From Fimbriosthenelais zetlandica (Eukaryota), in assembly GCA_977030845.1 (NCBI GenBank), contig OZ365112.1:22754001-22818000 (forward strand): a stretch of 64,000 bases of DNA, written 5' to 3'. The notes under the pieces were generated by a model. The model saw nothing but the letters and a program-made list of their open reading frames with translations, had not been told where the DNA came from and ran no database searches. The first letter of the stretch is position 1. Each line of letters begins with the position of its first letter. The position numbers and the translations under genes are program-made. This document shows positions 1 to 64,000 of this stretch, in pieces.

Positions 1-22
1 TTTCTGACACCAAAGGCTGCAG

Positions 23-2348
23 GTCTGTGTAGCTATAGAAGACAGGAAACCAAGTGATATTTCACCAGGCGCGAGGAGTGGAGGCCACATGTGTCCAAGA
101 CCAGAACCTGAAAAGGTGAAAGGTTGACCTTTTAAATAGAATTTGAATACAACAGGGCATGTAGTTTGTCGACTCCCCAGGAAAAGTCTCACCCTTCTAT
201 TTCTCAATTGTATTTGAAATGTTGAATATATATCCATATATAGTAGTCCTTTACAACACTCTGATTCAATAAGTGACTTTTTATGACATATAGATATATA
301 CACTATGCCTATGGAGCCATTGATCGATTTGTAAGGAAGGGCATAAAGAAAAAACTGAGTGGTAAAAATCAATACATTTCTCATGACTCTAGAAATATCT
401 GAGAATGGGAAATGAAAGAGGAAACGTCACTTGTTTACGAGATCAATACTGGTAAGGCAGGCGCTCAACTATAACCAAAATTGTACATTACATTAAAACC
501 AATTTTCAATAAGTCGTCTATCATAATTATAAAAGTACATTAAGTAAAATACAATAAAGCAATTGATTGGAATAGTAAAATAACTCATATTTGCATACAG
601 CAGAAAGATTCATAATCCATTGCACAATGTCTGCTCGGTCTCATAGATGAGACATGACTTGAGTATCCCTGTTACATTCATGCTTGTACCACAGCTTCCA
701 GAGGGCAAATTCGGCGAGACTTCAGGATTCGTGTGTGCGAATATCGCATGAAACTCATGCAATAAGGCCAACATAACACCTACTCAGATTGAGGAGAGGA
801 ATAGGAAAATAGAACGAGTTGCCATCAGCTTAATTGAGCTCCAAATTTGATGGCAAATTAAAACACACGCCTCCAATTTCCTTAATTAATGATGAGTGAC
901 GGACAATAGAGCTTCTTTACCCAAGCATTCCTCAGATCATTTTCACCATTGTTATTTGTGGCTTTGATTAAGAGCCACAACTAATAGCATCAGTGGGGAT
1001 TTTAAGCTCTACTATGATCGATAAAGATCAATAGGAGCACGTTTTGCTTCCTCACAATATTATTAAGCGTCAAAATATCAATACTTCAGAGGAGATGAAT
1101 CATCGATTTCTTACCTTTTCTTGTGCACACCAAGACGTCTGTAACCTGCACCTCCTTTCAGTATTAGTTCACGAAGATAGAGAGCGAAACATTAATTTCA
1201 CACCATATTGTCATGCATCCAATGATATCATCGATGGTTCCAATCATTGAAAACTGAATTACCTCCCACAAATGTCCATCATTCTTGTCTGAAACATGTA
1301 TATGGTAAACATCTACATGTATAGTCCATGTATTTATAAGCACACAAATCACACAATCTTTTGTTCCAACCACAGCATAGGGAAACTAAAGGCCCCAATA
1401 CAGGCGCAGCAGTTCACAGCAGCATGGTTCTATTCGCTTGTGTGGTAAGCTTACTTTACAAGAATTATACTACACGTATGTATACTTCCAACACTGATTT
1501 GACATCATATATACTATGGGATATGGTATCAAAGACTCCAACCTTTCCGCAACAACAGAACATATAACAAACTTCCCGCACACCTTATAGTCTTTAAAAC
1601 TATACAAGGTGACCAGTCACCACAATATAGAAGCTTCAACAGTACTAATAAAGGGATCTGATAAATAATGCATATGGGAAGGCCAGAACTTCAAGTTGGA
1701 GCCAAGTCCCTGGGGTAACTTATTCTCCTGTGATCCATGTAGTGAATATACTTCTAACGAACTATGATCATTGACAGGAAAGTTGACCTGGCTACCGTCT
1801 TTCGCAAGGTGGTTTGTGTCTATACGCTACCATATATTCATGGATTTTAGCACATGGACATTTGCAGTTTGGATAATAAGATGGTATAAGAGATGTTGGG
1901 TTTTAGAACCTTTCTCAGAGATGTAGAATGTGTTTAAGTATACATATTATACTACAAGAACAAATACAATTCATTTTTTTGGGCAAGACAAGAGCCCTTT
2001 AACTCAACCTTAAATCTCCATTACAAACAAGAAATAAACCATCTGCAACAGAAAAACTTACATTCAGAAATAGCTTTGCACTTAGCACTAATGGTAAAAG
2101 CGAGCGTATACATTACGCCTTTATATGATGAACATGCATGACAGATGTGTTCAGCAGCCGCTATATTATAACGAAATATATATACTCCATCTATTAAAAT
2201 AGATGCATTACCTGTTATGCTTGTGAAATGCTATGCCCACTCGTGTACTATATACTGGTCAGACTCGATTCCGATTTCCTTTCTCCCACCTGTGCAGATC
2301 AAAAGAAGTGGCCTTTACTTTGATTTCCTCTTCTCCTATACACAGTAA
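23..2348 (+). CDS. 3' end of an unidentified plus-strand gene convergent with ABCA; candidate exons 23-115, 393-451, 1376-1444, 1778-1808, 2298-2348
   Basis: Five AG/GT-bounded segments chain in phase (0-2-2-0) to VCVAIEDRKPSDISPGARSGGHMCPRPEPEK KYLRMGNERGNVTCLRDQYC IGKLKAPIQAQQFTAAWFYSLVW KVDLATVFRK IKRSGLYFDFLFSYTQ-stop. The last three exons have good splice sites; the acceptor of the first is weak. Family not recognised. Confidence 0.5.
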
Positions 2349-5134
2349 TGACAGTGGTAGAAGGGAGCCCCACTGGCCTCATCCAAGGCATTGGTGTCGT
2401 CTGCCAGACACCTTATTTTCCTCCTGCAAGGGTATGGCTGTTGAGGGAAGGAGGCGAGGGGGTGGAAGAGGAGGGAGGAGGAGGAGGCAGTGCTGTGAGG
2501 ATGGCAAGGTACCCACATGCACAAAAATAACTGTTGTTCCTTACTTCCTTTTACCAGATCTCAGCACCAAGTGGGGAAGTAGAGAAGTGGTTGTTGAATG
2601 TGCCAATGGAAGAAAAGCTACCATCCATTCTGTTGTTACATCGTCAGAGAGATGGTGCTGCCTTTGTCATTTTACATGTCTCTTTCCATCGCTTCTCACC
2701 AGTTACAGCTTTAGTGCTTGTGTGTCAAACACACCAATACATTTTTTGAGCTCTCTCACATCAAAATTGCCACATCGGCGAAAGGATGCGTAGGACCAAT
2801 AACAATATTATTTCACTTTAACAGTCCCGAAGTAGGATGTTTGAAAAGAGACGGGTTGTCCTGTGAATGTCTCTGGTGATCTTCCAATATAGAATCCTGA
2901 GAGTGTTCCCTCCAATGCATGCCGGGGTAATATTCAGTGGACTCATAACACACTATCACAGTGCTTAATTCTGGTCTTTCACAGGCTAGAGTTAAGAGCT
3001 AGTACCCTTTTGCTACAGAAAAATCATCTTCAATGAGTGCCAACAAAGTTCTATGCCCAAACCTCACCTCAAACACTACCACGTGAAATGAATGTGGAGA
3101 CTAGCAGGTTTCAGGGACAATCTATAAATTGATGACCTTCTTATTTTAAGATGCAAAGGCAGGAGAAACTTTGTTTTCTATGTTGGGCTCACCACAATTT
3201 ACTGATTGTTTGGATCAAAGGCTCAATTGTTTACGGTGATTATGTGCAGCAATTTTCTGCCTGCCTGTAAACCTTTGCTTTGGTCAAGTATACATCACCA
3301 ATGGATGGTCTCATGTGATCAATAAACAGAAAAAAAAACTCCAGACTCAACCTAAGTAAATATGTAGAACATTTACTTCCGATTGAATAAATCCCAAAGG
3401 ATACCTGAGCTGTTTCTAGTGATCAAATCCGAGTAGTATACTAGCTATCTTTGACAAGAGATCCTCCCAAACCACGCCCAAAACAGTCCATGGAAAAATT
3501 CAGTATGATATATATATCTACGAGATCCGAGGAAATCGCGAAATACTAGCCATCACATAATGAACTGATGACTTTTAGTACAGACTAAAGCAATAAATCT
3601 AATATATGGAATGACTATGTACAGAGCTTATTAAATCTGTCATGTTGGGGGACAGTAATGATATTAATTTGTGACCAGATGTGTTGTAGGGGAAAGTCCC
3701 TTACCCATACAAGGTACTAGCTCTGAGCATTTGGCCTCTGAACGACCGGAAGCACTCTCATAGTGTGGTGTTAGTTCAGTGAATGTTACCCTGACATGAG
3801 AGAGAACACTTTGCACGATGCTATAGTGGAAGATCTGACATTCACAGTGCAGCTCGCATCCAGCCAAAACAAACAGGCACTACAGTCAGGAGCAAGCAGA
3901 ATATATAGCTAGTCATGAAGTGACCCAAATAGTCCTTAATTAACAACTATCTGAGGCTCTCTAAACCTTTCTAATTATATGGAAGAACCAATAGAATTAT
4001 TTAACTCCCTTAGTTCTTCCCATACCAAACACATTTAATTCCACCATTGTACAGACTGGACACTGTGGATACGGAGAGACCCAGACTTGTAAATGATGAC
4101 CAATTCCGTGGTATGTGGACGTAGTATGAGGGAGGCATGTCCAGTAGTGGGAGGAAGAGGAGAAAGTTGCCGTTGGTAATAACTTCATATCAGACTGGCA
4201 TTATTTATGAGGCTAGATTGGCGTGATAAGTTCTCATATTAACTCTGTGCATGGCTGACGACCAATTTCCCCGCAAACGTTTTGCTTTTTAACAAAAGTC
4301 AATCAATAGACTCATGAATCATACAATATCCCTAGATGGGTAATATGGAGGCTACAAGTTCTCTCTAATACACAACATTGATTACATAGGTTATACATGT
4401 AACATCACAGCACATCATAGCAATGACTGAATGGCTCTGTAGCGATCTTGTGGTATGCTTGGGTCTCTCCACCAGCCTCGCCAATCGCAAGTGATTGCAT
4501 AAATGATTTGATATTTGGGAAATTAAATTGCTGGTCGGTAGGTTCAATCAAAGGTAATCGCAAGACCTTGCAATTTCAAGCCCCATGCAGCCTGATGGAG
4601 TACCCTACCTCAGTGTACATATCAATGAGTACCTCTATGTAGCTTGTCTATAATACTAAGTTATATAACACATACAAAAGAGTGCCACATCTTGCTAACA
4701 GTGTACAACGAAGTTCATACCGGGAAGTAGTTGTTGGGGTGTATGAATATGCGCCTGTTCAATCACACTGGTGCTGTCTTCTCCCTCTAATTTGATCATA
4801 CATATAGTGTGAGAAGTAATCAGAGAAGACGCAGAGCTATCTTGGGAGATAGGAAGAATCCCAATGCGGGCATCAAAGCTCATCCTTGGCCAGAGAAAAA
4901 ACAGGCCTTTTATCTTTATGATTAGCGGTTGGTCTACAGCCTTATTTAGGTGACCCGCAGACCGATGAATCGACAGATAGATCCATCTGCCTGCATCCAT
5001 ATCTCCGTTCATATCTCCCTATTTTTACACATGCCAGAACGTCTCAATCATGCAAGTACTCACTTATACACTGTCTTTATGTCTGCAGCCATCCAGCATT
5101 AAATTATTCAGAAATTACATAAAAATATTCACAC

Positions 5135-5140
5135 TTTATT
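5135..5140 (-). terminator. Candidate AATAAA polyadenylation signal of the ABCA gene (~1.3-kb 3' UTR)
   Basis: TTTATT on the plus strand at the distal end of an AT-rich block downstream of the stop; not unique, no transcript evidence. Confidence 0.3.
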
Positions 5141-6433
5141 TCTTTCAGAAACATTACGATATACATTTTTGGATTTTACGATAAACAGTTTATAATTACA
5201 CAAGCTGTCGAGATATTTTGTAAAGCTGCACATTGATTATTTAAAAATAAATGCATTGAAAAAGTGAGTTAAATTTTGCATAATGCTCATAATTATATGT
5301 ATACATACGTGTATTCCGGTATCAAGTTATATTAAAGGATAATGTGGTAAACCGGGCTGAGATTCACTATATATCACAAAAGTCACAGGAGAAATCAACC
5401 CACATGATTTTGAAGTCATAAAGACTTCTAAATATTTCCTATTTACAACTATATGTTCCCTTACTAATATGCGACCGATTTTTTTCTATGATTCATGTAT
5501 TTTGTTAAAATAATGCAGGTGACCATGTTCTATAATCACTGATGTGAGAAATGGCGGCACTGCTATTTGAAACGTGCTTTAGCTTTGTACAAAAAGAGTG
5601 CATCGTAAATATATATCATCTCTGCAGTATATAATCACCAAATAATTCTGTATAACTGGAATGTGTGAAAAAGTAGGAAACCCGTTATTATTATTTCATC
5701 GATCAAATTTCATTATAAAATGTCAACACAGCCTGGTCTTTAGACCCAGATGGTGTTGACCTAATCTAGACTGATTCAATCAGCATTGGTAACACAAATA
5801 CTATAGTGCATTGATACTTGCAAGTCCTACAAATTTAAGGCCATCACTTTGGCTCTCTCATTCCCTGATTACCAATCACATCACACAATAGCATTTAATT
5901 AATCCATCCCTTTTCGCCCCCTTCATAAGCACATCTTTCTTTGTTCTTGGAATTTGCGCTGTCTGTATGTGTATTATAGTCCCGGATAAAACACACAGAC
6001 TCGCTGAGGTCCGTCATTATCACTCGTATCGATAGATTAATATAAAAGATTGAAGCTTACTTAGAAAATAATTAGATGTCAGCTTCATTCAAGATCAAGC
6101 TTTGTGACTGGACGAAAAAGTGTATCACATATCATTCAAGATTCTCTAAACCCACAGGAAATCTGTGTCAGACTGTGGTAATGCTGAACTACTGTCTCAC
6201 AGGAAATGTGTAGTAACACCAATGGAGTTCAACACAATGTATAAAGGTGATCACAGTTCCTCAGTGGGTTTAATTATACCCTGTATATTAACAATAATTA
6301 TGACGATGTGACAAGAGCACCAGGATTCATGTATGTACCGTAATAAACCCTTAGCTCTGTGGTGGTCTATCTAATTGCATTGCTCACACAGCTGTGTACG
6401 GGAAGGTCGGGGGGGTATGATGATAAGCTTCTG

Positions 6434-7595
6434 CTATAATCTGATAGAGAGGCTTTCTGTAGGTATATATTCCATCTCAGGTACACCAGCTACATTATCA
6501 TACATGCCAGGCCTTAGCTGGCCCCCCTCTTGTGAGGCCCTTTCTGGGGCCTCGGCTTCCTGATGGGCCTCGTTAAGGGCTTCTGCCCTCACCAGCGGAG
6601 GTACATGGCGTAGTGGTGCCCCTGATCTGAGAGGGGCATCCAGGACTAGACCTTCTGTCAAGGATGGCCTCACCGGGGCATGTTCTGTTTTCTCATCCTC
6701 GTGGACTGACGGTACCTTTGTCATGGCGGTGAGGTTAGAGCGGAGACGTAAACTACCGGTGTTGGCCTTGATGTTGGCCTGGTACATCTTACCGGCAGGT
6801 TTAGCGTTCATGTTCTCACCCAGTGTGTCGTATGCTCGGTTAGTGTAAGCGTAGACACTACTCGCTCCTTCATCAGGGGTCGGGTCATCCTCTGGCTCAG
6901 GCAGCTGACCGTCAGTCTGACCCTCAGCAAAGTTAACGAAGAGCTGTGAGGGATAGAGGTGAAAAGGTGAGACACAGCTGGCTCATCATGATAAATGACA
7001 GCAACTCAGGCTTCCTCCCATTAAAGGGGCAAACAAAATACAATGTACTGCCATTATTAGGTATTACACTTTCTATCGCTATCACTTAAGAGGATTCATG
7101 AAGGTGATATGAGATTTAAGAACAATCTGAGTGTTTGGTAGGGGAGTAGGAGAGGACGAGGATGGAAGAGGAGGTAGTTTTACCTGATCAAGTGTGGTTT
7201 GAGATATTGAGTAATCCTCCACGTGCAGATTCAGTTTCTCCATTTCCAGCACACCAAAAAGCTCAGCCAGGGAGGAGACATGAGCTGGGATCTCAAATTC
7301 CAGCACATGATGATGGCGACTCTGTTTACAAGATTGAAATAAAACAAACCAAATCATTCTCCTGAAAAGTGCACAACTGGAGGAGCCGGGATAATGACAG
7401 CAACAGGCTCATACATGTGTCATAATTCCAATTCCGTATTCATGAGAAATTAAGTACTAGGCCTATATTAATCAAAAACATTCACATACCTTCAGATAAG
7501 AGTCAGGGAAGGTAGAATGCATAAACTCTACCACAGCAGCTTGGTTGATAGAGTGGCCAGCCACTCGTAGTTTGACTGAATACGAGCCACCAAAC
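6434..7595 (-). CDS. ABCA: Regulatory domain 2 and terminal exon (7490-7595, 7184-7321, 6434-6943)
   Basis: [11 protein letters not shown]; [12 protein letters not shown]|LFVNFA followed by a ~160-aa tail ending SLSIRL-stop at 6436-6434. Confidence 0.92.
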
Positions 7596-10500
7596 CTGGA
7601 ATAATGACAAATCACAAATACAGTGTAATCCTACTAATTATAATGATCTTTCGAGATGGACTAAAGTAAGTACCACCTACCAACATTTTTAAGCTGTATG
7701 CTATATATTAACATAGGTAGCATTATAGTAGGTCTATATGAACAGTGACGTGAGTAGTACAATTATGAAAAGTGCCATGAAGAGAGACATACTTGTTTTT
7801 CAGGTGTTGCCCGCTACCTAGACATGTAAAGCGTCCATTGACCATGATGGCTAGACGTGTACAGAGAGCATCACATTCCGCCATGCTATGTGACGTCAGT
7901 ATCACAGACCGCTGGTCTTTAATCACACCGGTAATGTTGTTCCATACCAGGCGACGTGTGGCTGGATCCATGCCTGTTGTTGGCTCATCCTACAATGATT
8001 AAAAGGCAAAAGTTATAAACAATTATAAGTCAGAAAAGAGAAATCCGTTACTGAGTAATAATGATTAAATGTTTGTAGAAACAACGATGTTCAACTGGTA
8101 TAAATCTTAATATGTCCTTACCAAGAGTATCAATTCAGGTTCTCCGAGAAGGGCTAGGGCTGAGGATAGTTTGCGCTTGTTGCCACCACTGTAGGCTTTC
8201 ACCAGTTTATTGGCTCCTGTTGTTAGTCCGAATCTTTGCAGGGCTGAGTCACACACCTGAAAGAAAGAAGATAATATAAAATACTGTTTCATAGTTTAAT
8301 TTCTCAGATAAAACTTTAACAAACTTAAAGGATATGAGGATTACTATTTATTAAGCCAAATAAAGGTATACCTCTTGAATGTCCTCCTCAGGAACGCCTT
8401 TGAGTCTGGCTATACAGTAGATCATTTCAGTCCCAGTCAGCATTGGATCCAGGGCATCCTGCTGTGGGCAGTATCCTACATTCTGTTCCATATTGGACAT
8501 GTCTTCCGAGATACTGAAATACAGAAGATATAAGCCTACTCCTTTCAGACATGCAGAACGATTATACAAATCATTAATTGATAACATACCCAAAGAACTG
8601 TCAAAGAGGTGATTAAAATCATTCCAAAGTATTGCAAAAATTTAATGGAGGGGGGGGGGGATCAAAAGCAGACAGAAAAAGCTCCAGGGTAAGGGATTGG
8701 ACTCACGTTTTGCCGTTGAGAATAGCTGCCCCTCCGGTGGGGAGAAGATTACCGGTGATCATTTTAAACGTTGTTGTTTTCCCGGCTCCATTGACACCCA
8801 GCAGGCCAAAGCACTGAAATATGCATGAAAGGAGGTGATCACTTTACCTTCTCTATTCAATACAATCAAACCTCCATCAGCAAGACACTATGGTGGATAC
8901 AAGAAACACACGTCCCATGGACAGGCTTCATTTATGGCTTATAATAGGAAATATCTTGATATCAGATTCTGCAAAGATCACGCATGATTGTACCAATCTT
9001 ATATTCAATTCATATACACACCTCGCCTTTTGGAACACCAAGGCAAAGGTTTTCCACAGCAAGGACTTTCTTCAACCCACGTCGATAAACCTAACAGAGA
9101 AAGTGAACCTATTGTAATCAAAGTTATCATATATACAGTATGTATGCAAATATCGAGCACGGCACATCTCCATGGTAGTGAGATCTCTCACTGCATGGTA
9201 GTCTAAAGATATATTTAAAGGTGTCTAGTACTGATCGTGGGCTATTCATTAGTTCCTGTACTGGTTATAGCTATATAGGGCCGATAGTATAGATCTAGAC
9301 ATGTAACTGAGTGCATGAAGACATGAATAGTGTTTATGAACCAGTATATTATGGTCCGTGCCCACCTTGGTGAGGTTATGTAGACGGAGGAGGTCGGTTC
9401 TCGCCTCCCCGGTCACCACTCTTTGTCTCTCCAGGCTCACATCACTGTCCTCCTTGTAGTCTGCCTTCTGACGCTTCCTCATTGAACTAGACACATTGAT
9501 CAATACAAACAGTTCAATACATAATACTCAAAATGGTCAATATTGAGTGCTGGAATAAACTATCAGCTCAATATGTAATAGATGAAAATATCGACCAACT
9601 GCTTGGATCACAATCAATGATGAAATTGTCTTTATGGAAGTAAGGTCAGTTCAATATTCTATTGTCAGCTGAATACCAAACTATCAATTCAATACCAACT
9701 GTCCGCTAGTCAGTTCAATAAAAACGGTAATAGGAATATAGCTTTCGTATATTGGAAATAAATATTTACTAACAACAGCTACCACAGATTAAAAATATGA
9801 TGTGGATCAAGGACTGACATAAGCAGATCACTTAATAATCATATTAGTAATGCAAGCCATTCAGACTCACAGGAGCAACTTAAAATATCAATATGCGCGA
9901 AGTATCATATGGATAGTACTCGTACCAACGAGTCTAGGCTTCATTCTAGACTCGTTGCTTGTACCAAGGAAAACATGGACGATTCATATGCATGTTTAAA
10001 GCAAAGAAATCACGAAACAAAATATTAACTAGATCTGATGAACGAAACGACGAAGGTTAAGAAAATCGAGATTATTTCCGTCACATTACAGCAGAGCACA
10101 TCAGAATCCACATTTGTCAAAACATACAAAAATATTATTCGTGCAATGTTACAATCATGGAGTATGGCTTGACACCACAGCATACAGCATGCAAAAAATA
10201 GAAGCAATCCAACCATGTTGTTAGCCTTTTAGCTTCTAACTCACCTGGCTTCAACCTCCATGTACAGTTTTCTTAGGTTAAAAATTTAAAATATCAAGTG
10301 TTAAACGTAAAAATATCTAGTATTTAGTGATAATGTCATCAGTTATTAACTATTACACACGTGGGACTGGGGAAAGTGCAAATGAATGAAACCAAAACCA
10401 AATGTGCTTAAAATGTCATTCTGCAACACATACACTCAGGTTAAATTCTTGTCAGCCTAACCCTGGATGAACATCATGCACTCTATGTGTATTATCCAGT

Positions 10501-13500
10501 TAGAATAAAAATAAAATAATGACAGTGTCAATAAATCATTAACAGCATCAAGTGGACTTGTAATTGTCTATAGATATCTAGGTATATAACCATACCTGTA
10601 TTCACCAAGCGACCTGTAATGTTTGATTTGAAAACGATGTATATACTGATTTGAAAAAACCCTGAATCTTTCACGAAGAAACATCATCTTATATGTATAC
10701 TTAATGCCTGAGACAGGCCTGAGGGCACCATTGTTGCACCAATCCCCATGGGACATGGTAAAATACTGCATCAACGAACTCTGGAGTGTGCTAATTTGTA
10801 TTTATGAATATTTTTGTTACAATTAAAAGTACTTTAAGGTACATAGAAACATTATTTCTGGTATTTTGGCAAGTACCAAACTGAATAGCCACCGACGACT
10901 CGCCTGCAGGAAGACTGTAAAGTTTGTCTATAGATGTTATGTTTGTCTGTAGAACATTGGTACTTGAACAGTACCAAGTACGGTATATAAAGTATGGGGA
11001 CATACCTGCTGGATACACAGCCACGTGCGTCAAAGATGAGGGTGAGTAGGAGAAACACCGTGCCTTCTATTGTCATGGCAACCATATGCCAGCCACACAT
11101 CTCTAGGGAGAAGGGGTTCTTGTAGTTGTCCATGCCAAACCGCTCGAAGACGCTGGTCAGGAACTGGTTGTAGGAGAGTTTGACCAGGCCATCACCCAGG
11201 GCATACTGGGGCAGGATGAGCAGAACCTTCTGCAGAATCTCATGGGCTTGAGCTATAGTCTGAGAATGGAAAACGATCCAATCACATTATCATGTCAAAC
11301 GTACTCATATGAAATAAATCATCAACTTACGAGGTAGTAAAGTCTTATATATATTTCCTGTTATTATAAGATCATTGTAATTGACTTACTTCATTGGCTG
11401 TAAAAAGACTAAGTAGGAATGTACAGGAGGTAGCATTGATTCCTATGAAGAGATTGAGGATGAAGACTGCCATGTAACCGATAGAGATGTCTGAGAAGAG
11501 GCCCACCATAAGGTAGGTTAACGGTATGGTGGCATACCTGGGAAATAATCATCATCTTTATCGACTAATCCACAAATTAAAACATCTATAATTTGGTAGA
11601 AGGCACAGAATAATTATAAATGGATGAATTAATGAATCAGACAAGAAACTGTAGCAATGCTCACCCAAACAGTATAAGAAGTGTAAGGAAGGCTGGTAAA
11701 TTGAGTCTGGCAGTATAGATGGGGATATTAAAGGCCAGAGCTATACAGGCAGTCAAAGCTACTGTCAGTAAGTACGACAGCTGAAAGACAAATACAAAAC
11801 CAATCATTTTACTGGTCTTTCAAAGTAATTACTCACATTAGCTAAGTGATGTTATGCCATAGAGACAGATACAATTAAGACATGTTGAGCAAGTGATTCA
11901 TTGAGGAGAAAATATTTGATGAAATCAGAAGTAGGCTTACCATATCCCATATAAAAGCACTGAACCAATACTGTAAAATTCCCACACCACAGATCATCTG
12001 GAGTTGTTTTTCCTGGTGGATCCTTTCATGGATCAGGTAGATGATATAACCTGCAGGTACAAAGCAGTAGGCACACAGGATAGTCAGAGCTATGCCTGTA
12101 TCTGCAATACCCTGCAGTCTGAAACCAATGAAACAAACCGGCATTATTATTCAATAACTTGCATGACTTGTAAGTCAGAGGGAACTCTCTCAGGGGTAAG
12201 TAAAATCACAGGGGTAAAAGAACAGGGGTAAGTAAAATCACAGAGGGAATTCTATGAGGACAAGGAAGTCAAATCACAGAGGGAATTCCCTGAGAACAGG
12301 GGTAAGGCAAATCACAGAGGGAATTCCCTGAGAACAGGGGTAAGGCAAATCACAGAGGGAATTCCTTGAGGACAGGGGTAAGTTAAATCAGAGGGAATTC
12401 CCTGGGCACAAGGAAGTAAAATTACAGAGAGAATTCTCTGAGGACAGGGAGGTGAAATCACAGAGGGAATTTCCCGAGGTCAGGGGTAAAATTTATTGAG
12501 GGGCATGTATAAGATTACTAAGTCTTACAGAGTGAATTCACTGAGTTGTTCCCGTGAAGCATTGAGTGGATGATTGTAGAGAGAGACACCGTATTCGCTG
12601 GCAGATCTGTTATCATCTGCAGCCTCGATATTGGCTCGCAGTAACATGTTGTTCAGGGTGTTGTAGAAGGCAGGCAGTGCATGATGGCCTTTGTTATTGA
12701 ACCAGACTGTAGCTTTTGGCGATCCTTCCTCCATGTCAAATGTCCATCCTCCATACCTAAAACACACAAATAATAGTATACAGCAACTTATTATATTTAC
12801 AACAAACAACCAAATAACCACAAAATGCTTTTCAACGATGCTTTGCTATAAGTATAGGAGAAATGTCTTTACCGGTTGCTGGTGAGTTTATGGGTAGTGA
12901 GCAGGTACTCTGATGTAGGTAAAGCCTCGCCTGTCAGGTTGTATAACCTGGCTTTGGTGGGTGTTTTCAGGTAGGGTACAGTGTAATCAAATTCTCTCAT
13001 GTTACGTGAACACACCTGGCGCCCATCCCGACATTCACAGGTTGGTAAGTCTGATGGATCATCAGGGTGGATATACTCAGGTTCAGTGGCTCGACATATA
13101 GACCTGAAGAAACGAACAAGCTCAACTATTAGTAAATATAGCGTGATAATATGAAGCTAAGTAATTTCTGGTGTAAAAGGCTGATGTGGGATTTAGAGTG
13201 GTTATACTGACTGGTACTCAGAATCCGTCATACAGGTGGTACCCAGGCCTGGAGCTTCTCGTAGAGTATCTATAGCCAGCTTATTGAATGTATCATTAGC
13301 GTATGGCGCATCATCACTGAAAGTAAAAGACACGCACAATGACAGATAGCAAAAGATATATGGGAACATTCCTGCTTGATATACAGAATAAATGATTAAG
13401 ACTAACCGGAAAAACATGGTTTGTTGTGGGTAGAGTTCAGGAGTCAAGAGTAGCGCTGGCCTGTCCTGAGTTTTGGGTTTGATCAGGGTACAGCCCATTG

Positions 13501-16500
13501 CAAAGAGAATGAAGAGACACGGGAGAATGAGTTGTGAGAGGTAGGTCCTCAAGTCACGCCTGTTGTGGTTGAATCGTTTGGTCAGTAATGCTCGAAGCTG
13601 TCTCGTTTTTAACCGAGCACCTGTGATCTTGGTATGACCCTTCATCGGGCCAGGGGTGCCAACATCTATAGCTACCTCAGCAAAATCTGTAAGAAAATAG
13701 ATTTAGAATTCATAACCTTTCCTGAACCATGTTCGAAAATCTACGACTTACTATAGATTTATTACCTTTGTATACTTTTTGTATACTTACTGCAGATAGG
13801 TATGTCACCTTTGGATGTGGCATGATGCTTAGGCGTACTTTTCCTTAGTTGACTTCCCCTGTCAGAAACGCTGCCTCGTCCACTGTCACTACAACTACCT
13901 GCCTCTCCCCGAACCAGCGTCCATTCACGCATCTTGTCAGCTTCCAGAGGCAAGCCACTTTCTGCCATGGTGGTCAGTTTGAGGAAGATCTAAAGTAGGG
14001 TAAACGTTTGGTGAAAACATATTCAATAGATCACATTTATATAGCAGACTAAATCATGAGAAGTGTAGATCTGAGCAAGTGATGAAGGGATGGCCATGAA
14101 CACTTACTTCCTCTAGGGTGGTGTCAGAAACACCATATTTGTGGATGAGGAGTTCCTCCTTGGCCAGCTCGAGGTTGACAAACATGTCCCGGAAGGCCTG
14201 TACCTGACCATCAGAGGTAGGTAACATAAAGGTCATCTCTGAACCTATCTCCTCTACCAGCCGGGCACCAGGGATGTAACCCTGGATAAACTCTAATACC
14301 TTATGTGCATCACACTCCTCTGTAAAACAAAGGGAGAACTTTAAACTAGTGGCAAGAGTCATGGAATAAGAATACCCCGATCAATATAGTCAAAAGTTAC
14401 GTATTTGGCGTTTAGAAAGCTTTGAGGGTTTGATATTGCCATTAAGATATATTGTGGTAGACTTACCTATGATTGAGTCCCCAGCAGCTTGTTCATTTTG
14501 CGCCTAAAAATAAGCAAGATATGATCATGAAATCAAGAAAAGAATGATGAATATCTAAGAACATGTTGATGAATGTACCAGTAAGTTTTAAAGTTATGCC
14601 TGCGAGTCAAAGAGCAGCTTTACCTTGAGTCGGGGTTGCAGCTTGGCTATGGTGAGATTATAGCCACTACCATACTCTGATTTGAGGAAGAGAGGGGATC
14701 CGGAGCAGACCAGTTCGCCCTACAGACACACAAGGAATGAAGATATTAAAACTGAGAGGAAGTTAACTGGCTCTGGGAATTTGTAATTTTCAGATAGCCG
14801 ATCTTCTTTCTACTCTATAAATTGTTTTATCAAGACTAGTATTCAAGTACTGTAATCTAGAACATACCTGGTGGAGAACAACTATGCGGTCACCAATAAT
14901 TTCAGCCTCATCTAAGTGATGGGTGCTGAGCACAATCGTACGACCTGAAGAAAAACAAATTGTCAAACATACATGTGGCATGAATAGAGTCGGAATATAG
15001 ACATTTTTTAAAACCCACTTCTGTGCTGCATAGTTGTTAGAGTTATTTGTCATTTGTGGGTCTATTCTATAAACCTATTACAGTTGATGCTGTTGGCTGG
15101 CAGTGGCCTTGTCACCTATGATTGACTCACCCTCTCTATGGTCGACGATAAGATCCCAGATGAGTCTGCGGGCTGAGGGATCCACGCCGCTGGTGGGTTC
15201 ATCCAGAATAACCACTTTAGATCCTCCAATAAATGCCAGGGCTACTGATAGACGACGTCTCTGTCCTCCTGATAGCTGAGATACTGTAGTAGAGATCTCC
15301 TTCTGGAGTCCTATCTTATTAATCATACTGAAAAATAGTCAATATTCCTGTCTTAATACACTGAAAAACATGTTGAAAAGAAATTCAGGAAATCAGAGAA
15401 TTACCAGAAATTTTAAAAGGAGAAATGATAACTAACATTTTGACCTCGTCATTAGCTTCCTCTTTGGTGAGTTGACCTTTGGCTTTACAGAAGAATTCCA
15501 TGTGTTCCAGGACGGTCATGTGTTCAAACAAGACGTCATGCTGGGGACAGAATCCTAACGTCGTTTTTAGCTCTGAGTTCTGTGCTAAGATGTCATAACC
15601 CGAGACATAAGCAGTACCGGACGTGGGTGGGAAGATCCCAGTCAACATATGGCTGTCAAACAGAAACATGTATACATGTTATGTAATAACCCATTGTGAC
15701 TGTAGCAATCTGAGCTTGAAATTCTGCAGCTTTTCAAAGTACTACTATGATTGAATAGTACTAGACATGTTAGGTACTTACATGGTGGTTGATTTTCCTG
15801 CTCCATTATGACCGAGGAAGGCCGTTATCTGTCCCTGGTAGAAGTTGACACTGAGATTATTGACAGCAGGTCTCTGTCCTGATCGGTACTTCTTGGTGAG
15901 GTGATGTAAAGACACTCCCACAGGCAGGTCGACTGGGTCAGGCTCACCTGGACCTGCGGCCAGAAATATAGATATTAATAACAACTCATACCTAGAAAGA
16001 ACATGAGTCTAATCCACATGACAATATTTAATACGACCAAGCTGCAACTGGATAAACATTGCAAGGCAAGTCTTAGTTAAATTCATCTTAAATAAAAGAA
16101 ACATTAAGACAACTACACATGATATTTAAGTCTATCAATGTTGATTCTATGAGGTTCTATTTGGGGATCAAGGTGAGGAGTCAACGCATGGAGGAAATGA
16201 GTGATTTTTGATATCAAAATATTGTTTGAAAATAATATATTTTGAATCATAGAAAGACTTTGAAAGGTGACGAGTCTTTGTGGTGGAAAGATATTGTGAA
16301 ATAAATTCATGCTGCACAAAGATGCCTTGGATTTCTAATGGGAAACTCTATCAGAAAACTGGAGCAACGAATATACATTATTAATATTCAATTAATTTAT
16401 TATTGGGATGCACTTATAAGGTACTAAACACTGTAAAAGTGACCATTATTAATAGAACTGGGTCCTAGTTCAGCTGAGAACTCGTGATATGTGCTACATT

Positions 16501-19500
16501 AGCCCGCGTATCTTGAACCTGCAAACCGCAGTTTTATCGTCCAAATACGTGGAGGAATAATACTATTATATTGTTCAATAAATTTATTTCACTATCAAAT
16601 AATGGCCTGTTTTTACAGTGTAATTTCTCCACTAGTAAGCCTCTCTTGTTTATCAATGCGTGATATAGAAACTACATGTGTGGTAGTCTGTGCCTGATAA
16701 ACCAAAATTCATCAATTCTTTACCAAGAATCACATTTTCAAGATTAAGCTTAGAACTCTTGCTCAGAGAAGCTTGTCTCTGTTTCTCCTCTATCAAACGT
16801 GAGGGAGTGATATACATCAGACTAGTACTAGCTTCGGTGGTCATTCGGCCTAAAGGGGCAAAGAGAACATATTGAGGACTACTAAAACTACACAACGTAC
16901 AACAATGGACCTACACAAGCCATTTGTATACACGTAACTTCTGCTGCAACTACAAAAGCTAGATTTACACACGATCCAAACAATCCAACTTATTTCAATG
17001 TAATGACTGTATACCTCAAAGGTTATCTAAATGGGTTTGGATTTTCGGTAGAAAAATTGGCAGCAAAATAGTTGCAGCAGGCGTTATTGAAAAAAAATGA
17101 TAACAGTTTATTGAGCATTCCTATAAGGTCTTTAGGTATGGTAATAATAATGAAGGGGGTATGCATGGGGTTTTCTATACAGGATACTATCTATGTGAAG
17201 CGGAACTGCCAATAATCTACAGCTTGTGGGTATATTCTGCATGCATAATAAACCGGACCTTGTGGAATGAGAGAGTGAGGGAGACTTTGGTAAGTGTCTT
17301 CACTGGCGGCATCTTCTTGGTAGGCAGCATTGGTGGCTGTGAAATAAGGACAAAAATGTACACACCACCACAACAGGTGCGGAAATCAACAGATGAATGG
17401 TAAATGGGAGAGAAAAAGAGGAAACCCTGACAGTAAAAGGAGCCACATTGGGAAATATATTAAGGCATAAATAAGAAAGAGAGTGAATGGTTCTGAAATA
17501 GATTGAAACATATTGCAAGATTGGATGATGAGCTGATGTTGGGTGAGCGAGGATGAGAGAGAAATACTCTGATAGCAGGGAAGTTTAAGCTTACTGTCGT
17601 CAAGATCAAGGAACCAGGCTGCAAACCACAACCCTAAAACAAGACAGTTGTCGTGTCTACACCAGTCTTATTGTGTTATCTTCATCACTAATCATTTCTT
17701 AGTTAAAACTGACACACATAGGGATTAGGTTCACATTGTAACAATTAATGAAAAGGTTCAAATGCTGTACATGTATTAAAAAATTAATTTAATTTAAAAA
17801 TGGTTCAAAATGGTATGATAACCCACTAAAAACATCTAAGACTATTATGTATCTACCTGTATAACATACGGCTGGATGGACAGTAATATACCAGTAGAAA
17901 TTACATAATTATCTTTTTATGAATTTAAACAACCTGGAAAATACCTCAAGTATAAAAAGAATTGTTTCTCTCTCTCACAAATATTCATCAATTGAACTTA
18001 TATTTAACTAAAACTAAATATCAACTTACCTTGTGTGTGGTCAATGTATTTCATGGGCTTTGATCTACGGCTCATTTCGTTCTGTCCCTGACCATAATTT
18101 TTAGGTTTCTTACATCCCCAGTAGCTCGGGGATAAGGGGAAATACCAGGGCTGGGCTTGACCGAATTTCCCTGTGGGATAAAGAGCAGGAGAACATACAT
18201 TAATATGTTGGTACTATTATCTGCCATATTATAAGCCGAGACCCAGACTTGGACCTCAAATTCCAATGCAGCAGGGGTGCATGTCCAGCGCTTCCCACTT
18301 TGCAACCTTTTCTCAATCAGTGAAGCATGGCCAATACCGAATCGGCTAAAAGCGATGGCCTGGGAAATAATAAAGTAAAACTTACCGGGATTTATGTGTG
18401 AAATATACCAGGCTAGAAGACCATATACAGCCCCATCTATGAGCATCATATACTGAGTCCAGGCAAAGGTGAAACCATGATAACCAAAGTCAGTATTGTG
18501 CCAGTGTATGCCGATACTGCGCTGCTCCAAGTCAGACATCATCTGTCCTGCATAGCTGAAGGCACATGTACTGGAAATGCACTGAAAACAAGATAACGAC
18601 TTTAGTATTAGATCAAACTGTTGTCCCAAATGGATTCCTATTAATATATATTAGACTACATAATAATTTCTAATTAAAGAAAGGTTTACGTACCACAATA
18701 ACCATGTACCCGAATACCATATCAACATAAACGCCCACCACAATGATATAGGGCAGGTAGGACATCAGGTAGATAAGCAGGCCAGTGAGAGAGGCCATGG
18801 TGGCCCTTTGGAACAATGACGAGATGAAATAGCTGGAATGGGAAATGATTAATTGTTATACCACCGAGAAAAAATGATCAACACAAGAGATTTATATCTC
18901 AATATGATGAATTGATGGTTAATGAGATTTGATGGCATTAATGGAAAATGGTAAGAGGTATCAAGCCTAGAAGTTATTGATGTATCATATATCATAATCA
19001 TTTATAACAATTCATAATCATTTTTCTGGGTGTCCCAGAAAACTGTCGAGGGGCACCCAGGTAAATCAATAAAGACCTATATGAGCTTGTATAGATGGAG
19101 GCTTACCTGAGCATACATGCGGAGAATGAGAAGTTGACAAGACAGAGGTAGATGATCAGCGTGTTGGAGTACCTCATGAGCTGACCAACTTTGAGGAAGA
19201 ATGTAATAATACCCGCCACAGCCAGAGCCATGATGACGGTAGGCACAAACCAGGACAGCCAGGACAGGGATCCACGAAGACCCATCACCTTCATCAACTA
19301 CAAAGGTCAAGAGAAATACGTCAGATAACAACAAGTTGGTGGCAGTTTTATGTCCGCCTCTGTGGATGGCACCTATGGCAGGGGGTGTCTATTTGTTGTT
19401 GAAAAGAAGATCTGAAGGCATACCTGATTCATGCCAGACTCCTTGTCCTTCATGAGAAGTGTGATGGCTGTACCCATAGCAAACAACCAGGCTAATGTCA

Positions 19501-22500
19501 TGGCTATAGGGAAGTAGTAACGACTGATGTAATGAGAGAAGCTGGAAGATGAGAAGATCATGATTAATGACCCTGTTCCTTCATATGGCGCCCATAATCA
19601 ATTGCATGTACATGTAGTAGCATAAGCAAAATTATATTGTTTTGATGTCAAATTTATACTCACTCGTCCTGTTCATAGCATGGGTAGGGCATCTGTTGGA
19701 CCTCTATTTTAGGATAAACCACATTGTCTCCCGCCTGTAGTCGTATGAAAGCTCTCTCTATCATGTCCTCCATGGGAAGAAAGCCGCGCAGATAGCGCAG
19801 GTCCTCAGCAAAGTTATCTTCTGGTCCTGCCTTGAATATCCTACAATAGTATGTGTGAATATCTTAAAACAACCATCCAAGAAGCAACGTTTAAAAGGTC
19901 AAAAAGTCATCAAATCCAAAACCATTGAACCCAGGTTTTATTTCTGGCTCAATCCCATAGTTAATAAAGAAATCTGATATACCGGTACCCTACATTTAAA
20001 ACCCAACCATTGTTATGACACATGATCCTTTTTTTGGTTTAGACTAACGTGTGCTGTAAAGCAGAACTTCCACTAACTGACTAAGGCAATTTTTCAAAAT
20101 TGATTTGAAGAATAAACCCACTTTAGTGGACTTTACTAAATTATTCAGTGTAGTGCATGATTTTTTTCCAGATTAGTAAATGATCCACCAATCTGGAGGA
20201 CCATTAATAGTGGAGGTCCTGCTAAACTTTGTTGTTGCTACGCTGTGAACAGTTAGCTACACATATATTGGATCCGACATATTTTAAGCAAATTATGAGA
20301 TCAATTAAAACAAATGATTCCTACTAGAACCGAGATTAAAACATGGCTGAAGCGTTATAGCATCAGAATTGTCCTAACCCTTGGTAACAACATTTGGCAT
20401 CAAGACTTGATTTCCAATAGTTTGGAATTACTGCATATGTAGGTCTTTTCATTAACTTTGCAATGATAGTGCCCTCTTTAAAATCACAAATGTTACTTAT
20501 AATTTCTTAACTTTCTGTTACTCTGTGTGTGAATTCTGTCATTGAAAATTAAGTCTTGAAGCATTCGTGAGTACGTGTTTGAATACATGAAATGCATGCA
20601 AAATATCCTCGGTCCAGGTTTGTTCACAAGGTTCCAGCCACAATGAAGAAGCAACAAATAAAACATGCACAATTATATGGCGTGAGATCACCACTGAGCC
20701 TGTGATGCAAGAAGCGAACATCAACAAAACAAATACAGTATAACACCAGAAGGGAGATAATATAACAATATAAAATGGTATGTGGAAATTCTTGATTCTT
20801 TTACCGATCATCCTGGTATGTCAACTCGGTGCGCATCAGATCATCAGCCCTGAAAAAGCGGTTATAATTTATACTTAATAGAGGGATAAGGACAAAGATA
20901 TAGTAAATAGTAACAGATAAAGACTTAAAAGAAGGTTCATGCATGGCCAATAAGAATTTAAATTACGCATAACGTATAGAGTGTGTATAAGAAATTATAG
21001 TTATCCAATGAACTTAATCAGTAAATTAATGTTCATTGGGTACAGAAAAGTCTTCAAGGAAATCAAAAAGTAATCAAAACCCCAGTGATGTCAATGATGA
21101 ACAAAGAGGTAATTATATAGAAATATTATGGAATGTGAGGACCCGACCTTTTTTCATGGTTTAATTAACCGAAGACAACCTGAACCATAAATTTACAAAA
21201 TTGTAGAACCACGTTTAGAACCATCACCACGACGTTGGCCACCAACTACATCATTATTCCGTGCAAGTCTATGATAATTACTATTATACCATAAGCTATA
21301 CAGGTACAAATGGTGAAGCCACCGACACCAAATATGACACCAGCATATATATAATTAGTTTATTCATTATTATATATTCTAATTTAATAATTAAAAAAAC
21401 AAGACTGATATCATAATGGATGACACCATGATGAATATTACAATAAATTTTAAAACCGTCTTTTATAAGCCACCCATGCATGTTAAAATGAGGTAAGAAA
21501 TGAAAGTTGCTAAAGCAAAAGACAGTTAAAGAAGAGGTCTGTTTCCAGAGACATTTTGCTAGAGGGAAAGAACAGAAAAGCCAATTGCATATATACATGA
21601 CAACACATGTATCGAAAACATACCGAGATGAGAGGAGACTGGAAGAACGAAAAATGAAGCAGATGCTATATTATAAATCACAATTATCAACATATCAGCG
21701 AACGCATGTATTCCCTCATGTAGTCCCAAGACGTTCTGATGACAGCCTTGAAGATTTCCCTCTGGATCTAATTGGTATTTTTTAATTAATAGCCCTTTAT
21801 AGTGGAGGAACCATACATCGGATGTCAGTGGAGGCTGTGAGTGGACAAGTTTACATGTTAATGCAATATAACTTATCATAAGCAAGGACAAAGTCATAGT
21901 GGAACACACTGCTGCAGACTGTACACTGGTGAAAATAAACAGAAAGAAATGATGATCAGTTCTTATACTTCAGTAGATGAGAATCAATCTCGTCTTCCGC
22001 AACTGAACGCAAACGTAATGAATTAATCCTGAAAATTTTAGTGACAAGTTAGATTAGTAATAAAACATCTTTGGAACATGCTATGATATACAGTACATGC
22101 TACAAAGTATATGTTGCGCAAATACAGATATATGCTACAATCCTGTGGGCAATAGTCTGAATCATGAAAAAATCAACAGGTACCGGGTAATAAAAGGTCA
22201 TAGAATGAACAGGGCAACATATAAAAGGGGTACAAGAATACTATAAAAGATCAATTTTGACTGCAAGACTGCAACAATATTTTGGTAATCTACCTTTCTT
22301 TGTAATACTCTGTATCAGGCACGTTGTCAGTGTCCATCCGTATCTTATATTTGAGATGTTTGGGTAGCCAGTCTTTGGTGAATGTCTCATTGTTACTTCC
22401 TGTATCACGACGCTTCCGTGTCTGGCTGGAGTAGGCCGGTGCCTCATCCAAATTCATGAATACAACTCCTGCAAGCAAATATGTATATTAGTATTATCAT

Positions 22501-25500
22501 CATCATTAGGAAATTTTTCCACTTAATTTTCTCAGAAATAAATTATTCTATCAGACATTTTTTTTATATTCTGTCAGAAAATTTTACAAACTATACGGAA
22601 CAGATCTTCTGAAGTAGAAAAGCAATCAATGCATTATTTCCCCATGGTTTACAGACATGAGTAAGTTTGAAGTGATATAAATGAGTGAGTTAATGAGCTT
22701 GTGAGAGGTGTGACAACATCATACCTGCTAGTAACTTGTTGTGTTTAGTCAGACTCTGTGACCAGGAGACGAGATCACCTTCATCTTTCACACCGACCAC
22801 CTTGATATTGATACACTGTGTCATGTTGTGCATCAGTTCAGCCAGTACAGTCAGTGACTCTAGATCACCTGATGATAGCGCTTCTAACGAGCTGAGCTGA
22901 TCTAACAGGTCCGCACCTTCTATACCAGCCATCTCATACATGGCACTGCTGATGAATGGGTTACTTAGTGACGACTGAAAAACAAACAATGTTAGAAACA
23001 GTTGAGCAGGTTCCCATTGAACTGAAAATAGGACTATTCCACAGTGGACTCCAAGAAAAGGATTACATGTACATTAGGTAGAGACATTGATATTACTAAC
23101 TACATAACATATCAGAGGTAGCATTTAAAATCACTAACATCCTATTCAACAAGCTATACAGAAAACAGGAAAGATTTAATATGCCTGTCAATCATACATT
23201 TACTAGTCAAAATGAGTATCTGTACTTCCAGGTCTTACTTAACAATGGAACAGGTGAGGTATGTTATTATACCTACTTATATCTACATATTTTTTTATCC
23301 TATTGGTAACGTTAACTAAAATAGCCACTAAAAAATAAAAAATAGCCTCTTAACTATAAACAATCTAAAAATTTCCATATCATGCTTGGGAATTATACTT
23401 GGGCTGTGCAATGATTTCACAGGTCTGTGTCCTATACTTCTATGGTTCTAGTCATCATGTGGACTATGTGTAAGGAGAGTACCGGTACATGTGGATCTAT
23501 TTGTGATCATTGACAATACCCAACATCAGGTATCTCTATCGTTATTGCTTTGCTAAGACTGTTGCAGAGTGCATAAGATTCGTGCAGATAGAGAATGACT
23601 GATGTGAATTGAGATTGGTAAAAGAAAAATCTTAACAATATAGAGATATTGAAAGGAAGAACAGTGGAGACTACAAGGACGTAAGACATCCTGAGGGAAG
23701 GTTGAATTTATATTTGTTGTCTTTACCGTAAGGTTTTCCTGCGATGACATCAAAAGCAAATATTAGTTAACCAGATGTTTGATTGACATTGAAGTATTTT
23801 TAGCTGACCTACTTTTAAACATTTCCTACCTACATTTCCTGTTTAGTTATGCATGTACTAGGCATAAGTATAGAAGTAGCTTTACATAGAAGTAGATATA
23901 AGTAAGAGCAGACAGAATTATAGAGATATCTAAATGATCAAAATAATTGTAAGTAAAACATAAAAAATTAAAGTACCTTCAGGATTTCTTGGTTCTCACT
24001 TCCAGAACCAAAATCGCTGAGTGAACCCATGCCATCCATCCAGGCCTTGGTCATATCAGTTATATTTTTAATGGCGTCATCAACCCACACAGCCTGAAAA
24101 CCAGTAAAGAATTATGTAATTTTGAATAATGAAGCGGTGATAAAAATTGGCAAGGTAGGCCTATATATAATGTTTGACATTTTCCAAGTTCTTTTGAATG
24201 AGATGACACTGACCTCATCCATGATGACTTTAGCTGCTGGGGTGTCAGGACTGTAGAGTATTGTACCAATAATGAGAGGCTTAACAAAACTCCAAGCCAC
24301 TCTTCCTGTCACTCCAGATGACACAATTTGTTTATACATATCAATACAAAACTCAGCTGAAACAAAGCAGAACCAATGAGACAATGCCTTGCATAAGGTA
24401 AGAAAGAATAAGCTGAGAGAAAGGAATAGAGAATAACAACTTACTTTTAAGTTCCTCCATATCAGCTAATGCGTCATCTGTCCATTGGGCATCATCTGGG
24501 AGGGCCTTAGCACCAGAGTTGATGTTAAATTCATCTTGAATGGAGAAAGCTGAAGTCTGTCCACAAAGTAGGTTGCTCAGGGTAGATACCGAATTAGCCG
24601 CTAGACAAATGAAAAGCAGTCAAGTACATGTATATATCACACTGTAGTTGATAACGTAGGATTCTCATGTAGGTCCCTTTTGGATAAGAGGAAACTTCAA
24701 CCCCAACCAAATATAGGTTCAGCACAAAAGGTATAATCAGAAAAAACACCTACATGTACTGGAGCCAGGATTTGACACGTTCACAGCTAGAGATAACAGT
24801 GCAGACATGTTGCTCATGCTGTTGGCAATGGACTTTAAGTTTTCCTGGGCTGGCTGGAACCTCTCAACCATAGCCTTAATCTCTTCCTTGGTCAGGTTTG
24901 ATTCTTTCAGGAAGTTGGATGGACTCAGTTTTACAAACTGAAATAAATTAACAATAAGTTTAGAACCAGAATTTGTAATCAGAAAAGGTATCTCTTCTTG
25001 GGGCCAAAAGACAGTTTGACCGAAAATACAAATAGAATTCTGATGAAAATATGACATGGACATACATCTTTGATGAGGCCTCCCACTTCTAGGTTTCCTA
25101 TAATGGTGTCACTGACAGGGGCAGCCTTACTCTCGTCCAGGCCACACAACCCCCGTGAGAGGTGAGCCACTGTGATGTTACTTCCCTCTGGCAGTGTGAT
25201 CAGCTTCCCTAGACGGGCAGGGTCACAGATCAGACCTGGTATATCATGACCCTCAATGTTGAGCAACTGAAAAATAAATGTATATGAAGCATTATCTGAA
25301 TGGTGCTTTATTGGGGAAGCTTTTATGCTTACACTAGGGTTTCTTGATAAATCTTTATTTTTTTTTGTAAAATACCTCCACAAATGAGAAACTTGAGTCG
25401 AGAAGGACTCTGGCCACTTCAGGATCGACTCCAAGTTCCTGGAGCTGTTTAATCACTCTGTCATCCTGCCGAAGCACATCTTTGATATTCACTGCAAGGC

Positions 25501-28500
25501 AAGACAAAATCAAGTTATAACAGTTGTAATTAACTAAGAGAAGGACCAATTGTTGTATTATGTAGGCCTACAATAAATATGTACCATCAAGGTAGTTTAT
25601 CAGACGGGCAAATACACCAGCATCTAGAGCCTTCTTGCCAATAGATTTGACATCACCAAGTACTCGCTCTGCTGTAGGATTCTCTGACAAGTCCCCAAAC
25701 AGTCCCACAAAGTCAATGATGCTGAAATGGTAACAACAACATTTGTCAAAACATTTTATAAAATGCTTGCATCACTTTCAGTCAGACATAAGCCAAACAA
25801 AAATGAGCATAAAAGTGATGGAGGGCTTACTCTTTGTAGAGTTCTTCGGGACCGTTGTCAGCGAGGAAGAGCTGTAGATCAGGGAGGGCCTCACGGAGAG
25901 TGTCCAGAGACGGGATGTCACCCAGCGCACTAATCACTCCTGTCAGGTTCTCAACATTAGCCATGATGTCATCAAATGACATCAGCGTCCCAGTTAACCA
26001 CGTGGTGTTTACACTGTACTTGGGTGGAGTACTTGACAACTGGAATAATAAAATATTTCCTAGACTTATCATCCCTAGAAGTCATTTCATCACTTTCCTT
26101 GAAATGTCAGAATAGTCAATAAAAAAGACATAGACTATGATAGAGTTCAAAATGTCAGTACAGTAAAGACATCATACCTTGAGGAGTACCTTGCCTAAGT
26201 CTAACCCTTGTTCTATCTGTTTGGCTGTGTTGTTAGACAACAGTGCACTGCAGAATTCTCTGCTGAGGGTGGTGACATTGACCTCTGCTGTGTCAGGTAG
26301 AGCTAGTAGTTTGGATAACTTACTAGGATCACACAGTATCATCCCCAACTCACGGGTTGATGACTTAGAGGTGGGCAGCTGGTAGACAAAAACACAGGTA
26401 ATTTAAACTGATTAAAGGAAAGCAAAGAGTATAACCATTTTGGATCTATCAATGTTTAAAAGCACCAATGATATAAGAGGAAAATCCAAGAGAATATAAT
26501 CCAGTAGAATATTACGATACCTTGGTCAGGTCAAGGGTGGCAGTCATAAAGGCATCGACAGCCTTTGGAGTCACATTAGCCACATCTTCAAAGTATTCAA
26601 CTATTCCAGTAGCATTGGTGAAGAGGTCCGCGACATCAGTCCACACTGACAAAAATATGAGATATTAATGTTAACAATCTATCCTTGGATATAATTAAAC
26701 AATGGGTCGACAATGTTCAAATCTATACTTAATATCATCTGCTCAATATAGAATATTACCTGGTTCTTGCTCAATGAGGACAGACAGGAAGAGATCAAGG
26801 AAACTCTGGATTTCGGGAGAAATATTCTGGAGGAATTCTGGTAAACCTGGGAACTCTATAATGAGCTTCTGAATGTCACTCCATATTCCAGCAAGCCTGA
26901 AACAGAGGAATCATCAGTAACAACCAATCTTAACAATGTACAAACATGTGCGTATCATATAACCTTCTATATATAGTAATTCATGAACTAAGGAAAAGTA
27001 CTTACCCTTGGAGTTCAATAAGAGCTGGGATAGACTGGCCAGCTGTTTGAGCTAAACAAGTAAGGGTCCTGTCCAGGTGGAGTTGTAGCTTAGCCATGGT
27101 TTCTTCAGTGACTGAGTACAGAGTCATCATACGGCCATACACCGTACTACACTTCTCAACTTCCTTACCTTGCGTTATCTAATAAACGCCAAGAGGTATA
27201 TGTTACTCCACTGATCAGGCAGAAGGTCACAGGGAATTTTAATGCTGAACAATTGGCAATATCGAACCTAAGCTAAACTAAACCAAATTGTATTCAAGGC
27301 ATAACTAAATTGTTTCTCAACTTGGGATAGCTATATAGGTGAATCAAATGCTGAAAGGCTTACCTTCATGATGCCTTTCATAATTTTACTCTCAGCAGCT
27401 TGTAAAGAGAGAGCTGTGAGGTTCAGAGTCTTCATACCACAAAACACTGGTTCAAGCTCTGAAAGTAAATTAAATCACAGATGGTTAGACGACCAAGCAA
27501 TGCAATATAGTACTATGAATATCAAACACAGAACTTATGGTGATATTGTGGAGATCATCATCCACAACTTTCATGAATAAAAGAAAGAGTATACTTCGTA
27601 AGCCTTACCTGGAAGTCCTTCCACTATGTCAGTCAGTCCACTGATCCACACACTTGCTGGTTTGTGCAGTATTTCTGGAACTTGAGACTCAATGCTTATC
27701 TTATCTAGTGTGCTACACACACTGTCCATGTTCACCTGCGAGTAGTTAGTTGCCCAGTCCATGATGGGCAGCAGCCAGCCATTGACCATCTCATCTGAAG
27801 CACTGACTCCTGGCACTGTGGTCAGTGTCTTTACATTGGCCAGCATTTGGTAGACATGTTTGGACAGTTCACTCCAGGGGTTCTGCGCAGCTGAGTTGTC
27901 CACATTCTGAAGCTAAAAGGGCAGAAAACCACCATTTATCAATTAATCAATTTATCAGGAAAATCAAATGAAGATTTAGCTTTATATTTAACTTGTATTG
28001 AGTGTACCTCGGTGATGGTAGAGTTTATGTCTATAAGGTTAATGAGTTTCTCTAGTAGAGCAGGTTGGGTGCTCTCCTGTTTACACATGGCATCCATAAA
28101 CTCATTATCTGTGTCTTCACATTTACTCATGTTTATCCACTTGTCACAGCAGGCGACTTTGTCCGTTAACATCAGTCCCAGCTTCATTCGAAAAGAGAAA
28201 AAAATGTGTGTATGTGTATATTGGGAAACTGCTGAAAACACCATGGCTAAACTGCAGGAAGTAACAATAACAACCAGTGGGAATGTATTATTAATTACCA
28301 TTTCTGGAGGAATCGACCCTTCTAAATAAGTTGAGAACATTTCAAATGAAGACAGTTCTTTCAGGATATCCTTCACTTTCTCGGAATCTGGTAAGATTTT
28401 AGTCAGTGGGATCTGCGAATCGGTGGCTGTAAAAAAGGAACATCGAAGTATTTAAATAGAAATAATTTAAGGAAAGATGAGGTTATTAATATTTTAGAGC

Positions 28501-31500
28501 TGACATTCAAGAAGAACGCTCCTGATTATATTTTAGTTGAGTTAAGTGAAATAATTGCTCACCTTGGGCTTTTTCCAGCAGTGTGTTGATATATTTAGTG
28601 AGAATGAGGGCTTGCACACCAAGCTGGCCGAGATTACTGCCATAGTACCCACCCCAGCCATTCACATACATCTCACTTTGTAAAACACCCATCTGATACT
28701 CCAGGCTGAAGATGACAAGTCATTCATCAAGGTTAGTCGAAAATACTGATATTTTTCAGGCTCAACTAAAAGTTGAAATTATATTAATTGCACTACTTTG
28801 CTGCGAAAGACTTTGAATAGGAATTCAATGTTCAGTACTCACAATGCCATTGTATGGTTGACGGCCTCCAAATCGATACTTCTCAGCAGGTTATCTAGGT
28901 TACTCAGGCCACTATCTCTGACCATCTCCTTAGTCTTGTTGTTATTGCTGTGTTCAAGGGAAGCTATGAGATCAATCAACGTCTTCACATTAGTGTCTAA
29001 TGTGCTCATGTCCAAGACATTCCTACCTGTGGTCATTTCAGGCGAGGTCATATTATCACTGACCATGGTCATCTGGATCTTTTTGAACTGGAAATAAATG
29101 AAGGATGCAAGTGTAATATTTACAGAAATTAATACTGCCTTTGAGTTTGGTTTAAGTCTATCTATATCTAATACTTACCACATCAGTGACTTCTACGATG
29201 ACAGTAGTGTCAAAGCCAGCCTTGTGTAGAGCAGCGGTGAGAGAGTCAAACCACTGAGAGGCGGGCTGTCCACAGGTAGCCTCAGTGACAAGCAGCGAGT
29301 TATTACCCAGATATATACCGGCTTTATTGGATACTAGCTCAAATGCTGTGTCATTACATACCAACTGCTGCATCCCGGCCAGTCTGGCCAGCGCTGTCAA
29401 CTGTCATCAAAAATAAAATCATATAAAATATCAGTATATTGAAGAACGTTAGACATCATGTATGTAACGCCTGCGTGGGTGGGTGGGTAAAAGGCAAGCA
29501 GGGGTTCTTAAAATGGCCAAAAAAGGTGTTACATTATATTGTGGAGGACTCCATATAAGAATTTCAATATTTTGTAAACTTGCATAGATATGCATGGTAT
29601 CAGTCATTAGGTGCCAATGAAAATGGTCAATTTTGGTATACTACTCACAGCTAACTTTGCATGGGAACACCCTAAGTAGTATATAAAGAGGTGCATTTTA
29701 TGCTGTTAAGTCAGCAGTGTCATGTCTGCATCAATGACATTCTGGATCCAAATTCCTAGATACTTGAGAATATATATTAGAAAATATCAAGAAAATAATG
29801 TCGAGATAGGAGCATCATCTGATGAAAGCTATGCACCGAGGTAACATAGTCTTTACCTCAGGCCTGTCTCTTAGTTGATGCAGCAGGTTGGTCTGTACGT
29901 CTGGCAGAGTCCGTACAAGTTGTTTGTAGAGCTGTGTAAAGTTGGCTGAAGATTCCATGACCAACTTCACGTTATGTCCAGCATCTAGGTACAATATAAT
30001 AACACATTCTATTGATAAGCTCTAGGATCATTATGATAATATTTAATGTTTAGCACGTATAACCTGATTCAATGACAATATAATTGATATATAAGTGATT
30101 TAAAACAGTGAGAATGTTACTGATATTACCTTTCATTTGAGTGAGTTGGGTGTTGACCCAGGCAATGATTTCATTGATTGTGAAGGCAGCAGCTTGTAGT
30201 TCAGGTATCTGACCAAACAGTCCCTCCATAGTCTGAACAAATCCAAGCAATCTGAAAGAGTATAATTATGGATATTTATATGTCGTTATTAATAGAGATG
30301 CATGACAAAGACAAATTTATTAACTAAATAGTTACATACAAATAGGCCTATATTCCAATACAAGGGTATGGTAAACAATTTCAATCTATTTTTCAAAATA
30401 TATGTATACAAGAAGCAATAATAGTGAAATCAATTGGAAAATATTTTGGGATAAAGCTCTGCTAACAAAGCTTCGATTACGGCTCTACTACACATGTTTG
30501 ATTAAGAACAGGTTTAAGAGACATAATGTAGATCTACTAGATCTCTAATGCCGCGAGAGAAGATATAAAATACATTGAAATAAAAGATTCTCAGGGTGGT
30601 AGAATTAGGGAGGACAAGGCCAGTCTTAAAACTGATCGACGCTGATATGAGGTTACACAAGAGTTGAAATAGAAGGAAAATCTACACGGGGTTAGCATTG
30701 AAGTTGTATACATAGATATCATGGAATTAATTGGAAAAAGAGATATCATGACAGTTTGAGATGGATAGTTTTGGGGTTCTCTTCATTAATCAATTTAAGT
30801 TTGTTATACCATACCTGCACTGCCAGTCACATTCTCTGGTGACATTTGTGACCTTTTTAAGAAGGGCTTTTCTGAGGGCACCAAAGAATACTTGGGTCAA
30901 TACTAATGATAATACTAGCTACTTTTAAGACAATACTGTTGAAATCCCAATGCAAAAGTCGATGTAATAATATATCCCTGATGTAGATAGCAGATTACTT
31001 ACTGTGTTTCCATCTGAACCTGTAGGATCTTGTCTAAGAGTGGTGTCAGAGAGGTAAAGTTGAGCAATAGTTGGAGGTTAGGAGCTAGAGCTGGGGGATT
31101 CTCAATTAACGATACAAGTATCGATAACAACTGACTGGGGTCTGTGACCGAGGTCAGATTGTAGGGTGCCGTGGACGTGATGTCAGGCATCTCGGGGTTC
31201 TGCATCTAATAGAAAGATCATAGAAGATCAACATTTGACAAGTAGGATCGCCAAACAACCTTCACTATATATTCTATACTGATTAATCTTTGACATAATA
31301 ATGAATTTAGTGTACAGTTTTATTTAGATATTTGACTATATGTGGCTTTGCACATGATTATTTAGGCCTACCCTGGAGATTTCGTTGAGAATTCGGTCAA
31401 TACTGAGTGCCTGTGAGAGTTCCTGGGAGAGGCGATTAAGGTCTAGATTACAGAGGCTGGTCTGTAGAGCTTGTAGGTTGGGATACTCGCCCCCTGCTGG

Positions 31501-34500
31501 TAGAGTCATTACTTCACTCAGAGGTCGTCCACAAAGAGCTGCTCTAATTAGCTCAGGATCTGTCAGGTTACCCACCTACATACATTACAAGACAATATCA
31601 CATTAAACAGATACCCGGGGTCTCAGGGAAAGTAAAGAACTATAAATATTCTTATAGTCATTCTAAATTAATCTAATTTTCCCTAATTTTAAAATTTCTC
31701 AAGTCACTGTTGGTATAGAGGGCACTTACCGTCTCGAGTTTAAGTGAAGCCATTAGAAGTCCATCTACCTCCCTATCAGTAAGTTTACTGAGAGATATTA
31801 GTTGAGATCTGATGTTGGGAGCTCCACCCAGTAAGTCATCGATTGTTACTGTACCATCTATGAAAGGGAGAAAAAATATATTGTTATAACTGAAGATATC
31901 ATGGAACAAAGGAAGATTTCCTAAATTAGTTACAAAACATAGGCCTATATGAACCACCTCTCCCGATGATTTGGTTTATGCTACTCAATGTGGAAGATAA
32001 TCATAATTCAAATGCCTAAATCCTTAACAGCATAAAATGCACCTCTTTATATACTACTTAGGTTGTTCCCAAGCAAAGTTAGCTGTGAGTAGTATACCAA
32101 AATTGACCATTTTCATTGGCACCTAATGACTGGTAGCATGCAGATATATGCATGTATCAAGTTTACAAAATATTCAAATTCTTATATGGAGTCGTCCCAC
32201 AATATAATGTAACACCTTTTTTGGCCATTTTAAGAACCCCTGCTTGCCTTTTACCCACCCACCCACGCAGGCGTTACATACATGATACAGCACTAACGTT
32301 CTTCAAATACAATGCCACTTTACCTCTAATGGCTCTCATTCTCTCAGTCAATGTGGAGATTATGGTATCAATCAGGGGTTGTGCATCAGAGAATAGTTGG
32401 TACGCCTTTATATTACCATAGGCCGTCTGTATTCCTAACGATGTGTAGATTAGACTGGAATGGAAGGTGAGAATGCTAAGATAACAACATTTCAATTGGA
32501 AGTTGATACGCCAATTCAAGCTGTGGCCAAATTGAAAATTTAATGTCGAGTTGTAATAGATTATAACAAAGAAAATAAAAATGACATTCAGTTTTAAATC
32601 AAACTTACAACTGCTCTATAGATGACTGGTCAGATAATGGGGTAAGAGCCGCTGATATGCGGTCTATCCAGGAGGAGAGATTGCCCCGGTAGTTGAAGAA
32701 GTGAGTAACATTGATAGGCGAGACAAACATGGTCCCTATGTGGGCCTGGAGGAGTTGGAGGTTGTGGAGGTATTCTGTCCAGTTGACAGGCTTCAAGAAG
32801 TCGTCCTCTATCTTGTTACCAGCGAGCTGTTAAAATTCATCAAAAAAGTTAGTTTATTACTGATAAAACCCCGAAAATATTCTAAATAAAAAGACATAAG
32901 GAAATAAGGCTAAACCGTCTTCACCTTATCGATGAAAGCATCCCATTTGAAGAGGGACCTGAGTTCCACATCCATACTAGGGTAATTTGCCTGACAGACA
33001 ATCTTGCTAATGTCCACATCCGAAATACCACCGTCACATAACAACGACAATATATCTGTACTGTTGCTCCAATTTATCTGCAACTAAATACATTTCAAGG
33101 ACTGGTTAAGACATCACAATGTTTGGTAAACCTAATAATTCAGAGTCTCATGACATTCATTTGCTGAAAATGGACTAGAGACATTAGGTCTTACGAAAAA
33201 AGCTGATCGAAAGGTTACCATAAATTCACAATAATCCACTTACAAAGCGGTCTAAACGGAAGCCGGTGGTCATGAGCTCAGTGATGAGGTTGGGAGTCAG
33301 GCCGAATGTGTCACTTAGATAGGTTGACACCAACGGCTCATTCTTCAATATGTCTCTAAGCGTCACATTAACTGCAAAAAGTTGAGAAATGACATTATCA
33401 TTATGCCTCCGGGGACTCCGAGGGTCTGGGCAAAAACCAGTTGTATGAGATTAATAGAAATTGTAAACTTCCATTAAAAATTAATTGACATGGTCATTTC
33501 AAAATAATTCACGAAAAAAATAAAACAAATGCTAGTCACCTCTTAAGGGAGTTACTCTGCCATTCAAAACCTCGGCCATGTAGTTCACATACGATGCAAC
33601 CGTTGTCACATAATGTTCTAACTCTGGGTCACTTCTGAGTTGAGACATTTGTTGGTTAGCCCATGCTCCCACCCTAAATGAGAACACATAACCGTTTAGA
33701 TACCAAATAAAAGAGTGGGGTATGGTGATAAATTTGAAAAGAATATTTCTGGTTAGGATGTTATGTCAATGCTCATGATAAAGGAGCTCACCAGTTGAGG
33801 GTCTCAGAGTCATTCATAGCTGGAGTGATGAATGCCTTATTCATGTTGTCAACCCAAACAGTCCAGTTCCCTTTGTAGCCTATGAATTCTGGCAGTGTTG
33901 GAAGTGTTACATTGGTGACGAACCAATTAACTAACCGCTCTGTTTCAGTTAAACTCTTCACATAGCGTTCCCACACAAGCGGAGCTGGGTCAGCTTGATC
34001 AATAAACTAAAAGAACAATTTGATCAAGATATAGTTCAAATACTCAACCTAATAGTATGATTGCTCCTAAGAATTTTCACTTTTCACTGCAGTTTAGATG
34101 AAAAGAATGAAAAAGCTAATCAGACTCACGGCATTTCTGATGACTGTAACATTGAACTCTTTAGATAGTTCGTTAATCATGATCTGGGCATCAGCACTAC
34201 AGAGGACATCTTTGGCAGCTGTGATGTTTGCTTTCACCTGCCCGGGGTCTGGGTAAGTGACAGCATCAGTACAGAACGGGTTGGTATTATCAACACCTGC
34301 TGCCAGCCGGGTCACCTGGAATCAAAAATCAAATTAATTTTAACAACTGACGTTTAATCTTTCAATTAAAATAATATAGATTGAAGGAGCAAAAAATGAA
34401 CAGAAAATGCAAAAGTCACAAGATGAGAAGAACCTGTAAGCACTCACCACAGCCGAATCAATGTTGGAAGCCATCAAAACGTCGATAATATCAGGTAGCA

Positions 34501-37500
34501 TATTGAATGTTTTCATGAGGTAGTTCTTAGTGTAGTTGGCATTGGTCAACAATGAAGACAACTGTACTCCAGAACCTACAAGAATGACATGTTCATTACT
34601 TTTTATAAGTGTATAATACATTTGTGATAAACGATCAATTCATATTAATTCTTGTAAATCGTCAATACATAATGAACACCAACCTTGCATTCTATGTATT
34701 TTATTGTTTACCACGTCCATGAATGTTTGCACTGCAGAAAGTATCTTCATTTCCTCTTGCCAGAATTCAGTGACTTGGTAATGCAGTGCTAAGTCATGCA
34801 TTAAAGTACCATAGCTGTGTAGCAGGAAGATAGGTAAAAAGATACATCAATTTTAACACTTTATTTGTTATCGAAAATGAACATGTACGTCTTTCGTCAA
34901 TGTAAAATTTAGATCTGCGTTCAGTTTTATCTTGGAAACTTGGAAACCTGTAAAAACATTCTGACTAAATGCATGAATCGAAATTTACCTGAGCAGATGT
35001 CTGCCACCCAGACCAGTGAGAGTGGCCCATACATCCGGGTTACTGACAAGAGTGAAGTTAGCTATGCTGGAAATGTCCTGGCCAATAGCTTGTCCATTGG
35101 AAGTATTCATCATCCTGAAGTAGGTGTCCAGCAATGTGCGCAGGCCATTTACAAACATTGACATATCCAGAACAGGTGCGTTTCTTGGTGCTGTTATCTG
35201 TAAACCAATAAGACATTGTGTCACTTACTGCAAGTTTTGTTTAGAGAATCAGAAGGAATTGTTCAGAAATACAGATTCTGATGACTTAATATTCCCCCAA
35301 GAAATGTGATTTTCATTTATAGCCGGAAAAGTAAGAATAGTGGGCTTTTGGTGCTTGGGTTCAATCATTCTAATTCTCAACAGATTTTACCGAAGGATTC
35401 ACTATTCACCTTCTTAAGAAGTACTGTAATGTTGAGAGACTTCTGAAGGTCTGCAGTTATAGCTTCACTGATGGGTCCACATATGAGAGGAAAGATGCTG
35501 CTCAGGTCAGAACTAGCCGAGACATTAAAATACTCCATGAACAGTTCTGGATCACAGAAGATCTGATTCATGTCTTCAGGTTCAAGGTTCATCAGCGCTC
35601 CAAGCTGTCAAGAAAGACTCAATGTTAAAACAGGATAAAATCTTTTGCAGACCACAACTGAATATAAGACGTGAAGTAGCACATACCTTTTCAAACTTGG
35701 CTCTGAAGGTGGTGAACTCAATGGCAGACTGCAAGGGTAGATCTTCTTTCAGCATTGCCCAGATATAGTCCTGATCACGAATGAGATCATTCAGTATTAT
35801 TTGGCTTTCATCTTTCTCTATCGACCTCAGAAAGAGGTTAGTGTAGTGAAGGAAATCTCTAGCCACCACCAAGTACGAACCGAACAAGCCACTTGCGTTT
35901 GGTCCATAGACAGCTTCAACCAACGCCCAGAAGTTAGCAACCAAGTCAGTCGTGTTCACTTCAGTGTTCATTATTTTAACTGTAAACTCATCAAATACAG
36001 ACTGTAACTGGTCAACGTCTACCTCAACAGGTAAGAACGTGGGAGGGTTTGTGAGAATCTTTACAAGAGCATCTGTGTTCTGACCAAATCTGTTCATGAC
36101 TTCAGTAATATTCACAGAGTCTGACAACGAGTCGTTGATCACTTGATTAATGCGGTTGATCATTTTAGGGAGACCAAAGCCATCTAAAACTTCACGGTCT
36201 AAAGCTGAGGCATTCACCTGACAGATGACCGTGTAAAAGTCAGTCATGTTGACGGAGTCTGGGATACGGTAGATACGTGAGATCTCCCTCACTGACGAAC
36301 TACACAGGTGATGGAGCATGTTAGGTGAGGAGAGGAGCTGAGAAAGCTGGCCAGCGTTGTTGATGGGAGCATATAAGAGCCAGCCTGTCACCTCAGGGAG
36401 GTTGTTGAGGAAGGCTGTGACCACTTGATGGAGCTGGGGTGTCTCCTTCAGTAACGTACCCAGACTCATCTGGTTCTGCTGAGCCCAGGACACCAGATCC
36501 AGCTCCACCGAGTCCATCAACACTGACAAGATCTGGTACATACCCTCCACAGTGGAGTCATTAGACATGCGCAACATGTCAAACAGAGAGGCGTAGCTGA
36601 AACGGTCAATCCAACAGTACATCAATGGCTATCACAGAGAATAAACGAATGGAATTACTTGCAAAATGAATAAAAGACAGTTATAAGACAAAAAATATAG
36701 AGTACTTACTTGGCATAGGAATAGGCATCACTGTTGAATTGGTTCAGGGCGTTTGTCCAGAAGCTCTCATCTTTCCATGGACCCAACAACTCAATGCTTA
36801 TATTCTTTTCCATTAGCAAGTTTATTAACATTGACAGATTGACCATTCTGTCATATGTTTGGCTCCAATCTACTGGCTCTGTATTGTTGAGCTGTTGAAA
36901 ATGGAAAAATAATGTATATAGTTTCATGAAGAAGTATTTTCTATTGAATAAGTAATTTATACTTCCGTATTCATAGGTAATCATTCCCTAACAAAGTTGA
37001 AATCGTGTGAAAGTCAACAAGATATACCTGTAACTCTATGAGAGGGATGGAGAACTCCATGTACACTTCCATTATCAATCTCTCGGGATGGATTTTCCTC
37101 AAATCTTGTCTTAAAGCCGACAAGTCGATCTGGACATCATTTGGAATCAAGATGTATTTCTTGAAATTCTCTTCAGAAGATGTCAGATGTCTCCATGTAC
37201 TAGAAAAGTCGCCCACTGTGAATAGAGCCTGGAACTGTACCCAAACATCAGATTAGTGTGGTTATAATGGTATAATGTCAGGTGTAGAAAGGGGCCAATT
37301 AGAGAGGAGACTGTGGGGGAGAGGGAGGGAGAAAGCTGTAGAAAGGGGCGAATTAAATATGAGGATGTGGGAGAGAGGGAGGGAGATAGCTGTAGAAAGG
37401 GGCGAATTAAATATGAGGATGTGGGAGAAAGGGAGGGAGATAGCTGTAGAAAGGGGCGAAGTAGAGAGGAGGCTGTGGGACAGAGGGAGGGAGATAGCTG

Positions 37501-40500
37501 TAGAAAGGAGCCAATTCGAATGAAGAGAATGTAGGAGAGAGGAAGACAGGGAGGGAGATACCTGTAGAGAGGGGCGAATTAGATAAGCAGTTGTAGAAAG
37601 ATAGAGAGGAGTGTGCGATCAATTCTACAATAAAAAGAAGCTGTACATCAGCGACAAGTCAAGTGAGAACTCACCTCAGGACGATTGATGTTGCGTGTCA
37701 GGATTGGCACAATTCCAGGATGTTTCTCAATCGTCCGGAAAAGTTTCTGGATCTCAGGAGAATCAGGAAACAGCTCAATGAGGTGGATGCTGGTTTCTGA
37801 GGAATAAAGATTATGACAATTATAATGCATTGTTGTTGAAAATGAGTCCAATTACAGCTGTGTTAACTGGCAAAACGGTCAGTAGCATGATACTCACTAT
37901 TCATGGCTACTATATTGTGGAGTCTGTTAAGCAGGACCTCGGCGGCTGTATTACTGGCGTGTACCTGACCAAGTAACCCTGAACTCCTCAGTAGAGGCTC
38001 CATTGACTGCAGTGACGCTACCACCCTGGTGACAACAAAATGTATCATGGTTAGATTTAGCAACAACTTATTATATATTACATCTTTTGTAATTTGATTC
38101 TTCATTGGAGTAAGAGTATGGACTCACTGTTTGTAATCCGATAGGGAGGGGGTTGAGGGCTCAGACATGGAGGTCATGGTAGAGTAGAGGTGTGATAGAC
38201 TGTCAGACATATTACGCCAGGCACCCTCCATCAACCACGGCCAACTGCTCACCCCCGCACCAGATATCATCTCAAACATGGAGGATTGTACAGATACAAT
38301 ATTCTCCAGGTATTTACTCAAGGCCACGTTGAAAGTAAAGTTACTGCTGTCAGACTGAAATGAGAGGAGATAATACACAGTTAACGTTTTACCTTGATGG
38401 ACCTAGCGTTGGTTCTCAATGTCTTAAAAGCTGCTAAGGTCCCTAAAGAATATTCTCACCATTTCAATGCCAAGCTCCCTTTGTATTTTTGTCCAGTTCA
38501 GAGCGCAGAGGTCAGGGACCAGGGCAGGAACCAGGTTGTTCCCAGGCTGACATAATAACTCAGGCATAGTAGATGCAATGTTGATTACCTGGTTCAACTG
38601 TTAATTAAAAGATAGTTGATAAAAAGTTAGTTTTCTTATAAGAAGTCGTCAAATAAAGGGTGCACTGAAGGAAAATAGTTATTTTGAAGGAAATACTTGC
38701 CTTATCCGTATTGGAGGTGATGTCGTTAAGCAGTTGAAGCAGGACATCAGGTAGTCCATTGAGTAGAGTGAAAGCTTTAGCTGTCTCACTATACATGCCT
38801 GTGTCCACAGAGAGGGGACCTCTGATAATAGTCATCACTCGGTCCATGATCATAGTCAAATCTGAAGCACTCCTTATCGAAGCAAGCATGTCATTGGATG
38901 CGTTTGTGCCAGCAAAAGCTGCCTCAATCAATACTGCCAGTTGCTCGGTGTACATAGAAACGCTGGAAGAGTACATGTAATATGTATACATAGGGTTGTA
39001 ACAAATTTATTAAAAATGTATTAAAAAAAGGGACAACAAAGTCAATGACTAAAGGTTAAAGAAAAGATGCCTTACCTCTTGGGTATGTCAGTCATTGTGA
39101 ATTGAGAGTTGATTAGTTGGAGGATTCCTGTCCACACACCTTCATCTAACCAGGTGAGGTCGATTTGGAAGTTAGGTGCACGTTCTGTTAACTGAGTCAC
39201 TAACTTATTCATCTCTACCATTAGTAATGTTAGATTACCACTAGGCTGATCAGCAGAACCTCCCTGAGTGATCAAAAAGGAGAAGTCTTAAGGAAGTTCG
39301 CAAACAAAATTACATGGGGCACACCTAAGTAACAAAGGACAACTACAAGATGTATACCGTGAAACAATCGGAACTTCAAAGGGTTGTTAGATATATACCT
39401 GATTGGAAAGGAAGTCATTAATTAGGAATCTGTCGTTGATCTCTTCAGTCAGTTTTGTAGTATTGAGTGCACACAGGTACTTCCATACATACATCATTTC
39501 TTCCTCAAGGCGGGGAGGAACAGAGAAGAGGTCTGTCTCATTGTTCATGCAGAGGGCCCCGAGGTTGACTGTGCCATTCGCAGTAAGCGACATTATCTGA
39601 AATGGAACATTGGTAACGAACCATGAAGTGATATTTTGATCATTTGGAAGACTCAATGACTTGACATATAGAAATAATTTCATGGTACTAACCAGGTCTG
39701 GTCTCTCATTAGAAGTGGCAAGGAGGGTGGCAATGATGGCAGGAAAATGTGGGAACAGTAGACTCAGTCTCTCCAGTTCAGGTTCGTCCTTGAAAAGCTC
39801 ATTCAATGATATAGTACCATTTGGGAGAGTTTGAAGCTCCTTATTGAACATCTCTACGACCTGGGTGATTAACTTCACCACCATACCATTATCACCAAGT
39901 GTATCAATAAACAGTTCAGACACCACTATAAGCTGGTTAAAACTGTCACTGAACGTCCTGAGGAAAGTGAACATGTTGAACATTTTAGATCAAAGGAGAA
40001 TAAATAAGACAGCCGCATATTTGAGCCAATTTTCTCATAAACAGTCAAAGGGGAGTTTTGATAAGACTTACTTAGTTGGATCCATATTGCCCTGGTTGAG
40101 ACTTGTTATTATATTTTCAAACACTTTGCTCCAGACCGTCTCATTTATCCATGAGAATTCCATAGGAAACACAGTACTGGCATCGATATTTGTCAGACTA
40201 GTAGAGAGTTGGAGCATCTTCATGTTCAAACTAGTCATATTTACCATCTGCTGGGAGCCATCCTCCTGGAACTGTTGTTTTAAATAAATGTATTTACCTA
40301 AGTGGCAGAATGAATCAAAAAAACTAAGAGACAAAATTTAAAAAAGAACTTACTATTTTGGAGAGTCTCTCCATGTCAATGAAATGATCAAGTTCCTGCC
40401 CAATACGAGTGTAATTGGCCGTACATAATACCATCCGAGACTGCTCAAAGACTTCCTGTTGACTCTCAGTTAGGACAAAATCACTAAGGGGACTCGTACA

Positions 40501-43500
40501 AAATCCAACCAAGTTACCGGACATCACACTTTGTGTACCGGGCGCCTGATTCAGGATACTCTGTAATGATATTTCCACCAGTGTAGGTAGTTTGTCCAGG
40601 AGTTTAAACACTCGTGCACTCTCTGGACTTGTGGCTAAGATGGAATCAAGAGCGAGTGGACGGGACAGGAAGTTATCATATTGTTCAAGAAGGTAGTCAA
40701 CAAGCTGTTCCTGCTTGGAGAGAATGGATGCGAACTCTGAAGGAAGGGCTGGAAGACTTTGAAAAAGTTGATCCAACATCGGTAACAGTTGTGCCATTAA
40801 ATTCTCAAGCCTGAAAAAAAGAAAAATAGTAATGCAATAACTTATTTCAGCCGGGATAAACATTATGTTAAATGAAGTAGGGTACCGGGTATAACATTGT
40901 TTAAAACAGGCATACTCACGTGGCATCAGCAGTTTTGTTCATGACATGACGAGAGATCCTGTCCAGCATGTAAATGTAATCATTGAGGAAGTTGTCTATG
41001 GGGAGAATAAGACCGGTGTTCACCGTCTGAATGAAAGCTGATAGAAGGTTGGATGACTTAGTTGTCTCACTGACAAGGAGGGTGGTGTTCACACTGCCAC
41101 GTGTTATATTGCTGGTCAACTGTAAGAGCAGAACAGATCCAGGTAATGTATTGGCGATCATAATGGAATCCTGTACCTCAGCCTGTACTTATACTCCATA
41201 TTATAGATCACCAGAATAAAAAGATTAGACTAAAACTATGTGATATGACTTACAATTTGTTGTATTGTCTTTAGAGACATGTCCATCTCTGCTATTTCTC
41301 TCTCCAGCGCCGTATAGTTGAGCATACAGAGGGTATGAGTGATGTCACGGAATGTTGAGTTTAACCTTGGTGGCACCTCAAAGAGACGTTCAGGATCACC
41401 AGAACAAAGCGCCTGTAGATCACCTTGTAGGACGCGGTAGGCACGGTCAGGCTTGTAGAGGAGGCTCAGGGTTAAGACCTCATCCACGACTAACATATGT
41501 GGAATGATCTTTATCAGCTTCCCAAGGTCTTCCTTATCAGCAAGAAACTCATTGTGGGTCAGGTTCCCCTCTAAAAAAAAAGAGGAACAAACATTAAGTT
41601 CAAGCAATGTATAGGGCATAGAAAGCCTCGTCTAAAATGGCTTTTCTACCTGATATGATTCTGACTCATTCAGCAAGTATAGGCCTACTGATAATAATCA
41701 AAATGCTAGCAATTGATTGTGGAGATTTTCAGTTTGATATGTGTATAGTTGGACTGACCTATGACTTGTTGTAGGATGGGATTGATGTACTGTAGGAGAG
41801 CTGTGGTTTTAATCATCCATGTCTCCAGCTCACCCTCTATGGTTATATTGGTGAGGATGGTGTTGATGATAGACAAGTAATTTGCCGTCAACCTGCAGAA
41901 ATTAAACAACCAGTTGACATTATGCCATAAATGATAGATGTAGATTCTACAAGATGATGCTGATACTATGACATTTTCACTCACATTTCAGTGTTTTCAG
42001 GAGAGGAGAGTCTAGTAGCTAACAGTTGGACTAATGATGACCAGCTCTCTGCATGGATAGTTGGACCGAGAAGTTTGAGACCGAGGGAAGTGGCATCAGT
42101 AGATCCTAATGGTGAGTTAACCACCTTCTCTATCACCTTCATCAGTTTATCAGCTGTCCTGGTGAAGGAGGTCAAGTTAGCTCTCCCATCCATTGGTGTA
42201 CTCAGCTGAAGAGAAATAGCAGGTCAAATGAATGAATCTAGATGGTTTCTTGGTAGTATTTTGATCTCAATTAAACATAGTAATTTCCAAAGTTTACTGA
42301 TAATTTATTGGATTGATTGCTCAAAATGTATGCTATGATGCTCTTGAGTATTGGCGTTGCTTACCACTTGTTCAAAGACACTGTAGTTGAATCTTTGGCC
42401 AAGTTCCTCCTGTAGTTTCTCTGGGTCAAAACGGCAGAATTCAGCTGTCACTTTGTTGAACTCTGCTGTCACGTTTTCTGGTATGACCAGCAGGCTGTCC
42501 ATAGATGGACTGCACAATGCCTGAAGTTCTCCCTCAATAATGCGTCTGGCCTGAAATTACAAAAATAAAACCACATAATATCAACTATACAATATGATAT
42601 GAAATGAAATTGATATCAAATTCTGACACTTTTCAGTATTCACTTTGCTGACCTCTTCTGGTTTGGAGATGGCGGTATTGAAGAGGACCTCAAATACAGT
42701 AGGAGCGTAGGGTATCATTCTGATAAGGCGCTGTGTTTCTGGTGGTAAGGCTTTAACCATGTCTATTGTCATATTGACAGCTGAAAAAGATGACAATGAG
42801 ACTTAGGAGATAACAGTCAGTTTACAGTAGAATTTTGCCACTGAAGAGGAATCGACAATAGTATGAGGTGAAGGATGTCCAGTCATGTGTGACCCACCTG
42901 TGAGGGGTTCCACCATGTCGATGAAGAGAGCAGCCATAGCTTCAGCTTTGTTAATGAGAGCGTTTAGCTTGAGAGATGATGTGACATTAGATAGTAAACC
43001 CTCCAGTCCAGGTATCAAGGACATCACATCCTCAGGTAACCTGTAAAAGCAATGAAATAATAGGTAGTCAAACTCTCTGCCTGGACGAGAATAAACAATA
43101 CATAATGTGGTAAAACCTTATTGACAAATTTTATGACTTACATGGAGAGAGGGTCTTGTTGAGTAAGCAGTGAGAGGAGTCTGCTGAGGGTGTTGTTCCA
43201 CACATACATGTCAATAAAACTAGTATCAACCATGGGTAGAGCAGACATGCTCCAGGTGTTCCAGAGTTCAGCGAGGTGAATAGACCGCGCAATCAGAGAT
43301 GTGACATTCACCCGCATTCCCTCAGCTGGTGGATTCTCAATCTAATAAAGAAAAGATTACACTCAATTTAAAAACCTAAATACAGAAGTAACACAACTTC
43401 AAGGGCTCAACAAGGGAGTTAACAGACTTTTAATAATCTGTATTGCTTACTATGTTCATTATCTCTTGGACAAAAATGACATCATCTAACTCCTTCGCGA

Positions 43501-46500
43501 GAACCTGCTCATCGACAGTACACAGCTTCTGTCGTACGTTAATAAAGGGACTCTGACCCCCGGGTGGGAAAGAGAAGGATGATGTTGGTAGGTTACAGAT
43601 GGTCTTCCAATCACCAGCAACCAGCTGGGATACCTACAATAAAAGCAGAGATAGCATCTTATTAGATTCGGGGGACCATTTACATTGATACTGACAAGGG
43701 ATAATGATATTGAACTCATTGGGAAACCATTTACATTGATACTGACAAGGGATAATGATATTGATAAGACTTACACTGCTGGGACTCACTATGGCTGTAG
43801 TGATGATGGTCTCCAGGAATAGAGGCATGTCAGGTAATGTACTGAGTAACTGGCGAGTCTCAGGACGTCCTTTACCCAAGTCTTCTAAAGTGAGATTCCT
43901 CCCTGAAACAGTACATTCAATGACCAATTTAGAGACAGTGAATGGCATAAGAACTGTATGGTGGGAGAGCAAGGTTAATATAGCTAGGAAGCCGTACCAA
44001 TGATATTCTCCATGTCTCGGTTGAGTGCACCTATGGCCTGGTCAATCTGGATGAGCATGCTATCCAGACCAGCTGATGTGATCATATCGGCCAAGATTCC
44101 CTCCAGACCAGCCAAGCTGCTCCCTAATCCAGAGGACAGGCTGAAAAAAATATGATAAATTTGATCAGAAAGAGTATCTCTCGGGCAATATTTTAGTTTT
44201 GTTTTTGCGACGTTTAAATCTTTAGGCAATGTTTTAATGGTTCACGTAAATTGTATAGTTGAATACCTGGTGATATCTTGTTCCATGGTGGCCACACGTT
44301 CCCACATGGCAGTCCAGATGGTGGCATCAAACAGTCTCATGAGGTCTGGTTCAGTAATAGGTGGGTGAGCAATGATACCTTCCACGGTCTTCCACAGTCC
44401 AGTGACATTATCCATGAGCTGACTCAGACTTGCTCGTGGTAGGATCACATCAGGAGACATCTATAAGAAGAAGAAACATAGTTTTAAAAACTTCAACGTA
44501 CTGGTTCAACATAATTAATGATGGATGAAATATTTTAAATCAGAGGTATGGTTCAGGAAATGACACTATTTATGTCCTACACCTACCGCCTTGCTTATCT
44601 CAGGCACGTTGATAAGGTCACTCATTTCTGTTTGGACTGCATCATAATCCAAGATACAAAGTGTGGAGAGTGTCTTGAAGAATCTCACTGCTTCGTCAGG
44701 AGAAACACTGAATATCGAGCCAGCCTTCCGACATATCTCATCAAAGTTCCCATTGTAGATCTCTTGCATCTGTGGAAGTAAACGTTTATCATAATAACTC
44801 GTGTAACAATTGAGTTTTGTGATTAAACATACAATATCTAGTTGTTAGGTTACATACCTTGTCTGGGGAGTTGACTGAGGTAGTGATAGCCACCTCCATC
44901 ATGAGTGGGAGATGAGGCAGGAGTCGCACTAACTGACTGGTGACAGGCTTGTCTGATAGGTACTCTGTGATACTGACATTCAGGGCTGCAGGACAATAAA
45001 AAATCATTATCACATTGTCATCACGCAGCAACAAAAATAAGGAAAATACTCCAGATAAATAAACTGAGAGAGGACATGAGAGACTTACAGAGTGGTGTTA
45101 GCTGAGTTTTGACGACATGAGAGACATGTGTGATACTGTTGACTAACTGACCGAGCTCCATGTCTGAAAGCACCTTATCAATGGCATCCCAAATACTCGG
45201 GTAGAGGTTCCTCAGGGATGAGGGCAGACTGCACAAATAAGGAAGAATCAATTAATTGTATTATTGAAAAGGTTTTAATAAGTGAATGACCAACATTTTA
45301 CAGTTTGTATAAACTGTCCAGACATTTCTAATTCTCCTCTTTTTCTTTTATTTCCTTTTTTTCTTCTTTTCCCCCACAAAAAGGCATATACTTACTTTGT
45401 GACAAGTTCATTCCTGTCGAGGCCCTGTAGGAAGGTGAGAGAGACATTTCCCCACAGACTGGGGTCAGCGAACACGAAGCTGGCATTGGTCTCAAACTTG
45501 GTAAACGCTGTCAGCGTTTTCACCAGGCTGTCAGTGGCAGCCATCAGTTCTGTGACATTGCCTTCTCTTTGAGACCCAGCTTGTAACTGACAAGAAAAGT
45601 GGGATGGACATAAATTGATAGTGTAAAAAAATTGATTGTAGTAAGGAAGTTACTAATTCACATGAAATATAAAAGAAAGTTAAACAGGATATCTTTTCTT
45701 TCTTGCACACTCACCACTTTCTGAATGCGAGGGAAGTCAACGAGTGGATGGAGCTCACGACTGACCGCTGTGTAGTTGGTTTGGAAGCAGAAAGAGGACA
45801 TGGCCAGGATGTAGTTGTTCTCATACGGGCTGGGAATGATCACCTGGTTCTCTAATGGTAACTCACAGAGAGATGCTACATCACCAGAGAGGAACCTCTT
45901 CAACTGTAAAAGAGGAAAATATCAGATTATTGATAACACAAAGTCACCTCCTCAAAGTTACCTCCTGAATAAAAAAAGATAAAAAAGATAAAGATAAAAA
46001 GTTCCATGAAAGACTTACCAAATCTGGGTTTTGCAGGGCTGTATTCACTAAGACTTCTGTTATAGATGAGATCTCATTTAGACCATTCATAAGGAAAGCT
46101 GTATAAGGTCGTGAGAAAACCACTTCAGACAAGGTGATGTTTAGTGCTGAAATAAAATGAACATCATTTATCTCTGAACATGTTTTGTGATGTTTTATAA
46201 CCTTTCATATCACCGTTCCTAAAGTAGGGGTACTTACCCACAAGTTTCTTTATTTCTTGATCAACAACTGTTGTGAAATCTGTTGCTAATCCAATCAGAG
46301 GTTTCAGAGCCATGGTGGTGTTCATCTGCTTGAAGAGGGACTCCAGTACAGGCGACAACTTGGTGGCTGCTTCTACCAGACTGAAATTAGGTGAATGTCG
46401 CATTACATAAAGTTTCCTACATTAACAGTTCTCTTGAGTTTACAGATGTGAATTATGCAGATTTGGATCTTATAATTTTGTGTCATTTTTGTCACCTTTC

Positions 46501-49500
46501 ATACAGTGTTTTGTCCTCCATGGTTGCTGTGAGACGAGTGTGCATACCCGACCACAGAGAGGCATCCAGCCAGGAGAGATCCATGGTAGGTACAGTCTGA
46601 GACGTCAGACTCATTACTAGATCCTGCAGCTTCACACCAATCTCAACCATGGCGAGAGGATCGAAACTGTCATTAGTGTCCTTAGTCACCTGAAAGTCAA
46701 TGAAAAGTGGAGCAGATACATTAGAATTGGAAATCCAAAGTCCAATCCGAAAAAGATCAGTTTAAGAATGAATGAAATCAGTTGATTCACAAATGACTTA
46801 CGACTTCATCAATGGCCGCAGTATCAATTACTCCTGCCAGTTCCTCTGCTAGAGTATTGATATCAACAGAGCAGACAGTCATATGGAATGTTTCAAAATC
46901 TTGCTTCTGCTGAGGTCTTATCTCAAACTGTTCCTCAGCTGCCTTCTCACAGAACGCTCTCCAATCACCAGCAAGCAGTGGTGAGGACTGTAGCTGAAAT
47001 TATCACACATATTTGAACTTTCATATCAGGGTTGCCATTTCCCTAGATACTGATGATATATGCAGTTTTCAACTATTTGGGGGCAAAGATTCCCTTTATG
47101 GCTTTACGCTTGTTACAAAATAAATTCCTTACCTTGGCAGGGTCAATGAAGACTGTAGAAAGAATAACCTCCATTGCTGTAGGAAATTTGGGCATGATGC
47201 CCACAAGTTTAGCCACTTCCGGTCTGTTCTTCGTTAAATCGTCCAGTGTCAGATTCTTGGCTGTAAATGAAATGATCAAATATCATGTTGAACCAGGCAG
47301 AAAAATCGTGCATCCTGATTAGAAAGAAAAACTATGAGTCATACTTACCAGTAAACTCTTCTAGGCCACGGTAGACAATATCCATGATCTTTGTGAAATC
47401 ACTGAACGTCTCTGTGGGGACCGGAAGTGACGGAAGCAGCAAAGGACTCATCGTCATTAGAGCTTGGGACAGCACCTCTTCAACACTGCAATCAATGAGT
47501 TACAGATGTAAACAGTTAATATGCTTTCTATATGCTATAATTTCCTATTTCTCTCTCCTATTATATAGAACCTTTTAGAGAGGTCTTTAGCGAAATGTTA
47601 TATGTTTCATCAATACTTACTTGATAGTATGAAGTGTTTGGTTAGCCTGTCCGATGATGTTGGACCATACAGCAGGGTTGGTTAGTTCACCCCAGATGTT
47701 GTCCAGGGTGGGTGGGTTGTCAGACATGACTGTCAGCAGATTAATGTAACCATCCATGTCTCTTATCAAGCTCTCAACATCAGGACGCTGGCTCGGTCCA
47801 TTCAAGGCATCTTCAATCTGTTTTACGAAATGTTTTTGTTACAACTATGCTTCTTGATATCAATGAAAAGAAGGTTTAAATCACCTTGAGAAAAGTTGAA
47901 ATGGAAAATATGGCTAAATACATAGTTAAGGTTCAGTACCTTCTGGGAGAGTTTGGTGATGTTCTCTACAGCAAACATGAAGGAGGTGGTCAGGTTCCGG
48001 GCTTCCTCTGGTGTCAGTGACTTGGCCAGCTCACAGAAGGCTGTGTGAACCTTCTCTAGGTTTACTCCAGAGGTTGCTATCTCAGGGAAGAGTGTTAGCA
48101 AGGCAGACCTATTGTTACAGACCACTCCCGGGTCCTGCAGCCACCTTATCATTTGGTTCACCTGAAAAATGATAGGAGGATATATTGAAATTTAGGTTTA
48201 AATCTTTCGACCTGAACGGCACTGTTAAGTAGATGCAGATATTATAGTTGAAAGTACAGTATCAAACTTACCCTATGTGGGTCCATGATGGAATTAGACA
48301 CTGCCATCATGACCACGTTGGAGATCTGAGGAGAGTCTTGTAGCAGATCAATGAGTCGTTCTAATACCGGTATATGGACAAAGTCTACCAGATTCAGACT
48401 CCGCCCAGTCACTGAAAGATATACGGGGTTAGTAATTGTATGATTGGAGTTGCCATCATTCAGAAGATGTACTTCAAAAATTTAAGTTTGAAACTCATTT
48501 TGTTTTGTCTTACCATTGAGTGCTGGCTCGTTGTTGAGGAGGTTGAGAGTAGCTTGCACAATGTTGATAGCTCTGTTATATTCTACAGGCACATTGTCAC
48601 CTGTTATATTATACAGGGTGTCATGCACCGTAGATAACATCCTGACAATCCTGAAAGAAAAAATCCACCATTGTCACCTTAATCAACAAAAAGGGAAGTC
48701 AAGTTTCAACCAATAAAATCCGAACTGAGACAATAAGTTATAGCAATTAGATAAACTTACTGGAATGTGTTTTTGGTGTAGTTGTCGGTTAGCTGCATGA
48801 ACTGCGCCTGCATGCCGTCTAGATTCATCATACTCATTCCAGGTAACATGGCCTCCTCAGACATCAACTTAGACATGTACTTGGAATTGGTTGTCAGGGT
48901 TCTCAGCAGGTCATTCCAGTCTACTTTTACATATTTACGTAACATAGTTGTACTCATTAGCGTGTCCATCTACAAGGGGAAAACAGCAAGATCAATTCAT
49001 TAACGATGTCAAACAATTTAACATTCGCTCCTGGTCATTTCTTTTTCAAAAGAACGAAACACTTAATTAAAAGTGAGTTTTTACCATTTCTTGATATTTC
49101 TTGGCCTTAGGATCCTCCATAAGTTCCAACTGTACTTCAGTAAAGTTCATTTCACACAGCATCTTCTCCACCTTTGATATTTGACCAGGATTTTTGAAAT
49201 CCATCATGTCTGCCAGACTAAAGTCACCCTGGCACAAACTCTTCTCACTTAGATCAACTGTGGAAAGCATCTTCATAATCTGCAAATAGTTGCGAGGGAT
49301 TTCAATGAAAGAAATACATCTATGTTATGAGGAAATAGATATAACAGGCACAATATTGTTTAATCATAGTTTTTGAGCACATGGATGATTATTTTACCTT
49401 CTCTGGGCGAGCCATGGCCGTCATCACAGCGTCACTGAGATCAGGACTGGCATTAAACACTGCTTTTACCATCTTACTTAACTTGGTGTCGTCCGACATT

Positions 49501-52500
49501 AAGCTGGAAAGGTCCAACTTATTGTTTTCTGAAAACAGACATCACAAACAAATACAGTATATCACTATCAGAGGTAAACCGACCTTCCTGGCAGTCCTAA
49601 CTATAGTCATAAAGTGAGTCTTCATGTGTCAATACCTTCAAGTGAGGCCATCATGTTGTTCATGTCCTTGGCCATGGTAGAGATAGCATTTAGTTTGGCT
49701 TTCATTGAGCTCCACCACGGGTCCCGAGCTTTGGCCCACCTCCGTTCCAACCCATTCAGGACATTGAGGTAAAACTCCTCCATCCTGCCAAGACAATGTT
49801 AGATTACAATAAAGGTAATTAGATAATTCAGTCATGGAACGAAAGAACAAAATCAATGCAAGCATCGTTGGAAGTATTTTCGAGCCTTCACCTTTGATTT
49901 TCCTCTTCATCGATGGAGTTGATGGCATCACTGATGGCATTTTGAGCCCGGGAGAAAGCCTCAGGATTGAAGCTCTCCATAGCTTTAGCCATCTGTATAG
50001 GAGCCCAGTCATCACTGTTAGCACTAGCCATATGCTTCATGTACTCCACACTGGTATCAAACAGACTCTCCCATGTAAACTTGTCGTCATAGTTGGACTG
50101 AAGTGGAAGAAAGATTTCATCAATTATTGGCAAATATTTGGCAAATATCTAGAGTCTATTCTTGATTATACATATCTCCATGTCCAGTTTATATCTTTTT
50201 AGATAGAGAGGTTTAGAATTACCCCATCAAAAAGCTTGTTGATATTCTCCATCCAGACTGATGCCGGTTGGAGGATGTCAGTGGGTCCGATCTTACAGAT
50301 GGCTTTCTGGATGTCGTCAATTGGGACATCTCGAGGTAGGTTCATCACACTTCCAACAGGTACGGGTAGGCAGAAGAGACCTATAGGGTCAGACGGCACG
50401 AACAAGAGCTTCCTCTGTCATAAGATAAAGCCATATTATAATGAGCTATGAACGGAGAACAAGATGCTGGTGAATTAAATCATTCTGCTCTAAGTGATGT
50501 TCTAGTGTCTGTGAACATGGGACTCACCTTTTGCTGATTATTGAGCATGTTAGCAAAGGACTGAGCCAGGTCAGCTCCATACTGAAGCATATACTGTAGA
50601 ACCCTTCCAAAGTCTTCCTTGTCACTCATGTATGCTGCAACAAAATTCAAAATTATGTTTACTTACTATAACTATCGTGCAAAAGATATCCCGGAGGTGT
50701 TGAACGATGATGTGGAGGGTATTATGAGATAAGATTAAAGTACCATCAAGTGTAGCCATTTGGATGTTAGATGAGGTCATGGAGGAGTAGACACTGAGAA
50801 TGACAGGCTGGATGTCCTTCCATAAAGTGCTGTTCTCAAGTATCTTCCCCCAATTCATGACGGAAGAACGAAGCCTTTGAAGGACAACAAAAATGAGTTA
50901 TATAACAAATTCAATGAAGCTAGTTTTTTAAACATGAAAAAGGTAACAAAGTTAAGAATATTTGGTCTTCTGAATATTCAAGACAGACAAATCAAGGAAA
51001 TGACATCAGGTTTTATTTAAATGAACTCACAAGGGCATGGCAAAACTTTGTTCCAATTTGGACATCAAACTTTTCCAGTCACGGTTACCAAAGTTTAAGC
51101 TGAAGAGACCTGCATCACTCATGACAGTGGACCAGTCTACACTGGCCAGCTCTCCCTCGGGTGAGACTGAGTCAGCCATCTGCCAGGCTCCAAACACAAG
51201 TTGGCTTACATTGGCTCGGCTGTCCCACTCTGACGTCATGATGTCAGTTGTACCATCCAGAACTCCAACCACTTCTCTCACCTGCAAAAGAACATTTACC
51301 AGTTTCTTTACTTGTAAACATCCTCCAAGGCGTTTTTTGTTAAAACAGTCATGTCAATCTCAGTAGTGTCAAGCATGTCAGTGGCTTACATACCTTATTT
51401 TCTAGATTTTTCGCACCAGACTCTTCTATGAATTTGTTCAGGAAGGAGATGAGATTTTCGTCACAGAGTGAAGATTTAAGGTCATCAAGAGTTCTCGGGG
51501 AGACCATATCAATGTTCAGCACTCCCTCCAGACCACCACCTCCACAAAGGTTAGCCTCCAAAGCAGCTGGGTCATCCATCACCATCTGTGGAAGAGAATG
51601 GAAGGGAGTAAAATTATCAGGCTTACATAAACGATAAGGACCCAGGGTGAATTGATCATTGCTGAAATACTACGTACCAAAAGGACATCAGGGTCAGTTA
51701 GAAGGTTGATGACACTTTCTGCATTGTTAGCGCCTATCTGATCTAAAGCCTGTACTAAGTGTTGGAAGGCACTGTTGTTGGCCAACTGCTTGGCTAATTT
51801 CTCATCCAGACCTGCAACACATTGCAACAAATCAGAAGACAAATTACTCATGGAAAACTGTAGAGGAACAAAGAGGTACTTGAAATAAAACAGGGTCCTG
51901 ACTTTTAGTAGAGAGTGCGTTTTTTTTAAAGACAGATTCATATTAATTTCCCCATCTTACCGGGTAGATCTTGGACAATGTGCTCAACAATGTCCATGGT
52001 TATGTTGGCAGCTATCAGGATTGTTCTGATGTAGGGCCACATGACTTGTCCGCGAAGTGCCCCTTCTAGAAGGGAACTGGTGGCAAGGACTTGGCTGAAA
52101 CTGAAGAAAAATAGTAACGGTAATTCGTTAACAGCATTTCAAACATATCTGAATTACAGTTCGAGAAATTGGAGTAGAATTTCAAAAACCAGTGAGTGAC
52201 CTTCAGGCTATCATTGGTAGCCTACGGACGATTGTACTCACGTAGGTGTGACTGGATCAGTGGTATTGAGACCCATGATGGTGGAAGCCAGCTGAGCCCC
52301 AGCTTCCCACACCTCCTGAAGGTTACCATTCTGTATACTGTCCAGCACAGGGCTTAACTGAGGAGACAGCGTCTTCACCTGACTGATCATCCGTGAACCT
52401 GAGGACGCCAGCTCTGTCCAGTTGAGGCGGTCTCCAGCCGTGCTACTCATCACAGTTAACTAAATACAAAAATATTTAAACAATTAGGTCATCACAATAG

Positions 52501-55500
52501 ATATTGTAATAAATTACGGTAGGCCTACAATAATCACATAATAGAACTAGTCGAGAGGACCGAAAGTACTTACCCCAACCATGGTATCTGTTAAGTTTTT
52601 CTGTATTGATGACTCATCGCCGGTCTTTTCGCTCTCCTGTAGTCTGTGACATAGCTGTTTGGATGCCTTCTGTAGGATGAGGGCATCTTCAGGACTAGAT
52701 GTCACAAAGATAGAGGATAAAGAGCCATCCTCGCACACAGATCTCAGTGTTTTGTTGTTTCCCATAGCTGCCAGTATGTGGGATATCTGAAAATTAACAT
52801 CGATTTATTACAATTAGTACTGGAAACCATGCCACAGAAGATTACTTTTTAGGAGTTATAATGTAAAAATGAAGCTTACCCTTGTAGTGTTGAGTCTGGA
52901 TTTCATTAAGACCTTGTTAGAATCCTCAGAAAAGTTAAAAATGGCTGTCATCCTGTCAAAGAGTACAGGGTCCTTCTCTGCCAGCTCCCATATAATACCG
53001 GTGGTATCTGAAACCCAAGACAAGAGTGATAATAAAGGACAATATATACCAACACCAGGATTACCTTCCCGGGCTAATCTAGATGTAGATCAAGTGAGTG
53101 AGTATTTACCTGGTAATGTCAGGGACCCGCCTGACGACCAGTCCGTCACCATCTTGATGTAGTTATAACCATCTCTGACTTGTTCCCAAAGTCCTGACCT
53201 CCCAGACAGATTTCTAACCAAGGGATCCATGTTGTCTAAAAGCTTACTAAACCTGTGGAGAAAAGACGGCAGTAATAAGATTATTAAAGATTCTGTTTTG
53301 GGGTGGTTGGGAAATATTGCCAATGACATGAATTAGTGGATACTAACGACAGGACTTGGTTTCCCACGGAGCCATTGAGCTGATTAACGAAGTCGGCTAC
53401 AGAACCGAGCCACTCGGAGGTCTGAGCCAGTTGGAGGGCGGCCTGAGACACGTTCTTCACAGCGTTATGATCACTGACTATCTCTACAAGGTCAGCCAAG
53501 TCATCCAGCCCGTCAGCTGCCGTGTACTCATCTGCCAACTTCATCAACTTAGAACTCTGGAAAGTAAAACATTCAAATACATCCTCTGGAACTCTGAAAA
53601 GGGGGTTTAATTGCATCAAAGCAGAACACAATGCAGATATATCTGAATCAATAATTAAATTCGTGTTACAATTATCCAAATGAGTGAATGTTGTAGTTGA
53701 GATTATTACTTACAATGCGGAGGATTTTGGAGACATCTATCTGATCTCGGAGGACGTCAGTGATGTTAGGTATGAGAGTCTCATCTATGGCACACAGGCT
53801 GGCAGAGATAGACTTGATGTCCACCTTATTGGAGAAGATCAGGTACTTTGCCAACTTTTCAGAATCACAGACGATGTTTTGCAGGTCGATGAATCCGGAA
53901 AGCTCATATATCTATAGGATAAGAAAAGAGATTCATTTTCAAATGTTACTGGATTATATTTGCGAGTTGGATAAGAGACATTATCATTTTCCTTCTTCCC
54001 CCAAGGTTCTACATGGACAATGTATGGAGAGAGTTACCTCGTTGAGGTTGACTTTGGCATCCATGAGTCCGTTTGCTACATCTGGTGACAGAACTTGGGT
54101 GTCATTCGTCAGATAGTTCTCCAGGTACGCCTCATCCCGAAACAAATTCCCAACACGCATATCAACTTCTGTAAACAGATTGAACAAAAACATCAAGTTA
54201 GATCAGGTAGAATAGTACTTATTGACCTACAACAAAATGTCGAATTCGGTAACGTTTCGGTAAATTTCGCATATAATTTCATTTATTGCCTATATGGCTT
54301 AAGAAAATTAATACAGATTTTTTTTCCCGTTTGCAGTAGGCTATAAATGCACAGACTGAAAGCAAACTCATCTATGTGTTAAGGAAAAAGGATCAATAAG
54401 CACCAGAAAATTGCAGCAACAGTCAAATACAAAAGATTTACAAGGGAAGAATTTATCCCTCGCATATAACCCCAGTAAAGGATATCCGTTCTGTTGAAGA
54501 TAAGGAGGATGGTTCTACAGTATAGCACCTGAAATATTTAATTTCTCTCTAGCAGGGAAGGGAAAAATCCAGGGAAAAGATGTTCATTTTTGAAAAGTAT
54601 TTTAAGACAGGCCTAAGGATTGAAGCAACACAAGCGGACCTATTTTACCTACTTTAAAATATCACATTTCTCACCTTGTATACCTGTTTAAATAAAGCTA
54701 AAATGATGTACTTGCAATAGACAATATGGGGAATTAAAAATCACGTTATGTGTGATCGGTAGGGGAAAATAATAACACTTCTCTATAACATAAAATGAAT
54801 GAATTTAGATAAAACTACTAACATTTACGTGCAGGTTTGTGGACATTGCATGTTTGTACAGAGCTCTTTAGACAATAAAAGATAAATAAATAGGTATAAT
54901 GATTGCCAAGATTCATTGTCTACAGGAGACAAAAGACGAATTAAATTCAAAGTGCTTTATCCTACTCACGTATGAGTTCCTTGACTTTGGGTTGGTTGAG
55001 AGTTTTGGAGAGGGATGACAACATGCGAGTTGTCTTAGGTAAATCCATCAGTAGACCTTGAGTCATGTTGGGATCGTTCATCAACGGGCCTAGAGCAGAC
55101 ATCATTTTAGACATCCTAAAAAAATGATCCGGAAAAGTATTAGATATAACATCAAAGATGAAAAAGAATTGGCTCTATAAAAGTTTTTTTTATAAAGTAT
55201 ATGAATTTAGAATTAAAATACATGATTTCAGAATTCTAATCGGGAGGAGCCTTCAAAGCAGGTAAGCATTTGAAACAAGTGGCTGAATATAATGGCTTCT
55301 CCATCTCACCTGGCTGTGGCTTCCTCGTATACCTGGTTCTCTCCTTTACAATCATTGTTCACATTGCAGACAAAACTCTGTATAAATTCAATACCTCCAG
55401 CACTGGGCATATAACGGGGCTGGTAGTGGCCTGTATAAGACAAACAATAGGACATGTATTTCTGAGTTTGACATATTAGAGATTGTTTAGTCTTCTATGG

Positions 55501-57092
55501 TCCGCTGGGTAGGTCATGCAACAAACCAATTCATTGTTTTTTCCTTCAAGATGTCAAGTTTTCATTTCAGCTCTTTCATTTGTCACATAATTTAAGGGAG
55601 TAGACAGTCGTGACAGACATGAAATTGCGCAATATAATCTGTCTAGAAACTGGGTGAATGAATATCAATATCAACATAACAGATGATAAAAAGACTCCCA
55701 GGCTCAAACCAACCGTGACAATTGGAACTTTTATATGGACACATACCAGGCATACCAGACGCTACAAAAACAATATTATTTATATTATTTATAAACAATA
55801 TAATGTATTTGTAATCAGAGGGGCCCTGAGGTCACAAAGTGAGGTGGTTACATAAGAAGTAAATTAGAACTGTAATGGAGCTCTGATTAGTGATAATTAT
55901 GAGGTTTTAGCTTACAGGTTGGCTGTCGCTCAGGTGGTGCCACCATACGGACGAGGGCAATGACGGCGAATATAGCTGTAGGCCAGATTAACTCCAAGGC
56001 GAAAAGAGTCTGAAAAGAAAATCACAAACAGATCCAGCCACATCCATTTTAATGTTTGGGAACTTTCCAGGCCATGGTCCCTTTAACATTAAAATCAGAT
56101 CAGCCCTGAAACTTTAAACATTTCATAATCTTAGGCTCAGAAATTTTCCAGGTGAACATGTATGTAGAATTGAGATTGGAAGGGATAAGTTTGACGTCCT
56201 CAGTACATACCCACATTAAACACAGATTTTATTCCATACATACAAACATATTGTAATGCACCGCCCATATATAATACAGCCAGAGCTTGATCAACAATGT
56301 CTAATATTACCATTAATAGCACGCCCCCCTGTGGCACCCGAGAAATGTCAATAGAACAAGTCCACCTTACATGTACAATGTGAATGACAATTACACGTCC
56401 GTGGTAACCCAAGGTGGTTCACCATTCAAGAAAAAAATGACCACCACCTAAAAACGTATACCTCTATGAATACCAAATAGATGAGAATCTCCTTTTAGTA
56501 ACGAAAGATGATTCCTTAAATTTAGTAGGGTTGTCACCTTTTGTTGGATTTATAAGGGAATTGATACCTTCAGGTGGTAATTGACATCTAAGTAGTTTTC
56601 ATATACTTATGTGAGCGCCAAGTATTAAAAGTCAATTGTTTTTTTGTAAATTTTATGAGGGAGAAAAGTTGCTTGGAAATTAACCAAGAATGTTTGTATC
56701 ATCTAGTATTATGTAGGTATGGCAGACCGACATGTGTATATATTTGGTTCAGGACTCTTGCCAGAAATCTTAATGGGCCGTGAGATATTGTTTGTAGACG
56801 TAAATGTAGACCTAAAGAGACCAAAAAGATCCATCAGATTCCCTTCCAAAAGAAGGAGTGGCCATCTCCCCAGAACAGGTTTACATAAGTTGCAGCCAAT
56901 TATGTTTTCTTTGGGCACAATCAGTAGTATGGCCCATTTCAAGACACATGCTGATAGTATACAACAGCGAAACAAGAATATAGTTGTCCCGTGTTAAAGT
57001 ATTTTCTTCAAATGTTTTATACTTACCGGCTGGCGCTTTTTCCGGAGTACATTCCTCCAGAGAAGAAGCCCTAACTGCCTTAAAGCACCCAT
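6434..57092 (-). CDS. ABCA: Giant multi-exon ABC transporter, subfamily A (ABCA12/ABCA13-like architecture), about 7,760 aa, about 131 coding exons
   Basis: N-terminus [22 protein letters not shown]|[21 protein letters not shown]..|[28 protein letters not shown] matches the ABCA1 N-terminus. Two NBDs with ABCA-type motifs; TTLDQ|LFVNFA near the C-terminus. Manual exon sum 23,295 nt is divisible by 3, with compatible phases at every junction checked and no internal stop seen. Orthology within the ABCA family is not determinable here. Confidence 0.95.
7793..9486 (-). CDS. ABCA: NBD2 exons (9366-9486, 9022-9090, 8707-8813, 8372-8513, 8122-8256, 7793-7989)
   Basis: [16 protein letters not shown] (Walker A), [23 protein letters not shown]|[32 protein letters not shown]. 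Exon sizes 121/107/142/135 match my recollection of ABCA1 exons 42/44/45/46. Confidence 0.96.
10245..10271 (-). other. Candidate 27-nt microexon (KLYMEVEA) between TMD2 and NBD2
   Basis: aacctaag|AAAACTGTACATGGAGGTTGAAGCCAG|gtgagt; phase 2-2 matching the host intron; consensus donor, weaker acceptor. Confidence 0.45.
11006..12118 (-). CDS. ABCA: TMD2 exons (11941-12118, 11665-11780, 11390-11537, 11006-11259)
   Basis: [37 protein letters not shown]; [13 protein letters not shown]; [18 protein letters not shown]. Confidence 0.93.
12174..12500. repeat. Intronic minisatellite, ~38-bp unit (CACAGAGGGAATTCCCTGAGAACAGGGGTAAGGCAAAT), ~8 degenerate copies
   Basis: CACAG starts recur at 12313 and 12351 (38 bp apart); near-identical central copies. 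Confidence 0.9.
12529..14503 (-). CDS. ABCA: Regulatory domain 1, TM7 and ECD2 exons (14467-14503, 14108-14319, 13791-13989, 13407-13686, 13212-13316, 12873-13103, 12529-12756)
   Basis: [22 protein letters not shown]|[77 protein letters not shown]. Confidence 0.93.
14624..15953 (-). CDS. ABCA: NBD1 exons (15782-15953, 15437-15652, 15131-15327, 14868-14944, 14624-14719)
   Basis: Walker [10 protein letters not shown]-loop [10 protein letters not shown], signature LSGGQRRRL, Walker [13 protein letters not shown]-loop LSTHHLDEA. Confidence 0.96.
16724..17633 (-). other. Three candidate symmetric phase-1 cassette exons in the TMD1-NBD1 linker intron: 17595-17618 (or 17633), 17259-17336, 16724-16849
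   Basis: Lengths 24/39, 78 and 126 nt, all in frame without stops, each with a pyrimidine-tract acceptor and a GT donor. Confidence 0.6.
18030..19541 (-). CDS. ABCA: TMD1 exons (19424-19541, 19107-19297, 18694-18832, 18386-18581, 18030-18170)
   Basis: [41 protein letters not shown]; [30 protein letters not shown]. Confidence 0.93.
19664..24937 (-). CDS. ABCA: Conserved ECD1 core exons (24754-24937, 24445-24600, 24214-24356, 23977-24093, 22725-22974, 22294-22468, 19664-19840)
   Basis: [87 protein letters not shown]: recognisable ABCA1/4/12 ECD1 motifs. Confidence 0.93.
20805..22028 (-). other. Two candidate symmetric phase-2 cassette exons in ECD1: 21969-22028 (60 nt) and 20805-20849 (45 nt)
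   Basis: aattttcag|G ATT..CTG AA|gtataa and gctttttcag|G GCT..GAT CG|gtaaaa; both in frame. Confidence 0.5.
23727..23738 (-). other. Candidate 12-nt microexon (ENLT)
   Basis: tttgcttttgatgtcatcgcag|GAAAACCTTACG|gtaaag inside a phase-0 intron. Confidence 0.5.
29455..29710 (+). mobile_element. ~255-bp interspersed element, copy 1 (contains a ~100-bp MITE-like part with imperfect inverted ends ATGTAACGCC...GGTGTTACAT)
   Basis: Reverse-complement match to 32023-32286 over almost its whole length with few differences. Confidence 0.8.
30815..30871 (-). other. Candidate 57-nt cassette exon ([18 protein letters not shown])
   Basis: tattctttggtgccctcag|A AAA..TGC AG|gtatgg; phase 2-2 matching the host intron 30252-31002. 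Confidence 0.4.
32023..32286 (-). mobile_element. ~260-bp interspersed element, copy 2, inverted relative to copy 1
   Basis: Reverse complement reads ATCATGTATGTAACGCCTGCGTGGGTGGGTGGGTAAAAGGCAAGCAGGGGTTCTTAAAATGGCC...GTGCATTTTATGCTGTTAAG, as at 29455-29710. Confidence 0.8.
37283..37600. repeat. Intronic purine-rich minisatellite, 54-bp unit, ~6 copies
   Basis: GGGGC[CG] anchors at 37291, 37345, 37399, 37453; it explains the repetitive ORFs 37275-37523 and 37313-37534. Confidence 0.9.
38598..38700 (-). other. Non-canonical GC-AG intron
   Basis: Exon 38701-38962 ends GAT AAG followed by GCAAGT; this joins in phase 0 to the next exon (TTG AAC, starts 38597). Confidence 0.75.
55310..56009 (-). 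CDS. ABCA: Coding exons 2-3 (55916-56009, 94 nt; 55310-55430, 121 nt): TM1 and start of ECD1
   Basis: [32 protein letters not shown] / [27 protein letters not shown]; canonical splice sites, phases 0-1-2. Confidence 0.93.
57027..57092 (-). CDS. ABCA: First coding exon (66 nt): [22 protein letters not shown]
   Basis: ATG at 57092-57090 in context agcATGg; donor GTAAGT at 57026-57021. 22 codons, the same length as the first coding segment of ABCA1 (from memory). An upstream acceptor (tttttacag at 57210) implies a non-coding upstream exon. Confidence 0.92.
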
Positions 57093-57156
57093 GCTGGTGA
57101 AGGGTTTGGGTTTCTATCAATATTTCCCAGGTGTGAAGAAGTAGAAAAGCTTAATG

Positions 57157-57174
57157 TCAGAAAGATGCGGCCAT
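57157..57174 (-). promoter_or_regulatory. 5-codon upstream ORF (MAASF-stop) in the ABCA 5' UTR
   Basis: agaATGGCCGCATCTTTCTGA, A at -3 and G at +4, stop ~65 nt before the main ATG. Confidence 0.5.
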
Positions 57175-60100
57175 TCTTGTCTCACCTCTATCTCCTTATC
57201 TTACACACCCTGTAAAAAGAGAAGAACATTGGGGGTGAGTTTATGTGATGTGTAAGGGGCGTGTACATGCAGGCATTAGTCATCAGAGATGTAGGCCTAA
57301 AGGGGTTTCTCAATGTCATAAGACCAGGTACGATTGACCTCTCTGAAATGTTAATCTAAACTAATAATTCATACTTGGTGTGCTTTATTGAACTTTTTAA
57401 TTTATCTAAATTAAATTAAAGGCTAGTTACAAGAAATTTGAACATTTCGCTAAGATATTTTTTTCTATTCCTGGATTTTAATATGGAAGTTCTAATCTTT
57501 CCGCTGTCTTATATTGTTTGTTCTATGATCCAAGGCAGCGGTAGAGCGCTATGCTGTCTAGCTTTACAGGAGAACTGATGTTTGTTCGCCCTCGTATTAC
57601 TGTCTCTATTAGTCCAGGGCTGGCATGAGGGGGGTTTCAAACTATTCCATGCTCGATATACAACAAAGTCTAGACTTTACAGTCCTCATCACTTATAGCA
57701 AAGAGCTTATACCATTATAAGCTCTTTGCTTATAGCTTGATGTCATATCTTGCCCATCTTATCTATCTCAGCATCTATTCGAATCTGAGCGCTTAATGGA
57801 TTTTTTAAGATTCCCAAGTGAAAATATAGGTGATACAGTCAACTAAAGTCCTCTTACGATAAAATGTCATTTGGCAGCATGGAAAATTACAGTTTTCCTT
57901 TATACAAATAATTATTCAATGCGCCCCAGGCTGTACAGAAATCGGGAAGCAGCGAAGCGTGTGTGAGTTGCGGGGGCCTCCTTGAAGAATTTCGCAATAA
58001 AATCGCAGAAATTCAGAGGCAACATACACGTACATGTATGCGATTTTCTTTACAGAAAATGTGAAAGTTTGTTTCAAAACAAGGAATTAACACAGATGAC
58101 CACTTAGAGAGTGGATAAAACAGAAAATAAAGAAGGACGGTGAGGCACGACATATAGTAAGATAGGCCAACTGCCGTCTTCACCTTGCCACAGGACACAT
58201 CATGGTCACGCCCCATCCCCTACATTACATTGTATTATACATACATGACACGGGGGATAGGTGGGCTGTAGTACACATGCACTAAGGAAATGTAAGCATG
58301 AAGATGGTAGACACGGTACAGTGAGGAATCCCCCCATGTTTTGGCCATTTAACAACAACGCAAATTTATTAGGGCGCATGCCGCACACAAGACCACGAGG
58401 GCCAGTTTTACTTCTATGCAGGATACACTTTAAACCTTTTCCCAAATTAATCACACATAAATTATAAACTACAGATTCATAAACCAGCATGAAATTTTTA
58501 AAACTTGATAGCGGGTACATTCATATAAAAAAATATATATGCATGGCCCATATCAATAAAATTGATCCAATGCGGCTTATCATAATCAGATGCCTCACAT
58601 CTGGAGATTGAGTCCATAGAGTTGAGCCCAACACTGCCTGAGTGAGAACCCAGTTAAAGTACATATTAATGGGAATTAATTAAATCAGTACAACAGTAAA
58701 CCTATCATGAAGCATGTACGGAATGGTACTATAATAAGTTTCTGGTCTGAACTTCTTCATAATCCAACTTAGTGGATTGTCCTCAAGGAATAAGCAAACT
58801 AACCAGATTTGAAAACGGGTCCTTGGAAAAAGAATTCAACAAATCTACTTTTGTTAGCTCTACATATATATTGGACCAGCTGCCACGTTTATCATACATG
58901 GTAAAAGTAAACAGAGATTGAATGGAGAGAGTGAGGGAGAACCCATCTTTATAAATACATGTACACCCAGAACCCCACCACCAAATATACACCAGTCACA
59001 TGGTGAGGTGTATGAGTGGGCAGCATGGCACCACATACCTCAATACATTGTACCTACCCCCACCCCGCTTACACACCCAACCTAACCAACCACCACACTC
59101 ATATTGCACCAACATGAAAAATATTGATTGTAACAATAACAATAGTAAGTATGTTCTGCATGAACCATAGTCATGCGAAAGGAATCCCTAGGCCCATTTT
59201 TATGACACCACTGCTCAAAATTTAAGATAAAAAATATCAGGATTGGAAAAGCTTCGGTGCGGTTCCAAATAAATACATGTAGTCTATAAAGACACACATT
59301 GTGGAGGGAAATAAGTATTAAACCAGTAATACTGCTCACGTAATGCCTCTGACCGAGGACACCTCCTTCAAACTTAATGCTACGCCCACACAAGTATGAA
59401 AGTCAATAACACGAATCCTTTAAGAAATGTTCATTAAACTTTATCAAAACTAGTCTCACATAATATTATAGGAGAGAATCCGTAAAATGAAATGTGCATT
59501 ATTCATTCATGTAATTTTACATGAGCGCATCTGTGAAATTAAAATAAATTACATTATTTTAGATTATGAATAACCTCTTAAGTATATCATGATTTGTTTG
59601 ATGTAGTTTTCTACTTGCTCATCTCCTATATTCGACATTTAGAAGTTTATCTCCAAGGAGTAATTTCTATATTTGAGAGAGCCTCTATGACTTTCACAGA
59701 GCAAAGGTGTTCAGTGTTCTCATGGGAATAACTAAACAAACCCAGTCTACATTTATGCACAGACACAAACCTCAATGATGATATTTCTTACATGTCTATG
59801 GTCCACCTACTCGCTAGCCTCCTTCTAATGTTTGACAACCCCTCATGAATTTTTCACGCAGTTTAAGTCGCGCCACCATGTTTAAAGGCAATCTAAGTAA
59901 ACAGTTAAAGACATGTCGCACAGCCTCTCTGTACGCATTGATCTATTGAGCGCATTATACAAGTTATTAAACAATAGTTGTATTCACAGTCTACCCATGC
60001 CAGGGACGCTTACAAAAAATAGATAAATAATAATTCATGTAATCCGAAAATGGAGGGCAGGGGGAGAGAAAAATGATTTTCTTTCCAAAATACATGAATG

Positions 60101-61039
60101 ACATTAAAATAGGACCTCCTAATACAGAAAGCATTCCCATGTCCGATTCTGATAATTTTTAAATTAATAGCTGCAGTATATATGTGCCTTAAACTGTTCT
60201 CTATAAAATATCCCAGCGATCCAATTGCAGTGAAATATTTCTATTGGATTATTGGTGGGCAAGTAGAGGGAGATTACAGTGTTGATCGATATCTTTGGCT
60301 AGTAATCGATACTCTAAATGGACCGTCAAACAGTTACCCGTAAACAAACTATCACTAGACTGGAACCCTCCATAGTCGTCAGTTAGAATTAGAAATCTAT
60401 AAATCACTCAAAGAAGGCATTAAAAATGTATTTCAATGGATATTACCAACACCATTTACTTCCCCTACTTGTTAATAAATCACTTAATTTTGGTTTAATT
60501 ATATTAATTTATATTAGGGTTTCCGATTCGGATGAATTAAAAAAAAGATTCAGTTTTTCAATCCCTCTTTTTCGATAATGATAATTAGCAGCCTGAATGT
60601 CAGATCAATGAATACTTGATTCAGCCTTTATAGAGCTGTGATGAGCATCTTACATGCAACAAAGAACTCGCGCTTTCCTTATATATAGGCCTATCTATCT
60701 TCACCACAAATTGAGATCAGGTGGAAAATGCTCACCCTCCCTTTCTGCATGGACGCCTATAGCCTAATTAAATACTCTCTATTCACAAGAAAACCCATGG
60801 TTTATAGACAGATTCTGAGAGGTTGATGGCTTCCCTAATCTTCCCTAATAAGTTTGGAGCATATAATTAAAACAATTTAGTAATTTCTCATCTAGGCTAA
60901 TGGCTATAAAATCCGAACCTCTTAAAATTATCATGTCTGAGCAAGATTTTAACTACATGCATTTTTATAGAGCCATATTATGGGTGAAGCCAGCTCACAC
61001 TCTTGATAAATCTTGATAAGTTTACGTATGATTTTCAGC

Positions 61040-61160
61040 TGGGGGATCTTTTTCTACGTGCAAATTTACATTGCCTTGGACAAATGCTCTGGACAGCTCG
61101 CGGATTTGAACCGCTAACCCTTCGATCTTTGGTCGACAACCCTGAGTGAGCTGACGCCTG
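61040..61160 (-). mobile_element. tRNA-derived SINE 5' fragment
   Basis: Minus strand: A-box-like AGCTCACTCAGG (61152-61141), B-box GGTTCAAATCC (61112-61102), then TTGTCCAAGGCAATGTAA resembling a SINE body. No complete cloverleaf. Confidence 0.6.
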
Positions 61161-64000
61161 ATGGCGGGCTTTTAAATCCCATCATCGATTAAAGGGCTGG
61201 CTCATGTAAAATTATCCTCCGGGCCTTTAGAGCAGAACATGCAACAGTACAACAACTGATGGTGTCGATCAGGGGAGAATTAAAGAGGAAGGGAATGGCT
61301 CTCCCGCAGACAGGAACATATTTTTCATTTTAGAACACTTTACATGACTATAAACTGGAGGCAGGGTAGGGGAGGGATAAGAGGAAATGGAGAGGCGAAA
61401 GGGGTGGGTGTGGGGGGAGGGAGTAGTGATATAATGATTTCCAATCTCCTCACATTTCCCCATAATGGCAGCTTAAATAGCTCTATAGAAAATATGTCCC
61501 TTTAGGGAGGAATTAGTCCACCTCATGGACACCACAAACTGGGATATTCATTTCTCACCTGTGATGAGTGGTCTACGTGGTACCATGCCCTGCAGACATC
61601 CAGGAATCATCCAGGAATCACTGATTGCTGAGCTGCTCAGTGATCTAACGCTATAGCACACAAACTGACAGGTAAAATCCCCTCCACAGGTGTCAGAGCT
61701 ATATCATGTAGAAGGTTAATTAGCTCTTATAAAATGGTCCATCTAAATCATGATGAGAATAGAACTCCCATCAATATGAAGACAGCCAAAGAAGTCTATG
61801 TTTATCCGTGACTACCAAGGAAATGACCCCACAGTCGAAAACACAGATCAATGCCTGGATATCAGCCAAACATTTCCGGGATTGAAAAAATTAATTATCC
61901 AGTTTATAACGTCCCATATCGACCTTGACGAGTTTATATATAGGTTAGACAACAGAGAGCATTGCTATCCAGGTGGTAGGTCTGAATGGTTGTATTAATA
62001 AAGACTTCAATTTACGCATCTATGTTTGGGTAAATAAAGCCACACACAGTCTTCAATTGATTAAAAGCAGATCAATTCAGTATCCCCCGATACATACTGT
62101 GTTCCAAATGGCTAAACCTATAGGTGGTTATGCATACATGTATACTATGGAGTATGATAACTTATAGTTTCCAATTAATTCACGGCTGATCGCTACTGCG
62201 ATGGACCAGGGATCATGCATTTTAAATAATTATGTGCAATCATCCACATTTGATGTCCCAGATGAGAGCAGATCAGTGCAGGTCTCCTGGGTACATTAGT
62301 GGAATATAAGAATGGATGTGATATTTCTTCTAGATACATGAACCTGTATATACCATGAGTCCAAGCACCAGGTAGCATAAGTACAGATACTCCTCACCAC
62401 CCCGAAATCACATCAATCATATCCACATGTCAAGCCTTTGTATCACCCTGTTCATCAGATATATCATTCTAGATCCATACTGAACTGGCATATATATACC
62501 CAACAGATAATTGTGTGGTTAATGATATATATTATATTGTGGATGTATTCCAGTTATCTGTTTGAAGATCAGTCTCCTATTACAGTACTTAGTTCCAGCG
62601 GGATCTGCTGTGGGACTTTGGTGGAAGAGTAAGAGGTGGGGAGAAGGTGAGGATCGATAGTTGGGTGGCAGATAGGCTGTGAGTGGCTCAGAGCCTGGAG
62701 AGCAGCTCATGCCATACCTGTGCTGGGGTGGCATGGATTTAGATCAGATTAACATGTCCCATATGGATAACTCTAGTGTTCATAGAATTGACTATGGTCA
62801 ACCTTATCTATGCTTTTCTTTAATAATCTTACGGGGTTGGGATCAACCAATCAATGACCCAATATGCAATAAATAGTCTCTAGGAGAGATTATGGCATAT
62901 CAATAATCATTAAAGATTTTATTTCCAGAATGTCTCTCCCCTCAAAGTACTCATGCACTGAGAAATGAGTGGGGTGTAGAGATGTCACAGGGCCCCTGGC
63001 AAACTTCCCGCTATACCCCAATATGCCTCGTAATATTTACCCAGCCCCCAAACTAGTGGTGCTTAGGTAACTTGGTTTAGAGAAGAATGCAAATATGACC
63101 CATATATATGTCATCTGCAAACTTGCGCAAGAATTCGTGTTGGTGGAGATGGGAGAGAATGACGAGGTCTTCTACACAATGAAAACTTGTTATTAAAGCT
63201 GCCAGGCAAGGAGGTGTCAACCAACTAACTAAAGGCTGTACAAACGTAATCCATACATCAGGGTTCCTCTCGCAGGGCTAATATTTGGAGCTCTCCGCAG
63301 CGGTATATATGCCGCAGGTACAATCAAATGCTGTTCTCACCTTACATTGCGGTGTTCTATGAAACCTGATAAATAATGACAATATCTTCAGGCAGTAATT
63401 GAGGAGTGAGCAGCCAAAATCCCCCTGAATATAAACAGTTTCTCACGTTGGAGATAACGGTAGGAACGTTCTCAAATGGCTGAGAGACATGTACAATAGA
63501 TCAAATGTTCAAAATTAATGTTAAATCTAATAACCAAATCCTATATCACAATCACAAGAAATATTCTGTGTAATTACAGTGTACACGTATAAATATTGTT
63601 CACTGGCTTCATTAAGCACTGTCCTGGTGTATTAAATGGTAATCTAGATTAGCTTCTAAATTTCTATTATGTTTCACGGGGCGAATTCATTAGACCATAA
63701 CATGGGATTAACAGGGTTAAGTATCTGGGGAACTCCTAGTAGCTGGCGGTAACATGTGTCTACATTAATTGACCTGAGAAGGTTGTGTTACTGCACATAC
63801 ACTATTATCCTTCTGTATGAAAGTACTGAAATTTGCTCAGATGTTTAGATAGATGACAATTTATTACCAAACATTCTTTTAATTATTAGAAAAGACATGG
63901 GCACAAGTGGAATGATGGATTATTAATTTCACTAGGAGTAGAAATAAACATTCTTTGCTTAATTCATTTTGTGTCATGGACCATCTGTTATATTGGTCTT

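What the first reader, a model, noticed from the sequence alone, without database searches (positions are those of the whole stretch)
6434..57092. A ~7,760-aa ABCA transporter whose first extracellular domain is a 25-fold tandem array
Seen: a continuous, phase-compatible exon chain runs from a canonical ABCA N-terminus at 57092 to the terminal exon at 6434. Between TM1 and the conserved ECD1 core lie about 5,600 aa made of 25 copies of a ~200-235 aa helical module, with a Cys pair in 24 of 25 copies and many N-x-S/T sequons. Known: ABCA1/ABCA4 carry this segment once (ABCA1 LKLQDFLVDNETF..LTSLCNGSKSEEM..SELCGLPREKL), and the largest human ABC protein, ABCA13, is 5,058 aa. Inference: this is a lineage-specific giant ABCA with a modular, repeat-extended ectodomain, an architecture I do not recall being described. 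Copies are too diverged to be an assembly duplication. Both ATPase sites keep Walker A, signature, Walker B DE and H-loop, so it looks like an active pump.
Basis: partly seen in the sequence, partly recalled or inferred. Interest (0 to 1): 0.95.

Follow-up and report, generated by a model that had tools for sequence, protein, structure and literature searches.

The report
Giant ABCA transporter with 25 lid repeats
This is one very large lipid-pump gene (about 7,800 amino acids) whose outer domain is 25 old, diverged copies of the "lid" piece that ABCA4 carries once; many invertebrates have the same design, which I found described in no paper.

Summary
On the minus strand, a GT-AG exon chain (one GC-AG intron) runs from the ATG at 57092 to the stop at 6434. 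My model has 132 exons and 7,844 aa. No RNA runs were listed, so this gene has no transcript evidence.

After TM1 come 25 tandem modules of about 210 aa (aa 88-5683). A profile built only from other species' proteins finds all 25, and none in shuffled sequence. The two conserved Cys are present in 24 of 25 modules. N-x-S/T sequons occur at twice the shuffled expectation. Modules share at most 27% identity and no DNA similarity, so this is not an assembly duplication. Most modules are four-exon cassettes in phases 0-2-1-0.

The module profile matches human ABCA4 residues 100-234 (E 1.7e-6), the flexible ECD1 lid. The core is a complete ABCA with canonical motifs in both NBDs.

"Lineage-specific" is wrong. 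The same design, with 8 to 29 modules, occurs in brachiopod, molluscs, nemerteans, priapulid, horseshoe crab, echinoderms and a hemichordate. Lineus reaches 7,432 aa. Assembled transcripts of other species carry it as one ORF. In my tree these genes follow the species tree, and vertebrate ABCA12 plus ABCA13 form a single clade. Pfam has no family for the module, and I found no paper describing it.

The scan's own notes report a smaller ABCA cassette array elsewhere in this genome. I did not check it.

The parts
6434..57092 (-). Whole coding span of the gene: 132 exons, 7,844 aa in my curated model
57027..57092 (-). Exon 1: start codon and ABCA N-terminus [22 protein letters not shown]
   Evidence: same motif at the N-terminus of relatives
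55916..56009 (-). Exon 2 with TM1 ([19 protein letters not shown]); it is the only hydrophobic segment before aa 6100
55310..55430 (-). Exon 3: conserved ABCA motif [22 protein letters not shown] at the start of ECD1
   Evidence: compare P0004
53720..55329 (-). Module 1 (aa 88-250); best match is module 1 of Lingula
52646..53484 (-). Module 2 (aa 277-412)
51397..52432 (-). Module 3 (aa 446-663); exons of 218/140/134/192 nt
50268..51131 (-). Module 4 (aa 715-876)
49115..50085 (-). Module 5 (aa 896-1108)
47994..48924 (-). Module 6 (aa 1134-1336)
46811..47781 (-). Module 7 (aa 1367-1569)
45718..46662 (-). Module 8 (aa 1582-1789); exons of 194/143/128/189 nt
44590..45559 (-). Module 9 (aa 1800-2003); exons of 191/140/128/183 nt
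43454..44427 (-). Module 10 (aa 2016-2219); exons of 194/143/128/183 nt in phases 0-2-1-0
42380..43308 (-). Module 11 (aa 2232-2437)
41290..42178 (-). Module 12 (aa 2452-2654); third and fourth exons fused (317 nt)
40357..41068 (-). Module 13 (aa 2705-2905); second to fourth exons fused (457 nt)
39411..40247 (-). Module 14 (aa 2913-3153); second to fourth exons fused (559 nt)
38472..39236 (-). Module 15 (aa 3167-3349); exon 38962-38701 ends at the gene's only GC donor; short Cys-pair exon at 38597-38460
37037..38321 (-). Module 16 (aa 3365-3576); the one module without the Cys pair
36155..36876 (-). Module 17 (aa 3585-3787); most of it lies in the 910-nt exon 36596-35687
35413..36121 (-). Module 18 (aa 3799-4007); first three exon equivalents lie in the same 910-nt exon
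34133..35167 (-). Module 19 (aa 4019-4225)
32934..33982 (-). Module 20 (aa 4235-4435)
31384..32790 (-). Module 21 (aa 4451-4661)
29332..31166 (-). Module 22 (aa 4679-4858); second Cys sits in a longer loop
28023..29021 (-). Module 23 (aa 4932-5134); weakest full module, with four Cys
26235..27100 (-). Module 24 (aa 5297-5463). Exons at 27906-27364 just upstream may be a decayed extra module
25126..25600 (-). Module 25 (aa 5593-5683 matched; full cassette 26039-25066). Best match is the last module of Lingula
22294..24937 (-). Conserved ECD1 core after the array ([10 protein letters not shown]... starts at 24351). Colinear with Lingula P0023 residues 4431-4559. Holds the RKRR site at 22407-22418
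18030..19840 (-). TMD1 (TM2-TM6)
14624..15953 (-). NBD1: [33 protein letters not shown]
13809..14338 (-). First regulatory domain (Pfam R1_ABCA1, PF23321)
11006..13686 (-). TM7, ECD2 and the rest of TMD2. The exon at 12756-12529 is conserved in all relatives
7793..9486 (-). NBD2: [33 protein letters not shown]
6434..7595 (-). Second regulatory domain (PF23321 hit at 7085-7408) and C-terminal tail starting LFVNFAEGQ; stop at 6434

Best explanation
This is one protein-coding gene for a full-size ABC subfamily A lipid transporter of about 7,800 aa. It is the lophotrochozoan counterpart of vertebrate ABCA12/ABCA13.

Layout. TM1 acts as a signal anchor. After it, the first extracellular (or lumenal) domain contains 25 tandem all-helical modules of about 210 aa. 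Each module is homologous to the flexible 'lid' segment that ABCA4 has once (residues about 100-234). Nearly every module is stapled by one conserved Cys pair, and the array carries many N-glycosylation sequons. The normal ECD1 core follows, then TMD1, NBD1, R1, TMD2 with ECD2, NBD2 and R2.

Origin (inferred). The array grew by unequal duplication of a four-exon cassette whose outer phases are both 0, so whole modules can be gained or lost in frame. Later intron loss fused exons in modules 12-15 and 17-18.

Shown here: the anatomy, the homology to the lid, the intact ATPase motifs, and the wide distribution of the design.

Inferred function. ATP-driven lipid movement by the core, as in other ABCAs. 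The amplified lid would serve as a long glycosylated lumenal or extracellular scaffold that holds or hands on lipid, or that directs the pump to its vesicle compartment, as reported for the N-terminal region of mouse ABCA13.
For: - Continuity: a continuous phase-compatible chain with short introns. The median is 126 nt, and only 88-153 nt separate the last module from the ECD1 core.
- Module order: open reading segments on the minus strand hit the four quarters of the module profile in strict order, cycle after cycle.
- Module count: 25 modules found by a profile that contains no window sequence, and none in shuffles.
- Conserved Cys: two Cys are invariant across modules of six other proteins and are kept in 24 of 25 modules here.
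- Sequons: 110 observed against 53 expected. There is no hydrophobic segment between TM1 and aa 6131.
- Lid homology: the module profile hits ABCA4 100-234 at E 1.7e-6. This lies in or next to the lid, residues about 138-271, which is unresolved by cryo-EM (bioRxiv 10.64898/2026.06.25.734683).
- Fold: the AF2 model of the 348-aa exon is all-helical with pLDDT 76.7. Among 550,129 AFDB Swiss-Prot entries, human ABCA4 [114-322] ranks second with probability 0.91, although E is only 0.15.
- Core: colinear with Lingula P0023 residues 4431-6085. Two ABC_tran and two R1_ABCA1 matches. All ATPase motifs present.
- Same design as single proteins elsewhere. P0079 is an uninterrupted 13.8-kb ORF on 14.6-15.0-kb contigs from two runs.
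- Tree: window + P0054 + P0069 (100), next to Lingula. Vertebrate ABCA12 + ABCA13 form one clade (100).
- Mouse ABCA13 needs its long N-terminal region for vesicle localisation and cholesterol internalisation (PMC7948424).
Against: - There is no transcript or protein evidence for this gene; no runs were listed.
- The gene model is my own. Several short exons (78, 57 and 95 nt), the stretch 27906-27364 and the TMD1-NBD1 linker exons are uncertain.
- The tree has no other ABCA subfamilies as outgroup, so placement with ABCA12/13 rests on the species-tree-like topology and on the literature.
- Single-exon bit scores to solved ABCA4 or ABCA1 are as high as to mammalian ABCA13.
- Vertebrate ABCA12 and ABCA13 show almost no detectable modules.
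- The structural match to the ABCA4 lid is not statistically significant.
- The function of the array is inference only.
Confidence: 0.82

Rival explanations
1. Two transcription units. A TM-anchored repeat glycoprotein would be encoded at 57-25 kb, and a separate ordinary-size ABCA at 25-6 kb. Alternatively the main product could be a short isoform from an internal start, as was argued for human ABCA13.
For: No RNA data exist for this gene. Shorter ABCA13 forms lacking the N-terminal region have been reported in human (PMC7948424).
Against: - The core at 25-6 kb has no N-terminus or TM1 of its own. The only ABCA N-terminus and TM1 lie at 57-55.9 kb.
- Introns at the array/core boundary are 88-153 nt, which leaves no room for a terminator plus a promoter.
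- Relatives are single proteins with the same order of parts.
- Assembled transcripts in other species carry TM1, modules and core in one ORF.
Confidence: 0.1
2. Part of the array is decayed. Some modules would be pseudo-exons that are skipped, so the real protein would have clearly fewer than 25 modules.
For: - Modules 2, 22, 23 and 25 match the profile only in part.
- The stretch 27906-27364 is poorly modelled.
- Module 16 has lost both Cys.
- Whole modules begin and end in phase 0, so skipping one keeps the reading frame.
Against: - Every module keeps open frames, canonical splice sites and the expected phases.
- Sequon enrichment runs across the array.
- The first and last modules find their positional counterparts in Lingula.
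Confidence: 0.06
3. Assembly artefact: a few modules were copied many times by mis-assembly.
For: None found.
Against: - Modules are at most 27% identical at the protein level.
- No module-to-module DNA match appears in a sensitive self-comparison. The only repeats are one inverted 289-nt pair and a 54-nt tandem array, both in introns.
Confidence: 0.01

Closest known systems
Vertebrate ABCA13 (human 5,058 aa) and ABCA12
   Same: - Full ABCA core.
- Canonical ABCA N-terminus and TM1, followed by an ECD1 of thousands of residues.
- In my tree ABCA12 + ABCA13 form one clade among these giant genes.
- The literature places the arthropod counterparts as sister to human ABCA12 + ABCA13 (PMC3724490).
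- One module next to the ECD1 core is weakly recognisable in mammalian ABCA13 (about residues 3056-3169, hhalign probability 58-74%, both Cys aligned) and in a shark ABCA13-like protein.
   Different: - In vertebrates the long region shows no detectable periodic module array by HMMER or hhalign.
- It is described as lacking conserved domains.
- Here 25 modules are clearly recognisable, and the protein is about 2,800 aa longer than human ABCA13.
Unannotated giant ABCA proteins of invertebrates, for example Lingula anatina XP_013420949 (6,258 aa), Lineus longissimus (7,432 aa), Liolophura sinensis (7,098 aa), Octopus vulgaris (7,118 aa), Acanthaster planci (6,136 aa) and Ptychodera flava XP_070556625 (6,292 aa, partial)
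   Same: Same order of parts: TM1, then 8 to 29 modules with the same two Cys, then the ABCA core. The core is 40-50% identical to the nearest of them. The first and last modules correspond by position with those of Lingula.
   Different: - The window protein has the highest module count and length among the full-length models I saw.
- Its central modules 7-12 are closest to each other, which suggests local expansion.
- Ptychodera has nearly identical recent copies and an inserted C-type lectin domain. This gene has neither.
ABCA4 and ABCA1 (solved structures), ECD1 lid
   Same: The module profile matches ABCA4 residues 100-234 with both Cys aligned. That segment lies in or next to the apical lid of ECD1. 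The rest of the protein aligns with ABCA4, ABCA1 and ABCA7.
   Different: ABCA4 and ABCA1 have the segment once and an ECD1 of about 600 aa. Here it occurs 25 times and ECD1 is about 6,090 aa. ABCA1 was not hit by the sequence profile even at E 10.

Membership tests
ABC subfamily A full transporter | Two nucleotide-binding domains with Walker A, Q-loop, signature, Walker B and H-loop | tested here: met
   Motifs listed. Pfam ABC_tran matches on the NBD exons.
ABC subfamily A full transporter | Topology: TM1, a large ECD1, five more TMs, NBD1, TM7, ECD2, five more TMs, NBD2 | tested here: met
   Hydropathy shows TM1 at aa 24-42 and then no hydrophobic segment until aa 6131. TMD1, TM7 and ECD2 exons align to ABCA4, ABCA1 and ABCA7 and to Lingula.
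ABC subfamily A full transporter | A regulatory domain after each NBD (Pfam PF23321 R1_ABCA1) | tested here: met
   Hits at 14057-14380 (E 6.4e-6; 26.6 bits, just under the 27-bit cut-off on this single exon) and at 7085-7408 (E 2.8e-11).
ABCA12/ABCA13 group | Groups with ABCA12/13 to the exclusion of other ABCA subfamilies | tested here: inconclusive
   The tree of 30 giant ABCAs follows the species tree, with ABCA12 + ABCA13 as one clade, but it has no ABCA1-10 outgroups. Single-exon bit scores do not separate ABCA13 from ABCA4 or ABCA1. Support from the literature: PMC3724490.
ABCA12/ABCA13 group | ECD1 extended to thousands of residues | tested here: met
   ECD1 is about 6,090 aa.
Invertebrate lid-array giant ABCAs (no published name) | Tandem array of modules of about 210 aa between TM1 and the ECD1 core, recognised by a profile built from other species | tested here: met
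   25 modules, i-E from 1e-4 to 2e-26, and none in shuffles.
Invertebrate lid-array giant ABCAs (no published name) | Two conserved Cys per module | tested here: met
   Invariant in 34 modules from six other proteins. Present in 24 of 25 modules here. Whether they form a disulfide was not tested.
Invertebrate lid-array giant ABCAs (no published name) | Array and core on one mRNA | not testable with these tools
   No runs were listed for this genome. It holds for a relative: P0079 is one ORF on transcript-size contigs from two runs.

The most novel reading that the evidence does not exclude
The amplified lid modules stack into a long continuous lipid-holding conduit or rod. It would carry or present lipid far from the membrane, for example into a secreted matrix, mucus or cuticle. 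On this reading the unexplained 3,500-aa N-terminal region of vertebrate ABCA13 is a degenerate remnant of the same array.
Probability: 0.15. Interest if true: 0.8.

Novelty: new variant of a known kind. Interest (0 to 1): 0.5.

Why it matters
A 2020 paper (PMC7948424) states that the long N-terminal region of ABCA13 has no conserved domains, although the protein needs it to work. Invertebrate counterparts such as this gene show what that kind of region is made of. It is a tandem array of the ECD1 lid, the part of ABCA4 that cryo-EM could not resolve.

That gives three practical things:
- a module definition (a profile, two Cys and a four-exon cassette) that could become a domain family;
- a testable idea for what the lid does;
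- a clear case of a transporter ectodomain growing by exon-cassette duplication.

The gene itself is an ordinary, if extreme, member of a widespread family.

Tried and rejected
- RNA evidence: two run searches, on the big exon and on an 8-kb stretch, listed nothing. Read laying could therefore not be used.
- Foldseek of the AF2 model against the PDB gave nothing (best E 0.4). That is expected, because the ABCA4 lid is not resolved in the solved structures.
- The ESM Atlas search gave no usable lead.
- Pfam has no family for the modules in this gene or its relatives.
- My first gene models used micro-exons of 9-15 nt as frame fixers and missed the Cys-pair exon of module 15. Reading the sequence showed a GC donor after 38701. 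Allowing GC donors and adding homology bonuses removed the micro-exons.
- Placing the gene by comparing single-exon bit scores against solved ABCAs and ABCA13 was uninformative.
- hhalign found no modules in fish or frog ABCA12 and only one or two weak ones in ABCA13. So I do not claim that the vertebrate N-terminal regions are arrays.
- The assembly-duplication reading was rejected on divergence.
P0079 was used instead.


Full report
WHAT IS THERE. The window is animal DNA of about 40% G+C, with no gaps. On the minus strand, open reading segments between 57 kb and 6 kb translate to ABCA-like sequence.

Three gene models of my own all link the ATG at 57092 to the stop at 6434. They score codon usage and splice sites; the later ones add bonuses for homology. 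It also missed one exon, because module 15 ends an exon at a GC donor (ATAAG|GCAAGT after 38701), which I found by reading the sequence.

The curated model has 132 exons and 7,844 aa. All introns are GT-AG except that one. The median intron is 126 nt and the longest is 2,453 nt. A few short exons and the stretch 27906-27364 remain doubtful, so the length is good to roughly 100 aa either way.

THE REPEATS.
- A self-comparison of the translated segments showed matches of about 30% identity at a spacing of about 1.1 kb. In the protein the offsets are multiples of about 216-220 aa.
- An iterated profile found the four quarters of the module in strict order, cycle after cycle, on separate open segments. 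This is independent of how I chained the exons.
- A profile built only from modules of other species (alignment A1: hemichordate, brachiopod, starfish, sea urchin, oyster, annelid) finds 25 modules in the window protein at i-E < 1e-3, and none in five shuffles.
- The array spans aa 88-5683, which is genomic 55329-25126.
- Two Cys are invariant in A1. In the window both columns are Cys in 23 modules. Module 22 has its second Cys in a longer loop, and module 16 has neither.
- The array has 110 N-x-S/T sequons against 52.7 +/- 6.7 after shuffling. The 390-aa cytosolic stretch from NBD1 to just before TM7 has 2.
- There is no hydrophobic segment between TM1 (aa 24-42) and aa 6131. The whole array therefore lies on the non-cytosolic side, as ECD1 does in other ABCAs.
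- Modules are old. Pairwise identity has a median of 14.5% and a maximum of 27%, and there is no DNA similarity between modules. Assembly duplication is excluded.

EXON CASSETTE. A typical module is four exons of about 190-220, 131-149, 128 and 183-204 nt, in phases 0, 2, 1 and 0. This agrees with the earlier scan note s1-219938. Each module therefore starts and ends in phase 0, which allows whole modules to be duplicated or skipped in frame. Introns have been lost in modules 12, 13, 14 and 15. A 910-nt exon covers parts of modules 17 and 18.

WHAT THE MODULE IS.
- Pfam has no family for it, in this gene or in relatives.
- The A1 profile searched against all PDB sequences hits only ABCA4 significantly, at residues 100-234 with E 1.7e-6 and both Cys aligned.
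- A 2026 preprint states that the lid and tunnel of ABCA4 come from ECD1. It also states that the apical lid, about residues 138-271, is the longest region unresolved by cryo-EM because it is flexible.
- The 348-aa exon (most of module 17 plus most of module 18) folds as an all-helical model with pLDDT 76.7.
- That model finds nothing in the PDB, as expected for an unresolved region.
- Among 550,129 AFDB Swiss-Prot models, human ABCA4 [114-322] ranks second (probability 0.91, E 0.15). Bovine ABCA4 and mouse ABCA1 [100-310] are also in the top 30. This is a weak hint, but it points the same way.
For ABCA1 I have only the weak structural hint.

THE CORE. After module 25, introns of 88-153 nt lead into the conserved ECD1 core ([10 protein letters not shown]... 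at 24351). From there the gene is colinear with Lingula P0023 residues 4431-6085. Both NBDs have all motifs: GHNGAGKST / LSGGQRRRL / VVILDEPT / STHH, and GVNGAGKTT / YSGGNKRKL / LILLDEPT / TSHS. Both ABCA regulatory domains are present. It looks like an active pump, although nothing here measures activity.

RELATIVES.
- A search of 1.84 billion representative proteins with the 348-aa exon gave only 21 hits. One was a 6,292-aa Ptychodera flava protein with 16 matched stretches.
- Searches seeded from that protein and from Lingula found many giant ABCAs annotated 'uncharacterized protein'.
- Module counts with my profile: Ptychodera 29 (partial model), Lineus 23 (7,432 aa), Liolophura 21 (7,098 aa), Aplysia 20, Lingula 19, Octopus 18-19, Acanthaster 19, Lytechinus 17, Saccostrea 17, Priapulus 15, Tachypleus 11.
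- Several hits are Logan assemblies in which the ORF nearly fills the contig. P0054 is 6,229 aa on a 19,037-nt contig.
- P0079 is an uninterrupted ORF at 391-14178 on contigs of 14,985 and 14,572 nt from two runs. These can hardly be anything but transcripts. They carry N-terminus, modules and core together.
- In a tree of the last 2,150 aa of 30 such proteins, the window groups with P0054 and P0069 (support 100) and then with Lingula (87). Molluscs, ecdysozoans and echinoderms form their own groups, and vertebrate ABCA12 + ABCA13 form one clade (100). This is the pattern expected for one ancient gene that duplicated in vertebrates. A published tree puts arthropod genes as sister to human ABCA12 + ABCA13. 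My tree lacks other ABCA subfamilies, so I treat this placement as likely, not proven.
- The window organism is therefore probably a lophotrochozoan not close to any named species in the list. Its best core identity is 44-50%.

VERTEBRATES. HMMER finds no modules in mammalian ABCA13 or in the bony-fish, frog, lizard and bird ABCA12 proteins I checked, apart from one partial hit in pike abca12. hhalign finds one module next to the ECD1 core in mammalian ABCA13 (residues 3056-3169, probability 58-74%). It finds a similar one in a shark ABCA13-like protein, and three or four weak ones in a butterfly protein. Whether the long vertebrate regions are degenerate arrays stays open.

HISTORY OF THE ARRAY (tentative). 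Window modules 1, 2 and 25 are most like Lingula modules 1, 2 and 19. Modules 14-21 tend to match Lingula modules 5-14 in order. Modules 7-12 are most like each other. This suggests an old array with later local expansion in the middle. Identities are only 20-32%, so a proper tree is needed.

FUNCTION. The core should move lipid with ATP, as other ABCAs do; this is established knowledge of the family and was not tested here. For the array I infer a long glycosylated, disulfide-stapled helical scaffold on the lumenal or outer face. It either holds or passes on lipid, or it targets the pump. The lid of ABCA1 is reported to show cholesterol-like densities. Mouse ABCA13 without its N-terminal region mislocalises and fails to internalise cholesterol. 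I cannot tell between these two roles.

NOVELTY. The gene is a member of a widespread family that sits in databases without annotation. I found no paper or Pfam entry that describes the module or the array. A 2020 paper states that the ABCA13 N-terminal region has no conserved domains. I therefore rate it a new variant of a known kind and of moderate interest. The design is real and explanatory, but it is neither lineage-specific nor unique to this genome.

The scan's own notes also mention a second ABCA about 4.9 Mb away in this genome with about four cassettes (s1-207660). I could not check it. Lingula likewise has a 4,287-aa paralogue with 7 modules.

Noticed in passing
window 22404-22421 (minus strand): The sequence [12 protein letters not shown], a furin-type RKRR site, sits in the exon at 22468-22294 in the conserved ECD1 core. 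The earlier scan note s1-219965 reported it. I did not test whether relatives keep it.
   Followed up: partly
window 38699-38700: The only non-GT donor in the gene is a GC-AG intron (ATAAG|GCAAGT) after exon 38962-38701. Gene finders that allow only GT donors drop the Cys-pair exon of module 15.
   Followed up: yes
window 29434-29710 and 32023-32310: An inverted pair of 289-nt copies, 92% identical, lies in two introns of the array. It is probably a small transposable element.
   Followed up: no
window 37283-37583 and 12222-12489: Two intronic tandem repeats. One has a 54-nt unit in about 5 copies, the other a unit of about 36-38 nt in about 7 copies. The first gives long spurious open frames on the minus strand.
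   Followed up: no
P0004 residues 619-721 (Ptychodera flava XP_070556625): A C-type lectin domain is inserted inside the module array of the hemichordate relative. That protein also has runs of nearly identical modules, so its expansion is recent.
   Followed up: partly
Proteins P0160, P0094, P0154, P0158 (frog and fish ABCA12): Predicted ABCA12 of a frog (6,662 aa) and of several fishes (about 6,000 aa) are far longer than human ABCA12. My module profile gives none or only one partial match in them. What fills their ECD1 is unexplained.
   Followed up: partly
Lingula also has a 4,287-aa paralogue with 7 modules. So more than one array-bearing ABCA per genome may be usual.
   Followed up: no
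window 1-6400 and 57100-64000: The flanks hold only short open frames with no Pfam match (2233-2793 +, 4695-5012 -, 58206-58520 -, 59082-59393 -). I recognised no neighbouring gene.
   Followed up: partly
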